Part shown: positions 1 through 64,000 of the stretch, one piece after another
Layout: each line of letters opens with the position of its first letter
How positions within the stretch are numbered: the stretch's first letter is position 1
DNA from: an uncultured virus (IMG/VR IMGVR_UViG_2930745263_000002)
Taxonomy: Duplodnaviria; Heunggongvirae; Uroviricota; Caudoviricetes
Strand: one strand, 5' to 3'
IMG/VR virus record: IMGVR_UViG_2930745263_000002
DNA: 64,000 bases
Translations under genes and position numbers: made by a program
Notes under the pieces: model-generated
Databases searched by the model: none
Told to the model about the DNA's origin: nothing
Seen by the model: only the letters and a program-made list of their open reading frames with translations

Positions 1-678
1 GTGGCCAGGCGCACGACGGCATATCGGCGCGTCGCTGACACGCTCCGGGAACAGATCGAGGACGGACGCCTCCAGCCGGGCGACCGCATCGGCTCCCTGT
101 CAGAGCTGCAGGAGGAGTTCGGCGTCTCCGACACCGTGATCCTGGAGGCTCGCAAGGTCCTGGTCGCCGAAGGACTGCTGCAGCCGCGCTCCGGGGACGG
201 CACCTACGTCCGGGAGCGGCCCGAACCCAAGCGGCTGGTGCACCAGGACCGCACCGGCCCCGGCGAGCCGCCGTTCCGGCTCGAGGAGGGCGAGAGCGGT
301 CTGTTCCCCGACGTGCTTGAGGAGAGCACCCGGGTGGCCGCGCCGGCAGGAGTCGCCCGGCGCCTGGGCATCAAGGCGACCCGGAAGGTCTCGCGTACCC
401 AGCAGATCTTCCGTCTCGAGGGCGCGCCCGCGCAGCTCGTGACGACGTACGCGGCCACCGCTGCCGACGCCAAGGCCCAGGAGTCGCGGTGGGAGGAAGA
501 GCTGTCGTCGCGGCCGGCCCTGGATGCCGAGGGGCGCGCGCTGGACGGCGTCGCCGGGCACCTGGTGACCTGCGTGACCCGCACCGACTTCGATCAGGAC
601 CGGGCGCTGCGGGTCGTGGAGACGGTGGTCCTGGCCGAGCGGTACCTCCTGGTCTACCGGCCCGCGGTCCCGGCATGA
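1..678 (+). CDS. GntR/HutC-family transcriptional regulator (wHTH + degenerate UTRA); start is at the window edge
   Basis: AYRRVADTLREQIEDGRLQPGDRIGSLSELQEEFGVS...GDGTYVR is a typical GntR HTH. Confidence 0.85.
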   Translation: MARRTTAYRRVADTLREQIEDGRLQPGDRIGSLSELQEEFGVSDTVILEARKVLVAEGLLQPRSGDGTYVRERPEPKRLVHQDRTGPGEPPFRLEEGESGLFPDVLEESTRVAAPAGVARRLGIKATRKVSRTQQIFRLEGAPAQLVTTYAATAADAKAQESRWEEELSSRPALDAEGRALDGVAGHLVTCVTRTDFDQDRALRVVETVVLAERYLLVYRPAVPA

Positions 679-681
679 CCA

Positions 682-705
682 AAGCCCCGGCCGGGGCCGG
701 GGCTT
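682..705. terminator. GC-rich hairpin between convergent genes
   Basis: AAGCCCCGGC CGGG GCCGGGGCTT inverted repeat just after the GntR stop. Confidence 0.6.
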
Positions 706-736
706 GTGGTGGCCAGCGCGCTGCTGGGGTGCAGTG

Positions 737-1150
737 TCAGGCGCGGACGTAGGACCCGCTGACGGTGATGATCTCCGCCTCGGTGGCGCCCTCGGCGTTG
801 CCGTAGAGGTGGGTGACGTTCTGCACCGCGGCCCCGTTGGTCGTGCCGGTGACGCGCAGGCGGTCGATCGTCTTGCCGTCGCTGCCGGCGTATATCTGGC
901 CCTCGCCGGTCCACACGCCCCGGTCGGCGTCCCGCCCGTCGAGGCTGAGCGGGAAGACGATGCGGATGCCGGACTTCGCCGGGACCGGGAGGGTGAGGCC
1001 GAAGCCGGCGTCGGTGGCCGCGGTCGTCTCCGTCTTGGCCACGATCTGCGCGGTGAACGTCACGACGCCGTTGGCGTCGACGAACTCTCCGGTGCCCGTG
1101 GTGCCGTTGCGGCCGGTCACGTTGGTCAGTTTCGGGGTCCAGGCGGTCAT
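737..1150 (-). CDS. Hypothetical beta-rich protein resembling a tail-fibre C-terminal domain
   Basis: MTAWTPKLTNV...FGLTLPVPA...ITVSGSY; GAAGGAG RBS upstream; the track ORF is over-extended. Confidence 0.6.
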   Translation of the reverse strand: MTAWTPKLTNVTGRNGTTGTGEFVDANGVVTFTAQIVAKTETTAATDAGFGLTLPVPAKSGIRIVFPLSLDGRDADRGVWTGEGQIYAGSDGKTIDRLRVTGTTNGAAVQNVTHLYGNAEGATEAEIITVSGSYVRA

Positions 1151-1218
1151 GGGCACATCTCCTTCGTCAGGTGCCTGCACGGTGCGGCAGGCGGGGTTCG
1201 AGTGCGCGGGGTGTGGGG

Positions 1219-1605
1219 TCAGGCCCGGCCCTGTGCCCAGCCCGGCGTGCACTGGAGGATCTGCTTGGTGCCGTGCTCGCCGATGCACGCCTGGTAGTAG
1301 ACGGTCGTGCCCTCCGGGATGGCGGTGCCGTAGGACTTGTAGCGGGCCGCCCCGTTGCCGTCGGGGTTCCAGAGGTTGTCGGCGATGCCGACGGAGGGGA
1401 CGTAGACCCGGGTGACGGCGGAGTGGCCGTCGGCCGCGGTGTCCTTCGACCAGAAGACGTCGCCGTCGTGCTTGAACCAGGCGGCGGAGCCGCGGGTGGG
1501 GTCGACGACGCTGCCGCCGTCGGCGTGGGCGGAGGCGCTGGTGGCGGTGGTGAGGATGAGGGCGGCGGAAGCGGCGGCCGCGGCCGCGGCGTAGCGAAGA
1601 CGCAT
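1219..1605 (-). CDS. Secreted protein
   Basis: Sec-type signal MRLRYAAAAAAASAALILTTATSASA; AAGGAG RBS; two C-terminal Cys. Confidence 0.75.
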   Translation of the reverse strand: MRLRYAAAAAAASAALILTTATSASAHADGGSVVDPTRGSAAWFKHDGDVFWSKDTAADGHSAVTRVYVPSVGIADNLWNPDGNGAARYKSYGTAIPEGTTVYYQACIGEHGTKQILQCTPGWAQGRA

Positions 1606-1632
1606 GGGTGGGACTCCTTCGGTGCGGGGTGG

Positions 1633-1845
1633 TCAGAGCACGTCGGTGATGTGCAGGGGGAACCAGAGGGCCAGGGCGAGCCAGGCGGTCAGGAAGACCG
1701 CCCAGCCGGTGCGGGTCCGAGTGCGCAGCCACTCCCGCAGGCGCTCGGAGAGGGTGTCTCCGTCGAGGCGGTTGCGGATGGCGAACAGCTCGTAGCCGGC
1801 ACCGGCGAGCAGCAGGGCCCCCCAGATGACGTCGGGCCAGGTCAC
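1633..1845 (-). CDS. Small two-TM membrane protein (lysis region)
   Basis: Two hydrophobic segments; AAGGAG RBS. Confidence 0.65.
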   Translation of the reverse strand: MTWPDVIWGALLLAGAGYELFAIRNRLDGDTLSERLREWLRTRTRTGWAVFLTAWLALALWFPLHITDVL

Positions 1846-1873
1846 GCGGTGGCTCCTTGGTTCGGGGGCCGGT

Positions 1874-2119
1874 TCACTTGCCCAGCGCTCCCCAGGCGCC
1901 CAGGACGAGGGCGCCCAGGGCGATCAGGACGCTGAGGGTCGGCAACGGCCAGCGGGCGCGTTCCAGGGCGGTGACCCGCCCCTGGAGGTCCTCGACGTCC
2001 TTGTCGATCTGGTCGGATCGCTGGACGATGAGCGCCAGTTGGCCGTCGATGCGTGCCAGCCCGACCTCGAGGGAGCGCCGGAGTTCGGACAGCTCGAGTG
2101 CGACCTCTCCGTCAGGCAT
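1874..2119 (-). CDS. Coiled-coil protein with C-terminal TM (holin-associated)
   Basis: LEVGLARIDGQL...RVTALERARW followed by a TM segment. Confidence 0.7.
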   Translation of the reverse strand: MPDGEVALELSELRRSLEVGLARIDGQLALIVQRSDQIDKDVEDLQGRVTALERARWPLPTLSVLIALGALVLGAWGALGK

Positions 2120-2140
2120 GGCTCTCCTTCAGTGGTCGGG

Positions 2141-2413
2141 TCAGTTCAGGGGCGGGAGGCCCGCGTCGTGCTTCGCCGGCAGCCAGGAGGCGGTGCCGAC
2201 CTGGCCCAGGCGGCTGCCGATCGCGGACTTCACGACCGTGAGGCCGGCCGGGATCGCGGCGACCGCGGCGGACTGCAGGAAGGACAGGTCGACGATGTCG
2301 GTGGTCGCCGCGGCGAGCAGCAGACCGAGGAACGCCTCGACGTACGTCAGGGCGGTGCGCTCGGCGACATCGGCGAGCAGGCTGGGACCGGAAGCGGGCG
2401 TGGACTGCGACAT
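2141..2413 (-). CDS. Holin (r1t-like)
   Basis: DVAERTALTYVEAFLGLL...AAVAAIPAGLTVVKSAIG; directly follows the endolysin. Confidence 0.75.
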   Translation of the reverse strand: MSQSTPASGPSLLADVAERTALTYVEAFLGLLLAAATTDIVDLSFLQSAAVAAIPAGLTVVKSAIGSRLGQVGTASWLPAKHDAGLPPLN

Positions 2414-2433
2414 GCGTGTGTCTCCTCGGGGTG

Positions 2434-3645
2434 TCAGGCGGTCGCGGTGAAGTTGTGGCGCGCGGCCAGGCGCTTCAGGGAGGCCAGGCCGGGGATGCCG
2501 TCGGCGGCCGCGCCGGTGTAGGAGCCGCCGGCCTTGCTGCGCTGCCAGGCGGCGTAGGCCGTGACGGTCTTGGATCCGAAGGACCCGTCGGCGTAGGACT
2601 TGCTGAGCAGGCCCTCGGCGACGAGCGCAGCCTCCAGGAGGCGGACTTCGGTGGGGTAGGTGGTGTGGCCCTCGGCCGCCGGGACGTCCTTCTTCGCGGC
2701 GGCGACCAGGTGCGCGACGGACACCTTCGGCTTGGCCGGGGCAGGCTTGTCGGGGGCCGGAGTCGTGGGCTTCTTGTAGAGGACCTTGGTGGTGCTGATC
2801 GCACCGGGGTCGCCGTGGTCGTTGCCCGGGACGTCTCCGTGGGAGAAGTGGCCGCCCTTGGTCTGCCAGGTGGTCCGCGAGCGGGACTTGCCCGGGCCGG
2901 GGTACTTCGCCGGCGGTCCGGCCGGGAAGGCGTCGGGCACGCCCCAGGATCGTGCCGCGGCCAGGATCTTCTGCCAGCCCGGCTTCTTCGCCGGATCCCA
3001 GCCCGTGGTCCACGGGCTCTTGGCGTAGCCCAGGACCTCGATCTGGATGTTGACGCGGCCCTCTCTGTTCGTCCTGCGGGTGCCGTCGTTGCGCAGCGCC
3101 CGGCCGGACTGGCTGAGCGGGCCGAACTGGCCGACCCGGTCCGTGACGGGGCAGTAGATGAGCTGCGGCTCGGCGGCCACCCGGATCAGGTAGGAGCCCA
3201 CCGACTCGAGGTACTTACCGCCGGCCGGGGACTCGGTGGAGTGGTGGGTGACCCGCGGCGGGTTGCCGGGGGTGTCCATGGCGCCGCCGATGGAGCCGTC
3301 GCCCAGCCGGATCGCCCCGGAGATCCACACTGTGCCGGTGGCGCCGCGCGGCAGGTCGGCCGCGTCGGGCAGGTCCTCCTGCGCGGTGGCCAGGTCGGGC
3401 CGGGAGGCAGCGTCGGGGCGGCGGATGACGAACGGGGCGGCGTCGAGCGGCTCGTACCAGTCGAGGTCGCCGTCCTCGCGCAGGATGAAGACGGAGCCCG
3501 GGCGGCGCGGGTGCTCGGCGACGAAGCGCGGCGCGGTGTCGATGCCGGCGATCGCGCGGGCCTCGTCGACGCGGGCCTGGTCGACCTCGCCGCAGTAGGT
3601 GACGGTCTGGTCGGGGTGGACGATGGCGGCGTGGAAGGAAGTCAC
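2434..3645 (-). CDS. Endolysin: amidase_2-like domain + peptidoglycan-binding domain
   Basis: VTHHSTE, NIQIEV and HGDVPGNDHGDPG Zn-amidase motifs; C-terminal DGSFGSKT...ADGIPG; GTG start with GAGGAG RBS. Confidence 0.85.
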   Translation of the reverse strand: MTSFHAAIVHPDQTVTYCGEVDQARVDEARAIAGIDTAPRFVAEHPRRPGSVFILREDGDLDWYEPLDAAPFVIRRPDAASRPDLATAQEDLPDAADLPRGATGTVWISGAIRLGDGSIGGAMDTPGNPPRVTHHSTESPAGGKYLESVGSYLIRVAAEPQLIYCPVTDRVGQFGPLSQSGRALRNDGTRRTNREGRVNIQIEVLGYAKSPWTTGWDPAKKPGWQKILAAARSWGVPDAFPAGPPAKYPGPGKSRSRTTWQTKGGHFSHGDVPGNDHGDPGAISTTKVLYKKPTTPAPDKPAPAKPKVSVAHLVAAAKKDVPAAEGHTTYPTEVRLLEAALVAEGLLSKSYADGSFGSKTVTAYAAWQRSKAGGSYTGAAADGIPGLASLKRLAARHNFTATA

Positions 3646-3656
3646 AGGTCTCCTCG

Positions 3657-4475
3657 TCAGGCGTGGAGTTGGATCGCGTCGATCTGCTCGCGCAGCGCGA
3701 CGTAGGTGGACAGGCGGAGGAGGAAGTCGCCGCCGAGGCCCCAGGACGGGCCCCAGGAGTTGCGCAGGCGCAGCACGGTCCGTTCGGGGATGACGCGTCC
3801 GGCGTGGTCCTGGGCGACGTCCTCCAGGGCGATGGCGCACACCTCGTGTCCGCCGGCCAGGCCGGAGGTGCGCCAGTAGGGGACGGTGTCGACGAAGCCG
3901 TCTGCGCCCGGGGTGAACCAGGCGCTGAACCAGGGCAGCCCGAGCAGGACGGGCCCGCTCTGCAGGGCGGTGGCGAGGGCGTCGGCGTCCAGGGCGTGGG
4001 TGTAGGACCCGATCAGCCCGCGGGCGTGCAGGGCCTTGGCGACGCCGAGGCCGGAGCTTCCGCAGTCGGCGGGCGGCCACTGGTAGGGGACGTATTCGTC
4101 GACGAGGGTGGCCTCGGCGTACAGCCGGATCGCCCACTCCTCGTCCCGGCCGGGGTGCAGCGCGGTCAGGCCCGCGCGCTCGAGGTCGGCGGGGGCGAGC
4201 AGCACGGAGAGCGCGGCCGCCGCGGCGTTGGCCGTGCACGAGCCGAGCTCGTCGACGTCGTGGGCGCCGGTGACCAGCCGCGATGTGCGGATGCCCTGCT
4301 CGGTGAGGTTCTGCTGGTCCAGGACCGGGATGGCCGGCTCCCACTGGATGGGGCGCAGCGTCTCGCCGCGGTGCCGGACCTGGTGCTTGAGGGAGCGGGC
4401 GTCCAGGACCTGGTGCCGGCCGAGGGCAGGGTGAGGCTCGTACCGGCGTACGAGAACGCCATGCGATGTGGGCAC
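3657..4475 (-). CDS. Papain-like (C1) cysteine peptidase
   Basis: GSCTANA (Cys), GGHEV (His), RNSWGPSWG (Asn). Confidence 0.8.
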   Translation of the reverse strand: MPTSHGVLVRRYEPHPALGRHQVLDARSLKHQVRHRGETLRPIQWEPAIPVLDQQNLTEQGIRTSRLVTGAHDVDELGSCTANAAAAALSVLLAPADLERAGLTALHPGRDEEWAIRLYAEATLVDEYVPYQWPPADCGSSGLGVAKALHARGLIGSYTHALDADALATALQSGPVLLGLPWFSAWFTPGADGFVDTVPYWRTSGLAGGHEVCAIALEDVAQDHAGRVIPERTVLRLRNSWGPSWGLGGDFLLRLSTYVALREQIDAIQLHA

Positions 4476-4688
4476 CGACTGGTCCGCTTCTCCCCCGCGC
4501 CCCGTGCTGGGCGATGTCCGGCCGGCACGCGTAACTGCGGCCGGAGGAATCCCTCGGGGGTGTGGTGCGGACCGCGAACACGCGGTTGGCGTATGGGCGG
4601 AGGGTCGCCCACAGGTGCCGTGATCAATGATATGTGCTGCCCGGAGGGCCCCTCCCCCGCGTCGAGCCGCAGTGGAGGGGCCGGCGGG

Positions 4689-7658
4689 TCACTTCGTGTA
4701 CGTCACGCGCAGCTGCGGGGCGTTGCTCTCCCCGACGCCGCGGGCCCTTCCGTAGTACGTGCTGGACGTCGAGTTGGGGTCCAGAGCGATGCCCCTCCAC
4801 TTGGTGCTGTCGAAGATCGCCGTGATGTCCACCCACTTGCCCTGGTTACGGGCCCAGGAGACGGTCATCGCCTCGCTGTCGCTGGAGAACGTGGAGGGCC
4901 GCGACGTCAGGCCGTGGGCCTTGATGACGGCCTTCCCGCCGGCGTTGGAGTACCAGTGCGCAAAGTAGAGGTACAGCTCCGCCTTGTTGATCGTCGCGCC
5001 GGACAGGTCCGAGGAGAGCGTGCCGCCGAAGCCGCACAGGCTGGCCTGGGTGCCGTTGGTGGAGCTGTAGTAGCCCTGCAGCATCTGGTTGCCGTAGTAG
5101 GAGTTGTAGCCGGCGCGGCGCGCGTACGAGCCGGACCAGGTCGCGTTGTAGGTCTTGGTGTACTTCTTCGGGACCGGCGTGGTGGGCGGGGGCGTGGTCG
5201 TGCTGCCGCCGCCGGTGTTGTAGCGGCCGGTCTCGAGAACCAGCGGCCCGACGTCCTCGACGTAGAAGTACCCGCGGTAGGTGCCGCCGCCCAGCAGCCG
5301 GGACTCCTGGCCGGTCGGTGCGGCCTGGTGCTTGAAGGAGATCAGCAGGTTGTGGGTGCCCACGCCCCAGGCCGTGCCGTGCCGGACGTCCTCCAGGCGG
5401 ACACGGCGAAGCCCGGCGGTGGGCATCGGGTACTGCACCGACTGGATCTGCGGCGAGGTGATGGTGGGCGAGCCGGTCTTTCCGTCCCGCAGGTAGATGA
5501 CGATCTCCCCACCGGCCACGGCCGGGTCGGCGTAGGCGTCGAAGACCACCCGGTACATGCGATCGGCCTCGGCGTCGAAGGCCAGCTCGACGAAGCCCAT
5601 CTCCGTCCCGGTCGAGTTGGTCCCCGAGACCGTCTGGTAGTCGATGGCCTGGATGCCGCGGGGCGCCTGGTTGAGGAACGTCAGCAGGTCGTCGCCGCGC
5701 CAGGAGATGTTCTCGGCGACGTTGAGGGACTGGAAGCTGGCGACGCCGGCCTGGTCGATGGTGGCCACCGATTCCCCGGCGGCCCGCAGCGTGACGTAGT
5801 TCGGGGCGCCGGTGACCAGGGACACCGCTTCGTCGCCGCTCTCGTCGTACAGGCGCATGCCCAGCGGGGACAGCTCGGCCCGGGCGCCTTCGGCCCCCGA
5901 GGCGACGACCATCCGGCACTCGGCGTTGTCGAAGGCCACTGTGCCGGCCGTGGAGTCGAGGGTCTCCAGGCGCACCACCATCTGCGTCGTGTTGGCCGGG
6001 GAGGCGTTGTCGGGGACGCCGGCGAGGGTCGTCCAGTTGCCCAGGACGACGCCGCCGGCCACCGCGGCGTTCATGGTGCTGTACCCCAGGGAGGTGCCGG
6101 CGGAGTCCAGCCACTGGGCGAAGATGTTGACGCTCGCGCCGGCCCAGTCCGCCGAGGCGAGGTAGTCGACGCTGAGGTAGACCTTCTGGCCGGGCAGTAC
6201 GGGCAGCGTCGCCAGGGTGAGGGTGCGGCTGGTGGCGGTGGCGGCCGCGGCGTTGACCTGGACGGCCTTGGCCGTGGTGGAGCCCGGCGTCACGATCGAC
6301 CAGAAGGTGTTGCCGGCGACGCGCTGGACGCTGGCCTCGCCCTCGAAGCTCGGGTCGCCGATGATGTTGCCGTCCACGCCCAGGGCGAGCCGGTCGGCGC
6401 TGAGGGTGCCGGCCTTGATGTGGTTGGCCGTCAGGGTGTTCGCGGCGATCTCGTTGCCGGTCAGGGACAGCGCCTTGACCTCCCGTGCGGTGAGGGTCTT
6501 CGCCGCGACCTTCTCCGCTGTCACCGATCCGGCGATCAGCTCGGGCGTGCCGATGGAGTCGGCCAGCACCATGCCCGCCCCGACCACGGTCTTCACCTCG
6601 ACGTTGTCGAAGTCGCCCGTCCCGGTGGGCGTGCCGGTGGTTCCCAGGAAGTTCGACAGCCACACGGAGGTCCGCGCGACGCCGGCCGGGGCCTGCTGCT
6701 GGCTGCTGAAGCGCGCCCACGTACCGGCGACCGGCGTGGCCTTGGTGATGCCGTAGCCCAGGACCGCGCCCGCGGCGTCGTGCCAGCGGAAGTAGCAGCG
6801 CAGCGAGTCGGCCTTCCACTCGGCGCTGACGCGGGCGTCGAAGGCGCAGAACAGGCGGTCGCCGGGTGAGACGGGGAACTCGGTGAGCTGGATGGCCTGC
6901 GCGGCTGTCGGCGCTGCGGCGTCCACCCGCAGGGCGCGCGCCGAGCGGTTGCCGTCGGTGAAGGTCCAGGCGGTGTTGCCGGCGACCAGGTTGGTGGTCA
7001 GCTGTCCTTCGAAGGACGGGTCCGGGACCAGGTTGCCGGTGCCGATGCCGAGCTGGTTGTAGCCGACGGCGCCGATCTGCAGCTTCATCCGCCCGACGGC
7101 CTCGTCGGCGAGCTTCGCCTCGTTGACGATGCCGTCGAGGATGTCCTCGGCGACCACGGCGGCCGGCCCCACCGGCCCGGCCGCGGCCGAGGGCACCGAG
7201 GCGGTGCCGGAGGTGTTGCGGGCGACCAGGCGTACGTACACGGGCTGCGTCGCGGTGACCAGGACGGTGCCGCCGCGCGGGGACTCCAGGGTGGCCTTCA
7301 TCGTCGCGGTGCCCAGCGGGGTGTCGGGCGTCGCGGTGGTGTGGACCTCGACGCGGGAGAAGTCGAGCGGGGCGGCAGCGGCGTCGGCCCAGGCCCCGGT
7401 CCAGGCGACGGCCACGCCGCCGAGGCTGGGCAGTACGGCGGGGACGGCCGGCTGCGGCGGCGGGGGGCCGTTGACGACGGTGATGCCGCTGGTGCCGTCC
7501 TGCTGCTGGCCGATGATGGCGCGCAGGGAGCCGTCCTGGTCGTAGACCTCGAGGGCGGTGTCCTCCAGGGAGGCATGGCTGAGGCGGGTGGAGCGCTGCA
7601 TGCGGGCGACCTGCCGCTCCAGGGCTGCCAGGCGGGCGCCGATGTCGAAGTTGCTCAT
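4689..7658 (-). CDS. Minor tail / receptor-binding protein with two carbohydrate-binding-like domains
   Basis: Start MSNFDIG overlaps the upstream stop; two NLxxDPSFEG-initiated beta domains separated by 10-residue helical repeats. Confidence 0.75.
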   Translation of the reverse strand: MSNFDIGARLAALERQVARMQRSTRLSHASLEDTALEVYDQDGSLRAIIGQQQDGTSGITVVNGPPPPQPAVPAVLPSLGGVAVAWTGAWADAAAAPLDFSRVEVHTTATPDTPLGTATMKATLESPRGGTVLVTATQPVYVRLVARNTSGTASVPSAAAGPVGPAAVVAEDILDGIVNEAKLADEAVGRMKLQIGAVGYNQLGIGTGNLVPDPSFEGQLTTNLVAGNTAWTFTDGNRSARALRVDAAAPTAAQAIQLTEFPVSPGDRLFCAFDARVSAEWKADSLRCYFRWHDAAGAVLGYGITKATPVAGTWARFSSQQQAPAGVARTSVWLSNFLGTTGTPTGTGDFDNVEVKTVVGAGMVLADSIGTPELIAGSVTAEKVAAKTLTAREVKALSLTGNEIAANTLTANHIKAGTLSADRLALGVDGNIIGDPSFEGEASVQRVAGNTFWSIVTPGSTTAKAVQVNAAAATATSRTLTLATLPVLPGQKVYLSVDYLASADWAGASVNIFAQWLDSAGTSLGYSTMNAAVAGGVVLGNWTTLAGVPDNASPANTTQMVVRLETLDSTAGTVAFDNAECRMVVASGAEGARAELSPLGMRLYDESGDEAVSLVTGAPNYVTLRAAGESVATIDQAGVASFQSLNVAENISWRGDDLLTFLNQAPRGIQAIDYQTVSGTNSTGTEMGFVELAFDAEADRMYRVVFDAYADPAVAGGEIVIYLRDGKTGSPTITSPQIQSVQYPMPTAGLRRVRLEDVRHGTAWGVGTHNLLISFKHQAAPTGQESRLLGGGTYRGYFYVEDVGPLVLETGRYNTGGGSTTTPPPTTPVPKKYTKTYNATWSGSYARRAGYNSYYGNQMLQGYYSSTNGTQASLCGFGGTLSSDLSGATINKAELYLYFAHWYSNAGGKAVIKAHGLTSRPSTFSSDSEAMTVSWARNQGKWVDITAIFDSTKWRGIALDPNSTSSTYYGRARGVGESNAPQLRVTYTK

Positions 7659-8758
7659 GCCGCCGCCGATCCGTAGTGGAAGGAGTCGGCGCGGGCGAGG
7701 TCGACGATGACGCTCTCGCCGTCGTTGCCGCCGGGCTTGACGCTCCAGCCCACGACCCGGCTCCACCCGGTGTAGGTCGTCCACTTGTTGCGGATCGTGG
7801 TGTAGACGTCGTCGCCGATCTGGAAGGAGCCGAGCGGGGCCGCGGGGTGGTCGGGCCGGATGCGGATCTGGTCGACGGTGCCGCGGATCTGCCGGCGCTG
7901 GCGCTCGGCGACGGCCCGCTTGGCGAGGATGTCGGTGCCCTTGACCTCCGGCAGGGCCAGCACGGTCTCCATGCGCAGCCGGCCGTCGCGGACGCTGTCG
8001 ATGTGCCGGCGCTTGGAGCGCCCTTCGCCGGCCCCGGTGGCGATGATCGTGTTGGCGTACTCGTCGGCCGAGCGGGGCACGGGCGGGGCGTCCATGACGT
8101 TGATGCCGCTGCTGAAGGAGAGGTCGCTGCGCCGGGTGCCGAGCCGGGGGTATCCCAGGCGGACCCGTCGCACGATCTTGCCGTCGGTGCCCCAGGCGGT
8201 GTCGCAGGTGTAGTCCGGGGAGTCGTCGGCCGAGACGATGTCGTCGACGGCGTCGCCGAGGACGGGCTCCTCCCACCAGGAGAACTTCAGCGGCTCGGCG
8301 CTCGTGCCGACCTTCGCGGTGGAGGTGGTGGCGTCGACGACCACGCCCAGGCTGCCGTCGGGCAGGGACTGCGCGTACGCCCAGATGTCCCTGATCACCT
8401 TGCAGGGGTCGGCGTTCACGTACGGGCCGCGGCCGTTGAGCTCGCCGTGGACGTCGTGGCGCCGCTGGAGGTACGACGACCAGCCGGCCGCCTCCAGGGA
8501 CAGGGTCTGGTCCTCGGGGGTGGCCTGCCACAGCAGCCCGCCCCAGCGCAGGAACCCGTCGCGCTCGGCGTAGAGCAGGGTGTTGCCCTCGTCGGCGACC
8601 GCTGGCAGGGACCGGGCGAAGCGCGGGGCGAGCTTGCCCGTGAGCGCGCCGGGGCCGTTGAGTTCGGGCCCGAACTCGACGTCGGTGAGCGGGAGGTCCG
8701 TGGCGAGGATGTCCCCGGTCAGGGCGTGCTGGGCCAGGTACCGGTACTGGGCCGCCAT
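7655..8758 (-). CDS. Minor tail (Tal/hub-like) protein
   Basis: Position in the tail operon; WGG...YPRLG...GAGEG pattern of actinophage minor tail proteins. Confidence 0.75.
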   Translation of the reverse strand: MAAQYRYLAQHALTGDILATDLPLTDVEFGPELNGPGALTGKLAPRFARSLPAVADEGNTLLYAERDGFLRWGGLLWQATPEDQTLSLEAAGWSSYLQRRHDVHGELNGRGPYVNADPCKVIRDIWAYAQSLPDGSLGVVVDATTSTAKVGTSAEPLKFSWWEEPVLGDAVDDIVSADDSPDYTCDTAWGTDGKIVRRVRLGYPRLGTRRSDLSFSSGINVMDAPPVPRSADEYANTIIATGAGEGRSKRRHIDSVRDGRLRMETVLALPEVKGTDILAKRAVAERQRRQIRGTVDQIRIRPDHPAAPLGSFQIGDDVYTTIRNKWTTYTGWSRVVGWSVKPGGNDGESVIVDLARADSFHYGSAAA

Positions 8759-9702
8759 CAGACGACGCCCTCGTAGAACTCGACGTCGGCGAACATGCTG
8801 GTGCCCGAGTCCGCCCGCAGGTCACCGGTGGGCGACTTGTACATGTACGTCTGCACGGACAGGCGCTGGGTGGTGCCGCGCATCGCGGCCGGCACCCCGA
8901 GGTTGTCGCCCAGGACGATCGTGCTGCGCCGGGTGTTGTTGCCCTGGTCGTCGTCGATGAAGGTGTCCTCGCCCAGCACGGCGGCGGCGCCGGTGCCCAG
9001 GACGGTCTGCATCTTGGCGTAGACGTCCGCCTTGGTCATCCGCAGTCCGGCGAACGTGACCATGACCTTCGCGGAGACCGCCCACGAGGGGACCGCGACG
9101 TTCCACGTCGCCGCGGTGGGCCAGTTGTGCCACTTGTTGTCGGAGTAGGTGAGGTCGCTGGCCGTCGCCGGGAACGCGCTGTACAGGGTGCGGTCCTTGC
9201 GCGGGTTGCAGATGCGCCGCAGGTCGGTGATCATCCCGGCCGTGACCGTGCCGGTGTTGGCCGGCAGCGCGATCCGGGCCAGCGCGATCGCGGAGTACCC
9301 GGCGGGCGGGGCGGTGGCCGTCGCGGACACCCCGGAGACGACGTCGAAGAAGACGACCGGGTCGGTGGCCGGGTTCTGGTTGCCCTCGTACTCCGGGTCC
9401 AGGACGCGCAGGACCACCATGTCGGTGCGGGCGTTCGCCCCGGTGGGAGCGATGTTCACGGGGGCCGTGCCGATGTTGTAGGCGGTGTAGTGGCCCTGCC
9501 AGGTCGCGGCGCGGCCGCGGACGATGCCGGAGCCGTCGCCGACGAGGACTCCGCCGGCCGGGACGGTGAGCGGGGTGACCTTGAGGTCGTTTCCCTCGGT
9601 GACGCCCTCGGAGCCGCGGGCCAGGTCGCGGATCATCATCCTGAAGGTCTGGGCGGAGTGCGTCGCGCCGTTGGTGAGCAGGGGCGCCTGGGCCAGGGTC
9701 AT
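8758..9702 (-). CDS. Minor tail protein
   Basis: RTDMVVLRVLDPEYEG...ALARI...ITDLR; tail-operon synteny. Confidence 0.7.
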   Translation of the reverse strand: MTLAQAPLLTNGATHSAQTFRMMIRDLARGSEGVTEGNDLKVTPLTVPAGGVLVGDGSGIVRGRAATWQGHYTAYNIGTAPVNIAPTGANARTDMVVLRVLDPEYEGNQNPATDPVVFFDVVSGVSATATAPPAGYSAIALARIALPANTGTVTAGMITDLRRICNPRKDRTLYSAFPATASDLTYSDNKWHNWPTAATWNVAVPSWAVSAKVMVTFAGLRMTKADVYAKMQTVLGTGAAAVLGEDTFIDDDQGNNTRRSTIVLGDNLGVPAAMRGTTQRLSVQTYMYKSPTGDLRADSGTSMFADVEFYEGVV

Positions 9703-9715
9703 CAGTTCGCTCCTC

Positions 9716-10606
9716 TCAGAGGGTGGGAAAGGCCGGCCGCCAGGAGGCGGTGAGGCGGGCGGTGTTGGTGGGGTCGGTGGCCGTCCAGCGCAGCTCGCTG
9801 CGCCCGGGCGGGAGGCTGAAGGTGTCCAGGCGGCTGGTGCCGGCGAGCGGGACGTTGCCGCCGTTGCGGCGCAACACGGAGCGCCAGGTGGGCCGGGTGT
9901 CGATCTCGACCCAGTCGCCGGCCGGGATCGTCGTGGTCATCTGCAGGCGGCGGCCGGACTCGACGTGGGTGATCGTCGGGTTGGCGCAGGGGCCGGTGAT
10001 CCGCAGGACGGGCCAGGTGGGGGCCTTGCCGCCGACGTCGATCCAGCCGGGCCGCACGGCGCCGCCGGGGGCCGGGTTCACGACGATGGGCGCGACGACG
10101 GGCGCGGTGAACCCGCCGCCGGAGATCATGCCGAGCGGGATCGTGGTCCCCTGGAGTTCCTCGCCGTAGTACAGGTGGTCGGCGGCCAGAAACTCCATGT
10201 CGAGCGGCACCCACCCGTGCACGAGCGAGGAGAGTTCCGCCTCGAGCTTGCGGAGCCGGCCCAGCAGCACACGCACGTCCCGGCCGGGGAACTTCAGGCG
10301 CAGCTCGGTGGTCGCCCCGCCGGTCTGGCGCAGCGCCGGCTCGTCGTGGACGCGCTGCAGTGCGTCCAGGACGTCCAGGGCGCGGTCCGGCTCGCCGGGC
10401 GTCTTGATCGCCGCGTCGATGCGGACGGTCCGGCCGGCGTAGTAGTCCGCGCCCAGCCAGATGCCGTCCGAGGCCGGCGGCTCGACGTCGGCGGTGCGCA
10501 CGTCGGCCCGGCCCAAGCCCTCGATCGCGGCGATCGGCACCGGCGTGCGGGTGCCGATGACGACTCCGCCGAGCTCGTGCTGGTAGTCGTTCAGGACGGC
10601 GTTCAT
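9716..10606 (-). CDS. Distal tail (Dit-like) protein
   Basis: Directly after tape measure; TWPVLRITGP.NP, LPPGRSEL. Confidence 0.75.
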   Translation of the reverse strand: MNAVLNDYQHELGGVVIGTRTPVPIAAIEGLGRADVRTADVEPPASDGIWLGADYYAGRTVRIDAAIKTPGEPDRALDVLDALQRVHDEPALRQTGGATTELRLKFPGRDVRVLLGRLRKLEAELSSLVHGWVPLDMEFLAADHLYYGEELQGTTIPLGMISGGGFTAPVVAPIVVNPAPGGAVRPGWIDVGGKAPTWPVLRITGPCANPTITHVESGRRLQMTTTIPAGDWVEIDTRPTWRSVLRRNGGNVPLAGTSRLDTFSLPPGRSELRWTATDPTNTARLTASWRPAFPTL

Positions 10607-13600
10607 CGGCGTCGCACCCCTCCCCGCTGGGCGCGGCGCACCTGGTAGCCGACCGCGGCCGCGATCTGCGCCTCGGTGGCTCCGGGCCGGTCGATCTGGA
10701 TGGTCTGGTTCTCGATCAGCGGGGCGGCCTGCTGGATGACGACGACCTGGACGCGGCCGGCGGCGGCGTCCTGCAGGCCGGTGAGGCTGTAGCCGAAGCG
10801 CCCGGCGACGTCGTCGAGGACGGCGGTGGCCCGGCTGCGCTTGTTCAGCCCGAGCGGTACGTACGCCTCGCCGCGCGTGCTCGGCTCGGCGAAGCGCACC
10901 AGGCCGCCGCTGGTGGAGTAGATCCCCTCCCGGATGCCGCCGTCCTCGTAGGCGAGCCCCTTGCCGGCCTTGGTCAGGTCGGCCAGGAGCTGCGCGGCCC
11001 GGGAGCCGAGCGCCTTGCTGATCTGGCTCTTGGCCTTGGTGGCGACCGTGATGATGTCTTCCTCGTCGAGGCCGGTGGCGTCCGCAATGGCGTGGATGCC
11101 GGTCGTCTTCGACTTGGTGGCGCTGATGATCTGGACGAGGGTGGCGAGCTGCTCGTCCGACAAGGTCGCCCCGGCCGACTTGGAGGCGTCGTTGGCCGCC
11201 TTCGCCTTCTTCTTGTCCTTCACCGCCTGGGAGGCGAGGTCGGCGGCGTCCTGGTCGCCCTGCTCGGCCAGGCGCGCGGCGAGGTCGCCGTACCCGGACG
11301 CCGCGAGCTTGGCCAGGTTCTGCTGGAAGGCGTTCTGGTCCTTCACAGCCGTCTTGAGCTGGCCGGTGTAGTCGCCGAGCGACGCCTTGGACGCCTCGGC
11401 CAGCTTCCGCAGGTCCTTGGCCATCGCCTTGACGTACTTGCTCGACCCGGACGCCATCTTCCGGGTCAGGGCGACGCCGTCCTCGCCCATCTCCTCGAGC
11501 GCCTTGGCGACGTCGGTGCCGGCGCGGGAGGCGACGGTGGACAGGTCCTTGCGCCAGCGCGACATCGCCTTCGTGCTGGATTGGAGCTTCTTGGTGAACA
11601 GCGAGAGGGAGAAGCGGCCCTTCTTGTCCTGGGACTCCCCCGCGATGGAGGACAGCGTGGTGTACGAGGCCGGGGTGTAGGAGAAGTCGGACAGCCCGCC
11701 GTCGGCGTACCAGGAGATGCTGGAGGGGTCGCCGCCGAGGCGCCGCACGATCTCCTCGGTGATCCGGCGGGAGCGCGGGCGGGCGGACGCTCGGAAAGGG
11801 ACGTATCCCTCGCCCTGAGTCTCGCTCTCACCCCACACCCGGTACGCGCCGGCCGGAGCGATCTGCGCAACGTGCTGGTTGGGGAGATCGCCGGGCGAGG
11901 TGCCGCCGTCCGCGAAGTGGCGGATGCCGCCCGCGGCGTAGAAATCCAGGACGGAGCCGCGGGCCTGCGGTGCCTGGATCATGTCGGGGACACCGTTGGC
12001 GTCCTTGTCCCAGGAGGTGGCCCGCAGGCTCACGCCGATGCCGATGGTGCGGCCGGAGATGTTGTTGATGGCGCCCTGGATGGTGGACGCGGCGGAGGTG
12101 GGCGTCCCGGTCGGGATGGTGATCTCGACGCTCTTGCCCTTGGTGTTGCGGATCTTGAAGCCCAGCTCCTCGAGCCGGGCGCGCGCGTCGGCCGTGAGCG
12201 CCGTCATCGTGACGGACCGACCCTTGGTGCTCGCGATCTTCCCCTGGAGGGTCTGCAGGTTGGCGATGCCGGCCGCGGTCAGGGCGGTGACCTTGACCGA
12301 CTTGTCCGGGACCGCGGACATCTTGGAGATCAGGGCGTCGAGCTGCTGCCGGGCGCCGACCGTCGGGGCGGTGATCTTGTACTCGCGGGTGCCGGGGATC
12401 AGCTTGATGGCGTACCCGAGGTCCTTGAGCTCCTTCTGCGCCTTCTCCCCCAGGGCGTCGACCTTGATGGTCTTCTCCTTGGGCATCCGCGCGTACTCCG
12501 CCTGGACGGCGAGCAGCTCGGCGAGCGCCTCGTCCATGCCCCGGGTCTGCAGGAGGATGGAGACCTGGCCGGGGATGAGGCCCATGGAGTCGGCGACCTG
12601 CTCCGCCTTGGTGCCGGTGACGCCGTACTGCTCCATGAGCGACAGGGCGGCGGTACGGGCCTTCTCCATCTCCGCCTGGGCGGCCTTCAGCGACTCCGGC
12701 AGCGTCTTGTTCTGCTTCTGCGCGAAGTCGAACGCCGCGACGGAGCTGGACGCCGCGGCGTCGGAGATGCTGTTCAGGCTGGAGAAGACCTGCTGCCCGT
12801 TGCGGGAGGTCGTGTTGAGCGTGCCGTTGAGCCCGAGCAGCTTCTTGCCGTAGTCACCGGACTTCTTGATCTGGTCGTCGACGGCGTCGTTGGCGTTGAG
12901 AATCGATTCATTCATGCGGGCCTGAGCGGCCTGGACGCTGACCGAACCGCCGCCGAGCAGGTCGAGGGCGTCCTTCAGGGCCCGGGTGCGCTGGTCCGCG
13001 TCGGCCGTACGGTCGGCGAGGCCGCCCACGGCGAGCTTGAGCTTGTCGTACGCGCTCAGCGCCCTGCCGGAAGGATTCTGCGCCTCGGCCAGGCGCTTGG
13101 CGTCCTTGACGCCCTTCTCCATCTCGCCGCGCATCGACTTCAGTGCGTCGGCAGCCTTCTTGTACCGCTCGCCGGTGTCGGTGTACTCGAGGACGGTGGC
13201 CTTGCCGCCGGCCTTGTCGACGTACTCCTTGTTGGCCTCGGCCAGGTCGCGGTACTTCTGCTCCAGCTTCTCGAGGCTGGTGCCCTGTCCGAGATAGGCG
13301 TCGGTGAGCGTGCTCATGGAGACGCCGGACTTCTCCAGGACGTCGACCAGCTTCGTCTTGCTGTCGTGGAGCTTGTAGTCGAGCAGGGTCTGGGCCGCGG
13401 CGGCCCGGACGTTCTCGTCGATGATGCCGCCGGAGTCGCGCAGCGCCCGGGTCAGGTCGGCGATGCGCTGCTGGTGCTCGGCGGCGGCCTGGGCGGCCTT
13501 CTGCTGGTAGCTGGCCAGCAGACCGAGGCCGACGGTGATGCCGGCGAGCGCCAGTCCCCACGGGCCGCCCATGGCTCCCATCAGGCCGGTCATCGCGCCG

Positions 13601-15807
13601 CGCAGGCCGGTGCCGGCCGCCCGGGTGATGCCGTTGAGGGTGCCGGTGAAGCCGGACCCGGCTGCCGAGGCGGTGCGGAAGGACGACGCCATCGACCCGA
13701 TGACGCCGACGCGGGTCTGCAGCACCGCGAAGGCCGCCCCGTAGCGGCTGAGGGACTGCCCCGAGGAGGCGGCGAGGCTGCGCTGCACGGCCATCTGGGA
13801 GTTGAGGCTGCTGAAGGCGCCGGTCACGCGACCGCCGACGGTGCCGGCCAGCGTGGACATCATCGGGCCGACCCGGCGGAACAGGAGCATGGCGAACAGG
13901 GCGCTCTGCACCGGGCCCGGCAGCGACCCGAAGGCGGAGACGAGGGTGGCGATGACCTTCCCGATCGGCACCAGCACCACGGAGAGCCCCTCGACGGCGG
14001 CCGCGGCCGCGTCGAGGACCAGGACGATGATGTCCAGGGCGTTGGCCGCCCCGTCGCTCTCGTCCCCGAGGTCGGCCAGGGCCTGCCCGATGGGAGTGAC
14101 GCCCTCGGCGAGGTTGGACAGCACCGTCATCAGGACCTGGCCGGCGCTGATGAGGACGTGCAGACCGTCGGCGAGCGCGGTCTGGCCCAGGGCCTTCAGC
14201 GGGCCCAGCAGGGCGCTGGCCTCGTCGACGAGCCCGCCGAGCCCTTCGCGGGCCTGCTCGGCCAGCTCCGGGCCGAACAGGGTCGTCATGTCCCGGGCGT
14301 AGGCGATCGCGCCCGTGATGTACGGGGTGGCCTTCCCCAGGCCGGTGGTCAGCCCGCGGGTGAGCCACTCCAGCCCGGGGGCGAGCCCTTCGTAGATCTC
14401 CAGGCCGGTCTGGCGGGTCTGCTTCTTGAGCAGCACCATCGCACCGGCCAGGCCCTTGTTCTTGGCCTCGGCGATCTGGGCGGCTGCACCGGAGGCGCTG
14501 ACGGCCGCGTTCAGCGCGTCGAAGGACACCACGCCCTGGTGGGCGAGGGCCACGGCGCCGGAGAGCGCCGGCTTGCCGAACGCCTTTGCCGCGGCCGCGG
14601 TGAAGTCCTGCTGGGACATCTCGTGCTGGGCGTGGCTCAGCTTGTCGATGACGTACCGCAGGCCCTTGAAGCGGCCCTCGGTGTCCCACGCCTCGATCCC
14701 GAGATCGTGCAGGCCCTCGGTCATCTTCTTCGTCGGGTTGGCCAGGTTGACGAAGATCCCGCGCAGCGTCGTGCCCGCGGTCTGACCCAGGATGCCGGCC
14801 TTGCCGAGCATGCCGACCGCAGAGGCGGCGTGCTCCATGGAGATGCCCAGGCCGTTGGCGACCGGCCCGGCGTACTTCATCGAGTAGTAGATGTCGATGA
14901 TGTCGCCGGAGGCGCTGTTCGCCGTGGCGGCGAGGATGTCCGCCGCCCGGCCGGCCTGGTCGGCCCCCATGGCGAACTGGTCCATCATGTCGCCGAGGTA
15001 CTTCGCGCTGTCGGCAGCGTCGACGTTCGCCGCGGCGGAGAGCTGCAGCGATGCCCGGGTCGCGGAGATGGCCTGGTCGGTGCGGAAGCCCGCCTTCGCC
15101 AGCTCGACCATCGCCTCGGCCGCGCCGGCCGCCGTGGAGGTGGGCAGCTTCATGTCCGCGCCCAGGGCCTTCGCGGTGGCCGAGGCGCGCTGCATCTGCG
15201 ACGCGGACGCGCTGGTGACCGCCCCGAAGGTGGCCAGGCCCCGCTGGTACTCGTTGCCCGACTCGATCAGGTCGTGCATGCCCATCAGCAGCCCGCCGCC
15301 GGCGAGCAGCGCGGTCATGCCGGCGATCTGCTGGCGGGCGCCGCGGGCGGCCCCGTCGACCTGCCGCAGGGACCGGGAGCCGTTGCGGCCGACGTTGGTC
15401 AGGCGGCCGTCGGCGTTGCGGGCCGCCCGGGCGAGCGCGGCCAGGTCGCTGGTGGCGTTGCGCAGTTGCCGGGACATCGCGCGCAGGTCCTGGGAGGAGC
15501 TGCGCGCGGCCCGGGCGTTGGCGCGCTGCGCGGCGGCGGCACGGTTCGCGTCGGTGCCCAGGCGCCGGAGGTCCCGGCCGGCCCCGGAGGCTCCCTGGCG
15601 CAGGGTGCGCAGCGGCGCGGCCGCGCCCCGCAGCCCCGTGGTGAGGCCGCGCAGTTGCCGGTCGCTGGTGCCGAGACGGCCGAGCTCGCGGCGTACGGCG
15701 GCGAGTTCGCGGGAGAGGTCGCGGGCCTCGCGGCGAGAGCGGTTCAGGGTACGTACGAGCCCGTCACCGTTGCCCGTGAGGGCAACCGACAGGTTCCACG
15801 CGACCAC
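10603..15807 (-). CDS. Tape measure protein (TP901 family), 1734 aa
   Basis: AAEAMVELAKAG...MKYAGPVA...GTTLRG...GRFKGL core; long Ala/Gly-rich helical protein. Confidence 0.92.
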   Translation of the reverse strand: MVAWNLSVALTGNGDGLVRTLNRSRREARDLSRELAAVRRELGRLGTSDRQLRGLTTGLRGAAAPLRTLRQGASGAGRDLRRLGTDANRAAAAQRANARAARSSSQDLRAMSRQLRNATSDLAALARAARNADGRLTNVGRNGSRSLRQVDGAARGARQQIAGMTALLAGGGLLMGMHDLIESGNEYQRGLATFGAVTSASASQMQRASATAKALGADMKLPTSTAAGAAEAMVELAKAGFRTDQAISATRASLQLSAAANVDAADSAKYLGDMMDQFAMGADQAGRAADILAATANSASGDIIDIYYSMKYAGPVANGLGISMEHAASAVGMLGKAGILGQTAGTTLRGIFVNLANPTKKMTEGLHDLGIEAWDTEGRFKGLRYVIDKLSHAQHEMSQQDFTAAAAKAFGKPALSGAVALAHQGVVSFDALNAAVSASGAAAQIAEAKNKGLAGAMVLLKKQTRQTGLEIYEGLAPGLEWLTRGLTTGLGKATPYITGAIAYARDMTTLFGPELAEQAREGLGGLVDEASALLGPLKALGQTALADGLHVLISAGQVLMTVLSNLAEGVTPIGQALADLGDESDGAANALDIIVLVLDAAAAAVEGLSVVLVPIGKVIATLVSAFGSLPGPVQSALFAMLLFRRVGPMMSTLAGTVGGRVTGAFSSLNSQMAVQRSLAASSGQSLSRYGAAFAVLQTRVGVIGSMASSFRTASAAGSGFTGTLNGITRAAGTGLRGAMTGLMGAMGGPWGLALAGITVGLGLLASYQQKAAQAAAEHQQRIADLTRALRDSGGIIDENVRAAAAQTLLDYKLHDSKTKLVDVLEKSGVSMSTLTDAYLGQGTSLEKLEQKYRDLAEANKEYVDKAGGKATVLEYTDTGERYKKAADALKSMRGEMEKGVKDAKRLAEAQNPSGRALSAYDKLKLAVGGLADRTADADQRTRALKDALDLLGGGSVSVQAAQARMNESILNANDAVDDQIKKSGDYGKKLLGLNGTLNTTSRNGQQVFSSLNSISDAAASSSVAAFDFAQKQNKTLPESLKAAQAEMEKARTAALSLMEQYGVTGTKAEQVADSMGLIPGQVSILLQTRGMDEALAELLAVQAEYARMPKEKTIKVDALGEKAQKELKDLGYAIKLIPGTREYKITAPTVGARQQLDALISKMSAVPDKSVKVTALTAAGIANLQTLQGKIASTKGRSVTMTALTADARARLEELGFKIRNTKGKSVEITIPTGTPTSAASTIQGAINNISGRTIGIGVSLRATSWDKDANGVPDMIQAPQARGSVLDFYAAGGIRHFADGGTSPGDLPNQHVAQIAPAGAYRVWGESETQGEGYVPFRASARPRSRRITEEIVRRLGGDPSSISWYADGGLSDFSYTPASYTTLSSIAGESQDKKGRFSLSLFTKKLQSSTKAMSRWRKDLSTVASRAGTDVAKALEEMGEDGVALTRKMASGSSKYVKAMAKDLRKLAEASKASLGDYTGQLKTAVKDQNAFQQNLAKLAASGYGDLAARLAEQGDQDAADLASQAVKDKKKAKAANDASKSAGATLSDEQLATLVQIISATKSKTTGIHAIADATGLDEEDIITVATKAKSQISKALGSRAAQLLADLTKAGKGLAYEDGGIREGIYSTSGGLVRFAEPSTRGEAYVPLGLNKRSRATAVLDDVAGRFGYSLTGLQDAAAGRVQVVVIQQAAPLIENQTIQIDRPGATEAQIAAAVGYQVRRAQRGGVRRR

Positions 15808-15828
15808 CGCCGCTCTCCTTTCTCGTTG

Positions 15829-16215
15829 CTACTGGCGGTGATCCCGGCGGTTGAGCGCCCGGGTGCGCTTTTCGTGCAGTGCTCGGGGAAGGAGGCCGAC
15901 CTTCACGCCGTAGCCGTGCTGGCCCTCGGGGACGTGGTCCCGCTCGTGGGCGACGAGCTCGCAGCCGGGGCAGCGGCTGGTGGTGCCGATGTAGGCGAAG
16001 CGGTCTCCGCCGGCCTCCTCGTCCCACTCCTCGCCGCGGGTGCCGCAGTCGGGGCAGGTCTGGCGGTCCAGCTCGCGGTAGGCGAGGGCCTTGGCCCGGT
16101 CGGCCGCGCTCCAGGTGCCGTCGCCGGCGCCGAGGAAGGTGCTGTGCGGGATGCCCCAGCGGTCGCACAGTTCCAGTTCGGCCCTCAGCTGCGCGTCGGC
16201 CCGGAGCCTTTTCCC
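15829..16215 (-). CDS. Tail assembly chaperone, frameshifted T segment
   Basis: -1 frame GKRLRADAQLRAELELCDRWG...CPDC...CPGC opens at the slippery site. Confidence 0.75.
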   Translation of the reverse strand, partial: GKRLRADAQLRAELELCDRWGIPHSTFLGAGDGTWSAADRAKALAYRELDRQTCPDCGTRGEEWDEEAGGDRFAYIGTTSRCPGCELVAHERDHVPEGQHGYGVKVGLLPRALHEKRTRALNRRDHRQ

Positions 16216-16754
16216 CAGTCGCTCCGCTTGGTGTTCTGCGCGGCGAGCGCGGCCTGGAACAGCTCGACCCGGTCGGCCATGCCCCAGGTGGCGAGCAGGT
16301 CGGCCGCGTCGTCCTCGGTCATCCCGTCGACGTTGGAGGCGGCGATCAGGACGGCGGGGAAGGTGTCCTCGTTCCAGTCGCTGCCGGCGTCGGCCTGTTC
16401 CTCGGTCGGCGGGTGCTCCTTGACCAGGTCGGAGAAGGAATCCCCGGGCAGGGCCCGGAAGGTCAGCACCTCGCAGTCCGCCTCGTAGGCGGCGCGGGCC
16501 TTCTCCAGGGCAGCGTCGGCGTCCGCGGCCTCCTGCTTGAGGGCCTTGTTCGCCGGGTCGGAGTCGGCGAGCTGACGGGCGTTGTGCGCCTCGCGCCGGG
16601 CTTCCTCGAACCGGTCGCGGATCTCGGGGTCCTGCCACAGGTACAGCGGGACCTCGGCGGCCTTGCGGGCCCGGAGCCGGGCCATCTTCGCGGACCAGTG
16701 CGCGTCGGCGGCCACCGCGGCGGCCGGCGGCTCGTTGTGCACGGCGGCGCTCAC
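16185..16754 (-). CDS. Tail assembly chaperone G
   Basis: GTG start overlaps the major tail stop; ends DWGKGSGPTRS. Confidence 0.8.
   Translation of the reverse strand: MSAAVHNEPPAAAVAADAHWSAKMARLRARKAAEVPLYLWQDPEIRDRFEEARREAHNARQLADSDPANKALKQEAADADAALEKARAAYEADCEVLTFRALPGDSFSDLVKEHPPTEEQADAGSDWNEDTFPAVLIAASNVDGMTEDDAADLLATWGMADRVELFQAALAAQNTKRSDWGKGSGPTRS
16209..16215 (-). other. -1 programmed ribosomal frameshift heptamer G GGA AAA
   Basis: TGG GGA AAA in the G frame; the -1 frame stays open to 15829. Confidence 0.85.
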
Positions 16755-17287
16755 TTGGCCAGCTCCTTCTTGGCCGCGGCGGTGCCGGCTCCGACGGCCG
16801 GGACGGCGAGACCCTGGCCCGGGCGCCGGGTGATCGTGAACTTCGTCTCGAACTTCGCCGCTTCGTTGTCCGTGGTGAAGGCGGGCGACTGGGAGCCGAC
16901 GCGGACCGGGAAAACGTCCATGCTCTTCGAGGCGGGAACGTCGCCCTTGCGGAGGATGACGACGTTGCCGACGGTCCCCTTCTTCAGCAGCTCCTCGATG
17001 AGGTCGGTGACCTTGTCCTCGTAGAAGGTCAGCGAGGAGTCCTCGGCCTTGTCGGAGCCGGGGATGGAGGAGTCGAAGTCGTCGCCCATGTCGGGCGTTT
17101 CGATCGACTGGTTTTCCAGCGTGAAGCCGGAGATGTTGGCGATCGCGGCGGACAGGTTCGTGCCGCCGTCCAGCTCCTGGCGGGTCGGCTTGAGGTCGAC
17201 CTCGTCGGCGATGGTCGGCAGCCACAGGAAGATGGAGACGCCGCGCCGGGAGAACTTCTCGACCGGCTTGGCAACAGGCAGTGCCAT
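16751..17287 (-). CDS. Major tail (tube) protein
   Basis: LSAAIANISGF...IETPDM...IPG...LTFY...DVFPV; position upstream of the chaperones. Confidence 0.8.
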   Translation of the reverse strand: MALPVAKPVEKFSRRGVSIFLWLPTIADEVDLKPTRQELDGGTNLSAAIANISGFTLENQSIETPDMGDDFDSSIPGSDKAEDSSLTFYEDKVTDLIEELLKKGTVGNVVILRKGDVPASKSMDVFPVRVGSQSPAFTTDNEAAKFETKFTITRRPGQGLAVPAVGAGTAAAKKELAK

Positions 17288-17387
17288 GGATGGGGCCCCT
17301 TGGGTCTGAGCTGATGTCAGCAGGTCGGCCACCTGGTGAGGGTGGCTCGTCCGCGAGGGGCCGCCGCGGTGCGGGAGAGGCCGGGTG

Positions 17388-17822
17388 TCAGCCGGCCGGG
17401 GTCCAGTCGAGCTGGAACCTGATCACATAAGAAACGATAACCGCGCTGGGGTCAGGCTCTGTGCCAGCGTCGAGGTCCAGGTCACGGGCGTAGCAGGACC
17501 AGCCGGGCACGCTCAGGTCGTACAGCCACGCCCCGCGGGCGTCCCGGCCGAGGACTCCGGTGCGCACCTTGTCGGCGAGCCACTCTGCCTGCGTGTGCTG
17601 CCGGGACACGCACTCGACCTGGTAGAGGGTGCTCGCGTCCTCGTGCTGGTCGGTGAACGGTGCCCCGGCCAGGGTGAGCGGGAGGGAGCGCAGCACGGTG
17701 TAGGGCGGCTCGGCCGGCTTGCCGCCGACGAGCGGCAGCGCGCCGGTGCCGCAGGGCTTGCCGGTGGCGGCCACCAGGACGCCGGCGAGGGCGTCGGTGA
17801 CCGGGCGGCGTTCCAGGATCAC
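17388..17822 (-). CDS. Tail terminator-like protein
   Basis: PPYTVL...YQVECV...AEWLADKVR; synteny. Confidence 0.65.
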   Translation of the reverse strand: MILERRPVTDALAGVLVAATGKPCGTGALPLVGGKPAEPPYTVLRSLPLTLAGAPFTDQHEDASTLYQVECVSRQHTQAEWLADKVRTGVLGRDARGAWLYDLSVPGWSCYARDLDLDAGTEPDPSAVIVSYVIRFQLDWTPAG

Positions 17823-18220
17823 AGCGCCCCCACCGCAGCGGTCGCGATCCGGGCGGCGAAGCCGGGCTGGAGCTGGACGAGCGCCGGCGCGACGTGCGGG
17901 AAGGGCGGCTGGGCGTAGACCCGGCCCAGGGAGTCGGCCCCGTAGAAGCCCAGCTCCAGCCGGCGGCCCTGGGGCGCGAAGGTGCCCACCGTCGCGGTCG
18001 CCCCGTGGCGGCGCGGGACGACCTGGGTCTGCCAGCTGGCCCGGTAGCGGCCGGTGATGGCGTTCGGGCCCGGCCGGCCGCTGGCCCCGGCCTGGATCAG
18101 CGCCTGCAGGACCATCGCTTCGTGCCGTACGGCCAGGGAGACAGCCGGGCCCACGCGGGCGGCGGCCGCGGCCATCGCCGCGACCAGCTCGTCGGGTTCG
18201 GTGAAGCGGCGGTTCGTCAC
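17819..18220 (-). CDS. HK97 gp10-like neck protein
   Basis: TGRYRASW...RLELGF...QPPFPH; GTG start overlaps the upstream stop. Confidence 0.65.
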   Translation of the reverse strand: MTNRRFTEPDELVAAMAAAAARVGPAVSLAVRHEAMVLQALIQAGASGRPGPNAITGRYRASWQTQVVPRRHGATATVGTFAPQGRRLELGFYGADSLGRVYAQPPFPHVAPALVQLQPGFAARIATAAVGAL

Positions 18221-18645
18221 GGCGCCCCCGCGGGGTTGTTCTCGTCCAGCCAGGTGACCCGGACGGCGATGATGGTGGACGCTTGGCCGGGCTGGGTGCA
18301 CCGCCAGGTCCGGCCGATCAGGGCCGGGTCGTACGCGGCGCGCAGCACGTGGACGGTGTCGTCGCGGGCGGCGACCGGGGCGTCGACCGGGGTGAGCAGC
18401 TTGTAGGGGTTCTTGGGGTCGTCCTCGTAGGGCTGGCCGGCCACCGGGGCGATGATGCCGGGGGCCGCGGAGCCGTCGAGGACCGCGCCGGCGCCTTCGT
18501 AGACGACGAGCGGGGGCGGCTCCTCGAGGTCGCCGGTGTCCGGGTTGAGGACGGGCGGACCCGCGGGGCGGGTGATGCGCACGGTGTCGCCCATCACCAG
18601 TTCCTCGACGAACTGGCCGAGGGCGCGCAGGTCCAGCAGCTTCAT
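18217..18645 (-). CDS. Head-closure / adaptor protein (DUF6093-like)
   Basis: MGDTVRITRP...NPDTG...VYEG. Confidence 0.65.
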   Translation of the reverse strand: MKLLDLRALGQFVEELVMGDTVRITRPAGPPVLNPDTGDLEEPPPLVVYEGAGAVLDGSAAPGIIAPVAGQPYEDDPKNPYKLLTPVDAPVAARDDTVHVLRAAYDPALIGRTWRCTQPGQASTIIAVRVTWLDENNPAGAP

Positions 18646-19019
18646 GCGGTGCGGCCTCCGGCCCAGTCGGTGAGCTGGCGCAGCATCGCGGTCGTCAGCT
18701 CGGTGGGGGTGCCGTCGAGGTCGTCGCGGGCCAGGGCGGCCTGCTGCAGCACCGTGGGGTCGATGCCGGTGAGGAACGCGGCGATCGCCTCGGCGGGCGG
18801 GGCCTCGCTGGCGACGGCGACCTGGGTCATGCCGGCGAAGACGGCGCCGTCGACCGGCGGCCGCGGGTACAGCACCAGGAGCGGCGGCTGGTTGGCGCGG
18901 TGCTCGAGGGTGTAGGCGGCCAGGGAGCGTGAGAGGTCGATCCCGTCGACGACGACGTGGGCCCGGACGCCGTCGGTGTTGATCACGACCTCTCGTACGT
19001 CGTCGGCCATTCCGTCCAT
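18642..19019 (-). CDS. Hypothetical phage protein
   Basis: Coupled ORF in the head-tail operon. Confidence 0.6.
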   Translation of the reverse strand: MDGMADDVREVVINTDGVRAHVVVDGIDLSRSLAAYTLEHRANQPPLLVLYPRPPVDGAVFAGMTQVAVASEAPPAEAIAAFLTGIDPTVLQQAALARDDLDGTPTELTTAMLRQLTDWAGGRTA

Positions 19020-19020
19020 G

Positions 19021-19251
19021 TCAGTCCTCGTCTTCCTCGTCGTACTGCGGCGGTTCGGGGTCGGCGCGCTCGGTGTCGGTGCTGAGGGAGAAGCCGAAGG
19101 GCAGCTCCTCCTCGGCTTCCTGCGCGGGCTCGTCGGGCAGCGCCCCCAGGAGGCGCAGCGCGGTGTGTTCGGCGGCGGCCAGGGCGTCGGTGTCGTCCTG
19201 GGCGATGCGGATGTCGATCTCGCGGCCGGCGGACCGGACGATCAGGCGCAT
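19021..19251 (-). CDS. Hypothetical acidic protein
   Basis: TGATG coupling to the upstream gene; LPFGF motif. Confidence 0.55.
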   Translation of the reverse strand: MRLIVRSAGREIDIRIAQDDTDALAAAEHTALRLLGALPDEPAQEAEEELPFGFSLSTDTERADPEPPQYDEEDED

Positions 19252-19520
19252 CAGGCTGGCCCGGCCGCGGCCTCGACGCGCTCGGGCCAGTGCCAGGTTC
19301 CGCCGGTCGGCGGGTCGGAGACGGCGTGCGCGGTGTCGGCCGTGGTGAAGAACAGGCCCTCGGGGCTGAAGACGGCGAGGCCAGCCTGCTCGCCCTCGAC
19401 CACGGTGACGATCGCGGCGCGGCAGGTACTGGGGTAGCGGCCGTCGGCGCTGCCGCGCGACACGTAGTGCACGATGCGCCCGATGGTGGGCGCCGGTATC
19501 TCCGGGGTGGGGGTGCTCAT
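19251..19520 (-). CDS. Conserved small phage protein
   Basis: PTIGRIVHYVS.GS..G.YPS.CRAAIVT...GTWHWPERV pattern common in actinophages. Confidence 0.7.
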   Translation of the reverse strand: MSTPTPEIPAPTIGRIVHYVSRGSADGRYPSTCRAAIVTVVEGEQAGLAVFSPEGLFFTTADTAHAVSDPPTGGTWHWPERVEAAAGPA

Positions 19521-20365
19521 ATCGGCTGGCCTTCCTCGACGGTGGCGGTGTTGAGGTCCGGGCGCGGGATGAACATGCGCAGGCACCCGGGGTGGGCGAT
19601 GGGGTAGACCGCGGCCTCCTCGGCCGAGCGGATCGTGTTGTGCGCGCGGTCCAGTTCGGGGTGGCTGGTCCAGCCGCACTCCGGCCCGTCGGTGACCTGC
19701 ACCCAGATCGCGTCGAGGTCGGCGGTCGTCGCGGTGAGCGCGCCGGCGTTGGCGGCGGTGACGCTCTGGGCGGTGAAGGCGGCGCGGGCCCAGGACGTCG
19801 CCGGGTGGGCGGCGTCGTTGGCGTAGGTGACGGTGCCCAGGCTGTGCTGGGCGGCGAGTTCGGCCGGCGGCGGCGGTTGGGTGGAGCGGGCGGCGGCCGC
19901 GACGGCCCGGGCGAAGGCTTGGGCCCGCCGGACCACCTCGGTGAAGCGGCGGACCAGGACGGGGTAGAACGCGGCGGTCACCGTGGCCAGGACCCGCTGG
20001 TGGCTGTCGTGCCACGCGAAGACCGGGCGGACCTGGGTGGGCGTGAGCACGGCGCGGCGCATCGCCTCTTCGGCGCCGAGCCGGTAGCAGCGGGGCAGGT
20101 CGACGGCGGCCCACCGCTCGGCGAGGACGCCGGCGGCGCTGTCGAAGCGGGCGGTGGCCGCGGTGAAGTCGCGCAGGGCCGCGCGGACCGGCGGCGGGAC
20201 GGCTCCGGTCCGCAGGCGGCGGCGCTGTGCGGTGGACAGCGCGCGCACGAGGGCCTGTTGCGCGGCGAGGAGCTGCTCCCACGAGGCGGTCGTCTCGTTG
20301 ACGGCCTGGGCGGTGAGCTGGTGCAGGGCCTCGTGGTGGGGCTGAGGTACGGCGGGTGTGGTCAT
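19517..20365 (-). CDS. Minor capsid / head morphogenesis protein
   Basis: C-terminal VTDGPECGW...YPIAHPGC.R.F.P (HPxC motif). Confidence 0.7.
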   Translation of the reverse strand: MTTPAVPQPHHEALHQLTAQAVNETTASWEQLLAAQQALVRALSTAQRRRLRTGAVPPPVRAALRDFTAATARFDSAAGVLAERWAAVDLPRCYRLGAEEAMRRAVLTPTQVRPVFAWHDSHQRVLATVTAAFYPVLVRRFTEVVRRAQAFARAVAAAARSTQPPPPAELAAQHSLGTVTYANDAAHPATSWARAAFTAQSVTAANAGALTATTADLDAIWVQVTDGPECGWTSHPELDRAHNTIRSAEEAAVYPIAHPGCLRMFIPRPDLNTATVEEGQPI

Positions 20366-20688
20366 CGGCGGGGCCGTTCGCGCAGGTAGAGCACGCCGCC
20401 GCCGGTCGGGCTGTCGGGGCCGCTCTCGTCGGGGACGGGGGTGGAGGGGTCCTCGAGTTCCTCGATCTGCCGGTCGAGGGCCGCGACGTTGCCGGAGTTG
20501 TCGACGGAGACGACGCCGGAGAGGGCGACCTTCAGCGGTTGGGCGAGGAGGGTCGCGCGGCGCTCGCGCAGCACCTCGAGCGCCACGGCGCGGGCTGAGT
20601 GCAGCCGGGCGTAGCGCTGGTCGAGGTCGGTGGTGTCCGTGGCGGGGCCGAGGGTGGCCAGCAGCCAGCGGCGCAGCGTGTCGTCCAC
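20362..20688 (-). CDS. Head-tail connector-like protein
   Basis: Synteny after the capsid genes. Confidence 0.55.
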   Translation of the reverse strand: MDDTLRRWLLATLGPATDTTDLDQRYARLHSARAVALEVLRERRATLLAQPLKVALSGVVSVDNSGNVAALDRQIEELEDPSTPVPDESGPDSPTGGGVLYLRERPRR

Positions 20689-20781
20689 GGGGGCCCCAAG
20701 TCGTGGGTCGGTGGGGGGAAGGGGTCCGGTACGGGCCGGGTGAGGACGGACCCGGCCCGTACCGGACGGCGAGGGGCCGGC

Positions 20782-21066
20782 CTACTCGTCGGCCGGCTTG
20801 GTGGCCGGGCGGCGGGCGCGCGGCTTCTTCTCCACCTCGGCGGGCTCGGCCGGGGTGACCGGCTCGGTCGGCTGCGGCGAGGCCGGGTCCGGGTCGGTGG
20901 CCGGGGGCTCGGCGTCGGCGGGCTCGGGCACGTGGCCGTCCTCCCACGCCGACGGCGTCAGGATGAGCGCGGCCAGGCGCGGTTCCGGCTCTGTGCCGGC
21001 GTCGCAGGTGACCCACTGGAACGTCTCGGGGTCCTTGACGTAGACGGTGGCGACGAGTCGAGGCAT
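20782..21066 (-). CDS. Small Pro-rich protein after the capsid gene
   Basis: MPRLVATVYV... starts just after the capsid stop. Confidence 0.6.
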   Translation of the reverse strand: MPRLVATVYVKDPETFQWVTCDAGTEPEPRLAALILTPSAWEDGHVPEPADAEPPATDPDPASPQPTEPVTPAEPAEVEKKPRARRPATKPADE

Positions 21067-21068
21067 GG

Positions 21069-22130
21069 TCACCACACCCGCGCGGCGATGTGGATGTCCG
21101 GCACGTACAGCACCGGCATCGCGGCGGCGGCGACCTTGGTCCACACGTTGACCGGGTCGTCGCTGTAGCCGTGGGTGACGACGATGCCCGGGGCGTCCTT
21201 GCGCAGGATCGCCGGGTTGGTGCCGCGCGAGAGGACGAGCGACTCGGCGGTGACGCCGTACTGGGTCTCGCCCCACTGGCGGACGTTCGGCGGCACCATC
21301 AGCCACAGGTTCTCCGGCAGCACGGTGGGGTTCGTGCCGTCGGCGAGCGGGATCTGCACGTCGTAGACGACGATCGGCGGCAGGCCGTAGCGCGCCCTCA
21401 CCGCGTCGACCTCGTTGGGGGCCAGGACGGCGGTGGGGATCTGCGAGCCGAGCAGCGACCCGTAGTACGCGGCGCGGTAGCTCTTGTTGCCGGCCAGCAG
21501 CGACTTCGCCTTGAAGGAGGTGAAGATGCGGGCGGGCAGCGGCGCGCGGGCGTCGCGCAGGACCTGGATCCAGCGCATCTCGTCGGCCAGGGCGTCCGCG
21601 TCCGGGTTGGTCCACGGCACGGGGGCCGTGGGCATGTGGGCGGCGGGGACCTGGGCGTCGTACTCGATGAACAGGTTGTTCTCGCCCTGCAGGGTGAAGC
21701 GGCCGTCCGAGAGGAGGTCGCCGGCGGCCAGCTCGAGGCGGGCCTTGACCGACAGGACGTGGGCTGCGGTGTCGTCGTAGACGGCCTGGACGAGGTCGTC
21801 GGAGTTCGCGCCGCGGTCGGCGTCGAGCAGGATCTGCTCCATCTCGCCGACGATGTACTTCTGGCCGACCGGCGGGAGCTTGCCCTCGGTCTCGATCATC
21901 GTGATCTCGCGGCTCGCGACCGGGGTCGTCGCGTCCCAGGCGCGGTACTTCGCCGCCGGCACCCGGCGGTTGGTGCGCTTCACCCGCCACTTGACGGTGT
22001 TGAGCGCGATCTCCGGGAGCACGCTGCGGGTGAGTTCGTAGTCGTCCGGCGACGGGATGGCGCGGACGAAGGCGTTGATGTCGGTGGGCGTCAGGTCGCG
22101 GAGCAGGAGCTCCAGCATGTCGTCAGGCAC
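21069..22130 (-). CDS. Major capsid protein (lambda gpE-like)
   Basis: AKYRAWDA...LPP...RLELAAGDLL..G...TQYG.TAE...AAAMPVL. Confidence 0.85.
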   Translation of the reverse strand: MPDDMLELLLRDLTPTDINAFVRAIPSPDDYELTRSVLPEIALNTVKWRVKRTNRRVPAAKYRAWDATTPVASREITMIETEGKLPPVGQKYIVGEMEQILLDADRGANSDDLVQAVYDDTAAHVLSVKARLELAAGDLLSDGRFTLQGENNLFIEYDAQVPAAHMPTAPVPWTNPDADALADEMRWIQVLRDARAPLPARIFTSFKAKSLLAGNKSYRAAYYGSLLGSQIPTAVLAPNEVDAVRARYGLPPIVVYDVQIPLADGTNPTVLPENLWLMVPPNVRQWGETQYGVTAESLVLSRGTNPAILRKDAPGIVVTHGYSDDPVNVWTKVAAAAMPVLYVPDIHIAARVW

Positions 22131-22143
22131 GGGGGGCTCGCTT

Positions 22144-22554
22144 TCAGACCGCGTAGGTGACGGAGGCGGTGGTCTTGGTGACGGCCGCGGGGTCGAACGG
22201 GACGGGCAGCTTGTCCGCGTTGATCAGGCCGTGGACGCGCAGCGCGGCGCCGACGCGGGTGGAGCCCACGCCGAAGGCGGTCTCGGTGTCGAGGAAGCCG
22301 GCGAAGACCTCGTGGCCGTCGGTGGCCGCCGGGTCGTAGGGCTCGTAGAGCTTGCTGACGGCGTTCAGGGCCAGCGGCAGACCGGACTTGAAGTGCGCCT
22401 CGACGGTCTTGACGCCGCGCACCCAGTGGGTGTTCTCGGCGAACTTCGCGACGTCGAGGGTGATGGTCTGGTTGGTCTCGGTGCCGTGGGTCGACGCCAG
22501 CCAGGGGCGGCCGACCTGGAGGCGCTGTGTGGTGGTGATCGGCTGGATATCCAT
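22144..22554 (-). CDS. Head decoration protein (gpD-like)
   Basis: SGLPLA...YEPY.P.ATDG...FAGFL...HG.I..DKLP; upstream of the capsid gene. Confidence 0.75.
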   Translation of the reverse strand: MDIQPITTTQRLQVGRPWLASTHGTETNQTITLDVAKFAENTHWVRGVKTVEAHFKSGLPLALNAVSKLYEPYDPAATDGHEVFAGFLDTETAFGVGSTRVGAALRVHGLINADKLPVPFDPAAVTKTTASVTYAV

Positions 22555-22672
22555 GCCGGGGTTCCTCCCGAGGACGGAGCGCAGCGGAAATGCCGGTGCG
22601 CTGTGCGGTGCCGTCCACGGGGAGGAAGGGTGGGCGTGGTCCCAGGTGGTGCGGTGGAGCGGTGGTGCTGGG

Positions 22673-23485
22673 TCAGGCGGCGTCGTTGGCGGGGAACATC
22701 CGGGCCGCCATGGCGCGTCCGGCGTCGCCGGGCTTGCCGGCCGGGGCCTGGCGCTGCGGCGGTCCGCCGGCCGGGGAGCCGCCCGGTGCGGGCGGGGAGA
22801 CCGGTTTGCCGGGCTCGGCCGGGACGCCGAACAGCAGCGGCCGGCGCTTCTTGAGGGCCTCGGCGGCCTTGGTGACGGCGGTCTCGTCGGCGTCCGGGTC
22901 GTCGTCCAGTGCCTTGTTCAGCAGGAGCAGCGCGTCCTCGAGGTCCTGGCCAGTCGCGCCGAGGTTCACGAGCTGGGCGCTGCGGGACGCTTCCTGCAGC
23001 CGGGCCTCGGCGGCGGCCGCGGCCTTCTCGGCTGCGGCCTCCCGCGCGGCGATGGCCTGCTCCCGCTGGGTGAACTCCGCCTCGCGGCGCTGTTCGTCGG
23101 AGAGCTGGGCGTCCTTGAGCTTCTTGGCGTCGGCGAGCACCTGCTTGAGGGCGGTGGCGTCGACGCTGTCGGGGTCGAGTCCCGCTTCGGTGGCCAGGGC
23201 GCGCAGCGCTGCCTGGCGGCCCTGGTCCTTCTCGCGGGTGAGAAGCAGGTTCATGCGGCGCTGGGTGACGGTGACGGTGTCCTCGTCCTCGCCCTCGGGG
23301 CCCTCGCCCGGCTTGCGGTCGAGGACGTCCTTGGGCGTGGGGGCCGGCGCGGTCGGGTCGGGGTTCGGGGCCGGGTTCGGGTCGTCTTCGCCGGATCCGC
23401 CGGCGATGACGTGAACGGGGCGGCCGTTGACGTAGCCAACGATCGCACCGGGAACCGGACGGGGTCGCGGGGTGCTGCGGTGCAT
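22673..23485 (-). CDS. Capsid scaffolding protein
   Basis: Coiled coil with Pro/Gly-rich tail; GGAGG RBS; lies between portal and decoration genes. Confidence 0.7.
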   Translation of the reverse strand: MHRSTPRPRPVPGAIVGYVNGRPVHVIAGGSGEDDPNPAPNPDPTAPAPTPKDVLDRKPGEGPEGEDEDTVTVTQRRMNLLLTREKDQGRQAALRALATEAGLDPDSVDATALKQVLADAKKLKDAQLSDEQRREAEFTQREQAIAAREAAAEKAAAAAEARLQEASRSAQLVNLGATGQDLEDALLLLNKALDDDPDADETAVTKAAEALKKRRPLLFGVPAEPGKPVSPPAPGGSPAGGPPQRQAPAGKPGDAGRAMAARMFPANDAA

Positions 23486-23544
23486 GCGGTCGAGTCCTCC
23501 ACCGATGGGCGCCCCCGCGCCACTTACGAGTTTAGGGGTGATCT

Positions 23545-25365
23545 TCACTGCTGCTGTCCGGCGTCGCGTTCGTCGGCCGGCTCCTGGCCGTCGGGGAGGA
23601 CGGGGACGGGGACCTGTTCGGGTGCCTGGCCCTTGAGGCCGAGGTAGTCGCGTACGGCTTCCGCGTCGCCGGTGGCGTCGGCCAGCTCCCCAGCCTGGGC
23701 GAAGGCCCGGGACTGGATCCGCTCGATCTCGGCGGGGATGTCCTCGATGGGCCAGCCTCCCTCGGACAGCATGCGCAGCGCGGTCTCCAGGGAGATGAGG
23801 TTGGCCGCGTACGCGGTGGAGACCTCCTCCAGGACGCCGGCGCGGTCGGTGGGCGTGTAGGCGCCCATGACCACGGTGGCCGGCTGTACCGTCCGGCCGA
23901 CCCAGTCCGGGTGCTGACCTGCGATAAACAATCGCTGAACGAACTTGAGCATCAGCATGTACTTGTGGCGGCGGGCCAGGCGCATGCCCGCGATCAGCTT
24001 GTCGAGCGGGCCGAGGCTGAGCCGCAGGGCGTACCCGGAGGGCATCTGCGCGGGGTCCTGGGTGCCCAGCGCCACGGCGGGCAGCCGCAGGTTCACCGCC
24101 GCCCGGTCGCGCAGCGCCTCCACCGTGGTGAGGAGCTGGGCGAGCTGGGGGGCGGTGTTCAGGACGTCCATCCGGCCGCCGTCGGCGAGTTTGAAGACCA
24201 TGCCGGGGCTGGCCGCGAGGTCGGTGCGGGGGTCCTGCATCCCGGACACCGAGAGGATCGGCGAGCCGGTGGTGGCCGAGGCCCGCGCCGCGTCGGTGTC
24301 GGAGGCGGCCAGCTCGTCCATGATCTGGAGGACCCGGGCCAGGGAGGGCCGGCCCCAGTGTTCCTCCGCGGCCGGGACCGTGTTCGGCAGGTGGATGACC
24401 GGCACGAAGTCGATCATCAGGTCGAGGCCGTTGAGGACCTCGCCGTCGGCCCGCTGCGCGTACATCGCCTTGTCCAGCGGCAGGTCGTCGACGTCGCTGG
24501 TCCGCTCGAGGTCCTCCAGCAGCCACACCGCGTCGGTGAGGTAGCAGGTGTAGGGCGAGGGGGCGTCGTTCCACGGGTAGTGCCGCAGGATGGTGCCGGC
24601 CTCGTCGAGGGTGTCGCCGGGCGTGAGAAGCGGCGCGTCCGGCTCGCCGACGTAGGTGCGCACCGGCCGGCCGAGCCGGTCGGCCCCCGAGACCGTGGCC
24701 GGGGCGATCGGCCCGAGCTCGTAGGTGATCCGGCGCAGCCGTTCCTTGAGCCCGCGCTTGGGGTCCTCCGGCAGCTCCCAGCAGAAGTGGACCCGCGAGG
24801 GGAACTCGCCGCCGTCGTCGTCGAGGATCGGGAAGTACAAGCCCGGGTCCATGGCCCGTACGGTCGGGCGGCTCTTGCCCGGCTCCCAGGACAGCCGGTA
24901 GACCGCGTCGCCGAGGCTGACCGCCTTGCGCTCGCCCTGCTGCATCCGCATCGCGAGCTGCTCGTCCTCGGCCCACTGGAGCAGGTCCTCCTGCACCGCG
25001 CTGGCCTCGGCCGCCTCCGGACTGGTGTCGTCCTCGTCGGTCTCGGCGCCGTCGACCACGATGCGCTGCTCGTCGCCCAGGACGTCGGCGGTGATGGCGT
25101 CGACGAAGGTTGCCGGGTCGCCGAACTCACGGCGCTCGCGGGCCTCGGGGCCCTCGCGGATCTCCGCAAGTTCGCCGGCCTGGTTGTTGTCGTAGGCGGC
25201 CAGCACGGTGTACGCGGCCAGGCGGCGGGCGTCCTCGTCCGGCACCCAGGTGGCGTGCGCGCCGGGGAAGGCGCGGCGGTTGGGGGTGCCGAGGTGCGGG
25301 TCGGCGTACACGGGCTTGAAGTTGAGCCAGCCCCAGGCGTCGACGAGAAATTGGCGCAGGCCCAC
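23545..25365 (-). CDS. Portal protein
   Basis: 606 aa; LGDAVY, FVPVIHLPN, WGRPSL, PSGYAL, LISLETA. Confidence 0.8.
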   Translation of the reverse strand: MGLRQFLVDAWGWLNFKPVYADPHLGTPNRRAFPGAHATWVPDEDARRLAAYTVLAAYDNNQAGELAEIREGPEARERREFGDPATFVDAITADVLGDEQRIVVDGAETDEDDTSPEAAEASAVQEDLLQWAEDEQLAMRMQQGERKAVSLGDAVYRLSWEPGKSRPTVRAMDPGLYFPILDDDGGEFPSRVHFCWELPEDPKRGLKERLRRITYELGPIAPATVSGADRLGRPVRTYVGEPDAPLLTPGDTLDEAGTILRHYPWNDAPSPYTCYLTDAVWLLEDLERTSDVDDLPLDKAMYAQRADGEVLNGLDLMIDFVPVIHLPNTVPAAEEHWGRPSLARVLQIMDELAASDTDAARASATTGSPILSVSGMQDPRTDLAASPGMVFKLADGGRMDVLNTAPQLAQLLTTVEALRDRAAVNLRLPAVALGTQDPAQMPSGYALRLSLGPLDKLIAGMRLARRHKYMLMLKFVQRLFIAGQHPDWVGRTVQPATVVMGAYTPTDRAGVLEEVSTAYAANLISLETALRMLSEGGWPIEDIPAEIERIQSRAFAQAGELADATGDAEAVRDYLGLKGQAPEQVPVPVLPDGQEPADERDAGQQQ

Positions 25366-25438
25366 GTCGTCCCTCCGGACAGTCGGCCCCGCGCCGTGAT
25401 CAAGGGTATCGGCGCGGGGCCGGCCGGGCCGGAGGGCG

Positions 25439-25765
25439 TCAGGGGCGCGAGGGTGCCTTGGAGGCGGCGACCCACTCGGTCTTGCTGAGGTCGTAGTGGG
25501 TGACGCCGGCGTTGCGCTCGCCGCGGCCCTCGGCGGCGTACGCCTCGTTCCAGGCGGCGGTGTAGTCGGGGGTCGGGGTGCCGCGGCCGCCGTCCCAGCG
25601 CGGTACGTAGTGGGGGCCGGCCGGGACGGTCGTGGCGTTCAGCCGCTCGACCTCGGCCAGGAGGCGGGCGACGTCGCCGCGCAGTTGCTCGCCGTCGCGG
25701 CTCTGGTACTGCCCGGCGCGGATCTCGGCCAAGTCGGCTGCGGTGAGGGGCTGTTGCGTGGTCAT
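25439..25765 (-). CDS. Hypothetical protein driven by the bidirectional box
   Basis: MTTQQPLT...DVARLLAEVERL; GGGAG RBS. Confidence 0.65.
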   Translation of the reverse strand: MTTQQPLTAADLAEIRAGQYQSRDGEQLRGDVARLLAEVERLNATTVPAGPHYVPRWDGGRGTPTPDYTAAWNEAYAAEGRGERNAGVTHYDLSKTEWVAASKAPSRP

Positions 25766-25796
25766 CGCGATCTCCCTGTTTCGGTGGGCTGCATCG

Positions 25797-25833
25797 CTTC
25801 CCACTATACAACAGTGCGTTGTATAGTGGGAAG
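25797..25833. promoter_or_regulatory. TACAAC-box copy 1, fully palindromic (bidirectional)
   Basis: CTTCCCACTATACAAC agtgc GTTGTATAGTGGGAAG: perfect 16-bp arms. Confidence 0.8.
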
Positions 25834-25842
25834 GAGCCAAAG

Positions 25843-25863
25843 AACAACGCAACGTTGTATAGT
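25843..25863 (+). promoter_or_regulatory. TACAAC-box copy 2 (variant without CTTCC)
   Basis: AACAAC gcaac GTTGTA TAGT. Confidence 0.65.
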
Positions 25864-25907
25864 CAGCGCCGGAGAGGTGGCTCACCCCCGGCACAGGAGG
25901 AGGAATC

Positions 25908-26114
25908 GTGTCCGAGGCACCCCAGTACCCCGACGTGGAAGTGCGGCTCAGCGGCGAGGACGGCAACGTCTACAGCGTGATCGGGCGCATCCAGGAGGCG
26001 CTGCGCCGGGCCGGTCACCGCGAGGCGGCCACCGAGTTCACCCAGGCCGCCCGCAGCTCCGGGTCGTACGACGAGGTGCTCCAGCTCGCCATGCGCACCG
26101 TGGATGTGAGCTGA
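25908..26114 (+). CDS. Small conserved phage protein (DGNxF/Y motif)
   Basis: LSGEDGNVYSVIGRIQEALRRAG...SGSYDEVL; AGGAGG RBS. Confidence 0.75.
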   Translation: MSEAPQYPDVEVRLSGEDGNVYSVIGRIQEALRRAGHREAATEFTQAARSSGSYDEVLQLAMRTVDVS

Positions 26115-26198
26115 CCTCTCCACCCCTACGGTGCGGCCCGCCTCGAGGTAAGCGAGGCGGGCCGCACGCCATCGTCCCAGACACGGAAGGCCCCGACC

Positions 26199-26420
26199 AT
26201 GACCGCGAAGCCGCAGGAACTGTGGGATTACAAGAAGATCGCCGAGGAGACCGGCCTGAGCGTGGGCACGCTGCGGCGGTACAAGAAGACCGGCCACATG
26301 CCCGCGCCGGACGAGCAGCCGGCCCCGGACCGGCCTCGCTGGTACCCGGAGACCATCACGACGTGGATGGCGACCCGCCCGGGGCGCGGCACCCGCACCG
26401 ACCTGAAGGGCGAGCAGTAG
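26199..26420 (+). CDS. AlpA/MerR-like small HTH DNA-binding protein
   Basis: KKIAEETGLSVGTLRRY...MPAPD...PRWYPETITTW..TRPGRG. Confidence 0.75.
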   Translation: MTAKPQELWDYKKIAEETGLSVGTLRRYKKTGHMPAPDEQPAPDRPRWYPETITTWMATRPGRGTRTDLKGEQ

Positions 26421-26486
26421 CCCGCCCCGCTCCCCCGCCGACACCGCGCCCCCCGCTCGCCGCAGCCGGGGGCGCGCGGCGTTTCC

Positions 26487-26590
26487 GGGGCCGGCCGAAC
26501 CGGGCCGAAGAAGATCGCTAACGCCCTTCCATCCTTACAACGTCGCGTTGTATAGTTGATCTCGAAGGGGCGGGCACCGGCCCGGACCGG
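26487..26590 (+). repeat. ~104-bp intergenic linker repeat A, copy 1 (copy 2 at 30226-30330)
   Basis: GGGGCCGGCCGAACCGG...box...TTGATCTCGAAGGGGCGGGCACC...GGCCCGGACCGG shared by both copies. Confidence 0.85.
26526..26556 (+). promoter_or_regulatory. TACAAC-box copy 3
   Basis: CTTCC atcct TACAAC gtcgc GTTGTA TAGT. Confidence 0.8.
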
Positions 26591-26610
26591 AGACACCGAG
26601 GGAGCACCAC

Positions 26611-26817
26611 ATGAACGAGATGACCGTCGCCGACCTGATCGAGCTGCTGGAGCGGCTGGACCCGGAGGCGAAGGTACGGGCGGCGACCCAGCCCAACTGG
26701 CCCTTCGAGTACCGCATCGGCCAGGTCGCCGAGACCGACGGGACCGTCTGGATCGCGGTGGAGGACCAGGTCGGCTACCTGCCCGGCGACGCGCAGGAGG
26801 CGCTCGGCTGGGGCTGA
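26611..26817 (+). CDS. Hypothetical protein
   Basis: MTVADLIELLE..DPEA.V..ATQPNWPFEY; GGGAG RBS. Confidence 0.75.
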   Translation: MNEMTVADLIELLERLDPEAKVRAATQPNWPFEYRIGQVAETDGTVWIAVEDQVGYLPGDAQEALGWG

Positions 26818-26899
26818 CCGGCACGAGCCAGGCGGCCCGCCCTGAGGTAAGCGGGGCGGGCCGCCGCCCCCCGACCACCGACACACAGGAGGCAACGAG

Positions 26900-27115
26900 A
26901 TGTACGACCGCGGAGACCGCGTGGAGCTGGTGGCCACCACCGACCCGCACACGGCCCTAGTGCCCGGCGACCAGGGAACGGTGCGGGCGCTGCACCCGGC
27001 GGGCGCCCTGGGCGGACGCCGCCTCGACGTGACCTGGGACTCCGGATCGCGCCTGACGCTGCTCCTCGACGAGGGCGACGAGGTGCGCCCGGCGCAGCCG
27101 GCACCCCGGCCCTGA
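26900..27115 (+). CDS. DUF4314-like protein
   Basis: GDRVELV.T.DP.T.L.PGD.GTV...V.WDSGS.L; AGGAGG RBS. Confidence 0.75.
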   Translation: MYDRGDRVELVATTDPHTALVPGDQGTVRALHPAGALGGRRLDVTWDSGSRLTLLLDEGDEVRPAQPAPRP

Positions 27116-27141
27116 CCCGGACGAAACAAGATCGCTAAAGC

Positions 27142-27180
27142 CCTTCCAACCTTACAACGTGACGTTGTAAGGTTGGAAGG
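27142..27180. promoter_or_regulatory. TACAAC-box copy 4, fully palindromic
   Basis: CCTTCCAACCTTACAAC gtgac GTTGTAAGGTTGGAAGG: perfect 17-bp arms. Confidence 0.8.
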
Positions 27181-27218
27181 AGAGGCCGGGCCACCGGCCG
27201 CGAGGGGAGGAACCCACG

Positions 27219-27713
27219 ATGTTCACGGTCAGCCTGAACCTGAACCACTACGGCCTACCGGCCAACGACCCGCTGACGATCCACGGAGTCGGCACCTGGG
27301 TGCACGGCACGACCAGCATCCGGTACTCCTTCCACGACCCGGCCATCCACTTCCCCGACTCCGACTGCCCGGTCACCGGGGTCCTGCTGATCGACAAGTA
27401 CATCGACCCGGTCTACCGGGACGACCCCGCCTCGTACGACTTCGACGACGAGCCTGCACTCTCGGTCAGCCTCGGCGACCCGAAGGCCGACGACGTACAC
27501 GACCAGATGGTGGAGGTCGGGGACTGGGGCCTCACCGGCTACGTGGTCTGCAGCGACCTGTACCTCAACCCGGGCCCGCACCCCGACCACCCCGACCGGT
27601 ACCCCTTCGGCGTCGGGGTCGGGCTCGACGCGCCGACCTACTTCGTGGCCTCCAGCCTGCTGCGGGCCGCCGCCGACGACTACGTACGGCGGTGGAAGAC
27701 CACCAACGTCTGA
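27219..27713 (+). CDS. Hypothetical acidic protein
   Basis: GGAGG RBS; high GC3 frame. Confidence 0.7.
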   Translation: MFTVSLNLNHYGLPANDPLTIHGVGTWVHGTTSIRYSFHDPAIHFPDSDCPVTGVLLIDKYIDPVYRDDPASYDFDDEPALSVSLGDPKADDVHDQMVEVGDWGLTGYVVCSDLYLNPGPHPDHPDRYPFGVGVGLDAPTYFVASSLLRAAADDYVRRWKTTNV

Positions 27714-27780
27714 CCCTGCGCCCCGGCTTCACCGCCGGGGCGCAGCCCGCGCCCCGGCCCCCTCGACGAAAGGTTCCGCA

Positions 27781-28197
27781 ATGCCCATGACCTTCGAGCA
27801 GGTCACCCCCGACACCCGCGTCACCTGCCACTCGCGCGGCGGCATCAAGGGGACCGTCCTCAGCAAGAGCGAGAAGGGGTTCGACGACCGGCCCGTCGTT
27901 TTCATCCTCTTCGACGGCGGCGCTTGCGCCTGGAACTGGGCCGAGCAGCTCTCGCCGCTGGACGAGCCGGTCCCGGCCCCCCGGCTCATGCGGAGCGGCA
28001 CCCGGGGCGTCTCGGAGTTCTACAAGGGCGGGCTGCGGTACCAGGTGTTCAACCCGGCGGCGGGGGCCAGGGGGTACTGGCAGGTCTCCCTCGCGCACGA
28101 CGGGACCGGCCCGACCCGGGGCGGCGTGGTGGTGAGCCGGTGCAGTACGCGCAAGGCGGCCTTCGAGGCTGCCCTCGCGAAGCTCGCCGCGAGCTGA
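27781..28197 (+). CDS. Hypothetical protein
   Basis: GAAAGG RBS; high GC3 frame. Confidence 0.65.
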   Translation: MPMTFEQVTPDTRVTCHSRGGIKGTVLSKSEKGFDDRPVVFILFDGGACAWNWAEQLSPLDEPVPAPRLMRSGTRGVSEFYKGGLRYQVFNPAAGARGYWQVSLAHDGTGPTRGGVVVSRCSTRKAAFEAALAKLAAS

Positions 28198-28317
28198 CCG
28201 GGCAGGCGCCCGCCCCTGCGCCCCGGCCCTGCAGCCGGGGCGCAGCCCGTGCCGGCCCCCGCGTACGGGCGCTCCCCCGGGCCCTTCCTCTTCTTCTTCG
28301 GAAGATCGGCGTCACGA

Positions 28318-28348
28318 CTTCCGACTTTACAACGCCGCGTTGTATAGT
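28318..28348 (+). promoter_or_regulatory. TACAAC-box copy 5
   Basis: CTTCC gactt TACAAC gccgc GTTGTA TAGT. Confidence 0.8.
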
Positions 28349-28393
28349 TGGGGTGCAAGGACGGACCGGCAAGCACACACGGAGGAGCAGGAC

Positions 28394-28648
28394 ATGGAGA
28401 TCGACCAGGCCACCACGGACCAGGTCTTCGAGGACGCCCTCGCGGCGGTCTTCCAGGACACCGACCTCGGCAAGGTGGCCTACGTGGGGCTCGGCGACTA
28501 CGCCTACCGGGTCATCGCGGGGGGCGACTACGTCGCCTGCATCGACGGCCGCCAGGGCAACGGCGGCATGGAGTACATCTTCGCCAACGCCACCGCCGAG
28601 CAGGACCGGGCGCTGCGCGAGGTGATCGCCGCCCAGGCCGCCAAGTAG
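28394..28648 (+). CDS. Hypothetical protein
   Basis: MEIDQATT...; GGAGGAG RBS. Confidence 0.7.
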   Translation: MEIDQATTDQVFEDALAAVFQDTDLGKVAYVGLGDYAYRVIAGGDYVACIDGRQGNGGMEYIFANATAEQDRALREVIAAQAAK

Positions 28649-28727
28649 CGGGGCGCGGAGGGGGCTTGCCCTGGGGCAAGCACGGCAAGCCCCCTCGCCC
28701 GCCCGACCCACCGACGAGGAGAACCCC

Positions 28728-29333
28728 GTGACGGTCACCTTCACCGCCGCCCACCGCCCGGCCGTCGGCTACGCCGTCTCCTGCGGCTGCCCCGAGGCCA
28801 CCGAGCGCGCGCCGCGCTACGGCGACTACCAGGACGCCCTGGCCGCCGCCGACCGCGCGACCGCGGCGCCCGTGCGGGCCCCGCTGCCCGGCTGCGACCT
28901 GCCGGAGGTCTGCCCGGACTACCCGCTGCATGCCGAGGAGGTCGACCCCGACGGCACGGTGCCCTGGGTGGAGTTCTCGAACGCCAACGCGGTCGGCGTA
29001 CTCGAGGCCCTAGCCCTCCCCTTCCGGACGGGTTCGGAGGACGGGGCGTGCGACGCGCTCGAGGACGGGTTGCCGCTCGAGGCGGACGGCGCGGGCACGG
29101 TGATCCCGATCGCGGTGGTCGACGCCTACGGCGAGCTGGCCGCCGACGACTTCCGGGGCCGGGTGCTCACCGCCCTCGGCCTGGCCCCCGACGACCCGGG
29201 CAGGCCGGATGTCCAGCTCGGCCGCACCCTGGTCTTCGGACGCCCCGCCGGGTACCTGCAGCGGCGCCTGCGCGAGCTGCACGCACTGGCCGACTGGTGC
29301 GCCGCGCACGGCCGCGACGTGGCCTGGTACTGA
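28728..29333 (+). CDS. Hypothetical protein
   Basis: GAGGAG RBS; SNANA and GRPAGYL..RL..L motifs. Confidence 0.7.
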   Translation: MTVTFTAAHRPAVGYAVSCGCPEATERAPRYGDYQDALAAADRATAAPVRAPLPGCDLPEVCPDYPLHAEEVDPDGTVPWVEFSNANAVGVLEALALPFRTGSEDGACDALEDGLPLEADGAGTVIPIAVVDAYGELAADDFRGRVLTALGLAPDDPGRPDVQLGRTLVFGRPAGYLQRRLRELHALADWCAAHGRDVAWY

Positions 29334-29451
29334 CCCGGTCCGCCCCGCTTGCCCCGGGGCGGACCGCCGCGCCACACGGCCCGCGTGCGCCCGCCGGCCG
29401 CGCGGCCACGTCTCTCACCAGCGGTTTTCTTCATGAAGAGTGCCCACACGA

Positions 29452-29482
29452 CTTCCAACCTTACAACGTCACGTTGTATAGT
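29452..29482 (+). promoter_or_regulatory. TACAAC-box copy 6
   Basis: CTTCC aacct TACAAC gtcac GTTGTA TAGT. Confidence 0.8.
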
Positions 29483-29532
29483 TGATCTCGGAAGGGCGGG
29501 GAAGCCGCCCGAACGAGACCGAGGAGCACCGC

Positions 29533-29871
29533 ATGACCACCACCTGGCGCCGCACCCGGATCAGCAGCCGCTTCGCCCACCGGGACATCGCCGAGGACTT
29601 CGGCCCGGTCGCCGACCTCACCGCCGACGAGCGCGCCTGGCGCCGCGAGGCCTTGGCCGCCGCCTTCACCGGCTACCGCGACGACCGCCTGATGGGGGTC
29701 GGGGGGACCTGGCGCGAGGCCCTCCAGGACGCGGCCGCCACCGGCCGGATCGACCTCGCCGAGCACGACGGCGACCTGGACGTCGCGTACGACAACCTCC
29801 TGCACGGCGCGATCTGGGAGTTCGTGAAGACGCCCGAGGGCGTCGCGATACTCGACACCTGCGCGGCCTAG
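29533..29871 (+). CDS. Hypothetical protein
   Basis: MTTTWRR...; GAGGAG RBS. Confidence 0.7.
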   Translation: MTTTWRRTRISSRFAHRDIAEDFGPVADLTADERAWRREALAAAFTGYRDDRLMGVGGTWREALQDAAATGRIDLAEHDGDLDVAYDNLLHGAIWEFVKTPEGVAILDTCAA

Positions 29872-29943
29872 CGAGCGGCCACCGGCCGCCCCACCCAGGG
29901 GCGGCCGGAACGCGTTTCCATCCCGACGAAGATCGCGTAACCC

Positions 29944-29974
29944 CTTCCCACGCTACAACGCACCGTTGTAAAGT
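29944..29974 (+). promoter_or_regulatory. TACAAC-box copy 7
   Basis: CTTCC cacgc TACAAC gcacc GTTGTA AAGT. Confidence 0.8.
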
Positions 29975-30016
29975 AGGGGGGTAAGGACAAGCCGCCGAAC
30001 AGGGAGGGCGAGAGGC

Positions 30017-30181
30017 ATGGCGGTCATGATGACCCGCCAGGGCAAGCGGCGCGACTACTGCTGCCCCGGCCACAACCCGAAGGAACTCGACCACGGCACC
30101 GAGCGCGCCCGCGAGAACCGCGAGTGGCGGCGCGAGGGAGCCCAGGAGATCGCCGACGCCGAGACCGTCGACCAGGAGTGA
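30017..30181 (+). CDS. 54-aa small protein (absent from ORF track)
   Basis: MAVMMTRQGKRRDYCCPGHNPKELDHGTERARENREWRREGAQEIADAETVDQE*; GGAGG RBS; own box promoter. Confidence 0.65.
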   Translation: MAVMMTRQGKRRDYCCPGHNPKELDHGTERARENREWRREGAQEIADAETVDQE

Positions 30182-30225
30182 CGCCGCGCCCCCGCCCACC
30201 GGAGCCGGGGGCGCGGCGTCGTCGT

Positions 30226-30330
30226 GGGGCCGGCCGAACCGGACCGACGAAGATCCCGAACACCCTTCCATCTCTACAACGCACCGTTGTATAGTTGATC
30301 TCGAAGGGGCGGGCACCCGGCCCGGACCGG
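30226..30330 (+). repeat. Intergenic linker repeat A, copy 2
   Basis: Near-identical to 26487-26590. Confidence 0.85.
30265..30295 (+). promoter_or_regulatory. TACAAC-box copy 8
   Basis: CTTCC atctc TACAAC gcacc GTTGTA TAGT. Confidence 0.8.
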
Positions 30331-30349
30331 TAGGCGAGAGGACACGGAA

Positions 30350-30556
30350 ATGGCCCTGTACATCCTGAAGGAGAACAACTGGGACGGGGTTCCTTTCCGG
30401 GACGACGACACCACCTCGTACTACGACGACGGCGACTTCGACGGCGACGCGTACGCGGCCGCCATCAACGGCTACGACCTGCGGGTCGCGCAGACCGACA
30501 AGGACTGGGGCCCCGGCAAGGGCGCGGTCCGCTGGACCCTGCTGAAGGTCGGCTAG
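30350..30556 (+). CDS. Small acidic hypothetical protein
   Basis: GAGG RBS; Asp-rich. Confidence 0.7.
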   Translation: MALYILKENNWDGVPFRDDDTTSYYDDGDFDGDAYAAAINGYDLRVAQTDKDWGPGKGAVRWTLLKVG

Positions 30557-30593
30557 CCGACCCCGGCCCCGCCACGGGCCGGGGTCCGCCCGT

Positions 30594-32156
30594 TCAGCGG
30601 CGCCCGTTGAGGCGCCCGTCGGGCCCGCCGCGGTAGTTGCCCGTCCCGCTGCCCGCGACCGTCGGGTCGGCCAGCTCGGTCAGCGCGTGCACCGCGGCGT
30701 CCATCCGGTCCGGGCTGTCCATGCCGGGCATCCAGGTGACCATCTGCACCTCGAGCGCCGGCCACTCCCCCACGTGGTGCACGTGCCCCTGCTCGTAGAG
30801 CTGCGCGATCGGCTCCGCCCGGAGCCGTTTGCCCTTTTTGGCCGTGACCGGCACGATCCGCGGGCGCAGCGCCCCGGAGGCCGCGCCCTCGCGGACCAGC
30901 TCCTCCCACCCCTGGACGAGGACCTGCTTGGTCATGTCGCCGCCGAAGTTGCTCTCGACCGTGAGGGCGTCGGCGTCGAATTCCAGGGCGAGTTCGCAGG
31001 CCGCGCGGCCCCATTCGGCCGCGCCCATCTTCGCGGAGCGGTCGGCCAGGATGTACAGCTCGCCCGCCGCGTCGCGGCCGGCCGCCACGATGCCGACCTC
31101 GTCGCCGTCCTCGCTGCCGCCCGCCGGGTCGACCGCGACGACGACCCGGGTGAGCTTGATGCCGCGCAGCCGCTCCTCGGTGATGCGCCGGCCGCGGATC
31201 CACGCCCACTGCCAGATGCCGCCCTCGAGCGGGCGGGGCTGCTGCTGGTAGAGCGCCCACCAGCCGCGCTCACCGACCTCGTCGCGGAAGTCGGCGAGGT
31301 GGCCGAGGTTGAACCGCTCGGGCCACAGCGGCGCACCGATGGGCCGGCCCAGGGCGTCGTCCGGGCTGTCGGCGATCGCCGGGAGGTTGATGACGGTCCA
31401 GCGCGCCTTGTCGCGGGCGGCGTCCTGGGTGAGGATCCGCCCCGCCAGGTCGTTCTCCGACCAGCGGGTCTGGATGACCACGATGCTGCCGGTCGGCTCC
31501 ATACGGGTGTTGAGGACCTGCTGCCACCAGTCCCACAGGTCACCGAGCACCGTGGGGCTGGCCGCGGCCTTCGCATCCTTCAGCGGGTCGTCGACCACGG
31601 CGAGGTGCGCGCCCATACCGGTCAGCGACCCGCCGACGCCGGCGGTCACCAGGCCGCCGGGGCTGCCACTGAGGTCGAAGCGGCCGGCGGCCTTGGAGCC
31701 GTAGCGCAGAGAGATGCCGAGCTGTTCGCCGTGCTCGTTGATCGAGTCGCGCAGCCACCGGCCGTGGCCCTCGGCGAGCACCGCCGAGTAGGACGCGATC
31801 ATCAGCCGGTGCGTCGGGTTGCGGCGCAGGTACCACAGCGGCGCCCACCGGGCAGCCCGCTGGCTCTTCCCGTGCCTCGGAGGCATGTTGAGCAGCAGCC
31901 GTACGCGTTCGCCGCGGGCGATGCGGATGAACGCGTCGTCGATGAGCTGGAGGTGGCGGGGCTGCATCTCCCGGCCGCCGGTGAGCAGGGCGGCCAGCGA
32001 CCCGGGCGAGCGGTCCATGGCCATCTCGCGCTCGAGGTGGGCCAGTCGGATACGAAGGTCGGGCGAGGCGGTACGCGCGATGGCGAGGCGCTGCTCGCGC
32101 GGAAGGGTGCGGTAGCGGGTCAGGAGGCGCTGCTCCCGGTCCTGCGCCTGCATCAT
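30594..32156 (-). CDS. terL: Terminase large subunit
   Basis: Walker A MPPRHGKS, Walker B AVVDDP, QTRW..NDL.G, VAVDPA and SPDRMDA nuclease motifs. Confidence 0.92.
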   Translation of the reverse strand: MMQAQDREQRLLTRYRTLPREQRLAIARTASPDLRIRLAHLEREMAMDRSPGSLAALLTGGREMQPRHLQLIDDAFIRIARGERVRLLLNMPPRHGKSQRAARWAPLWYLRRNPTHRLMIASYSAVLAEGHGRWLRDSINEHGEQLGISLRYGSKAAGRFDLSGSPGGLVTAGVGGSLTGMGAHLAVVDDPLKDAKAAASPTVLGDLWDWWQQVLNTRMEPTGSIVVIQTRWSENDLAGRILTQDAARDKARWTVINLPAIADSPDDALGRPIGAPLWPERFNLGHLADFRDEVGERGWWALYQQQPRPLEGGIWQWAWIRGRRITEERLRGIKLTRVVVAVDPAGGSEDGDEVGIVAAGRDAAGELYILADRSAKMGAAEWGRAACELALEFDADALTVESNFGGDMTKQVLVQGWEELVREGAASGALRPRIVPVTAKKGKRLRAEPIAQLYEQGHVHHVGEWPALEVQMVTWMPGMDSPDRMDAAVHALTELADPTVAGSGTGNYRGGPDGRLNGRR

Positions 32157-32196
32157 CAGGGGCTCCGTGCACCCCCGCGCACCTGTACATGATCTC

Positions 32197-32613
32197 TCAC
32201 ATCAGAGGGTCGTCGCCGAGGGCGAGGAGTTCTTCCAGCTCGGCGCTGGTCACGGAGACCGCGTCCAGGGGGGCGAGCGCGACTTCGAGCCGGGCCGGCG
32301 CGTCCAGTCCGTGCAGCCGGCTTCGGCGCTCGCTCAGGCGCACCACCGTCTCGATCGCGTCGAGGTCGCCGTCGAGGGCCTTCTGCCAGATCGCGTCCTG
32401 CAGTTCGTCGAGGCTGTGGCTCTCGGCCTGGTGCCGTACGGCCGGCTCGAGGTGGTCGGCGTCGTGGAGCGCGTCGGCGAACGCGGCGGCCGCGGCGGCT
32501 CGGTCGGGGAAGCCGAGCTCGTCGGCGATCTCCTGGAAGTCCTTGCCGGAGTGGCGCAGGCGCACGGTCTCCGCCCGGCGGTCGGCGTCGCTCCAGCGGG
32601 GGGTGTCGGCCAT
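32197..32613 (-). CDS. Terminase small subunit-like HTH protein (copy 1)
   Basis: RLRHSGKDFQEIADELGF...GDLDAIETV.RL.ERRSRLHGLDAP; directly upstream of terL. Confidence 0.75.
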   Translation of the reverse strand: MADTPRWSDADRRAETVRLRHSGKDFQEIADELGFPDRAAAAAAFADALHDADHLEPAVRHQAESHSLDELQDAIWQKALDGDLDAIETVVRLSERRSRLHGLDAPARLEVALAPLDAVSVTSAELEELLALGDDPLM

Positions 32614-32686
32614 ACGGATGTCCTCCATGAGACACACCGCCCGGAGGCGGTGTGGTGCCCCGTTGGCGGGGCGGCTCGGCACGCGG

Positions 32687-32974
32687 TTACTGGGGCTGCT
32701 GGATCAGCCGGTCGTCGACCACGGCCTTGTACCTGGCGGCGAGGAGGGTGCTCTCCGCTCGTCGGCAGGTGCGGGAGATCTCGGCCGCGTCCATGGTGTC
32801 GGGCAGCTCGTGCCAGGTGTAGATCGCGTGGCTCTTCCGCTCGAAGCCGAGGCCGTCGAGGGCGGCGAGCAGGATCTCGGGGGCGCCGGTGCGGGACTCG
32901 GCCACCACCGTGGTAGTCAGGGGCCGTCGGTGGATCAGGACGTCGATGTCGTTGTCGTCGGCCTGGTTGCTCAA
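32687..32974 (-). CDS. Hypothetical protein
   Basis: TTG start with AAGGAGG RBS; downstream of box copy 9. Confidence 0.65.
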   Translation of the reverse strand: MSNQADDNDIDVLIHRRPLTTTVVAESRTGAPEILLAALDGLGFERKSHAIYTWHELPDTMDAAEISRTCRRAESTLLAARYKAVVDDRLIQQPQ

Positions 32975-33058
32975 GGTGTCCTCCTTGGTGCGTGGGTGAG
33001 AGGGGGTCAGAGGGGCAGGTCGCCGCGTGCCTCTTCGTGGTCCGTCCTTACACCCCCC

Positions 33059-33089
33059 ACATTACAACGATGCGTTGTAATGATGGAAG
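33059..33089 (-). promoter_or_regulatory. TACAAC-box copy 9
   Basis: Minus strand CTTCC atcat TACAAC gcatc GTTGTA ATGT. Confidence 0.8.
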
Positions 33090-33133
33090 CGGGTGCGCGA
33101 TCCTTCCCCGATCTGTTTTGCCTGGTCAGAAGG

Positions 33134-34183
33134 TCACAGGACCTTGTCCCGCAGGGTCTGCGCGATCGCCCGCATCAGCAGAGGCGGCACTGAGTTGCCC
33201 AGCCGCATCCACACCTTGTCGACGGGGCTGTTGCCCCAGTCGTACTCGTCGGGGAAGGACTGGAGCCGGGCCAGCTCGCGGATGCCCAGGAGCCGGTCCT
33301 CGTCGGGGTGGAGCAGGCCGTTGCGGGACGCGCTGATCTCCTTGATCAGCGTGTAGGAGGGCCGGTCCCAGGCGAGGCGCTCCAGGCTGAAGTAGGCGTC
33401 CTTCCCGCCGGCCCGCCGCAGGGCGTCGCCGCCGTTCTCGCCGGGGCGGATGAGCGGGGCCACCAGGGCGGCCTTGCCGGAGGGGCGCTGGAAGGGGCCG
33501 GGGTCGGTGAGGTCGGCGAGGGCTTCGCGGACGGTGATGGGGCGCGCGATCGCCGCCGGGTGGGGCGGCTTGATGCCGAGGTCCGCGCGGACCCCGACGA
33601 AGATCATGCGCTGTCGGCGCTGCGGGACCTGGAAGTAGCTGGCGTCCATCAGGCGGGCGACGACCCGGTAGCCGGGCCGCGCCTGCTTGAGGGTCTGCAG
33701 GATCTCGACGAACAGACTGCGCATCTTGCCCTTGACCATGCCGGCGACGTTCTCCATGACGAACGCCTTCGGCTGCCAGTGCTCCAGCAGCCGTACGTAC
33801 TGGCGGAAGAGCTGGTTGCGCGGGTCGTCGACCTGGCGGCGGCCGACGACGGAGAAGCCCTGGCAGGGCGGACTGCCGTCGAACACGTCGAGTTCGCCCG
33901 GCTCCAGGCCCAGGCTGGCCGGGTCGAAGCCGGTGATGTCGCCGTGGTGGAGCGGGACGTGGGGGAAGTTGCGGGCGAAGGTCGCCGCGGCGTGGTCGTC
34001 CCACTCGACGGCCAGCAGCTCCCGGTAGCCGGCCATGGAGTAGCCGAGGCTGGAGCCGCCGGCCCCGGCGAAGGTGGACACCACGGTCGGCGCGTCGGCG
34101 GCGGCCGGCGCGAGGTGGGCGGCCCACATCTCCGCCAGGAGCTGGCCGTACGCGAGGCGGGAGTTGATGACCGGCGCGCTCAC
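33134..34183 (-). CDS. DNA (cytosine-5) methyltransferase
   Basis: FAGAGG, GSPPCQGFS, ENVAG, QRRQRMIF, RLQSFPD, LGNSVPP. Confidence 0.92.
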   Translation of the reverse strand: MSAPVINSRLAYGQLLAEMWAAHLAPAAADAPTVVSTFAGAGGSSLGYSMAGYRELLAVEWDDHAAATFARNFPHVPLHHGDITGFDPASLGLEPGELDVFDGSPPCQGFSVVGRRQVDDPRNQLFRQYVRLLEHWQPKAFVMENVAGMVKGKMRSLFVEILQTLKQARPGYRVVARLMDASYFQVPQRRQRMIFVGVRADLGIKPPHPAAIARPITVREALADLTDPGPFQRPSGKAALVAPLIRPGENGGDALRRAGGKDAYFSLERLAWDRPSYTLIKEISASRNGLLHPDEDRLLGIRELARLQSFPDEYDWGNSPVDKVWMRLGNSVPPLLMRAIAQTLRDKVL

Positions 34184-34716
34184 GCGGCGGCCTCTGCGCC
34201 GGTGAAGGTGTGTCCGCAGTTGGGGCAGGTGTGGGTGGCCGGGTTGAGCAGGCCGTCGGCGATGCTCTCGTCGTACGCCGGGAAGCCCTCGGGCAGCTCG
34301 GCCGAGACCAGCCGGGCGACCTCGCCGGCGCTCCAGCCGGTGCCGTCGAGGTCGCCGTCGAGTGCGACGAGCATGGCCGCGAGGTCTTCCTCGTCGTACG
34401 TGCCGAGCTCGGCGAGCTTGTTGTCGGCCAGGTTGATACGCCGGGCCTGGTCGTCGGTGCATTCGATGACCTCGCAGCGGGCGGTGGTCGCGCCCTCGGC
34501 GCGCAGCGCGTCGCTGGTGTGGTTGCCGGCGAGCACGACGAGCTGGGTGCCGGTGTCCCGGACGACCAGGGACCGGTACTGGCCGTGCCGGCGGATGGAG
34601 GCGCGCAGGGCCTCGACGTCGCCGCGCCGGGGGTTGCCCGGGTAGCGGGTCAGGTCGTCGAGGGCGATGTCGCGGGTGGCGGTGTAGGTGACGCCGGGCA
34701 GGGTGGGTTCGGTCAT
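34180..34716 (-). CDS. ParB/Srx-like N-terminal domain protein with C-terminal CPNCG knuckle
   Basis: YPGNPRR...SIRRHGQYRSLVV...LAGNHT...LADNK. Confidence 0.8.
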   Translation of the reverse strand: MTEPTLPGVTYTATRDIALDDLTRYPGNPRRGDVEALRASIRRHGQYRSLVVRDTGTQLVVLAGNHTSDALRAEGATTARCEVIECTDDQARRINLADNKLAELGTYDEEDLAAMLVALDGDLDGTGWSAGEVARLVSAELPEGFPAYDESIADGLLNPATHTCPNCGHTFTGAEAAA

Positions 34717-34922
34717 GAGGGTGCGGGTCCTTCGCTGCGGACCGCGGCGATGACGCGCGCGGCCCAGTCGTCGGGCTCCAGGCCCCACCGGCGCGCGTCC
34801 CACTCGGTGGCGCGGTCGCGGTAGTCGAGCCAGGTGTCCAGGAGCTGGTCACGGAGGTCGGGGTCGAGGGTCAGGCGCAGCTGGGTGGCGAGCCGGCCGT
34901 ACGCCGCGGGGTGCGCCGGCAT
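34713..34922 (-). CDS. Hypothetical protein
   Basis: Translationally coupled on both sides. Confidence 0.55.
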   Translation of the reverse strand: MPAHPAAYGRLATQLRLTLDPDLRDQLLDTWLDYRDRATEWDARRWGLEPDDWAARVIAAVRSEGPAPS

Positions 34923-35383
34923 CAGGACACCGCCGGGCCGGGCTGGGCGGGCGGCTCGTCGATCAGGGTGATCAGCGCCTCGAGTTCGGCCAGGTCGACG
35001 GTCTCCACCTGCAGCGGGCCGCCGTCGGCACCGGTGATCTCGGCGCGGGCCGGCTTGTCCAGGCCGAGCAGCCGGCAGCGCCGGTCGATGACCTTCAGGA
35101 CGGTCTCGATCGCCTTGAGGTCGCCCTTGGCCGCCTTGGCCCAGGCGGCGGCCTGCATGCGGTCCAGACGCTGCACTTCCAGTTCGCGCAGGGTCTGCGC
35201 GGCCGCCGACTCGGCTTCGAGGTTCTCCTCCAGGGCGCGGTGGACGTCCTTGGACGCCGCCCCGCGCGAGGAGTAGTCGAGCCGGTCGGCGATGGTCTGG
35301 TAGTCCATGCCGGCCAGGCGCAGCGCGATCGCCTGCGCGCGGCGCTTGGACGTGGAGGCGCGTTGCGCCTTGGACGCGGGCAT
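34922..35383 (-). CDS. Terminase small subunit-like HTH protein (copy 2)
   Basis: ALRLAGMDYQTIADRLDY...GDLKAIETVLKVIDRRCRLLGLDKP...EITGADGGPL. Confidence 0.75.
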   Translation of the reverse strand: MPASKAQRASTSKRRAQAIALRLAGMDYQTIADRLDYSSRGAASKDVHRALEENLEAESAAAQTLRELEVQRLDRMQAAAWAKAAKGDLKAIETVLKVIDRRCRLLGLDKPARAEITGADGGPLQVETVDLAELEALITLIDEPPAQPGPAVS

Positions 35384-35397
35384 GCGTCAGGCCCCTC

Positions 35398-36666
35398 CTA
35401 CTCGTCGGGGTGGGCGGCGAAGTCGTAGCTCTCGCCGCTCGACTTGAGGACCGGCATCTCCGCGGTGTGCTCCTGGTAGCGGCGGCAGATCACGTCGGCG
35501 TAGCGGGGGTCGAGTTCGACGACCCGGGCGCTGCGGCCGGTGGCCTGCGCGGCGATGAGCGTGGAGCCGGAGCCGCCGAAGGGCTCGTAGACCAGACCTT
35601 CGGCCGGGCACGAGTTGTGCAGCGCCGGGACGATGAGGTCGACGGGCTTGGAGGTGGGGTGCTCGGTGTTCCGCGAGGGCTTCGGCACGTCGAAGACCGT
35701 GGTCTGGGCGTTGTCGCCGTACCAGCGGTCGCCGCCGCGGCCGAGCCGGCCGGACCCGGCGGGGGCGTCCGTGAAGCCGTACAGGATCGGCTCGTGCCGG
35801 TAGTGGTAGTCCGAGCGGCCCAGGACCATCGTGTCCTTGGCCCAGATCAGGTTCTGCCGCACGTGCCAGCCGGCCTCGAGCATCGCGGTCTCGAAGACGA
35901 TGCGGGCGGTGTCGGCGTGCGCGACGTAGACCGGGGCGCCCGGCTTGAGCGCCGCGGTCGCCACCGCGAAGGCCCCGGCCAGGAGTTCCGGCAGGTCGGT
36001 GGCTCCGTCGTTCTGGATGGTGAGCGCGTTCTTCGTCTTGCCGACGTAGTCGACGCCGTACGGAGGGTCGGTCCACATCGCGTCGCAGCGGTCGCCGTCG
36101 AGCATCTCCTCGACGGCGGCGACGTCGGTGGAGTCGCCGACCAGCAGGCGGTGGCGGCCCAGGATCCACACGTCGCCCGGCTTGGAGCGGGGTTCGGCCG
36201 GCACGTCGGGGATGTCGTCGACGTCGGTGAGCGGCTCGTCCTCGGTGTCGGTGCCGAGGAGTTCGCTGACGTCGGCGTCGCTGTAGCCGGTGCCGTCGAG
36301 GTCGCCGTCGAGGTAGGTGAGGAGTTCGGCGAGCGCGTCGGTGTCGTACGTGCCGAGCTCGGCGAGCTTGTTGTCGGCCAGGTTGATGCGGCGGGCCTGG
36401 TCGTCGTCGCACTCGATGATCTCGCAGCGCGCGGTGGCGTGGCCCTCGGCCTTGAGGGCGTCGTGGGTGTGGTTGCCGGCCAGGATCACGTACCGGTCCT
36501 CGCCGGTGGCGCGTACGACCAGGGACCGGTACTGGCCGTGCCGGCGGATGGAGGCGCGGATCGCGTCGACGTCACCGCGGCGGGCGTTGCCGTCGAAGCG
36601 GTCGAGCTGCTCGAAAGGGATGTCGCGGGTGGCGACAAAGGTCACGGTGGGCGTGGCAGTGCCCAT
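35398..36666 (-). CDS. ParB-like domain fused to N6/N4 DNA methyltransferase (beta class)
   Basis: LADNK ParB part; GDVWILGRHRL, TDPPY, HPTSKP, EPFGGSGST. Confidence 0.9.
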   Translation of the reverse strand: MGTATPTVTFVATRDIPFEQLDRFDGNARRGDVDAIRASIRRHGQYRSLVVRATGEDRYVILAGNHTHDALKAEGHATARCEIIECDDDQARRINLADNKLAELGTYDTDALAELLTYLDGDLDGTGYSDADVSELLGTDTEDEPLTDVDDIPDVPAEPRSKPGDVWILGRHRLLVGDSTDVAAVEEMLDGDRCDAMWTDPPYGVDYVGKTKNALTIQNDGATDLPELLAGAFAVATAALKPGAPVYVAHADTARIVFETAMLEAGWHVRQNLIWAKDTMVLGRSDYHYRHEPILYGFTDAPAGSGRLGRGGDRWYGDNAQTTVFDVPKPSRNTEHPTSKPVDLIVPALHNSCPAEGLVYEPFGGSGSTLIAAQATGRSARVVELDPRYADVICRRYQEHTAEMPVLKSSGESYDFAAHPDE

Positions 36667-36927
36667 GTCGGCTCCGTACACCCCCAGTGCCGTGATCCAT
36701 TTTCCCGTACGCCGGCCGCGCTGGAGGCGGGCGTCGCCGGCAGCGCCCCGGCCGCACCCGCTCGTGGTGCCGGCACCGGGGCCGGTCGGGGTGCCGGCAT
36801 AAGCCCAGCACAGGGCGGGTTTTGGGGGCTTGCATCCGGGGCGGGAGCGGAGTGATGAATGGCGTGCCGCCCCGGTAACCGCGGGCTGGGGCGGCACCCA
36901 GGACGCGACGAATCTCGAAGGAGAACC

Positions 36928-37446
36928 ATGGTGGGCGAGGGCGAGAGCAGCAACCGCGAGCGAGCGGTGTGGGGCGAGGCGGCGGTGGGCTACTACAGCC
37001 GCAGCCGGGAGGCCCTGGGCAAGGAGCCGACGGCGATCGAGGACATCGCGATGGCGCTGGGGGCCTGCGAGATGGGCGGCCGGTTCGACGACAGCATGCT
37101 CGACGGGCGGTGCGGAGTGCTGGGCGAGGACCGGGAGATCGCCGAGGAGGTGATCGGGGACCTGCTGACCAACGTGTTCCACGCGGCCGACGGCGCGGTG
37201 ACGCCCGAGCTGCTGCTGAACGCGGTGACCGGGGCCGAGTACCGCGAGGAGGCGGCCCGGGCGGAGGCGTGGCGGCGGCTGGGCCGGGCCCGGCCCTTCG
37301 GCGAGTTCCTCGCAGCGGTGCGGCAGGCCCTGGTGACGGTCCATGACCTCGACGCGGACGGGATGCTCGAGTCGGCCGCGCGGATGTTCCACGAGGAGGC
37401 GGAGGAGGAGCGGTTCGCTCTGGCCGCCGAGCGGCGCGGGCGGTAG
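36928..37446 (+). CDS. Hypothetical acidic helical protein
   Basis: GAAGGAG RBS; IGDLLTNVFHAAD. Confidence 0.7.
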   Translation: MVGEGESSNRERAVWGEAAVGYYSRSREALGKEPTAIEDIAMALGACEMGGRFDDSMLDGRCGVLGEDREIAEEVIGDLLTNVFHAADGAVTPELLLNAVTGAEYREEAARAEAWRRLGRARPFGEFLAAVRQALVTVHDLDADGMLESAARMFHEEAEEERFALAAERRGR

Positions 37447-37863
37447 CAGCCCCAACGCCGTCGGCCCTGGTGACGGGGTCCATTCGTCACCAGGGCCAAC
37501 CTCCACCTGCTCAGGGTGGTCTGGGGCGCGCTGGGCGCCGGGAGCCGCCAGTGGCGGGCGTGTGGTCGCGGGGGCCCGGCGGTCTTCTCGGCACGGGGGG
37601 ATGAGAGAAGGGAACAGGGTGTTCGCGCCGGGCCCTCTGCGCTCTGATGATCAGATGACGGCTGGTGTGCGTCAACGAGCGTTCGGCGTCACGGGTGCCG
37701 TGAACCGCATACCGGGCGGGGCGGTGGCGGCGGCCGGGGAGAAAGATCGTCGTGCCGTACAACCAGAAAGGGTTCCCCCAGGTCATGAGTCATGACGTCT
37801 GGAGGAACCCGGAGTGAGATGGAGCGATCGGCAGCGGCTGGCCTGCGGCCGCGCCGGGCTGCT

Positions 37864-38166
37864 TCAGCGGCGCAGCTGGTCGATCACGGCGCCGAGGTCC
37901 GGGAGTTCGTCACCCAGGCCGGCCGCTTCGGCCCATGCCAGCGTGACCGAGCCGGGGCGGCCGTACGGGCCGGAGGACGCTCGGCGGGACCGCTGGAGGG
38001 GCATCACCACGGCGGAGGGCAGTGGCCGGTCCTCCCCCACGGCGATGTCGGAGCGCTTCTTGTCGGGGGCGCACCGCGACACCTCGGTGTACGAACAGTC
38101 CACCGCCTCGGTGGAACGGCGCAGCAAGGGCAGCACTTTGGTCGTCGTGGAGTTGAGGTCCTTCAT
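37864..38166 (-). CDS. Possible small protein divergent from the XRE gene
   Basis: AAGGAGG RBS before MKDLNSTTT; weak codon support. Confidence 0.35.
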   Translation of the reverse strand: MKDLNSTTTKVLPLLRRSTEAVDCSYTEVSRCAPDKKRSDIAVGEDRPLPSAVVMPLQRSRRASSGPYGRPGSVTLAWAEAAGLGDELPDLGAVIDQLRR

Positions 38167-38468
38167 GTCGTTCTGGCCCCTCCTTGCATGGGGTGGCACC
38201 CTGCGCGTGACCCGCCCTGGCCACCGTCCCCCGGTTCAGGCATATGCCGAAGGCCGATCATCGCCGCCCACAATCCGACATGTCAACCACTGTTAAGAGC
38301 AAGACGTTTCAGATGCGGCTGTTCGGGCATCCACTTCGATTTTCACTGTTCAGACCCCTCAAGAGTTGTTGATACTAGGCTCGGCGGGCATACTGCGTGC
38401 AGCACAACGACCGCATGTACTGGCCGGGGGTTCGAGTGGGAGATCGCAGCGCGCGCGAGGGGGGCGAG

Positions 38469-38906
38469 GTGGCCCCAGCGAGCGTCACCGAGGAGTTGCT
38501 GGTCAAGCACTCCGCCAAGTTCGCCGAGCGCCTGGACCATCTCTTCAAGAACATGTATCCGGCCTCGCAGGGCCGGCCCTACACGCACGGCGAGATCGCC
38601 CGGGCGACGGGTCTGAGCACCACCGCGATCGGCTACCTGCGCTCGGGGCGCAGCAGTCCCAGCCTGGAAACCGCCATCCTCATCGCGGGCGCCTTCGAGG
38701 TGCCGCTCGAGGTGTTCGTCGACGACGCGATCGCCGAGGACGTCAAGGCGGACCTGGCCGACCTGGCGGCGTTCCGCGACAAGCGGGCCCGCCGGATCAT
38801 GCGCCGCTCTGCGGGCCTGCCGGCTCATATGCAGGACTCCCTCGACCTGGTCATCACCGAGTACCGCCGTGCGGCGGGCCTGCCGACCGACTCCGATGAA
38901 GATTAG
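38469..38906 (+). CDS. XRE-family HTH regulator
   Basis: FAERLDHLF...RPYT..EIARATGLSTTAIGYLRSG...PSLET. Confidence 0.85.
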   Translation: MAPASVTEELLVKHSAKFAERLDHLFKNMYPASQGRPYTHGEIARATGLSTTAIGYLRSGRSSPSLETAILIAGAFEVPLEVFVDDAIAEDVKADLADLAAFRDKRARRIMRRSAGLPAHMQDSLDLVITEYRRAAGLPTDSDED

Positions 38907-39091
38907 AACGCGCGTGCGATATACGTTGACAGCAGCGCCGGGGGTCTGTGACGTTACTGAACGGTAGGGCAGGAGCCCGCCGGGTACGAAAGGGGCATCG
39001 TGATCAGGGACGAGCGAACGGCTGGAGACCAGCTCCCCCCGATACGCCCTAGAAGCACTTCCCCTCGCCGGGACCGGCCGCCGCGCAGGCG

Positions 39092-39643
39092 GTGACCGTG
39101 AGTCCCCTCCCGCGCTCCCGTACCCGGGCTCTGCGCCGCCGTTGCGAGGCGAAACTCGCCGCTCTGGATCTCCCCCGCACCAGCGACATGCGTCTGCTGG
39201 TCAGCCACGTCAGCGCCCGTATCGGGTACCCGATCGTCCTGCAGGCCCGCGAGCTCGACACGCGAAAGTTCAGCGGAACGTGCGTGCTGCGCCACGGCGT
39301 CTACGTGATCACGTACCAGGAGAGCACCAGCCTCTGGCACCAGCAGCACACCATCGGACACGAGACCGGCCACCTGATCGCCGGCCACACCTGCGTCGAC
39401 ATCGGCGACGAGGACGAGGACGTCGACTTCGACGAGCCTCCGCCCACCCGCGTGCTCGGCCCCGCGGCGGTCTCCCGCATGCTCTGCCGCTCGAACTCCC
39501 GCTTCGACGAGCCGGGCGAGCGCGAAGCGGAGGTGATCGGAACCCTCCTCCAGCAGCACCTCGCCGCACACGCCACCCGGCAGGACCGGGCGGCGACCTG
39601 GGTCGCGCCAGCCCTGGAGCACACCTGGGGTGGACGTGTATGA
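39092..39643 (+). CDS. ImmA/IrrE-like metallopeptidase-domain protein
   Basis: HQQHTIGHETGHL..GH (HExxH) and EREAE. Confidence 0.8.
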   Translation: MTVSPLPRSRTRALRRRCEAKLAALDLPRTSDMRLLVSHVSARIGYPIVLQARELDTRKFSGTCVLRHGVYVITYQESTSLWHQQHTIGHETGHLIAGHTCVDIGDEDEDVDFDEPPPTRVLGPAAVSRMLCRSNSRFDEPGEREAEVIGTLLQQHLAAHATRQDRAATWVAPALEHTWGGRV

Positions 39644-41708
39644 CGTCCTCTTCCTGGCCGTCGCCCTGGTCTCCGGCATCGTGCTCGCCGCCAAGCTCCA
39701 CGGCCTGCGCCAGGCGCCGTCCGCCATGCTGGTCGCGGTCTGCCTGTGCACCGCGTTCGTAGGGTCGTCGTTCCTCGTCGCCGCCCCCCGCGTCTACCTC
39801 CTCGTCGGAGCCCTGAGCGGCGTCCCCCACCTGGCCTCGCTGCTGATGTACGCCCTCATCACCGGGTTCAGCGGAACGGCGCAGGTCCTCGCGCTGCTGT
39901 GGACCACCGAGGTCAGCGACCCCATGGAGGCATGGGGCAAGGCGCAACGCGCCATCTGCATCCGCGTGGCCGTCTTCTCCCTCGTGCTGCTGCTGATGGT
40001 CGGCCTGTTCACGCACGCGGTGGTGGGCGAGGGGATCTCCGGGCAGAGCCACCCCCTGGACTTCGACACCTTCTTCGCCACGTCCCCGTCCATCTGCGGC
40101 TTCCTGCTGACCTACCACGCCGGCCTCGCCTACTCCCTGGCCGGCGTCTGCCTGGCCTGCCGCCAGCACGCCCGGGAGCTGGCCATCCAGGAGCCGGACC
40201 GGGTCAGCTTGCGCACCGGCGTCCGGCTGATAGCCGTCGGCTGCATGTCGGGCTACGGCTACATCGCCTGCAAGGTGACCGCCATCCTCGCGGCCGCGGC
40301 CGGCCGGCACGGCCCCGACTGGGACTGGCTCTCCACCATCGCGGCACCGCTGTTCTCCAGCGTCGGCGCCACCCTCATCGTCGGCGGCTTCGTCTACCCG
40401 GCCTGCAGCGCCTGGTACGAACGCCGGCGGGACTTCCTCGCGCTGCGTCCGCTGTGGGCCGCCGCGGCCGAGGCCGACCGCCACGTGCTGCTCGACCCGA
40501 TGCCGCACCGAGCGGTGCACCGGCTGACCGTGCGCGACCTGAAGTGGCGCCTGGCCCGGTGCATCGCGGAGATCCGGGACGCCCAGCTGGCCATGCGCAT
40601 CTGGATGGACCCGCGCGTCGGCCGGCTCGCCACCCGGCTGGCCCGGGCCGACGGCGTGCCGGAGGAGATGGTCGGGTACATCGCGCAGGCGGCCACGCTG
40701 CGCAGCGCCCTGCGCACCCGTACCACCGAGCTGCAGCGCGCCGCCCGGATCGCCGCCGAGCAGGGCCTGCCCCTGAACGCGATCAGCGACGCGGTCGCCG
40801 TGGCCTTCGCCCGGGGCGTCGCCCAGGAGCCCCAGCCCGCGGACAGCGAGGCGATGTGCGCCACGCGGGCCTTCCCCGACCAGCACCGCGAGCGGGCCGG
40901 GCTCGTCGGCCTCTCGCGCGCCCTGACGAGTCCGTACGTCACCGAGGCGCTGCGCCAGACCGATCCCGCCGCGGCGCCGCTGACTGAGGAGCGGGCCCAC
41001 GCCGCCTACCGCCGCCTGGCGCTCGTCGACTTCCCCGAGGATCTGCGCGCCGGCATGGCGCTGGGCTTCTGCCGGACCTTCGGGGTGCCGGCCATCGCGA
41101 AGGTCCTGGCGGGCACGGGCAGGATGACCGAACAGCCAGCGGACCGGGCGAAGGCCACCGACGCGCTGATGTACGCGCTGATCGAGCACGGCCTGGACTC
41201 CCCCCAGGGCCGGCGTGGCGTCAGGGCGCTGAACCGGCTGCACGAGCACCTCCCGGTGGGCGACGAGGAGTTCACGTACGTCCTGGCGACCTTCTGCGTC
41301 GCCCCGCTGCGCTGGATCGACGCGCACGGCTGGCGGCCGACGACCGCCGGCGAACGGGACGCCGCCTACACCTTCTACGCCGGCCTGGCCCGCCGGATGC
41401 GTATCTCCGGCGTGCCCGGCTCGTTCTTCGAGCTGGCCGCGTGGATGGACCGCTTCGAGGCCGAGAGCTTCGAGGTGACGGCCGAGGGGCGGGTGCTGCT
41501 GCGGTCCGCCCGGTCGCTGCTGACGGACCGGCTTCCGCGGCAGTTGGCTCCGCTGGCCCGGGCCGGGACGGCCGCCCTGCTGGATCGGTGCCTGCTGGCG
41601 GCGTACGGCCTTCGCCGGCCGGTGTGGCCCGTACGGGCGGCCGTGTCGGCGGCTCTGGGGCTGCGGGCGCACCGGCTGCGGAAACTGCACCGGCCCCGGC
41701 CCCGGTAG
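39630..41708 (+). CDS. MAB_1171c-family multi-TM protein fused to an MpaB/DUF2236 oxygenase-like domain
   Basis: About 7 TMs, L.PLW and R..EIRDA; C-terminal RTFGVPAIAKVL...LNRLH...YVLATF...WID..GWR...RM.I..VP. Confidence 0.75.
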   Translation: MDVYDVLFLAVALVSGIVLAAKLHGLRQAPSAMLVAVCLCTAFVGSSFLVAAPRVYLLVGALSGVPHLASLLMYALITGFSGTAQVLALLWTTEVSDPMEAWGKAQRAICIRVAVFSLVLLLMVGLFTHAVVGEGISGQSHPLDFDTFFATSPSICGFLLTYHAGLAYSLAGVCLACRQHARELAIQEPDRVSLRTGVRLIAVGCMSGYGYIACKVTAILAAAAGRHGPDWDWLSTIAAPLFSSVGATLIVGGFVYPACSAWYERRRDFLALRPLWAAAAEADRHVLLDPMPHRAVHRLTVRDLKWRLARCIAEIRDAQLAMRIWMDPRVGRLATRLARADGVPEEMVGYIAQAATLRSALRTRTTELQRAARIAAEQGLPLNAISDAVAVAFARGVAQEPQPADSEAMCATRAFPDQHRERAGLVGLSRALTSPYVTEALRQTDPAAAPLTEERAHAAYRRLALVDFPEDLRAGMALGFCRTFGVPAIAKVLAGTGRMTEQPADRAKATDALMYALIEHGLDSPQGRRGVRALNRLHEHLPVGDEEFTYVLATFCVAPLRWIDAHGWRPTTAGERDAAYTFYAGLARRMRISGVPGSFFELAAWMDRFEAESFEVTAEGRVLLRSARSLLTDRLPRQLAPLARAGTAALLDRCLLAAYGLRRPVWPVRAAVSAALGLRAHRLRKLHRPRPR

Positions 41709-41901
41709 ACCCCCGTTTCGGGGGGCCTCTCCGGTGCCGGGGCCGGTGGCCCTGCACCCACTCTCCCTGTCTCGACCGGGCGTTGCCCCCGTGGGGACTC
41801 GGTCCGGTCGACCGGTGGGGCGTGCCCTTTCGCCCTTCCCGGCGCTGCCTACCGTACATGAAACCCAATACACATGGAAGCTGATTCGGTGCGCTCGATC
41901 G

Positions 41902-41932
41902 CTTCCATCTTTACAACGTCGCGTTGTATAGT
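41902..41932 (+). promoter_or_regulatory. TACAAC-box copy 10
   Basis: CTTCC atctt TACAAC gtcgc GTTGTA TAGT. Confidence 0.8.
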
Positions 41933-41970
41933 CGGGGGGTAAGGACGACGCAGCGAGCAGGGGGAAACCG

Positions 41971-42408
41971 ATGAGGCACACGGCGAAGCAGACGAACCTT
42001 CGGACCCTCGAAGACCTGCACAAGGCCCTCGCCCGCAAGCGCCCGGTCACCATCCACGCCCTGAAGGAAGAGAAGGACGAGCGCGGCCGCAAGACCGGCA
42101 ACCTGGTCCCGACGCTCCGCACGCTCGAGATCTACGACCTCACCACCACGGCCGACGGCAACATCCTGATCCACGGGATGGACCGCGAGACCGGCGAGGA
42201 CCGCAACTTCCGCCTCGACCGGCTCCTGGCCTACACGGTCCACCGCACCACCTACACGATCGCGCGGCCCGCGCCGGAGGCCGACGCCGAGCGCCCCGAC
42301 TTCGCCTACGAGGCCGACTTCATCGCCTGGGAGATCGCCCGCACCGACGCCGAGTACTGGACCGAGTACCTCGACGAGGCCCGCCCCGTACAGGCCCTCG
42401 CCGCCTGA
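41971..42408 (+). CDS. Stand-alone WYL-domain protein
   Basis: RTLEIYDL...DRETGEDRNFRLDRL; no HTH. Confidence 0.75.
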   Translation: MRHTAKQTNLRTLEDLHKALARKRPVTIHALKEEKDERGRKTGNLVPTLRTLEIYDLTTTADGNILIHGMDRETGEDRNFRLDRLLAYTVHRTTYTIARPAPEADAERPDFAYEADFIAWEIARTDAEYWTEYLDEARPVQALAA

Positions 42409-42499
42409 ACACCGGGCCCGCTCCCTCCCCCACCCACGGCGGCCGGGGAAGGGAGCGGGCCCCCGCCGCCGGAACGGAAGCGGCCCGGCGGCCTGCTGG

Positions 42500-42718
42500 T
42501 CAGGGCCTGACGTTCCATCCGCCGCCGGGCAGCGGCTCCGCCAGCCCTTCCTGCTGCAGTACGGCGAGCGCGCGCCGCACGGTGCTCCGGGAGACGGCGT
42601 GCTGGGCCACGAGGTCGGCGACGGGCGGGAGGTCGGTCATGGCGGGGCGGTTCCTGATCTCCTGCCGGAGCTGGTCCGCGATCGCGAGGTAGGCGCTCTG
42701 GGGCTGCTGGCTGGTCAT
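42500..42718 (-). CDS. GntR wHTH-only small regulator
   Basis: AYLAIADQLRQEI...LPPVADL...VSRSTVRRAL..L..EGL. Confidence 0.75.
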   Translation of the reverse strand: MTSQQPQSAYLAIADQLRQEIRNRPAMTDLPPVADLVAQHAVSRSTVRRALAVLQQEGLAEPLPGGGWNVRP

Positions 42719-42800
42719 CGTTCTCCCTGTGGTGGGTGGGTATGGCGAAGGGCCCGCGACCTGGTGGTCGCGGGCCCTTCGTGGTGCGGTCGTTCGGGTG

Positions 42801-43526
42801 TCACATCCAGGGCGGCTGCCACCCGTCGGCCTGCCAGCGGATGAGCTGCTGGCCGCCCAGGAGGTGGATGTGCACCGACGGGAGCGCCGCGTAGCGCCGC
42901 GCCTCGGCCGTGAAGTCGCTGGTGGTGACGATGGCGACCTCGTCGGCTCCGTGCACGGGCCGGGCGGTGCCCCCGACCTTCTGCGCCTCCGGGCTGCCGA
43001 CGAGGTTGCCGGCGTCGTAGCGCTTGCACTGGATGACCAGCGCCTTGCCCAGCGGCGTGGTGGCCAGCACGTCGGCGCCCAGGTCACCGGACCCGCCGAC
43101 CACCCGGACGTTGCGACAGCCGTCACGCTGGCACAGCTCGGCCACCGCGTGCTCGAAGTTCCCCGGCGTCATCTCCGAGAACTCCTGCAGGGTGCGCACG
43201 CCCTGGACCAGGCGCCGGTGGCGCCGCCGGCCGAGGCGGAACGCGAGCACGGCGAGCGCCACGGCGACGACCAGGACGGCGAGCAGCACCCAGGCGACCC
43301 AGGGGTTCTCCCGCACGTAGAGGCCGACGAGGACCAGGATCCCCAGGGCCCACACGAGGCGGTCGCCCACGCGGGCGGCGCCGCGCCGCTGGGGCCGGCG
43401 GCCGCGCGGCGTACGGGTGGGCCGCAGGCCGGTGCGGCCGGGGACGGGACGGCGGGTGTTGCGGGCCGGGCCGCGGCGGCGGGGACGGCGCCCCGGTAAG
43501 CGCGGGCGGCGGGAGGTCGTTGCCAT
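42801..43526 (-). CDS. Membrane-anchored Mrr_cat-family restriction endonuclease
   Basis: Two TMs, then FEHAVAEL...GGSGDLGADV...IQCKRY...VTTSDFT. Confidence 0.8.
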   Translation of the reverse strand: MATTSRRPRLPGRRPRRRGPARNTRRPVPGRTGLRPTRTPRGRRPQRRGAARVGDRLVWALGILVLVGLYVRENPWVAWVLLAVLVVAVALAVLAFRLGRRRHRRLVQGVRTLQEFSEMTPGNFEHAVAELCQRDGCRNVRVVGGSGDLGADVLATTPLGKALVIQCKRYDAGNLVGSPEAQKVGGTARPVHGADEVAIVTTSDFTAEARRYAALPSVHIHLLGGQQLIRWQADGWQPPWM

Positions 43527-43638
43527 CAGGCTCCTTCGGTGGTGGGCGGGGATGGTGCGCGGGGCGGGGCCGGTCTGTGCCGGCCGCGGTGGGGGCGTGG
43601 GGGCCGTTGTCGGCGGCCCGCCCCGGCCGGGAGCCGGG

Positions 43639-44151
43639 TCACCGGCGTCCTCCGCGTGAACTGGAGGAGGAGGTGCTGTTCGAGGAGTTGGTGACGTTCA
43701 CGCTGACGTTGACGTTGGTTCCGGACTGCCGCGACAGGCTGCCCTTGACCATCAGGACCAGCGCGCCGACCCCGGCCGCGGTCGCCGCGACGCCGATGCC
43801 GGCCATCTGGGCGGCGTGCCCGGCCTCGTTGAGGCCCGGCCCGTAGTGGCCGACCACGCCCAGGACGCCCGCGGTCGACGCTCCGCCGGTGAGCATCCGC
43901 ATCGGCCACGGGTCCTTGCGCGCGGGCCCGGTCGGTTCCGGGGTGGTGTGGGTCTCGGGCTGGGGCAGGTAGGCCAGGACGCGCTGGCCGTCGGGGGCCA
44001 GCGCCCAGACCATGCCGGCCGGGGCCTGGGAAACGGGCGCGGGCGGCGCGTCGGGGTGGCCGGGCGGGAACGAGGTGCTGTCGGCGGTCGGCCAGTCCTT
44101 GAGGAGGGCGTCGGAGATCTCGTTGCCCGTGCGGGGCTGCTGCTGGTTCAT
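43639..44151 (-). CDS. Membrane protein (Spd-like position in transfer operon)
   Basis: Pro-rich N-terminus and two hydrophobic segments. Confidence 0.6.
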   Translation of the reverse strand: MNQQQPRTGNEISDALLKDWPTADSTSFPPGHPDAPPAPVSQAPAGMVWALAPDGQRVLAYLPQPETHTTPEPTGPARKDPWPMRMLTGGASTAGVLGVVGHYGPGLNEAGHAAQMAGIGVAATAAGVGALVLMVKGSLSRQSGTNVNVSVNVTNSSNSTSSSSSRGGRR

Positions 44152-44333
44152 CGGGGTTCTCCCGGGGGGTCGATGGTGGCGGTGTCTGCGGCGGCGCGGT
44201 GGCGGATCGTGCCGTTCAGGGCCCGGCGGAGCGGGCTGTCGAGCAGGGTGGGGTCGAGGAAGGCGACGACGCGCATGCCGTCGCTCTCGTAGACGACAGC
44301 CAGCTCGTCCGCCGGGTCGGGGGTGCGGGTCAC
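44148..44333 (-). CDS. Hypothetical protein
   Basis: ATGA overlap with the downstream gene. Confidence 0.45.
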   Translation of the reverse strand: MTRTPDPADELAVVYESDGMRVVAFLDPTLLDSPLRRALNGTIRHRAAADTATIDPPGEPR

Positions 44334-44363
44334 GGTGGGTCCAGTTCTGCGGAGGGTCGGTGC

Positions 44364-44558
44364 TCAGAGGTTGATCTGGCCGACGGTGTCGGCGACCGCG
44401 TTGAGGAACCGGTTGATGGCGGGGGCCATGCCGGTGCTGGCGAGGAAGAAGCCGAAGAGGATCGCCGCGATCGCGGGCCCGACCCGCAGCCGGCCGCTGC
44501 GGTTCAGGATCACCAGGACGATCGCGAGCAGGAGGATCGCGGAGAGGCTGATGGCCAT
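44364..44558 (-). CDS. Small hydrophobic protein typical of Streptomyces transfer regions
   Basis: MAISLSAILLL...LFGFFLASTGMAPAI. Confidence 0.7.
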   Translation of the reverse strand: MAISLSAILLLAIVLVILNRSGRLRVGPAIAAILFGFFLASTGMAPAINRFLNAVADTVGQINL

Positions 44559-44563
44559 GCCGG

Positions 44564-47500
44564 TCACTCCCCCGCCGTGTTGGTGCGCAGGGTGGCCAGG
44601 AAGCCGTCGAGGTCCTCGGGGCGGAGCAGGACGTCGCGGGCCTTGGAGCCTTCGGCGGGGCCGACCACGCCCTTGGCCTGCAGGAGGTCCATCAGCTGGC
44701 CGGCCTTGGCGAAGCCGACGCGCAGCTTGCGCTGGAGCATCGACGTCGAGCCGAACTGGGTGGAGACGACCAGCTCGGCCGCCTGCGCCAGCAGTTCGAG
44801 GTCGTCGTCGGTGAGGTCCTCGTCGGTCGCCTTCTGCTGCTGGGTGCCCTCGGCGACGTCGTTTCGGAAGACGGGCGTCATCTGGCTCTTGCAGTGCCGG
44901 ACGATCACGTCGATCTCGTCCTCGGTGACGTAGGCGCCCTGCACGCGTGCGGGGGTGTTGGCTCCCATCGGCAGGAACAGTCCGTCGCCCTCGCCGATCA
45001 GCTTCTCGGCGCCGGGCTGGTCGAGGATGACCCGGCTGTCGGTGAGGGAGGCGGTGGCGAAGGCGAGCCGGGAGGGCACGTTCGCCTTGATCAGACCGGT
45101 CACGACGTCCACAGAGGGGCGCTGGGTGGCGAGCACCAGGTGGATGCCGGCGGCGCGGGCGAGCTGGGTGATGCGGACGATGGAGTCCTCGACGTCGCGC
45201 GGGGCGACCATCATCAGGTCCGCGAGCTCGTCGACGATGACGAGCAGGTACGGGTAGGGCTTGAGCTCGCGCTCGCTGCCCGCCGGGGCCTTCAGCTTGC
45301 CGCTGGTGACGGCCTTGTTGAAGTCGTCGATGTGCCGGTAGCCGTACTCCGCGAGGTCGTCGTAGCGCAGGTCCATCTCCCGTACGACCCACTGGAGGGC
45401 CTCGGCGGCCTTCTTCGGGTTGGTGATGATCGGCGTGATCAGGTGCGGGATGCCTTCGTAGGCGGACAGCTCAACCCGCTTGGGGTCGATCAGGACCATG
45501 TGCACGTCGTCGGGGGTCGCCCGCATGAGGATGGAGGTGATCAGGGCGTTGATGCAGGAGGACTTGCCGGACCCGGTGGCTCCGGCGATCAGGCCGTGCG
45601 GCATCTTCGCGAGGTTGGCCAGGACGTAGCCGCCCTCGACGTCCTTGCCGAGCGCGACCAGCAGCGGGTGGTCGTCCTCGGTGACCGCGGCCAGGCGCAG
45701 CACGTCCCCGAGGTTGACCACCTCGCGGTCGGTGTTCGGGACCTCCACGCCGACCGCCGACTTGCCGGGGATCGGGCTGAGGATCCGCACGTCCGGGCTG
45801 GCGACCGCGTACTCGATGTTCTTCGCCAGCGCGGTGATCCGCTCGACCTTCACCGCCCGCCCGAGCGTGACCTCGTAGCGGGTGACCGTCGGACCGCGCG
45901 AGAAGCCGGTGACCTTGGCATCGACCTTGAACTGGGCGAAGACGGTGGTCAGTGCCTGGATCACGGCGTCGTTGGCCTCGGTGTGCTCCTTGGCGGGGGT
46001 GCCGCTCTCCAAGAGGTCCAGCGCCGGCAGCGCGTAGGTGTTGCCGCTGGCGAGGCGGTGCTGCGCCGGGCGCGGGGTGACCTCGGCCGGGGCGGCCGGC
46101 GCTTCGGCCACGGGCTCGGCCTGCTGCGGGAGGACCTGCTCGTCCTCCGTGCTCTCCGGCGCCCCCTCCGGGCCCCAGATGTACAGACCCCTGCGCGGCC
46201 GGTGCATGAGCTGGTCGTTGACGTCGGAGGAGAGCCACGTCTGGACGGTCGCCCGGTCGTATCCGCTGCTGTACTCGTTGCTGAGGCGGGCGAAGATCTC
46301 CTGGGTGGAGCAGCCCGGGGCACCGGACTCCTTGACCACGCGCCGTACGAAGGCGCGGCGCGGGTCGACGCTCTTGTCCTCGGTCGGGTCGACCGATGCC
46401 GGGGCGGACGGGCGTACGGGGGTGGCCGGCCGCGTGGTCGCGGTCGGGCGCGTCGCGGGGTGCGGGGTGCGTCCGCCGGCGTTGCGGTAGCGGTCGAACT
46501 CGACGACGACGTCGTCCTTGGCCGGGGCGGCGGGCGCGGTCCGGGTCGTGCCGCCCGCGCGGGCGTCGGTGACGCCCAGGGTGCTCCAGATCTGCGACGG
46601 GGGCAGGCCCAGGCGCTCGGCCGTCGACCCGAAGCCACCGTTGCGCGCGGGGGCCGGCGTCGTTGCCCGTCCCTGCGCGGCGCGGGGCGCGGGCGCCGAC
46701 GCGCGGGCGCCGGCACCGACGAGGGTGTCGCCGTCCGTCTCGTCCTCCAGGTCGTCCAGGAGGTGGCGGATCCGCTCGAAGTCCCAGCGGGTGTCGTACT
46801 GGTCGCCGATCGCGGCGCGGATGTCGGCGATCGCCTTGTCGTCCAGCGACGGGCGGATCCACGTGTGCTTCTCGGCCAGGGCGGCGATGTTCTCCGGGTC
46901 GGAGTCGTTGACGTACTTGCCCTTGGCGGGCATCGGCCGGCTCACGCCGGAGCCCTTGAGCTTGGCGTAGAGCGAGCCGTCGAACTCGAGCTTGGACAGG
47001 TCCATCGCCCGGTAGTCGTCGGGGAACACGTAGCGGGTCTCGTTGCGCTCGCCCATGCGCATCCCGATCCGGGAGTCGTACTGGGACTTGTTCTCGCCGC
47101 CGCCCATGTTGGGGCCGGTGCCACGCTGCACGGCGTCGATCTCGTCGACGCCGGCCTTGCGGCCCTTCTTCTTGATCCGGCGCTTGGCGACCGCGGCTTC
47201 CGGAACCTGCTCGAAGAGGTCGGCGACCTCGTCGCTGACCAGGATGATCGCGGGCTCCCGCTCGGAGGGGGTCAGCTTGCCGTTGACCCGGGCGGACCGG
47301 CCGTCGACGACGGCCATGGCGGCGTCGAGCTGCAGCAGCGCCTCCTCGGGGGTGGTGGCCACCCAGTCGATGACGGGGCGGTTGCAGCCCGGGCGCTTCT
47401 CCAGGAACGGCTTCAGCCACGGCCGGGCCGTCGCGCCGCCGCCCATGTCGGTCATCCAGATCACCGCGTCGGCGCAGCGGGTCAGGTACGACAGGATGAC

Positions 47501-48430
47501 GTGGAGCAGGACGGACTTGCCCGAGCCGCGCATGCCGGCGATGAGGACCGCGTTCTGCCGCATCAGCAGCATGACCAGCTCGCCGTCCTCGTAGACGGCG
47601 ATCGGGAACGGGTCGTTGATGCTGATCGGGCCGTGCTCGTCCTCGAGCGGGAAGGACTCGGAGAGGACGTCGCGGGTGGTGACGTGCATCCACACCTGGC
47701 CGGCCGCGCCGCGGATCTCCTCGAAGCGCACGCTGCCGGCGCGGACGTCGCCCTTGGCGACCTCGATCGCGCGGACCTCGTTCTCCAGGCGGGCGGGGGT
47801 CACCGAGCCGTTGGACGCCGTCAGGTCCAGACGGATGCTGTAGCCGGAGCCGCGGTCGATGCGCTCGCCGGTCTCGCGTACGCCCTTGAGGTTGCGGCGC
47901 AGGAAGACGCCCTCCCACTCGGTGGCCTCACGGCCGGCCGGGTCGATCGTGTACCGGCCCTCGTGCTCGGCGGCGATCTCCTCGCGGCGGGAGTAGCGGA
48001 ACCAGGGGTACAGCAGGGTGTAGATGGCGGTCGCGCCGATGTAGGAAGCGGCGCTGGTCAGGCTGAAGGGCGTGGCCGTCGAGGCGTAGGTGAGCCACGT
48101 GGTGGCGGCGCCGACGGCCGTCGTCAGGTACAGGCCCTGCCAGCGGTTCATGCCGCGCAGGCCCCGGGAGCGCTCGGCGTCGCCCTTGGCCCAGGCGCCG
48201 AGCGCGGTGGCGCCGGTGGAGACCAGGGCGACGCCGCCCATGGCGAGCGAGGCGTGGGTGCCCAGCGGCAGGCCCATCAGCTCGAGGGGGGTGCTGTTGG
48301 CGATGGCGTCGAACTGGTTCAGGAAGCAGGCGCCCGCGCCGACCCACAGACTGCTGACCGGGACGGTGGCGGCACGACCGAGCCTGTAGGCGTCCTGGGG
48401 CGGGACGCTGCTGCGGGTCTTCGTAGCCAT
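44564..48430 (-). CDS. traB: TraB-like conjugative DNA translocase fused to a second, chromosomal-type FtsK motor (alpha-beta-gamma)
   Basis: N-terminal TMs; Walker A GMRGSGKS with DEVAD; central wHTH; then [39 protein letters not shown] and a gamma domain [16 protein letters not shown]. Confidence 0.88.
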
Positions 48431-48491
48431 GGGTTTTCGGTGTCCTTCCGGGTGGTGGTACGGAGGCAGGGGGAGGGTGGGTGCCGGGGCG

Positions 48492-50525
48492 TCAGTTCTG
48501 GACGTTCCAGAACTCGGTCTCGTTCGGGCGCGGGTTCTCGTGACGGTCGATGTCCTCGGCCTGCTCGATGCGCCAGGACTCGATGACGCTCTGGACCATG
48601 TCGACCATCCCGGCGTTGGCCGAGGCGAACTCGAGGATCATTTCGACGACGCCGGGCTTGACGCCGTACTGGTCGCCCAGGCGCTCGGCCATGCGCATCA
48701 GGCTCTCGGCGAAGTTCTCGAACATCGGGGCGAAGTCGTCGAGGTGCTGGGTGAGTTCCTCGACGGACTGCGGCTCGTACTGGCCGGTGACGAAGTCGAA
48801 GGCTTCGGAGACTGCTTCGATCGGGGTGGCACCCACGGTTTTGGCTCCTGTCGTGGTGGGGGTGGACGGGACATGGATCGGGACAGGCGCCCCGGGCTTG
48901 ACCTTGACGGCCTTCTTGAGGCTGACCTTGCGGGCGACGGAGGCGGCGATACCGACGGGGCTGGCCATCCCGGTGGCGGCGTAGTGCCGCAGCAGCCAGG
49001 AGGAGACCTTCTTCCGGCGCATGACCCACTGGCCGGAACGCAGGGCCTTCGCCAGGCCCCAGGCCATGCCGCGGGCGATGCGCGGCATGAAGTTGGGGCC
49101 GCTGCTGGAGTTGGCGATCCGCAGCATGTGCCGGTGGGCCCAGCCCAGGCGCTTGCCGAGGCCCATGACGCCCTTGGCGATCAGCGGGGAGACGAAGGCG
49201 TTGCCCGCCCGCATCGCCCGGCGGCCGCCGCGCCACAGCTTCTTGCCGCCGCGCTTCATCATGCGGACCTTGCGGCTGGTCGCAGCCCGCTTCAGGCGCC
49301 GGTGCATCTTCTTCGCGCCCTTGGTGTACGACTTCTTCTTCGGCGTCGCAGCCGCCGTCTTGCCCTTCCGCTTACCGGCGGCGGTCGTCTTCCGCTTCTT
49401 GAAGATGCCGCGACGCTTCGTCTTCGTCGGGGACTTCTTCTTGGTGGTCTTCTTCGTGGTGGTCGGCTTTTTCTTCGGCGTGACCGGGGTCTTCTTGCCG
49501 GCCTTCTTCGCCGCCTTCGCCGCCCGGGCCGCGGCGGCGGCCTTGCGTCCGGTGCTCTTGACCGTCGGCTTCGGCGCGGTGGTCCTCTTCTTCTTCAGCG
49601 CCGCCTTCTTCTTCGCGGCCGCGCTCTTCTTCGCCGCCGCCGTCGACCCCGTGGAGGAGCCGCCGGAGGAGCCGCGGCCGCGGCCGGTGAGCTTGGCCAG
49701 GGCGCGCTTGGTCAGTCCGGGCTTGGCGTGCGCACCGGTGTTCCGGCTCGTCGACCCGCCGGTACCCGAGCGGGTGCCGGCGCCCGGCCGGGTGGCCGAG
49801 CTGTTCGGCTTCGTCGTACCGCCGCCGGTCCGCGCGGCGGACGACCTCGAGCCCAGACCCCCGGCGCCGGTACGGCCGGTGGACCTGCCGGGGCCGGTGC
49901 CGCGGCCGCTGGTGACGTGACGGCTGGCCAGGCCCTTGCCGGTGCCGGCCGCGCCCTTGCCCGCGCCGGTCTTCGCGGCGGTGGCGTTGCGCTTGGCCGC
50001 GCGGGCCCCGGCGCTCGGGCTCGCTCCGCCGGACGCCTGGGCGGCGGTCTTGCGGCCGGCGGCGCCCTTGCCGCCGCGGCCGAACAGTCCGCCGCCGCTC
50101 TTGCCGCCGGTGGCCCCGGTGCCCCTGCTGCCCAGGACGCGGCCCCCGGCGCGGGCGGAGGGGTTGGTGCGCGCGGTACGGGCGGCGCGGCTGCCCTTGT
50201 TGGCGCGGCGGTCGCGGGCCCGGCGCCACAGGGCCTTCACGCCGAGGGCCGTTCCGATGACCGCGGCGATCGCCAGGCCGATCATCATCCACTGGCCGTA
50301 GAGGTGGGCAAGGTAACTCGCTGCAATCATCGCGATCGGCGGGGCGGCGGTGATGGCGAGGGTCGTGAGGCCGCTGATCGGCTCGGAGTCGATCTCGGCG
50401 GCGGGCTTGGTCGCCGCGCGGGGGGTGGGCGCGGCGGGCGGCGGAAGGGTGGCGGTGCCGGCGCCCGGAGCCCCAGGCGCAGCCGCCGCCGGGGGCTGCG
50501 TGTTGAAGTCGAAGTTGGTGCTCAC
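48492..50525 (-). CDS. Membrane-anchored, highly basic low-complexity protein upstream of traB (TraA position)
   Basis: Two TMs, Lys/Arg/Ala/Thr-rich centre, acidic C-terminus. Confidence 0.75.
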
Positions 50526-50701
50526 GGGGAGGCTTCCTCTTCTCCGGTTCGGTCACTGTCGGTGGTCGTGCGGGGGTTTGTTGTTGTTGTCGTTGTTGTT
50601 GTCGCCCTGTTGTCCGCAGCTCAGGGGCCGTTTTTCGGCTCCTGAGCGGGTGTTGCGGGCGTTTGGGCCTGGGCGACAACAACCAACAACGTCACGGGTT
50701 G

Positions 50702-50914
50702 TTACGTAGGCGGGTTGGTGGAGTCGGGGGCCGCGGGGGTCGTCCCGGCCGGTTCGAGGTCGAGGACGACCGTGCACGCGATGGTCCGCGCGGGGTTGAG
50801 GCTCTCGATGTGGGCTAGAGCCGCGGCCAGGTCCTTGGCGGCCTGGGCGGGGCTGAAGGAGTCCCACTCGAAGCGGGTGGGCTGGCTGGGGGTGGGCTCG
50901 CCGCGTGTCTGCAT
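50702..50914 (-). CDS. Hypothetical protein
   Basis: Co-oriented within the transfer operon. Confidence 0.5.
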   Translation of the reverse strand: MQTRGEPTPSQPTRFEWDSFSPAQAAKDLAAALAHIESLNPARTIACTVVLDLEPAGTTPAAPDSTNPPT

Positions 50915-50918
50915 CGGT

Positions 50919-51440
50919 TCAGCGCCCCATCACGCGCTGTAGCAGGCTGCGGCGGCGGCCGACCGGGACGGCGCGGACGACGACCCGTCGCGGCCGACGG
51001 TCGGCGCCCGGCTGCAGGCCCTTGGGAGTGCCCTCGCCGGGCACGTGCAGCAGCTCCTCGACGGACAGCGGGCCCTCGCGGTCCAGGTCGTCGAGGTCGA
51101 AGTGGATCCAGGTCTCCAGCCGGTTGTAGCTCCACTCGTGCTGGGCGTCCGGGTCTCCCGGGCTGGTCCGCAGCCGCTCGGCGTTGAGGTGCTCGACGGC
51201 GGAGTTCAGGATGTCCCTCGCCCCGCGGACGGTCTCGGCGGTGAGGATCCGTGCCGGCACCCGGTCGGTGTCGACGTCGAGGTGGATCGTCATGCGCAGC
51301 GGGAGGTCCTGGGCCGCCTGCTGCGCGTCTCGGTCGCCGGGGTGCCGGCGCAGCAGTTCGGCGCTGATCTCGCCGAGGACGGAGCGCAGGATGTCGCGCG
51401 TTCCGCGACCGGTCTCGGCGTGCAGCCTGGTGGTTGTCAC
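50919..51440 (-). CDS. Hypothetical protein with an internal ~60-aa duplication
   Basis: AETGRGTRDILRS...HPGDRDAQ / AETVRGARDILNS...SPGDPDAQ; AAGGAG RBS. Confidence 0.7.
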   Translation of the reverse strand: MTTTRLHAETGRGTRDILRSVLGEISAELLRRHPGDRDAQQAAQDLPLRMTIHLDVDTDRVPARILTAETVRGARDILNSAVEHLNAERLRTSPGDPDAQHEWSYNRLETWIHFDLDDLDREGPLSVEELLHVPGEGTPKGLQPGADRRPRRVVVRAVPVGRRRSLLQRVMGR

Positions 51441-51465
51441 CGTGGTCTCCTTCGGTGTCTGAGGG

Positions 51466-53871
51466 TCAGTTGTCGGTGCCCGTGAGGGCTTCGGTCTCGG
51501 TCTCGTCGCCGGTCTCGATCACCCGGCGGCGGCCCGCCTTGTACAGGTCTCGCGCCGCGCTGAGTCGCTTCGCGGCGGTGGCCTTCGGGCGGCCGGTGAT
51601 CTTCTCGGCTTCGCCCGGGACCTTGTCGGTCCCGAGCCGTACGGTGTCGGCGCCGCCGCGAGACCACATGACGTCCAGGAGTTTCTGGGTCTCGGCGTGC
51701 CGGGGTTCCAGGGACGAGACCTTGGGGTCCGTGGTCTCGCGAGACTTCGTGTCGCTGGTCTCGTCGGTCTCGCGGGACTTGGTCTCGGAGGTCTCGCGAG
51801 ACTTCGCGCCGGAGGTCTCGCCGGTCTCACGAGACTTGGTCTCGGAGGTCTCGCGAGACTTCGCGCCGGAGGTCTCGCCGGTCTCGTCGGTCCCGCGAGA
51901 CTTGGTCTCGCCGGTCTGACGAGACTTCGTCCGGCTGGTCCCTCCGGTCCCTCGGGACTTCGGCGAGACCGGGGTCTCGGCCGGGTTGCCGTCCTTCTGC
52001 TCGGCGAGGGTCTCGGAGACCGGGATGCCGAGCTTGGCGAGGGTCAGCGGGCGCAGCTCCTCCTGGGTGGCTGCCTTGCGCCACTTCCGCCGGCCGTACT
52101 TCTGCTTGAGCGAGTCGAGGTAGACGACACGCTCGCGTTCCTGCTTCAGGGCCTCGTCCAGGCCCCGGATCTTCCAGACCCGCATGCGGCGGACGAGGAT
52201 GGCGGTCGAGGGCAGGGCGAGCAGCCAGCGGTCCAGGCCGGCCGACTCGATGTGCTTGCCGCTGCTGAGCGCGGCGACGTGGGCGACGGCGTGCCGGCCG
52301 CCCTCGGTGGCGAGGACGAAGAGCATCGGCATCACGGTGTGCATGCCGACCGCGACCGGGTCGCCCCAGCTGGCCGAGGCGTTGAACCAGATCGTGGCGA
52401 CCGTCAGGCCCCAGGCGGCGTGCCGCAGCAGGGGGAACGGCATCCGCCTCCACGTCAGGAGCAGGTCGAAGGCGATCAAGACGACGATGCCAGCGTCGAC
52501 TCCGACCGGCAGCCACTTCGAGAAGTCCCCGAAGCCCTTCTCCTCGGCCAGCTCGCGCACGGCCGTGTAGGAGCCGGTGAAGCCGATCGCGCCGATGCAG
52601 CCGGCGCCGACGATGATGATGGCGATCAGCACCCAGTGGACCCAGGTGACCTGCTCCTCGCCGGTCTTGCGACGCTCGATCCGCTCCTGCCGGCGGGCGT
52701 CCTTGTCCTCCCTCCTCAGCTTCTTGGCCTGCAGCTTGACGACGGTGGGGTCCAGGGCGGCGGCCATCTTCTGCTCGGCCGCCGCGGTGAGCTCCTTCGC
52801 TTCCTCCTTCTCCTGGTCAGCGAACCGGCGGACGGCGGCCGCCGTCTCGAGGTCCTTCATGCTCTGCTCGCGGATGCGCGCGGCGACCTCGCCGGCCTGC
52901 TCCCGCTCCCGGATCGCGGCCTGCCGCTCGGATTCCGCTTCGGCCTGCGCCTGGGTGCGGACGCGTTCCGCTTCGTCCTGCGCGGCGGTGCGCAGCGCGG
53001 TGGCCGCGGCCTCCGCGCGCTCCCGGATCGCCTCTGCGGCCTGCTGGGCCTCGGACCGGATCCGGTCGGCGTCCTGACGGCTGCGCCGGGCCTCGGTCTG
53101 GGCCCGCTCGACGTCGTCGGCGGCCAGCGTGCGGGCCCGGTCGGCCTCGGCGATCGCGTCTGTGCGGACCTGCTCGGCGTCCGCACGGCCGGCGTCCAGG
53201 GCCCGCTGCGCGTCGGCGAGGATGCCGTCGGCGCGGTTGCGGGCCAGGGCCAGGATCCGCTCGCCCTCGCGGGTGGCGGCGTCCCGGATCGAGGTGGCCT
53301 CGGCCTGGGCGGCGTCGCGGACGGCTTCCGCGTCGCGCTCGGCCTGGGCCAGGCGCTGGGTGGCGCTGTTCTCCGCGGCAGCCCGGGTCTGGTCCGCGGC
53401 GCTGCCGGCGTCGGAGCGGATCCGCTCCGCCTCGGCCCGGGCGTTGGTGACCTCGGTCGCCGCCTCCCGGTGGGCCCGGGCCAGCCGCTGGGCCGCGGCG
53501 GTCTTCGCCTCCTCGGCGGCGGTGGTGCGCAGCTGCTCGGCGTCGGCCGCGCCCTGTGCCTGGATCCCCTCGGCCTGCCGGCGGGCCTCGGTGAGGACGG
53601 CGGTGGCCTGCTCGTCGGCCTGCGTGCGCAGGGCTTCGGCCTTGGTCTGGGCCTCGGCGAGGAGCTCGCCGACGGTGGACTCGGCCTCGGCGAGTGCTTC
53701 GGCGCGGGTCGTCTCCGCCAGACGCTCGGCGTCGGCGAGCAGGGTCTCGGCCTCGGTGCGGGCCGTCGCCAGCAGCTCCTCGCCGGTGGGGTCGGTCTTG
53801 GCGGCAGCCGCTTTCGCCGCGGCGGCGGGGGCGCCGCCCCGGGCTTTGGTGTTGCGGCGGTTGTTTGCCAT
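51466..53871 (-). CDS. Coiled-coil + DUF2637 (SpdB2-like) membrane protein with C-terminal repeats
   Basis: GFTGSYTAV...PVGVDAGI...TIWFNA...GMH..MPMLFV; long Ala/Glu/Arg heptad region. Confidence 0.8.
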   Translation of the reverse strand: MANNRRNTKARGGAPAAAAKAAAAKTDPTGEELLATARTEAETLLADAERLAETTRAEALAEAESTVGELLAEAQTKAEALRTQADEQATAVLTEARRQAEGIQAQGAADAEQLRTTAAEEAKTAAAQRLARAHREAATEVTNARAEAERIRSDAGSAADQTRAAAENSATQRLAQAERDAEAVRDAAQAEATSIRDAATREGERILALARNRADGILADAQRALDAGRADAEQVRTDAIAEADRARTLAADDVERAQTEARRSRQDADRIRSEAQQAAEAIRERAEAAATALRTAAQDEAERVRTQAQAEAESERQAAIREREQAGEVAARIREQSMKDLETAAAVRRFADQEKEEAKELTAAAEQKMAAALDPTVVKLQAKKLRREDKDARRQERIERRKTGEEQVTWVHWVLIAIIIVGAGCIGAIGFTGSYTAVRELAEEKGFGDFSKWLPVGVDAGIVVLIAFDLLLTWRRMPFPLLRHAAWGLTVATIWFNASASWGDPVAVGMHTVMPMLFVLATEGGRHAVAHVAALSSGKHIESAGLDRWLLALPSTAILVRRMRVWKIRGLDEALKQERERVVYLDSLKQKYGRRKWRKAATQEELRPLTLAKLGIPVSETLAEQKDGNPAETPVSPKSRGTGGTSRTKSRQTGETKSRGTDETGETSGAKSRETSETKSRETGETSGAKSRETSETKSRETDETSDTKSRETTDPKVSSLEPRHAETQKLLDVMWSRGGADTVRLGTDKVPGEAEKITGRPKATAAKRLSAARDLYKAGRRRVIETGDETETEALTGTDN
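51715..52021. repeat. Dense GGTCTC(G)/GAGAC repeat tract with a 57-bp-period duplication
   Basis: 51-nt identical copies start at 51778 and 51835; repeated GTCTCGCGAGAC palindromes. Confidence 0.85.
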
Positions 53872-53926
53872 GACGTGCGATTCCCTTCGGAAGGTGCTGT
53901 CGGGGGGTGCGCTGTACGGGTGGGGG

Positions 53927-54286
53927 TCAGATGGCGGTCAGGGCCAGGCCGGTCAGGAAGAAGATCAGGAGGGCGACCGGCACGGCGATGCCGAGGAGGT
54001 ACAGGCCGGCGGCCGGGTCCTGGACGGCGGTCTGCTCCCAGCGCACGTACGCGCCGAGGGTGTGGGTGCGCAGCCAGCGGCCGTAGCGCTGGAGGGCGGA
54101 CGGCCGGCGCAGGGCCAGGTTCTGGACGGTCTCGAAGTCGGCGGACGTCCACTTCGTGCTGTCGCCGAACTCGGCGCGGTTGCGGACCGTGAACTCCTGG
54201 GCGGTCGGCGGCTTGGCGCGGAACGTGACGTCGAGGCCGGTGCGCTGCAGGAACTCCTTGACGGCGGCCTTCTGAGTGCGGGTCAT
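53927..54286 (-). CDS. Hypothetical membrane protein
   Basis: C-terminal TM. Confidence 0.6.
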   Translation of the reverse strand: MTRTQKAAVKEFLQRTGLDVTFRAKPPTAQEFTVRNRAEFGDSTKWTSADFETVQNLALRRPSALQRYGRWLRTHTLGAYVRWEQTAVQDPAAGLYLLGIAVPVALLIFFLTGLALTAI

Positions 54287-54421
54287 CTCGCTGGCCCCTT
54301 CCATTCGGTGATGAGCGGGAGACGGTGGGTGTCGGCCGGTGGGTACACCGGTGGCCGTGCAGTGGCGCTGAGCGGGAGGGCGGAGCCCGGGGCCCGGTGG
54401 GGTCGGGCTCCGCCGGGTGGG

Positions 54422-54691
54422 TCAGGGGGAGGCTTCGGGCTCCGTGTCCGTGTCGGCGCTGCCGAAGGCGAGGCCGAAGAAGACCCGGAAGGCGAGGACC
54501 ACGCCGCCGAAGTACGCGAGGTGCGCGACCGCGGCGCCGAATCCGTGGAGGAAGTAGTCGACGAGGGAGAGCACGCCGACCAGCAGGGCCAGGAGGGTGG
54601 CGACCGTGGACCGGCTCGGGCCCTCGTAGTCGTCCTCGTCGACAGTGGCCTTGGAGGTCTTGACCTTCGCGGGGAGGGTGGTGGAGGCCAT
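54422..54691 (-). CDS. Small two-TM protein
   Basis: TGATG coupling; hydrophobic segments. Confidence 0.6.
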   Translation of the reverse strand: MASTTLPAKVKTSKATVDEDDYEGPSRSTVATLLALLVGVLSLVDYFLHGFGAAVAHLAYFGGVVLAFRVFFGLAFGSADTDTEPEASP

Positions 54692-55119
54692 CACAGCCAC
54701 CGCCCCAGGCCCAGCGTTCGGGCGAACCGGGCCAGGCGGCCGGCCGGGCGCCGCTGCGGCTCCGCAGCGACCTCGGCCGACCCGCCCTGGATGCGGTGCA
54801 CCAACTGGTTGACGATGTCCTCGCCCTCGCCCTGGACGTGCACCTCGCTGAACATGGCGCCCAGTTCGGCGGCCTCGGGGCTACGGCCCAGCACCGCGTG
54901 CCGGCTGTAGCCCTCGACGAGCACCGCGATCTCGGCGGAGGCGTTGATCGTGCCGTCGCCCAGTCCCCCGAGCGAGGCGACCAGCCGGGCCAGGTCGGCC
55001 CGGTCGGCGACCTCGTACGAGGCGAGGTGGGCGATGGCGTCGAGCAGCGGACGAACCGCGGGGTGGACCTCGGGGGCGTAGGCGGCAGCGACTCGCTGCG
55101 CAGGGGTCTTGGTCTTCAC
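54691..55119 (-). CDS. Hypothetical protein
   Basis: GTGA overlap with the whiB stop. Confidence 0.6.
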   Translation of the reverse strand: MKTKTPAQRVAAAYAPEVHPAVRPLLDAIAHLASYEVADRADLARLVASLGGLGDGTINASAEIAVLVEGYSRHAVLGRSPEAAELGAMFSEVHVQGEGEDIVNQLVHRIQGGSAEVAAEPQRRPAGRLARFARTLGLGRWL

Positions 55120-55463
55120 GACTGGGCCCCCGCCTTCTGCTTGCCGTAGGCGGCGGTGCGCCGGCGAGCGATGCGGCGCTTGATCGCCCGCCGCTCGTCC
55201 TCGCTCAGGCCGCCCCAGACGCCGGTGTCCTGGCCGGTGTCGAGCGCCCAGTCGCCGCAGGTCTCCATGACCGGGCAGCGACGGCACACGGCCTTCGCCT
55301 CCTCGATCTGCAGCAGGGCGATGCCCGTGTTGCCGACCGGGAAGAACAGGTCCGGGTCTCCCTCGTCCTTGCAGATGCCCTGCTGACGCCAGTCCGCGAC
55401 GATCCGGTACGACGTCTCGCCGCCGCTGTGGGCGGCGAACTTCTGGTTGTCGTCGAAGCTCAT
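55116..55463 (-). CDS. whiB: WhiB-family Fe-S transcription factor (WhiB1/WblE-like)
   Basis: C...DPDLFFPVG...AKAVCRRCPV...C..WAL..GQD.GVWGGLSEDERR. Confidence 0.92.
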   Translation of the reverse strand: MSFDDNQKFAAHSGGETSYRIVADWRQQGICKDEGDPDLFFPVGNTGIALLQIEEAKAVCRRCPVMETCGDWALDTGQDTGVWGGLSEDERRAIKRRIARRRTAAYGKQKAGAQS

Positions 55464-55924
55464 GCCCGCACCGCCATTCCGGCCAGGCCGTTCGCGACGA
55501 GCGCGCTGGCGGCCTCGGCCGCGTGCGCCCTCACGTCGAGCTCGTCGGGCTGCAGGAGGACCGCGTCGTGCTGGGTCCAGCCGAAGCGGTGTACCCGCCG
55601 GTCCTTGTGGTCGAAGATGCTCCGCTCGACGAGCACCCAGGAGGTGTACGACTGCCTCTCGCGAGCCAGGTCGCCGAACAGCAGCTCCAGGACCTCCCAG
55701 GTCCCGGCGGCGTCGCGGTAGATGGTGCCCTCGAACCGCGGGCCGATCGCCGACTCGAAGAGACGGCGGTACGCCTCGGCGTCCGTCATCCCCGGCGAGT
55801 CCGCCTTCAGCGCGGCAATCCGGTCCAGCTCCAGCCGGCGGTTCGTCTGGCGCGCGATCGTCAGCGCCAGGTCCTCCGGGGAGGTCTGGCGTGTGCTTTC
55901 CAAGGTCCCTGTGCGATCCTGCAT
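55460..55924 (-). CDS. Hypothetical protein
   Basis: AGGAGG RBS before MQDRTG; ATGA overlap with whiB. Confidence 0.65.
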   Translation of the reverse strand: MQDRTGTLESTRQTSPEDLALTIARQTNRRLELDRIAALKADSPGMTDAEAYRRLFESAIGPRFEGTIYRDAAGTWEVLELLFGDLARERQSYTSWVLVERSIFDHKDRRVHRFGWTQHDAVLLQPDELDVRAHAAEAASALVANGLAGMAVRA

Positions 55925-56019
55925 ATGGATCGGCCTCCTGGTTTCGGCAGGTGGGGCGGTCTTCTTTCGGCCCTGGGCTCTTGGGTGTGTCCGCACCCGT
56001 CGCCTGGGGCCGTTTTGCG

Positions 56020-56274
56020 CTACGCGGCCGGTGAGGTCGCGGTCGGGGTCGTGGTGCGAAGGGCCTGTTCGTACGCCTTGAAGTCGTCCCGGTGGACTCG
56101 CAGAGCCTTCTTCTCGCCGCAGCCGATGGCGATCGCCGGCAGCTCCCCCGACTCGATCAGGGCGTAGATGGTCGAGACCCCTACGTCGAAGTGCTCCGCG
56201 ATCCACCGGACCCGGACGTACGGGCCGCTCTGCGGCTCGCTTTCCGGGGTTTCCGTGGTGTCCGTGGCTTCCAT
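56020..56274 (-). CDS. Excisionase-like (HTH_17) DNA-binding protein
   Basis: VRWIAEHFDVGVSTIYALIESGELPAI.IG...LRV. Confidence 0.8.
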   Translation of the reverse strand: MEATDTTETPESEPQSGPYVRVRWIAEHFDVGVSTIYALIESGELPAIAIGCGEKKALRVHRDDFKAYEQALRTTTPTATSPAA

Positions 56275-56380
56275 GAGACAAGACCATAAGGCCATGCGGC
56301 TTATAGGCGCAACCCCTTACAGTGCGCCATACTGATAGAAGTGGTAGAGCAGTAGGGTTTCGAACAGGAGGGGATACACG

Positions 56381-56926
56381 GTGACCAGCGAAGACGCGTG
56401 GGTAGGCGAGGCACAGCCCTATCTCGGCCCTCGCCCAGCAGGCGAGACAGATGCCTGGACTGCCGAGGCTGCCTCGCGCGGTCGGCGCGGCGGACAGCGC
56501 CTCCTGTGCGTGGAGGAGGTCGAGCCGCCGCCGGCCGTGCGGGAGTTCTTCGGCGTCGAGCCGGGCGAGAGCGTCGTGGTCCGAGGCCGGCTGATCCTGC
56601 TGGACGACGCCCCGGTCGAGCTGGCCTACTCCTACTACCCGGGCCACATCGCGCGCGGCACCCGCCTCGCGGACGCACGCAAGATCCCGGGCGGAGCCGT
56701 GACGCTTCTCGCCACGCTGGGGTACGTGCCCGAGGACGAACCTCTCGAGGACGTCGGCCCTGCTGCTGCAGATGAAATCCAGGGCAAGACGCTGGGAGTG
56801 CCGGCTGGCAGCCCGGTACTCGTCTTGACCCGCTTCACCAGGTCCACCAACGGGGAGCCGATGGAGGTCAGCGTCATGACCATGACCCGTCACCTCCAGT
56901 ACCGGCAGAGGAAGCAGGGAAGCTGA
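56381..56926 (+). CDS. UTRA-domain protein without an HTH
   Basis: RLILLDDAPVELAYSYYP..IA.GT.L...KIPGG; paralogous to the C-terminal domain of the next gene. Confidence 0.8.
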   Translation: MTSEDAWVGEAQPYLGPRPAGETDAWTAEAASRGRRGGQRLLCVEEVEPPPAVREFFGVEPGESVVVRGRLILLDDAPVELAYSYYPGHIARGTRLADARKIPGGAVTLLATLGYVPEDEPLEDVGPAAADEIQGKTLGVPAGSPVLVLTRFTRSTNGEPMEVSVMTMTRHLQYRQRKQGS

Positions 56927-56929
56927 GCC

Positions 56930-57694
56930 ATGGCGAGAGCATTCGAGGACAAGCGGTCGGCGCACCAGAAGATTGCTGCTGGGCTGCGCCGCCGAATCAC
57001 GCGGGGAGACATCGCTCCCGGAACGCAACTGCCGTCGACGTCCGCCCTCATGGAGGAGTGGGACGTCGCCGGGACGACCGTGCAGAAGGCCCTGCTCATG
57101 CTGAAGGAGGAAGATCTCCTGGAGGGACAGCCCGGCAGGGGCGTCTTCGTCAAGGAACACACGCAGCAGGCCATCTCGCCGATGGTCTACATGCCGCCCG
57201 CCGGCGCCGGAGAGCCGTACCGCTGGATCACTGAGGCGGAGAAGCGCTCCCAGCGCGGCTCGTCGAAGCTGCTCGAAGTCACCGTCGTGACGCCCCCCTT
57301 CGAGGTGGGCCGGGCCCTGGGGCTGGAGGCCGACGGGCAGGCCCTGCTGCGAAAGCAGATCCTGTCCCTGGACGACGAGCCCACAGAGCTGACCTGTTCG
57401 TACTACCCGCTCGAGCTGGCCGAGGGGACGGCCATGATGGAGCGACGGAAGATCCGCGGCGGAACGCCTACGCTCCTGAGCGAGCTCGGCTACCCGCCGC
57501 GGGAGTTCGTCGACGAGGTCTCCTCGGAGATCCCCACGGAGGACGAGGTTCGCGCGCTCGAGCTGCCCAAGGACATGCCCGTGATGCTGACGTTCCGAGT
57601 CGTCTACTCGGACAACGAGCGGCCGATCGAGGTCTCGCTGCTGGCGAAGGCCGCGCACAAGTACCGCATGCGCTATCGGCTGTCCGTGAGCTGA
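56930..57694 (+). CDS. GntR/HutC regulator (KorSA/TraR-like)
   Basis: HQKIAAGLRRRI..G...PGTQLPST...GRGVFV followed by UTRA. Confidence 0.88.
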   Translation: MARAFEDKRSAHQKIAAGLRRRITRGDIAPGTQLPSTSALMEEWDVAGTTVQKALLMLKEEDLLEGQPGRGVFVKEHTQQAISPMVYMPPAGAGEPYRWITEAEKRSQRGSSKLLEVTVVTPPFEVGRALGLEADGQALLRKQILSLDDEPTELTCSYYPLELAEGTAMMERRKIRGGTPTLLSELGYPPREFVDEVSSEIPTEDEVRALELPKDMPVMLTFRVVYSDNERPIEVSLLAKAAHKYRMRYRLSVS

Positions 57695-57708
57695 GACCGG
57701 CTCGCGCT

Positions 57709-57732
57709 CGCCCCCGGCTTTCGGCCGGGGGC
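57709..57732 (+). terminator. Hairpin after the GntR gene
   Basis: GCCCCCGGC TTTCG GCCGGGGGC. Confidence 0.6.
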
Positions 57733-58000
57733 TTTCGCATGCCCGCAGCCACACACCCATAAGGCTTAAGCGCTCACGGTGGTACGTTCGTGTCGCGGCG
57801 GTCCCGATCACCTCGTGGTCGGCGAACGCGCAAGTGGCCAGGCGGTCTTGCTCACCGCCCGGCCACTTCAAGCACACCGACGGGGTGATTCCCGTCGACC
57901 TCGGACCCAGCTCGTGAAAGGGGTCGCTCGTGAGCGTACCCGGTACCCCTGGCCGACGGCCAAGTGCCACAACCAGCGCACGGTGGCTGGTGAACGCCCC

Positions 58001-59239
58001 GTGAGCCTCCTGCCGATTCTGTGGGCCCTCAAAAGTGCCCCGGTCTCCGACACCACCGAGAAGCTGCTGCTCGTCACCATGGCGGAGCACGCCTTCGTCG
58101 ACGGATGCGACGCCTTTCCCTCCAAGAACACGCTCGCCGACATCGCGATGACCGATCCGAAGACCGTGCAGCGCAAGTTGCGTGCGCTGGAGGCTCGGAA
58201 GCTGATCGCTCTCGGCGACCAGTCCGCAGCCCGGTACATCGACGCCCGGTACCGGCCGAAGGTCTACGACCTGCTGATCCCGTACTCGTGGTTCCCCGAC
58301 GTCCAGCAGGTGAACGCCGAGCGCCAGCAGCGCGGTCGGCCGCCGCTCACTGCCGAGAATCGGCCCAGCATCGCAGCCGCTCCCGCTCGTAAGCGGCGCT
58401 CTGACCTGGGCAAATCGCGCAAGGCCCAGGACGCTGGCGACGGCGAAGACAGGGAGGACTCTCAGTCCCCCCTGCGAGAGGATGCCGGCGACAGCCCAGG
58501 GGGGACTGACAATCCCACCAGGGGGGACTACGAATCCCACGAGGGGGGACTGACAGACCCCCAATCCTCCCCAGACAACCCTCCCCTTCTGAACCGCCCC
58601 GAAGACACCCGTGGTGACGGCCGTAGGCCATCCACCAGCAGTAATGGGCGCGGCGGGCGCGGCGTTGCCGCGTCGAGCAAGACGGCAGCGAGGAGGAAGG
58701 TTCCTGCCGCCGGCCTTCGCACGGTCGTCGCGAACGTCCCCTCGGTGCTGGCTGCTCAGCTGGAGAATGAGTTCCCCCGCGGCCTGCCGGCCTCGGTCAA
58801 CGAGGCGATCGGCCTGGCGCTCGAGGACCGCACCGTGGACCAGGTCGTCGCACGGGTGGAGCGCCGTTGGCTGCAGTGGTCGTACGAGAACGACGCGGTC
58901 GCCGAGTCCGGAAGTGGTCTGGGTCGGCCGCTCGGCGTGCTGTTGACCCTGCTCGGTCCCTCGGCCTGCTGGGGTAACAACGCTCGCTGCGAGGACGGCA
59001 CCGACATCGACACCGGAGTTGTCTGCCCGCGGTGCGAGGAGGCTCGGGAGGACAGGGCTGCTGCCGGGCGAGGCCAGGATGGTCCGCCGGCCGCCGGGTA
59101 CAGCGTGCCGTTCGAGCGGCCCACAGACGTCGAGCCCAGTCCGTACGTCCAGTGCCGGGGTGCTGGCTGCGGCCTGAAGATGATGCCGACCGAGGACGGA
59201 CTGTGCCGCGAGTGCCGTACGGAAGGGGCTTTCACGTAA
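58001..59239 (+). CDS. HTH replication initiator-like protein with C-terminal Cys knuckles
   Basis: WALKSAPV...KLLLV.MAEHA..DG..AFPS..TLA...KTVQRKLRALE; internal iterons. Confidence 0.75.
   Translation: MSLLPILWALKSAPVSDTTEKLLLVTMAEHAFVDGCDAFPSKNTLADIAMTDPKTVQRKLRALEARKLIALGDQSAARYIDARYRPKVYDLLIPYSWFPDVQQVNAERQQRGRPPLTAENRPSIAAAPARKRRSDLGKSRKAQDAGDGEDREDSQSPLREDAGDSPGGTDNPTRGDYESHEGGLTDPQSSPDNPPLLNRPEDTRGDGRRPSTSSNGRGGRGVAASSKTAARRKVPAAGLRTVVANVPSVLAAQLENEFPRGLPASVNEAIGLALEDRTVDQVVARVERRWLQWSYENDAVAESGSGLGRPLGVLLTLLGPSACWGNNARCEDGTDIDTGVVCPRCEEAREDRAAAGRGQDGPPAAGYSVPFERPTDVEPSPYVQCRGAGCGLKMMPTEDGLCRECRTEGAFT
58451..58563. repeat. Iteron-like 22-bp repeats inside the initiator gene (candidate origin)
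   Basis: AGGGGGGACT-N12 at 58498, 58520 and 58542; inverted copy at 58462-58473. Confidence 0.75.
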
Positions 59240-59438
59240 TGCCGCAGTCATTTGCCGGTTCCCTCCATTCCGATTCTTGTTGATCAACACCGTGTGCTGG
59301 AGCGCTCACGGACGGGAAGGTGGACAGGGGCGGACAGTCGAAGTGACCGCCCTCTGTCCCCCGCATTCGCGGGTGATCGGCGTGCCAGACTCGGCCGCAA
59401 GGGGACGCGGCGACCGCCGCGGTGAAGGAGGGCACGGG

Positions 59439-60674
59439 ATGTACGACGACCGCCCGGCATGGGCGCAGCGGATGGAAGCCGAGCGAGCTGCCCGGGGTTG
59501 GAGTCCTCTGGATGCCGCCCGGGCGATGAAGGCGCACTCGTCCGCTCCGCTCCCGGACGACAAGGCGCTGGCCCGGCAGTGGCGCCGGTGGGAGTCCGGC
59601 GACATCGAGCCCCGCGACCACAAGGAGCTGATCGCCACGGTGTGCGGCACGACGACCCACGCGTTCTTCCCGGTGGCGCACAAGCGCGACGGGCGCGCGG
59701 AGATCCAGGCCGCCTCGGGCATGGACACCGTGGACATCGTGGCGCGGCTGCGTGCCAGCGACGTCGACCAGGCCACCCTCGACGCGGTGGCGATCACCGT
59801 CGACCGGCTGTGCTCGGAGTACGCCTACATGCCCAGCGACCAGCTCCTCATCGAGGGCCGGGCCTGGCTGACCCGCGTCGCCGGCATGCAGCAGCAGCGC
59901 CTCACCCTGGCCCAGCACCGCGAGGTCCTGGTGCAGGCCGGGATGCTGACGCTGCTGGTGGGCTGCGTGGAGTACGACTCCGGCGGGCCGGCGCTGCGCC
60001 GCGCGGCGGAAGGCACCCGGCAGGCCGCGCTGTCCCTCGGCAGGGAGGCCGGCCATCCGCTGATCATCGGGTGGGGCCACGAGATGCGGGCGTGGTTCGC
60101 CCTGACCCGCGGGGACCTTCGCGGGGTGATCGCCGCCGCAGACGAGGGCATCCTGGCCGCGCCGGAGGAGAGCGTCGCCGTGCAGCTCTGGGCGCAGAAG
60201 GCCAAGGCGTGGGCCCGGCTCGGTGACCGCCGCCAGGTCGAGGTCGCGCTCGACTCCGGCCGCCGGCTCCTCGAGGGCATGGGCTACCCGGAGAACCCGG
60301 AGAACCACTTCACGGTCGACCCGGCCAAGTGGGACTTCTACGCCATGGACTGCTACCGCAAGCTCGGCGAGGACCGGCTGGCGGAGACACTGGCCCGCGA
60401 GGTGCTCCGGGCCGGCGTCGACCACGACGGAACGGACCGCGCTCCGATGCGGAACGCGGAGGCGCGGGTGACCCTCGGCGTCGTCGCGGCCCGGCAGGGC
60501 GCGGTCGACGAGGCGGTCTCGTACGGGATGAAGGCCCTGGGCGGCGCGCGCCAGTCGCTGCCTTCGCTGTCCATGGTCGCCAGCGATCTGGGCAGCGTGC
60601 TGTCGGCCGACCACGCCGACGAGCCCGAGGCCCGCGAGTTCCTCACCCACCTGCGGACGCTGCGCAGCGCCTGA
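59439..60674 (+). CDS. XRE-HTH + TPR-like regulator
   Basis: AERAARGWS...RQWRRWESG...; helical repeat C-terminus; AAGGAGG RBS. Confidence 0.8.
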   Translation: MYDDRPAWAQRMEAERAARGWSPLDAARAMKAHSSAPLPDDKALARQWRRWESGDIEPRDHKELIATVCGTTTHAFFPVAHKRDGRAEIQAASGMDTVDIVARLRASDVDQATLDAVAITVDRLCSEYAYMPSDQLLIEGRAWLTRVAGMQQQRLTLAQHREVLVQAGMLTLLVGCVEYDSGGPALRRAAEGTRQAALSLGREAGHPLIIGWGHEMRAWFALTRGDLRGVIAAADEGILAAPEESVAVQLWAQKAKAWARLGDRRQVEVALDSGRRLLEGMGYPENPENHFTVDPAKWDFYAMDCYRKLGEDRLAETLAREVLRAGVDHDGTDRAPMRNAEARVTLGVVAARQGAVDEAVSYGMKALGGARQSLPSLSMVASDLGSVLSADHADEPEAREFLTHLRTLRSA

Positions 60675-60830
60675 CGGACCACGGGGGTACGCAGTCGAAA
60701 GCCCATCCGAGCCTGGGAGCCCCGTCGGGGCCCCGGGCTCGTGTCATGCCCAGCGCGGCCCTCCCCCGCAGCGGCGCCCAGTTTCCGCGAAGAGTATTCA
60801 CGCCGGTAGACGCGGGTGCATACTCGGGTT

Positions 60831-61076
60831 ATGGCTGACACCACCGTGAAGATCGATTCAGAGACGCGGGACCGGTTCGCCGCGATCGCTGCCGCCCGCG
60901 GGCAGAGCGTGCGCTCCTACCTGTCCGAGCTGGCCATAGAGGAGGAGAACCAGATCTCCCTGGGCCGGGCCACCGCCGCCTTCCGCGAGGCGATCAGCCG
61001 GCCGGGGCTCCTCGAAGCCTTCGACCGCGACTTCGGCGGGCTCCCCGAGACGCAGCACGGCAGCCGGGCGGCCTGA
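60831..61076 (+). CDS. Ribbon-helix-helix antitoxin, probably leaderless
   Basis: MADTTVKIDSETRDRFAA.A..RG.S...YL; CATACT 6 nt before the ATG and no RBS. Confidence 0.7.
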   Translation: MADTTVKIDSETRDRFAAIAAARGQSVRSYLSELAIEEENQISLGRATAAFREAISRPGLLEAFDRDFGGLPETQHGSRAA

Positions 61077-61079
61077 CCC

Positions 61080-61460
61080 TTGAATCTGCACATCGACATC
61101 CGCTGGCTCCTCAGCCGCCAGGAGGAACTGCTCGGCAAGGACCTGGCGGTGTCCGACTACTCGGCGCTCGTGGCCGCGGTGGCACGCCACCGGGTGAACA
61201 CCCCACAGTTGGACGTCGACGACCCGGACGCATACTGGCGGGCGGCCGCGCTGCTGCAGCAGATCGTGCTCGTGCAGCCGTTGCCGGCGCGCAACGAGGT
61301 CTTCGGGTACGGCGTGGCCGTGGCCTACGTCAAGGCGTCCGGGGAGAGCATCGACGGCTCGATCGACGAGTGGCGGGCCCTGATGGCCGACGTACGGGCG
61401 CTGCGAGTGAACGTCTTCGACATCGCCGACCGGCTGCGTTCGATGCGTACCCCTGAATGA
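61080..61460 (+). CDS. Doc/Fic-like toxin with degenerate motif
   Basis: DYSALVAAVARH...RAAALL..IV..QPLPARNEVFG. Confidence 0.65.
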   Translation: MNLHIDIRWLLSRQEELLGKDLAVSDYSALVAAVARHRVNTPQLDVDDPDAYWRAAALLQQIVLVQPLPARNEVFGYGVAVAYVKASGESIDGSIDEWRALMADVRALRVNVFDIADRLRSMRTPE

Positions 61461-61589
61461 TCACGGTGGCGGCCGGCGGCTGACCGCCCGGCGTCGCGCC
61501 GTGTCCGGCGCTGTCGCGCGACAGCCGTACGGAACGCCCGGGTCGTAGCCGACGCCCGGGCCGGGGCGGACGCTGGCGACGTGCGGCCT

Positions 61590-62096
61590 TCACTCAGTGG
61601 CCGCGGCCACCGCCTGGTTCGCCTCGTGCTCGCGCTGGTTCGCCTCGTGCTCGCGCGCCGCCTTTCGTACGGCGTCCTGTACGGCGCGCAGGGAGCTGGC
61701 GGACATCGGCTCCCCGCAGGAGTGGATGGTCATGCCCTCCTCGCGCATCTCCCGCAGGACCGGGATCGCTTCGATCTGCCGCAGTACTGCGGCGCACGCC
61801 TCGTCCGAGGAGAGGCTGGCCGTCGAGACGATGCCGGCGTAGGCGACCAGTTCGGTGCGCTCGTCCGGGCCCAGGGGTACGGGGCGGCCGGCGCGGACGT
61901 CGGCGAGCCAGAGCGGTTTGGGGCCCAGGCGCTCGAGGTCGAGGCCGGCCTCGTGCAGCGCGGCCCGGAGCCGGTCGGCGCGGGCGAGGATCTCGCCGTC
62001 GGCCACCGAGGGCTCGGGGCGCTGGGGCGCGGCCGGCGGCTGGGGGCGGGTGGGAGCGGTGGCGGCGGGGCGACGGCGGCGGAGCTTGTGGAACAT
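61590..62096 (-). CDS. Hypothetical protein
   Basis: GAAGG RBS; codon bias. Confidence 0.55.
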   Translation of the reverse strand: MFHKLRRRRPAATAPTRPQPPAAPQRPEPSVADGEILARADRLRAALHEAGLDLERLGPKPLWLADVRAGRPVPLGPDERTELVAYAGIVSTASLSSDEACAAVLRQIEAIPVLREMREEGMTIHSCGEPMSASSLRAVQDAVRKAAREHEANQREHEANQAVAAATE

Positions 62097-62194
62097 CCTT
62101 CGATCATGCCACTCGTGGTTTGCGCAGCTCAGGGGGCCTGTGGGAGCAGGTCGGCCCCCGTACGGGGTACGGGGGCCGGTGGGGCGGGTGCCCT

Positions 62195-62464
62195 TCAGGC
62201 GGGGGCCGGTGCCGCGCTCTCGGCCCGGGCGGCCGCGACCAGGCGGTCGAGGAGCTCGGCCAGCTCGTCGTGGCCCTCGTACAGCCGGTCCTCGGCGAGG
62301 TGGATCTCCACCCGTGCCCGCTCGATGGCCTCGGGGCTGTCGGCCCGTACGGCGGCGACCAGGGCGTCGAGCAGCTCGGCGAGGTCGTCGTGGCCCTCGT
62401 ACATCCGGTCGAGGTCGAGGTGGATCGCGGCGGCGGCGTGGCTGACGGTCTCGGTGGCGTGCAT
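62195..62464 (-). CDS. Small protein made of two ~40-aa repeats
   Basis: IHLDLDRMYEGHDDLAELLDALVAA / IHLAEDRLYEGHDELAELLDRLVAA. Confidence 0.75.
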   Translation of the reverse strand: MHATETVSHAAAAIHLDLDRMYEGHDDLAELLDALVAAVRADSPEAIERARVEIHLAEDRLYEGHDELAELLDRLVAAARAESAAPAPA

Positions 62465-62485
62465 GGTCTTGCCCTTCGTTCGTGC

Positions 62486-62614
62486 GTCGTCCTTACCCCC
62501 CAACTATACAACGCGACGTTGTATAGAGGGAAGCGGGTCAGCCCTCTTTCCCGGCCCGCCGGCCAGGTCCCCGGGACAGGCCGAGGCCCCGCGGCGTGCG
62601 CCGCGGGGCCGGTC
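62486..62614 (-). repeat. 129-bp intergenic linker repeat B, copy 1 (terminator hairpin + box)
   Basis: Near-identical to 63072-63200. Confidence 0.85.
62503..62533 (-). promoter_or_regulatory. TACAAC-box copy 11
   Basis: Minus strand CTTCC ctcta TACAAC gtcgc GTTGTA TAGT. Confidence 0.8.
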
Positions 62615-62635
62615 CGGGTGGCGCGAGTCGGCAGG

Positions 62636-63046
62636 TCAGTTGACCGTGACGGTGGTGCCGTACTGGACCGCGCACCGGTCGGCGGCGGAACGGTCGTTGA
62701 AGTAGGTCGGGGTGCGGCCGACCATGACGGTGAAGGGGTACTGGGGGCGGTGCGGGTTGCAGGACCCGTCGCAGTAGGTCGTCTCGCCGAGATTGGCACC
62801 GCTCAGGAGGTCGCCGTCCTCGCCGGCGTGGCCCTCGCACTCCGGCTCCGCGTCGGAGGGGGCCAGGACGACGTGGCGCCCGTCCTTGTAGGTGATGTCG
62901 TAGTGGCCGCCGTCGACGGAGATCTTGCGGACGTGGGCTCGGTCGCTCACTCGGTCGAGCATTGCCGCCCGGCCTTCGGTCAGCGCCTCCTCGGCGGTCA
63001 CGCGGGTGATGGCGCCGTCCTCAGTGCGCTCGTAGACCTCGGTCAT
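62636..63046 (-). CDS. Hypothetical protein with Cys/His motif
   Basis: ECEGH...YCDGSC; GGGGAG RBS. Confidence 0.7.
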   Translation of the reverse strand: MTEVYERTEDGAITRVTAEEALTEGRAAMLDRVSDRAHVRKISVDGGHYDITYKDGRHVVLAPSDAEPECEGHAGEDGDLLSGANLGETTYCDGSCNPHRPQYPFTVMVGRTPTYFNDRSAADRCAVQYGTTVTVN

Positions 63047-63071
63047 TTTCGTCTCCCCTGTTCGCCTTGCT

Positions 63072-63200
63072 GTCGTCCTTACCTCTCAACTATACAACAC
63101 CGCGTTGTAAGGAGGGAAGCGGGTCGGCCCTCTTTCCGGGCCCGCCGGCCAGACCCCCGGGACAGGCCGGGGCCCCGCGGCGCGCGCCGCGGGGCCGGTC
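63072..63200 (-). repeat. Intergenic linker repeat B, copy 2
   Basis: Near-identical to 62486-62614. Confidence 0.85.
63089..63119 (-). promoter_or_regulatory. TACAAC-box copy 12
   Basis: Minus strand CTTCC ctcct TACAAC gcggt GTTGTA TAGT. Confidence 0.8.
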
Positions 63201-63324
63201 AGGGCTCGCCGCACCCCGCAGGGCAGTTGACCAGGTTGCGGCAGCGGCAGCCGGGGGTGAACTCGTTCTCCGAGCAGCCGCACTCCGCGCACCGCTCTTC
63301 GCTGTTCTCGGGGTGGTCCACCAT
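63199..63324 (-). CDS. 41-aa Cys-rich peptide (absent from ORF track)
   Basis: MVDHPENSEERCAECGCSENEFTPGCRCRNLVNCPAGCGEP*; AGGAGG RBS. Confidence 0.6.
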   Translation of the reverse strand: MVDHPENSEERCAECGCSENEFTPGCRCRNLVNCPAGCGEP

Positions 63325-63393
63325 GGCGTGGCCTCCTGGGTCTGTCGGGGCCCCGCGGCGGGTGCCGCGGGGCCGGGTGCTCCGCGTTGGGGC

Positions 63394-63777
63394 TCACGCG
63401 AAGGTGCTGTGGAAGTGCTGGGCGATCTGGGCGAGGTGGTCGGCGGCGTGCTGCCGGGCGGCCGGGTCGTCGATGTCGGCCAGGGGGAACTTGGTCGGGG
63501 TGTGCGGGTGCGGGTGCGGGGTGAAGTCGCCGCCGGTGGCCATCACCGTGCCGGTGAGCAGCCAGTCGCCGATGGTGAGGCCGGTGAGGCCGTAGCCGCT
63601 GGTGTCGCCCGGCCTGCCGAGGCTGATGGTCACCGCGAGCCGGTCGGGCTGGCCGAAGTAGGCGGGCTGTACGTGGATCTTGCCCTGGTCGCCGAAGTTG
63701 TACAGCGCGTTGCCGAGGTCCTTGAAGTAGCTGATGGTGGCGGTGTCGCCGTTGTCGAAGTGGGCCGTGGTCCGCAT
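63394..63777 (-). CDS. Hypothetical protein
   Basis: GGAAGG RBS; downstream of box copy 13. Confidence 0.7.
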   Translation of the reverse strand: MRTTAHFDNGDTATISYFKDLGNALYNFGDQGKIHVQPAYFGQPDRLAVTISLGRPGDTSGYGLTGLTIGDWLLTGTVMATGGDFTPHPHPHTPTKFPLADIDDPAARQHAADHLAQIAQHFHSTFA

Positions 63778-63816
63778 GGTCGTGCCTTCCGTCGCTATGT
63801 CGTTCTTACGTGTCAG

Positions 63817-63847
63817 ACTTTACAACGCCGCGTTGTATGAGGGGAAG
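63817..63847 (-). promoter_or_regulatory. TACAAC-box copy 13
   Basis: Minus strand CTTCC cctca TACAAC gcggc GTTGTA AAGT. Confidence 0.8.
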
Positions 63848-64000
63848 GGGTTTCGTGATCTTCTTCCGAGGAGTTCCGGCTCACCGGGACGGCGCGGTCC
63901 GGCGGGCGAGGACATCCCGCCCGGCCTCCAGGGCGCGGGCCACGTCGAGGACGTAGACGCCGCCGCGGTCGTCGACGTCGCGGCACAGCGGGTGCCAGGC

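Follow-up and report, generated by a model that had tools for sequence, protein, structure and literature searches.

The 64,000-nt stretch of DNA analysed here (the window), which on the evidence of its sequence is the right part of a Streptomyces phage-plasmid of ~140–165 kb, contains 13 copies of a promoter-like module with a dyad inside it. We consider it about an even chance (probability roughly 0.5) that these represent one family-specific promoter-operator cassette that would be read by one dimeric regulator encoded by the element. By prediction, the cassettes start most gene units here, namely the terminase operon, the portal/virion operon, and about ten units of one or two genes.

Copies and anatomy of the cassette

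The core of the cassette, TACAACNNNNNGTTGTA (TACAAC-N5-GTTGTA), is present in 12 exact copies in the window and in 13 copies if up to one mismatch is allowed (25843, AACAAC), whereas 100 dinucleotide-preserving shuffles of the window yielded a mean dyad count of 0.00 and a maximum of 0; the 13 copies listed in a first-pass annotation of this DNA were thus recovered. In a PWM scan of the window, the real sites scored at least 32.7 bits and nothing further scored above 14 bits. Sites of the family score at least 22, and the range of 14–22 is empty in the window and in the relatives W01 and G001. Because the dyad core is symmetric, strands were assigned from the flanking sequence, which placed nine copies on the plus strand (25807, 25843, 26536, 27153, 28328, 29462, 29954, 30275, and 41912) and four, not identified as such in the first-pass annotation, on the minus strand (33063, 62507, 63093, and 63821).

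The oriented module consists, in order, of an A-rich GAAGAT segment, CTTCC(A), an 18-bp spacer with the dyad inside, and TAnnGT. CTTCC is complete (5/5) in 12 of the 13 oriented copies and TA..GT in all 13, so that the earlier statement that CTTCC lies 5 nt ahead of the dyad in 12 of 13 copies and that TAnnGT always follows is correct for oriented copies and fails for unoriented ones. The −10 hexamers of the 13 window copies are TATAGT (nine copies), TAAAGT (two), TAAGGT, and TAATGT (one each). Of the flanking motifs that had been described for many copies, GAAGATC is exact in five of the 13 and nearly so in another five, whilst exact matches to GTAAGGAC occur in five copies and to TGATCTCGAAGG in two.

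A logo built on 50 sites from four sequences showed dyad arms that are 94–100% conserved around a variable centre, with G20 and T21 in 50/50 sites, T-9 in 41/50, and T-8 in 40/50. The bases T16, A17, and T21, which form the TAnnnT of the −10 element, occur in 13/13 window copies and in 50/50 logo sites; TAnnnT is the −10 of promoters of the principal sigma factor (HrdB/sigma-70 type) in actinobacteria. The putative −35 element, TTCC[A/C][A/T], lies 18 bp from the −10 and matches TTGACA at only 2–4 of 6 positions, which lends no support to the strong promoters proposed in the first-pass annotation, yet it is conserved; among the copies, 25807 alone satisfies the 9-of-12 promoter rule of the scan. 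The dyad fills the spacer and extends over the two leading bases of the −10, and its centre lies ~19–20 nt ahead of the inferred transcript start. Its symmetry extends outward (complementarity of 92% at ±11 and 78% at ±14), giving the extended dyad TACAACG-N3-CGTTGTA and the outer symmetric pairs C(−3)/G(+20) and C(−6)/G(+23).

The dyad does not look like an intrinsic terminator, which would have a G+C-rich stem and then a run of T: the stem of the core hairpin is A/T-rich (−7.7 kcal/mol), and a terminator scan of 24500–34000 called no terminator-like site at any copy. GC-rich terminator-like hairpins are located upstream of several cassettes and are frequent between units. An Rfam search of the whole window gave no match at the gathering score.

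Gene units headed by the cassettes

According to GC3-based gene calls, all 13 copies are intergenic, as noted in the first-pass annotation, and a start codon is located 58–105 nt past the dyad start in the promoter orientation. At 29462 the start chosen by the gene caller is 20 nt away and was read instead as the RBS-preceded ATG at 29533. For 93 of the 109 family sites, TA..GT is present and a gene start was called 10–115 nt (median, 64 nt) after the dyad start. The cassettes of the window are as follows.

25797..25833, both strands: bidirectional cassette (site 25807), a 37-nt perfect palindrome, CTTCC-N5-TACAAC-N5-GTTGTA-N5-GGAAG
25815..25863, plus strand: second tandem site (25843), AACAAC-N5-GTTGTA-TAGT, without CTTCC; heads g29-g30, start 65 nt downstream
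26508..26556, plus strand: cassette 26536, heading g31-g32
27125..27179, plus strand: cassette 27153, heading g33-g34; extended 37-nt perfect palindrome at 27143-27179, −25.9 kcal/mol
28300..28348, plus strand: cassette 28328, heading g35-g36
29434..29482, plus strand: cassette 29462, heading g37; likely start ATG 29533 with a GAGGAG RBS
29926..29974, plus strand: cassette 29954, heading g38; −10 TAAAGT
30247..30295, plus strand: cassette 30275, heading g39, which is convergent with the end of the large terminase gene
33059..33107, minus strand: cassette 33063, heading g42-g41 (TerS-like)-g40 (large terminase); CTTCC 5/5, −10 TAATGT
41884..41932, plus strand: cassette 41912, heading g52 (WYL-domain protein, 41971-42408)
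62503..62551, minus strand: cassette 62507, heading g76-g75
63089..63137, minus strand: cassette 63093, heading g77
63817..63865, minus strand: cassette 63821, heading g79-g78; g79 is a paralogue of g33

At site 25807, the promoter scan detected TTCCCA-18-TATAGT on both strands, and CTTCC (5/5) and TA..GT (2/2) are complete in either orientation. The distance to the start codon is 58 nt on the minus side (g28, start 25765) and 101 nt on the plus side (facing g29), and the hairpin is predicted at −25.3 kcal/mol. The minus reading leads into g28 and then into the portal gene and the contiguous minus-strand virion genes, an operon ~25 kb long. The minus orientation of 33063 was read from GGAAG/GTCCTTAC on the plus strand; in the unit that it heads, the gaps within g42-g41-g40 are 4 and 40 bp, and g40 (30594-32156) has Pfam terminase matches. 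The proposal that no copy stands before a structural gene and that the regulon contains tiny accessory genes only therefore does not hold at the operon level, since 33063 heads the terminase operon and the bidirectional copy heads g28, the portal gene, and the virion genes. The packaging and virion operons would thus be wired to the same switch as the small-gene block between terminase and portal. A role in host takeover or anti-defence, as proposed in the first-pass annotation, would be speculative for the ~20 small proteins, of which only three have family matches: g30 (MerR/Xis/AlpA-type winged helix), g32 (DUF4314), and g52 (WYL). The view that the copies are promoter-like modules is supported by their predicted layout of TTCC, 18 bp, TAnnGT, an RBS, and a start ~60 nt on, with a hairpin upstream.

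Distribution, candidate regulators, and mode of control

The genomes and plasmid records contain at least eight members of this element family, and 109 dyad-type sites were found in relatives (15 in W01, 14 in G001, and 8 in G002). The cassettes are concentrated in the virion region and the right arm, and the replication arm has few; in W01, only 2 of 15 sites lie within the first 72 kb. In five Streptomyces genomes (8–10 Mb), all 39 exact dyads are located on eight contigs belonging to the element family, and the signal is therefore element-specific and not a host operator. An equal spread of the motif across the host chromosome, named in the first-pass annotation as what would speak against its reading, was not seen in these five genomes, where every exact dyad is on an element contig.

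The arms remain invariant among elements that are only ~80% identical and whose 3-nt dyad centres and flanks have diverged. A twin site with a degenerate left arm, ~36 bp past the first site, is also present in W01, G001, G002, and G008, and in G010 the two sites of a tandem pair are separated by 29 bp; the divergent g28/g29 junction carries the twin site in the relatives examined. In three relatives (G001, G007, and G002), CTTCC is missing when the first site is read on the minus strand, so that the portal operon would not be under direct control in every element. Dyad symmetry in which the arms are conserved, the centre varies, and orthologous positions are retained between diverged elements is a trait of the operator of a dimeric factor, a role predicted here from sequence comparison; the earlier suggestion of a spacer-filling site of the dimeric-regulator type agrees with this prediction.

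In the reading that we prefer, each cassette would be a complete start signal for the principal RNA polymerase of the host, comprising an A-rich upstream segment (GAAGAT, AAA), a weak −35 (TTCC[A/C][A/T]), the 18-bp spacer, and a −10 of TA[T/A]NGT, and transcription probably starts ~7 nt beyond the −10. A dimeric or higher-order protein encoded by the element would occupy the dyad, cover the entire core promoter, and switch all cassette-headed units together; its occupancy would silence these units during plasmid-prophage maintenance, and induction would release them. The activity of the promoters, where transcripts begin, the binding of a protein, and whether control is negative or positive are all inferred here. 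As to the sign, we lean towards repression, because the dyad reaches into the −10 and, with its outer arms, into the −35, and because those relatives that were examined have a twin site where g28 and g29 diverge. In addition, 5'-CGATCTTGACTT-3' precedes the dyad at W01 6604 and G001 10415, and the TTGACT within it, a near-consensus −35, would suggest promoters that work unaided.

Among the findings that count against this reading are that cassettes head the packaging and virion operons and that they are placed mostly in the virion region and right arm, with few in the replication arm. Both bear on the main rival explanation, which we regard as possible but rather unlikely: the dyad would be the site of an Lpa-like activator, made by the element earlier in lytic growth, the weak −35 would be unusable by RNA polymerase alone, and the cassettes would be late or lytic-phase promoters. 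Consistent with positive control are the headed terminase and portal operons, the clustering of sites around the virion module, and the retention of a non-consensus −35, which is the typical look of activator-dependent promoters; late genes are also described as positively controlled in well-studied phages (PMC10695390). MerR-type activators likewise bind dyads in the spacer, and g30 has a MerR-type winged helix. However, g30 is without a dimerising helix, the spacer is 18 bp rather than the 19–20 bp of MerR promoters, and the overlap of the dyad with the −10 and of its outer arms with the −35 would occlude polymerase unless binding occurs on the opposite face. Many cassettes, moreover, head lone tiny genes between terminase and portal that look autonomous.

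Two genes of the window were considered as the regulator.

26199..26420, plus strand: g30, 73-aa winged helix of MerR/Xis/AlpA/BldC type, candidate regulator
1..678, plus strand: g1, GntR/HutC-type regulator (Pfam GntR, 2.1e-16)

Both are weak candidates. g30 was included because it is the sole DNA-binding gene located behind the sites in every relative; its family is present in all elements, and no other conserved DNA-binding gene was found whose own promoter carries a site. In a profile search of PDB, g30 matched the AlpA-family entry 8c3t (E 1.9e-4), followed by MerR and BldC. The AF2 model (pLDDT 74.9) has an H-H-wing-H layout with helices only at 11–18, 22–31, and 50–59, and Foldseek matched it to the DNA-binding domain of MerR-family HiNmlR (probability 1.00) and to BldC (0.99). 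The recognition helix of g30 varies by element (RRYKKTG, RYYWSQK, or RFYNSVG), with the dyad constant. g1 is kept in all complete relatives, and its winged-helix region is invariant in the alignment; no PWM sites were found near its orthologues in relatives, their promoters included. No CI-like protein is shared by all members of the family, and g49/g50 (XRE and ImmA-like) are absent from W01, G001, and G002.

It is doubtful that g30 itself binds the dyad as a multimer and, acting in a MerR-like manner from the spacer, turns on or locks all lytic-phase units. In such a scheme, a cooperative multimer would sit on four packed boxes (CAAC-N4-CAAC-N5-GTTG-N4-GTTG) in the promoter core, and the controlled units would include the bidirectional promoter. 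If true, this would be a MerR-like spacer mechanism that operates genome-wide in a virus and without the MerR dimer helix.

Little probability is attached to an origin without a dedicated regulator, in which all copies descend from one promoter-terminator module spread with gene cassettes and the palindrome serves polymerase or works as a DNA or RNA hairpin (terminator or bidirectional promoter). Longer flanks common to groups of copies do suggest duplication, i.e. TGATCTCG(G)AAGGGCGGG in 26536, 29462, and 30275 and the upstream CCGGCCGAACCGG in 26536 and 30275, and two copies are 37-nt perfect palindromes of about −25 kcal/mol. Against this stand the invariance of the arms while centre and flanks diverge across the ~80%-identical elements, the weakness of the core hairpin, the result of the terminator scan given above, and the symmetric C-3/G20 pair, which lies outside what a −35/−10 consensus explains. 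A loading site for a processive antiterminator, as for lambda Q, 21Q, or AlpA of P. aeruginosa, in which a protein bound between −35 and −10 associates with polymerase during its pause and enables read-through of the terminators of long operons, would suit the ~25-kb virion operon and the GC-rich hairpins common between units. It is very improbable, given that the AlpA site is a 6-bp asymmetric sequence bound by a single molecule and not a 17–23-bp dyad, that no conserved −10-like pause element was seen right after the start, and that most cassettes head one- or two-gene units needing no antitermination.

The actinobacterial SOS box is GAAC-N4-GTTC. Least probable of all is an operator borrowed from a host global regulator (LexA, BldD, or GntR type): the half-site resembles the SOS box and relatives carry a LexA paralogue, but the dyad (CAAC-N5-GTTG) differs from that box in spacing and one arm base, the paralogue has its own upstream TCGAAA-N4-GTTCC box and is absent from W01 with its 15 dyads, and no exact dyad lies off element contigs in the five whole genomes. 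A LexA SOS box was also rejected on a direct search of the window, which has no intact-core GAAC-N4-GTTC box at up to two mismatches.

Comparison with known systems

The dimeric-regulator cassette that we favour provides a clean and testable map of transcription units for an unstudied family of large Streptomyces phage-plasmids. It is also a compact, apparently insulated terminator-promoter-operator part, which might serve as a regulated Streptomyces expression module once the regulator is known. The kind of circuit is familiar from temperate phages and plasmid-prophages; the sequence is new.

The nearest isolated phage is ZL12 (pZL12, 90,435 bp), whose large terminase is 58.7% identical in amino acid sequence over 94% of the length. 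ZL12 likewise carries virion genes together with an FtsK/SpoIIIE-type gene, but it is ~60 kb smaller and dyad-free (no dyads at up to two mismatches). A likeness in layout is offered by phiC31, a temperate Streptomyces phage in which a 17-bp inverted repeat occurs at many intergenic sites by near-identical promoters and terminators; its c repressor, conserved inverted repeats (CIRs), and conserved early promoter family belong to an integrating phage of ~41 kb with CIRs in the early region, whereas the present element is a phage-plasmid of ~150 kb in which terminase and virion operons are also headed, the two being compared by description.

Operators of the lambda type, which are 17 bp long with 6-5-6 geometry and are bound by CI/Cro-type HTH dimers, share the 6-N5-6 geometry of the dyad; unlike in lambda, there is no family-wide CI-like protein here. 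MerR operators also sit between −35 and −10, and MerR regulators dimerise through a coiled-coil helix; here the spacer is 18 bp, and g30, the sole protein of MerR type, is 73 aa long and no more than a winged helix.

In phage P1, the C1 repressor operators are scattered, asymmetric 17-mers, whereas the dyad described here is perfect, and P1 late promoters are not known to have a −35 box, whereas these cassettes keep CTTCC. P1 has 11 late promoters with a 9-bp inverted repeat bound by the activator Lpa; they belong to dispersed late operons, and in each the conserved repeat precedes a −10 box (PMC10695390). The present element resembles P1 in being a plasmid-prophage with many small transcription units and one DNA word built into scattered promoters, among them the promoters of packaging and particle genes. 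It differs in host phylum and in sequence; the match to the P1 late promoters, with a dyad upstream of the −10 and terminase and portal operons headed, is one of architecture only.

Structure and orientation of the cassettes

The sequence TACAACNNNNNGTTGTA occurs in 12 exact copies in the window, or in 13 when one mismatch is allowed, and 100 dinucleotide-preserving shuffles contained 0 copies. All 13 copies located by the first-pass annotation, which had been made from the sequence alone, were reproduced at the same coordinates by a pattern search. The leftmost copy lies at 25807 with all others further to the right, and a scan with a position weight matrix built from the family sites revealed no further site above 14 bits in the window. 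Because the 17-mer is its own reverse complement, the strand must be taken from the flanks. In the copies at 33063, 62507, 63093 and 63821, the dyad is preceded by GTCCTTAC and followed 5 nt later by GGAAG, so that these four are the reverse complement of the other nine. The first-pass annotation had also described CTTCC exactly 5 nt upstream in 12 of the 13 copies and a right arm always running into TAnnGT; both descriptions hold once the copies are oriented, with these four placed on the opposite strand, and all 13 then continue into TA[T/A]NGT (TATAGT in nine, TAAAGT in two, and TAAGGT and TAATGT in one each). An alignment of 50 oriented sites from four sequences gave the following anatomy.

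Anatomy of the cassette in 50 aligned sites, numbered from the first base of the dyad
-26 to -21 and -16 to -14: A-rich stretches (GAAGAT and AAA)
-10 to -6: CTTCC, with T at -9 in 41 and T at -8 in 40 of the 50 sites
-5 to -3, directly after CTTCC: A/C, A/T, C
1 to 17: dyad TACAACG-N3-CGTTGTA, with arm positions 1-6 and 12-17 94-100% conserved and a variable centre
18 to 19: T/A, then any base
20 and 21: G and T, each in 50 of 50 sites
after 21: TG.GGTG

The cassette is read as a promoter consisting of TTCC[A/C][A/T], an 18-bp spacer and TA[T/A]NGT, with an A-tract upstream. Within the dyad, the inner positions G7 and C11 are conserved in 92 and 90% of the sites, respectively, and the symmetry extends beyond the 17-mer, with a C(-3)/G(20) pair in 92% and a C(-6)/G(23) pair in 78%. 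The G at the fifth position of the -10 hexamer and the C directly after the -35 hexamer exceed what a promoter consensus needs, and the outer symmetric G/C positions were therefore taken as outer contacts of a bound protein. The putative protein would cover approximately -34 to -4 relative to the inferred transcript start. The module may represent a host-type promoter whose core is covered by the site of one symmetric, element-encoded candidate protein.

In promoter orientation, the distance from the dyad start to the start codon is 58-105 nt in the window, with a ribosome-binding site (RBS) at each start; at 29462 the gene caller gave 20 nt, and the start was re-read as an RBS-preceded ATG at 29533. 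Of the 109 family sites, 93 combine TA..GT with a called gene that begins 10-115 nt after the dyad start (median 64). GC-rich hairpins lie directly upstream of several cassettes, for example at 62507 (-50.6 kcal/mol) and 29954 (-37.5 kcal/mol), so that each unit looks like a terminator, a promoter-operator, a leader and one or more genes. Two leader types recur, namely TGATCTCGAAGG followed by a small hairpin, and GGGGGGTAAGGAC. GATC is found inside the upstream GAAGATC box (positions -26 to -20) in 7 of the 13 copies, and the TGATCTCGAAGG leader contains it too; with several DNA methyltransferases encoded by the element, the promoters could conceivably be controlled in a methylation-sensitive way.

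Relatives and element specificity

The nearest record is the 151,949-bp plasmid of Streptomyces sp. NA02950 (hereafter W01; 82% identity across 44% of a 20-kb query). Among isolated phages, the plasmid-phage ZL12 is closest, with 58.7% amino acid identity in the large terminase. IMG/VR contains the relatives G001 (141,694 bp) and G002 (a 51-kb fragment approximately 90% identical to the window), and five Streptomyces genomes (G006 to G010) contribute further related contigs. Because the window matches approximately 72.9-144.5 kb of W01, it represents the virion-plus-right arm of a phage-plasmid of approximately 140-165 kb. A contig of Streptomyces muensis (G008 contig C5, 66000-92000) is 98% identical to the NA02950 plasmid (NZ_CP054917.1) and crosses its two record ends, with 12652..1 joined to 151949..138583, indicating that this 'linear' record is circular, circularly permuted or arbitrarily cut.

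With up to one mismatch, 15, 14 and 8 sites were found in W01, G001 and G002, respectively, and the reversed-pattern control yielded 0. A search for TTCC-N5-dyad across the genomes of approximately 186,000 species yielded for the most part single chance matches in unrelated low-G+C organisms, and multi-copy clusters only in Streptomyces contigs. Five whole Streptomyces genomes (7.8-9.9 Mb) together contain 39 exact dyads, all on 8 contigs that were each found to belong to this element family; ZL12 contains 0 dyads at up to two mismatches. The first-pass annotation had named spread of the motif over the host chromosome as evidence against its proposal, and the dyads were instead confined to element contigs. 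The cassette signal is thus, as judged from its distribution, specific to the element rather than a host operator.

Dyads lacking both CTTCC and a downstream gene were also observed (W01 150531 and 150763; G001 3421; G006 contig C52 85092; G007 contig C29 92190). Those in W01 and G001 lie between convergent DNA-ligase and primase-polymerase genes, with a GC-rich hairpin within approximately 10 nt after them, and these dyads may serve as operators on their own or drive transcription of a very short RNA.

Gene content and units headed by cassettes

The G+C content of the window is 68-75% throughout, and 79 genes (g1 to g79, in order) were called by third-position G+C.

Main gene groups and cassette-headed units of the window
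approximately 700 to 25365 and 30594-32156, minus strand: virion and packaging genes (Pfam: siphovirus tail tape-measure, tail tube, major capsid, head decoration, large terminase)
23545-25365, minus strand: 606-aa gene without a Pfam match, taken to be the portal gene by place and size
30594-32156, minus strand: large terminase gene
further right: DNA methyltransferases, ParB-like proteins, FtsK/SpoIIIE, DUF2637, WhiB, several GntR regulators and a replication-initiator-like winged-helix gene
cassette-headed, plus strand: g29-g30, g31-g32, g33-g34, g35-g36, g37, g38 and g39
cassette-headed, plus strand: g52, WYL-domain protein with its own cassette
cassette-headed, minus strand, right end of the window: g76-g75, g77 and g79-g78
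cassette-headed from 33063, minus strand: g42, g41 (TerS-like) and large terminase, with gene gaps of 4 and 40 bp

Eleven small plus-strand genes form a 4.7-kb block (25908-30556), in which each unit has its own cassette. This block is inserted, opposite in direction, between the large terminase (30594-32156, minus strand) and portal (23545-25365, minus strand) genes, and every relative has the insertion at this place. At 25807 the cassette forms a perfect palindrome of 37 nt, and a promoter scan detected TTCCCA-18-TATAGT on both strands; its minus reading leads after 58 nt to the start of g28, followed by the portal and contiguous virion genes. The regulon had been proposed to comprise accessory genes only, a restriction that does not stand, as cassettes also head the terminase operon (33063) and, in the minus reading of 25807, the g28-portal-virion genes. 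At the equivalent site in W01 and G008, the minus reading keeps TA..GT with a gene start 64 nt away (the -35 being read as TTGCCA in W01), whereas it has no -35 box in G001, G007 and G002; the virion-side reading is therefore not universal.

Several other features accompany these units. The products of g33 (27219-27713) and g79 (63394-63777), each behind a cassette, are paralogues (27% identical, with PHPH/GDW motifs in common); the pair is kept in G001, W01, G006, G007 and G010, and a single member was found in each of G009 and the G002 fragment. A g33-family search for relatives with a swapped palindrome returned the same three IMG/VR records and, among plasmids, only W01. Two TerS-like paralogues, g41 (32197-32682) and g46 (34922-35383), are both assigned to phrog_645 and have an N-terminal HTH and a C-terminal ...RLLGLD/RLHGLD; g41 adjoins the large terminase gene and g46 lies among methylase and ParB-like genes. 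The 1288-aa FtsK/SpoIIIE protein (44564-48430) and the DUF2637 protein (51466-53871) are read as being of the Streptomyces conjugation type (TraB/Spd-like), and the element that encodes them also carries a complete virion module. The genes g73 (81 aa, weak ParD-antitoxin match) and g74 (126 aa), at 60831-61460, look like a toxin-antitoxin pair; no counterpart was found in the relatives. Scanning the window for Rfam families and tRNAs gave no matches.

Candidate regulators and sign of control

The putative protein would co-regulate approximately a dozen units in the window and between 8 and 15 in each relative. To find candidates, proteins of 11 sequences were clustered and DNA-binding families present in all complete relatives were sought. 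The 73-aa product of g30 is a winged helix of the MerR/Xis/AlpA/BldC type (PDB profile match 8c3t, E 1.9e-4), with an H-H-wing-H arrangement in its AF2 model and Foldseek matches to a MerR DNA-binding domain (probability 1.00) and BldC (0.99). No other DNA-binding gene lies behind sites in every element, where g30 follows the conserved twin site. Its database homologues often contain 2-4 domain copies per chain (133-330 aa), and the dyad is also readable as four CAAC/GTTG boxes; one 2424-aa homologue has 35 matched stretches. Against g30 as the dyad reader, its recognition helix varies between elements whose dyad is invariant, and the model has no dimer helix. Invariant recognition helices are found in the GntR protein g1 and in a two-winged-helix 'MarR-like' protein of approximately 200 aa (W01 3619-4203; approximately 9 kb beyond the right end of the window by synteny with G006), neither of which has a site at its own promoter.

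Two other candidates were rejected. A LexA paralogue (LexA_DNA_bind and Peptidase_S24; G001 60553-61215, G006 contig C52 1033-1665, G007 contig C43, G009 contig C8 and G010 contig C5) is present in five of the six complete relatives and absent from W01, and has its own SOS-like box, TCGAAA-N4-GTTCC (TCGAAATCTTGTTCC conserved upstream of four of the five genes and TCGAAATAGTGTTCC in G006 contig C52); by synteny its gene should lie approximately 13 kb left of the window. The pair g49 (XRE HTH_3, 169 aa) and g50 (183 aa, HExxH, ImmA/IrrE-like by eye), in the variable region after the methylase genes (38397-39643), looks like a repressor/anti-repressor protease pair and had no tblastn match in W01, G001 or G002. 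For g37, one model of five reached a pLDDT of 88.8, with a helical hairpin and a small alpha/beta part, and the fold matched nothing significantly (lowest Foldseek E 0.56, highest VIA Z 4.5). Profiles of family fam90, g37, g31 and g35 gave nothing better than E 0.4 against PDB sequences, g29 fell only into unnamed, mostly viral clusters in Atlas, and NCBIfam added nothing for 24 proteins.

Repression appears to be the leading reading of the cassettes, with a probability of roughly one half. It is suggested by the overlap of the site with both promoter hexamers, by the twin site at the divergent junction, and by the few family sites with TTGACT, read as a near-consensus -35, which implies promoters that work unaided. 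Activation by an element-encoded factor is possible and on balance rather unlikely; consistent with it, the -35 is poor yet conserved, and cassettes head packaging and virion operons and are concentrated in the arm that contains them. In further agreement, PMC10695390 describes positive control of late genes in well-studied phages and, in the textbook plasmid-prophage P1, 11 late promoters with an inverted repeat each, to which the activator Lpa binds. A Q/AlpA-type loading site (as described in PMC9371919), mere duplicated modules and a host factor are, even jointly, improbable.

Among the papers listed by searches of open-access text, none concerns this dyad or element family. The regulatory logic is already known for C1 and Lpa of P1, and is shared by the stoperators of mycobacteriophage L5 and the CIRs of phiC31.

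Follow-up and report, generated by a model that had tools for sequence, protein, structure and literature searches.

In Streptomyces, double-stranded DNA is moved by two textbook pumps, TraB in conjugation and FtsK in chromosome segregation. The C-terminal winged helix of TraB reads the 8-bp repeats of the clt locus, and the 4TM N-domain of FtsK targets this translocase to the septum. EccC and EssC of type VII secretion, also containing FtsK-like ATPase domains, transport proteins and not DNA, and the domains of EccC differ in role. For the gamma domain of E. coli FtsK, passages of two papers name N1296, R1300, and E1303 as residues of the recognition helix and R1300 as a KOPS-recognition residue (PMC2533119; PMC2680272), and TraB proteins of a Streptomyces population are described in part of another study as ranging from 139 to 738 aa (PMC9513070).

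The window analysed here, i.e., the whole stretch of 64,000 nucleotides from an uncultured virus (IMG/VR record IMGVR_UViG_2930745263_000002), encodes on its minus strand a protein of 1288 residues in which, as judged from its domains, a complete copy of each kind of pump is united and both copies seem to be kept by selection. The open reading frame, already noted at 44564..48430 in a sequence-only reading of this DNA, has GC contents of 0.67/0.51/0.95 at the three codon positions, as is typical for genuine high-GC genes. Residues 1 to about 785 constitute a complete but divergent TraB-like translocase, consisting in this order of a hydrophobic N-terminus, a first motor (motor 1), a Pro/Ala/Thr linker, and a small conserved domain, and residues from about 786 to 1288 constitute a complete FtsK alpha-beta-gamma unit. 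The features of this long form are as follows:

44564..48430 (-): open reading frame for the TraB-like translocase plus FtsK alpha-beta-gamma, 1288 aa plus stop
48008..48376 (-): presumed membrane anchor, residues 19-141, three or four mildly hydrophobic segments
46787..48145 (-): TraB-like region including motor 1, residues 96-548 (hhalign, phrog_31069)
47513..47536 (-): motor 1 Walker A, GMRGSGKS, residues 299-306, invariant in 8/8 long forms
47228..47248 (-): motor 1 Walker B, IILVSDE, residues 395-401, E401 invariant in family alignment A1
47114..47134 (-): motor 1 AVQRGTG, residues 433-439, counterpart of the ATQRPS arginine-finger region of FtsK
46376..46750 (-): linker 1, residues 561-685, Ala/Thr/Pro-rich by composition
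46151..46375 (-): small conserved domain, residues 686-760, candidate winged helix (family conservation)
46037..46075 (-): fusion point, residues 786-798 (BLASTP against the full chromosomal FtsK of genome G001)
45734..46030 (-): FtsK alpha, residues 801-899 (PF17854, E 1.6e-26, 92.9 bits)
44861..45706 (-): FtsK beta motor, residues 909-1190 (PF01580, FtsK_SpoIIIE, at 909-1107, E 1.7e-71, 240.6 bits)
45560-45583 (-): FtsK beta Walker A, GATGSGKS, residues 950-957 (motif)
45215-45247 (-): FtsK beta Walker B, residues 1062-1072 (motif)
45107-45130 (-): FtsK beta ATQRPSVD, residues 1101-1108 (motif)
44624..44797 (-): FtsK gamma, residues 1212-1269 (PF09397, E 6.3e-22, 77.5 bits)
44696-44698 (-): Q1245, replacing the invariant arginine of the recognition helix (gamma alignment to PDB 2j5p and 2ve8)

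A divergent TraB-type ATPase with GMRGSGKS near 47520 had been proposed for the N-terminal half, and this holds: the motif lies at 47513-47536, and both the NCBIfam model plasmid_TraB (NF041214) and phrog_31069 match. With plasmid_TraB, an equivalog model with a cut-off of 800 bits, the N-half alone obtains 40.7 bits (E 1.1e-10) and the whole protein 104 bits, and residues 55-588 align to positions 53-596 of the 742 positions of the phrog_31069 profile (E 1.2e-43). Comparison by hhalign of the family alignment A1 with an alignment (A2) of seven TraB-model hits from genomes, six of them over the NCBIfam cut-off, gives a probability of 99.5% (E 2.6e-23, 413 columns); hhalign also aligns residues 19-141 to the N-terminal membrane region of TraB and pairs AVQRGTG with SLQRPS of TraB. 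The Pfam match of motor 1 to FtsK_SpoIIIE is weak (E 3.6e-4) and covers residues 274-314 only. Residues G299, G302, S303, G304, and K305 are invariant throughout the 21-row family alignment. The transmembrane segments read from the sequence are recovered as three or four hydrophobic stretches in residues 19-141, but these are only mild, with Kyte-Doolittle window maxima of 1.2-1.4. The Pro/Ala linker is present as well, residues 561-690 consisting of 18% Ala, 13% Thr, and 13% Pro, and linker 1 shows indels among long forms. As for the segment termed wHTH-like, its conservation is borne out, since residues 686-760 are conserved not only in long forms but also in numerous single-motor relatives, in which they can form the C-terminal domain, but a winged helix is only a candidate fold: Pfam gives no match even at E up to 10, hhalign against the C-terminal region of TraB gives nothing (probability below 1%), and Atlas feature matches to winged-helix families score only 0.76-0.79.

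By these matches the N-half is assigned to the large phage and phage-plasmid family phrog_31069, a branch of the TraB/FtsK family that PHROGs places in the category 'moron, auxiliary metabolic gene and host takeover'. Members of this family normally possess a single motor, with or without gamma. More than 50 such relatives have no motor other than motor 1; they are 35-45% identical to the N-half, have neither alpha nor beta, and often carry FtsK gamma, with none, one, or two gammas seen, and among the best 150 family representatives there is one long form. In the N-half tree the 52 short forms taken together are the sister group of the long forms, the branches being long, and a derivation of long from short forms is not readable from it, as its polarisation failed because the outgroup branches are long.

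The C-terminal half is of a different kind. A full FtsK unit had been predicted from about 46040, and indeed similarity to chromosomal FtsK begins at about residue 786 (window position 46075), which corresponds to the end of the FtsK linker, and the Pfam matches for alpha, beta, and gamma each exceed their gathering scores. One polypeptide contains two complete FtsK-family motors, just as the sequence-only reading had it. That reading would have been undermined by a TraB-type C-half; however, the FtsK model NF007615 obtains 409.5 bits, over model positions 854-1352 only and below the equivalog cut-off of 1566, as compared to the 104 bits of plasmid_TraB with the whole protein. The FtsK 4TM N-domain (PF13491) is absent among the best 25 of 29 Pfam matches of the protein. 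Identity of the C-half to chromosomal FtsK is 77-82% overall and 80-82% for chromosomal Streptomyces FtsKs on contigs of up to 11 Mb.

Phylogenetic analysis places six long forms in one clade (SH-aLRT 100) with a stem of 0.31, which lies in a 39-row clade of Streptomycetaceae FtsKs (SH-aLRT 97). The partial form P0006 joins the long forms (support 87) and breaks up this long stem, as it is nearer to chromosomal FtsK (82.8% versus 77.0% identity). These results assign the C-half to the FtsK lineage of Streptomycetaceae. Strict nesting inside Streptomyces is not secured, as placement of the long forms beyond the whole set of Streptomycetaceae FtsKs is not rejected in an AU test (p 0.345). Capture of the FtsK module is old, chromosomal FtsKs sharing 91% identity among themselves and 79% with the C-half. 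In the tree the long forms have FtsKs from Streptomyces plasmids of 264-290 kb as their closest neighbours (support 88, not starred), so that the module may have been acquired from the ftsK of a plasmid and not from the host chromosome. The earlier proposal of a captured host ftsK thus survives as to lineage and has to be qualified as to age and donor.

The fusion is no artefact and is inherited. An identical junction is found in all of the eight distinct long forms, full or partial (window, P0002-P0006, G001:C52, and L049), which are 77-95% identical, keep one open frame, and share the same N-terminus. In addition, the junction is bridged over the span 45400-46800, at about 93-96% identity, by Logan contigs of two further sequencing runs (X3 and X4), which settles the question of a misassembled junction raised together with the original observation. 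Among 61 sampled Streptomycetaceae genomes, one FtsK at 74-80% identity is present in every one (61/61), and a second copy as long form in one. Genome G001, from which the full chromosomal FtsK used for comparison was taken, carries a 91%-identical long form plus its own ftsK. The Walker A, Walker B, and QR motifs of both motors are invariant in long forms, save for GATGAGKS in L049. Values of dN/dS are 0.24-0.34 for motor 1 and 0.15-0.18 for FtsK beta, 0.57-0.73 for linker 1, and 0.77-1.6 for gamma, and indicate purifying selection on both motors. Both motors appear functional, presumably as active ATPases. A fusion of this kind was not found described in the full-text literature, the coverage of which leaves most subscription journals outside.

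The gamma domain has been altered. Of 205 positions invariant in 55 reference actinomycete FtsKs, 202 are kept, and only at the remaining three do all six complete long forms deviate; two of these three fixed changes, R1245Q and S1259A/G, are located in gamma, where 55/55 reference FtsKs have Arg and Ser. Alignment to 2j5p identifies residue 1245 as the equivalent of R1300 of E. coli, and S1259A/G affects the wing serine. The R1300 equivalent is Gln in 7/7 long forms with gamma (the six in the tree and L049), and in the gammas of single-motor relatives it is Arg in only 2/18. With Arg replaced by Gln at this position, reading of host motifs by the long-form gamma is unlikely, and the suggestion that the protein reads oriented chromosomal motifs and mobilises the chromosome through them is not supported by these seven sequences. 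A repeat search around the gene detects no adjoining clt-like repeat cluster. The only dense word array found, GTCTCGCGAGAC at 51734-51901, lies 3 kb off, inside the DUF2637 gene. In a ranking of strand-skewed octamers CGGCCTTG comes first, with ratios of 18:0 in the window and 28:3 in C52, but it was set aside as a polar motif because coding bias could explain the skew, most genes being on one strand and its reverse complement reading as Lys-Ala codons.

The element that carries the gene combines siphovirus and plasmid parts in a conserved hybrid from Streptomyces and is not a plain conjugative plasmid. Besides genes for tape measure, tail tube, capsid, portal, and terminase, the window contains genes for GntR regulators, an HTH_36 protein, and DUF2637, and over its full 64 kb it is collinear with G001:C52, with identities of 77-92% (82-92% in the long blocks). 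At the ends of C52, genes for LexA-like, SPDY, NUDIX, ParD, and Prim-Pol proteins are found and no housekeeping genes. Three neighbours are of interest in the context of the long form:

48495..50525 (-): 677-aa Lys/Ala-rich protein upstream, no family match, conserved beside the gene in long-form loci
51469..53871 (-): 801-aa DUF2637 membrane protein of the same module (PF10935, E 7.3e-32; phrog_29003, E 6.2e-68)
56930..57691 (+): GntR/UTRA regulator (family match)

The 677-aa protein has homologs with 76-83% identity in L002 and L049. In family type, the GntR/UTRA regulator corresponds to the kor regulators known from Streptomyces plasmids. Around the pump genes of 25 single-motor loci, a DUF2637 homolog is encoded upstream in nine and GntR homologs nearby in 12, and TerL and portal homologs lie within 10 kb in five, with an MCP homolog in four of these five. 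The tail of the DUF2637 protein has no similarity to gamma. Single-motor relatives occur on Streptomyces plasmids of 86-152 kb, on one plasmid of 399 kb, and on IMG/VR contigs. A more distant relative, with 26% identity over 36% of the N-half, is encoded on the plasmid-phage pZL12, for which passages of one paper state that conjugal transfer requires the major tra gene and adjacent genes (PMC3583192) and which is treated also in parts of a second (PMC4487206).

Taken together, domain content and context make it somewhat probable that the gene codes for the DNA translocase of a plasmid-type transfer and spread module in a Streptomyces phage-plasmid hybrid. ATPase activity, ring arrangement, DNA substrate, and biological role of the long form are what we infer from these data. 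In the proposed mechanism, a complete soluble FtsK module (alpha, beta motor, and gamma), derived from ftsK of a chromosome or large plasmid of the Streptomycetaceae lineage, has been joined at the very end of the FtsK linker to a TraB-like protein, the approximately 785 N-terminal residues of which would provide membrane anchor, motor 1, flexible linker, and a small DNA-binding-like domain. The protein would most likely form hexamers, with two rings threaded on the same double-stranded DNA, the TraB-like ring near the membrane forming a pore and the distal FtsK ring adding a fast and processive pump. The retargeted gamma head would probably read an element-specific word or serve for loading without polarity. 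A likely job of such a machine would be to move the double-stranded element of about 140 kb across hyphal membranes or septa, be it between mycelia, between compartments, or into spores. The boldest version, which we put forward tentatively and regard as possible rather than probable, is that of a natural two-ring, twelve-ATPase pump for double-stranded DNA with re-aimed gamma, by which a temperate phage of about 140 kb spreads in plasmid-like manner, directionally and without lysis. If this were true, the head of an FtsK ring would have been switched from the polar motifs of the host to the words of the element itself, the element would spread through hyphal walls into neighbouring mycelia and spores, and phage-plasmids would time and again have recruited parts of the host segregation machine, in many relatives gamma alone and here the whole motor, to assemble DNA-delivery systems of their own.

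Other explanations have to be considered. Labour might be divided between the halves, the TraB-like part conjugating and the FtsK part serving vertical inheritance by clearing element DNA from cross-walls or sporulation septa, or by activating via gamma an Xer-type resolvase for plasmid dimers. In favour of this, no part of the FtsK module is missing, gamma included, and its conservation is strong, and the 264-290-kb Streptomyces plasmids that are nearest in the tree keep whole FtsK copies of their own, suggesting that big replicons profit from a private FtsK; moreover, four of five long-form contigs have 140-148 kb as compared to 86-99 kb for several single-motor plasmids. However, this contrast in size is anecdotal, as single-motor forms reside on 152-kb and 399-kb plasmids too, the long form is devoid of the septum-targeting 4TM N-domain as far as the best 25 of its 29 Pfam matches go, and no Xer-type recombinase or integrase is encoded among the ORFs scanned in the window and the C52 ends. 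We consider such a division of labour unlikely, and a translocase in which both motors act on transfer of the element is preferred.

That only one motor moves DNA by ATP turnover and the other is a regulatory or scaffolding ATPase of the EccC/EssC kind appears doubtful indeed. EccC/EssC provide known cases of a single chain with FtsK-like ATPase domains in tandem, and the C-half matches type VII models weakly, with none of the cut-offs reached (TIGR03924 128.3 bits against 509, TIGR03925 67.9 against 347, TIGR03928 121.4 against 778). Also, motor 1 has diverged from canonical FtsK to a far greater extent than motor 2 and has the higher dN/dS. Nevertheless, none of the long forms has lost Walker A, Walker B, or the QR motif from either motor, and as motor 1 acts alone in the single-motor relatives it must be competent by itself there. 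Apart from the rarity of the long form (1/61 genomes, 1 in the best 150 representatives), nothing was found to speak for an assembly or annotation artefact or a decaying, functionless chimera; in view of eight sequences with one frame and one junction, the bridging contigs, and the dN/dS values of both motors, this explanation is rejected as extremely improbable. The preferred reading, a two-motor translocase for spread of the element, would offer a ready-made system for studying whether two hexameric DNA motors can operate in series, for identifying the target of a re-aimed gamma, and for following inheritance and spread of a large phage-plasmid in a mycelial, sporulating host.

Among known systems, TraB/Tra of Streptomyces conjugative plasmids and AICEs (pSVH1, pIJ101, pJV1; NF041214) is homologous to the N-half from the membrane-proximal region through the motor and shares with it the order of anchor, motor, linker, and small C-terminal domain. 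The context is TraB-like as well, as the long form adjoins GntR-type regulators and a NUDIX gene is present on the contig of a relative. In contrast to the two motors plus gamma of the long form, TraB has a single FtsK-like ATPase and is only 23% identical, similarity of its wHTH to the small domain is not detectable, and the long form resides on a phage-plasmid. Tra of plasmid-phage pZL12 (phage ZL12, 90,435 bp) is an FtsK/TraB-like protein of an element that is both plasmid and phage, but it has one motor and is only 26% identical. Chromosomal and large-plasmid Streptomyces FtsKs (e.g., NZ_CP013744.1, NC_015951.1, NZ_CP108729.1) are 77-82% identical to residues 786-1288, from which they differ in that the long form lacks 4TM N-domain and FtsK linker and sits on a stem branch of 0.31. 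EccC/EssC proteins resemble the long form in combining several tandem ATPase domains in one membrane-anchored chain, but for the EccC-like matches neither alpha nor gamma is listed. The single-motor members of phrog_31069 have the same N-half, small domain, and kind of element and, where gamma is present, mostly a gamma altered at the R1300 equivalent, and the long form is distinguished from them by a whole second motor inserted between small domain and gamma. With zero to two gammas in these relatives and a whole alpha-beta-gamma unit here, the series documents that mobile elements have acquired parts of the host FtsK step by step.

The gene occupies a single open frame of 1288 codons on the minus strand (44564-48430), and its codon-position GC of 0.67/0.51/0.95 is the pattern of a real gene in high-GC DNA. 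In the C-terminal 500 residues Pfam recognises three FtsK domains, each far over its gathering score, and residues 789-1271 align to positions 854-1352 of the NCBIfam FtsK model, i.e., to its soluble part only (409.5 bits). The N-terminal 780 residues alone give a short, sub-threshold FtsK_SpoIIIE match around the P-loop (Pfam) and match plasmid_TraB (NCBIfam, E 1.1e-10); a much better match is phrog_31069, 'FtsK/SpoIIIE-like protein' (E 1.2e-43, residues 55-588). In hhalign, a profile of 21 family members aligns to a profile of seven TraB-model hits from Streptomyces genomes, six of which lie over the NCBIfam TraB cut-off, with a probability of 99.5% and E 2.6e-23. The 413 aligned columns cover the membrane-proximal region and continue through the motor.

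Domains and motifs of the fusion protein (residue numbers)
299-306, GMRGSGKS, motor 1 (TraB-like ATPase)
395-401, IILVSDE, motor 1
433-439, AVQRGTG, motor 1
801-899, FtsK_alpha (Pfam)
909-1107, FtsK_SpoIIIE (Pfam, E 1.7e-71)
950-957, GATGSGKS, motor 2 (FtsK beta)
1062-1072, further motif, motor 2
1101-1108, ATQRPSVD, motor 2
1212-1269, FtsK_gamma (Pfam)

These profile matches and the two motif sets therefore bear out in substance the sequence-only reading, which described TraB joined to a second, FtsK-type motor. The transmembrane segments it named are present as hydrophobic stretches, although these are only mild, and its winged-helix-like segment corresponds to a conserved small domain (residues 686-760) whose winged-helix fold is putative.

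A search of 5.8 billion proteins recovered four full-length relatives possessing both motors (long forms; 1278-1286 aa, 88-95% identity) from different Streptomyces assemblies, plus the truncated record P0006. Further long forms are encoded by Streptomyces sp. H27-C3 in the genome collection (locus L002, i.e., G001:C52) and by the IMG/VR contig L049 in the viral collection. All eight align as one open frame with a common N-terminus and a common junction, and the junction sequence of the window has homologous variants in the other seven. Logan contigs from two other runs, X3 and X4, span 45400-46800, including the junction at 46075, with 54 differences from the window in X3 and 102 plus small indels in X4; a near-identical contig from run X1, which may be the window's own source, was left out of this count, and some of the runs may be those behind assemblies already counted. 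An assembly artefact at the junction, the doubt attached to the sequence-only reading, is excluded by the junction common to eight sequences and by the bridging contigs, and we consider an artefactual fusion exceedingly improbable.

Most relatives of the N-half have one motor only. Among 85 proteins from the same search, classed by piecewise BLAST, six are long forms, 22 are single-motor proteins of ~750-860 aa with an FtsK gamma domain at the C-terminal end, 30 are single-motor proteins of ~710-750 aa without gamma, three are distant family members, and 24 are ordinary FtsK or EccC-like proteins. Residues 30-770 of the query align with the single-motor protein P0007 (838 aa), whose gamma domain then aligns to query residues 1213-1281, so that the long form looks like a single-motor-plus-gamma protein in which FtsK alpha-beta was inserted before gamma or gamma was swapped for an alpha-beta-gamma unit. 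In a separate N-half tree the 52 short forms together are the sister group of the long forms; the branches are long, which leaves the direction of the event unpolarised. Gamma presence switches at least 6-7 times across this tree, and the motor and C-terminus of the family are unusually insertion-prone. HMMER, run exhaustively over 1.84 billion representatives, yielded 149 family clusters at E ≤ 1e-30; only one long form is among the best 150 representatives, and other long members have no alpha-beta but either LAGLIDADG inserts resembling inteins or a second gamma domain. For P0318, P0243, and P0209, these are LAGLIDADG_3 inserts (intein-like) in two single-motor members and two FtsK_gamma stretches in one.

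Recognisable similarity of the C-half to chromosomal FtsK starts at about residue 786, within the final dozen linker residues of FtsK. Streptomyces FtsKs encoded on chromosomal contigs of up to 11 Mb share 80-82% identity with the 499-residue C-half. Each of the 61 sampled Streptomycetaceae genomes has one FtsK, 74-80% identical to the C-half, with a second, long-form copy in G001 only, and 39 of 41 other Actinomycetes genomes have an FtsK of 68-75% identity, a range unchanged without the six unpublished genomes among the 41. In a C-half tree of 64 rows, which excludes three loci of unpublished genomes as well as three rows containing internal stops, six long forms make up one clade (SH-aLRT 100; stem 0.31 substitutions per site) within a clade (97) that also holds the 30 chromosomal FtsKs of Streptomycetaceae and three FtsKs of 264-290-kb Streptomyces plasmids; the long forms adjoin these plasmid FtsKs (support 88, not starred). 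Placement of the long forms outside all 33 of these chromosomal and plasmid rows is not rejected by an AU test (log-likelihood difference 10.2, p 0.345). Regarding the proposed capture of a host ftsK, membership of the Streptomycetaceae FtsK lineage is the safe statement from these comparisons, whereas nesting is not secured, and the donor may have been a chromosomal or a plasmid ftsK. The capture is not recent: mean identity is 90.7% among chromosomal FtsKs of the family, and 78.8% between these and the long forms. The partial P0006 (1012 aa) groups with the other long forms (support 87), and its alpha-beta part has a mean identity of 82.8% to chromosomal FtsK versus 79-80% to the other long forms, which themselves average 77.0% to chromosomal FtsK. 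This fits a single capture with faster change thereafter in the crown group. P0006 is either a slowly evolving basal lineage or a product of gene conversion with a host ftsK. Large actinomycete plasmids (loci L001, L138, L139, and L142) bear full FtsK genes of their own, and in two cases the gene next to ftsK carries the annotation Pycsar system effector family protein.

Pairwise Nei-Gojobori dN/dS values, from three genes with small counts and extreme GC3, are 0.24-0.34 for motor 1, 0.10-0.51 for alpha, 0.15-0.18 for beta, 0.57-0.73 for the linker, 0.38-0.64 for the small domain, and 0.77-1.6 for the gamma region; both motors are under purifying selection. Only three of 205 alignment columns invariant in 55 reference FtsKs are changed in all six long forms, namely I897V outside gamma, and R1245Q and S1259A/G, both within it. 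By alignment to PDB 2j5p, Q1245 is the counterpart of E. coli R1300; passages of two papers state that R1300, N1296, and E1303 of E. coli FtsK recognise KOPS and that mutants are blind to it (PMC2533119, PMC2680272). The 202 columns kept and the glutamine at the R1300 position show that the motor has been kept and the reading head altered where FtsK reads DNA, and this change argues against the earlier idea that gamma reads oriented chromosomal motifs of the host. Short forms have Arg (2/18), Trp (7/18), or else Gln, Thr, Glu, His, or Ala at this position.

The element combines phage and plasmid features.

Selected features of the window
10606-15807, tape measure, part of a siphovirus-type set
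33137-37506, minus, C5 cytosine methylase with a long N-terminal extension, adjoining a ParB_N-plus-N6/N4-methylase fusion protein
51469-53871, minus, DUF2637 membrane protein
57779-59236, plus, HTH_36 protein (486 aa) with 22-bp repeats inside the gene

Tail tube, head decoration protein, major capsid, portal, and large terminase complete the siphovirus-type set, and the window also encodes two DNA methylases, an Mrr nuclease, a WYL protein, and three GntR/UTRA-type proteins (two with a GntR domain, one UTRA-only). No integrase was seen among the window ORFs scanned. The HTH_36 gene resembles that of a plasmid replication initiator with iterons, which would suit an autonomous replicon; its repeat, CCAGGGGGGACTGACAATCCCA, has 2.7 copies at 58496-58555. 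The methylase pair has the phage head genes on one side and the regulatory region on the other. The whole window is collinear with the 89-kb G001:C52 at 77-92% identity (long blocks 82-92%), and the remaining parts of that contig contain LexA-like, SPDY, NUDIX, ParD, and Prim-Pol genes and lack housekeeping genes. Long-form contigs measure 140-148 kb in four of five assemblies, which may be the size of the whole replicon. Single-motor relatives occur on complete Streptomyces plasmids of 86-152 kb, one of them an 89.7-kb circular plasmid with annotated phage-type genes and ParA, and in IMG/VR contigs. Homologues of the window terminase and portal lie ≤10 kb from the pump in five of 25 single-motor loci (with capsid in four of these five), a DUF2637 homologue lies upstream of it in nine of the 25, and the known plasmid-phage pZL12 encodes a 26%-identical relative. 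Conjugal transfer of pZL12 is reported to require a major tra gene as well as genes adjacent to it (PMC3583192).

The palindrome GTCTCGCGAGAC has six copies at 51734-51901 (≤1 mismatch; 0.82 expected) within the DUF2637 gene towards its 3' end, where the coding repeat reads KSRETxET. Dense 8-mer clusters occur nowhere else in the window, and this array is a candidate cis-acting site of the pump module. L049 has seven copies, and G001:C52, otherwise 88% identical there, has GGTTC...GAACC-type words instead. The octamer CGGCCTTG has a strand bias of 18:0 in the window and 28:3 in C52, of which coding-strand bias is a possible source.

On balance, we lean towards a double-motor DNA translocase serving the plasmid-like life of this phage-plasmid. 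Both motors would hydrolyse ATP and their rings would stack, the membrane-anchored TraB-like ring forming the pore and the tethered FtsK ring an added processive pump, with element DNA as the substrate selected by the gamma head and perhaps also by the small domain. A division of labour, in which the FtsK part acts in septum clearance or dimer resolution, seems unlikely to us, and we give somewhat less weight still to one motor being a regulator only, as in EccC-type tandem ATPases. Catalytic motifs are all kept among the long forms, the sole variation being GATGAGKS in L049, still a valid P-loop.

Precedents exist for each part, namely FtsK itself, TraB-like pumps, mobile-element pumps with gamma domains, and plasmid-phages that conjugate. 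Full-text searches returned no account of such a fusion, and subscription journals and supplements may hold more. What is new is a complete second motor within a TraB-family protein. The TraB sizes given in a population survey are 139-738 aa (PMC9513070).
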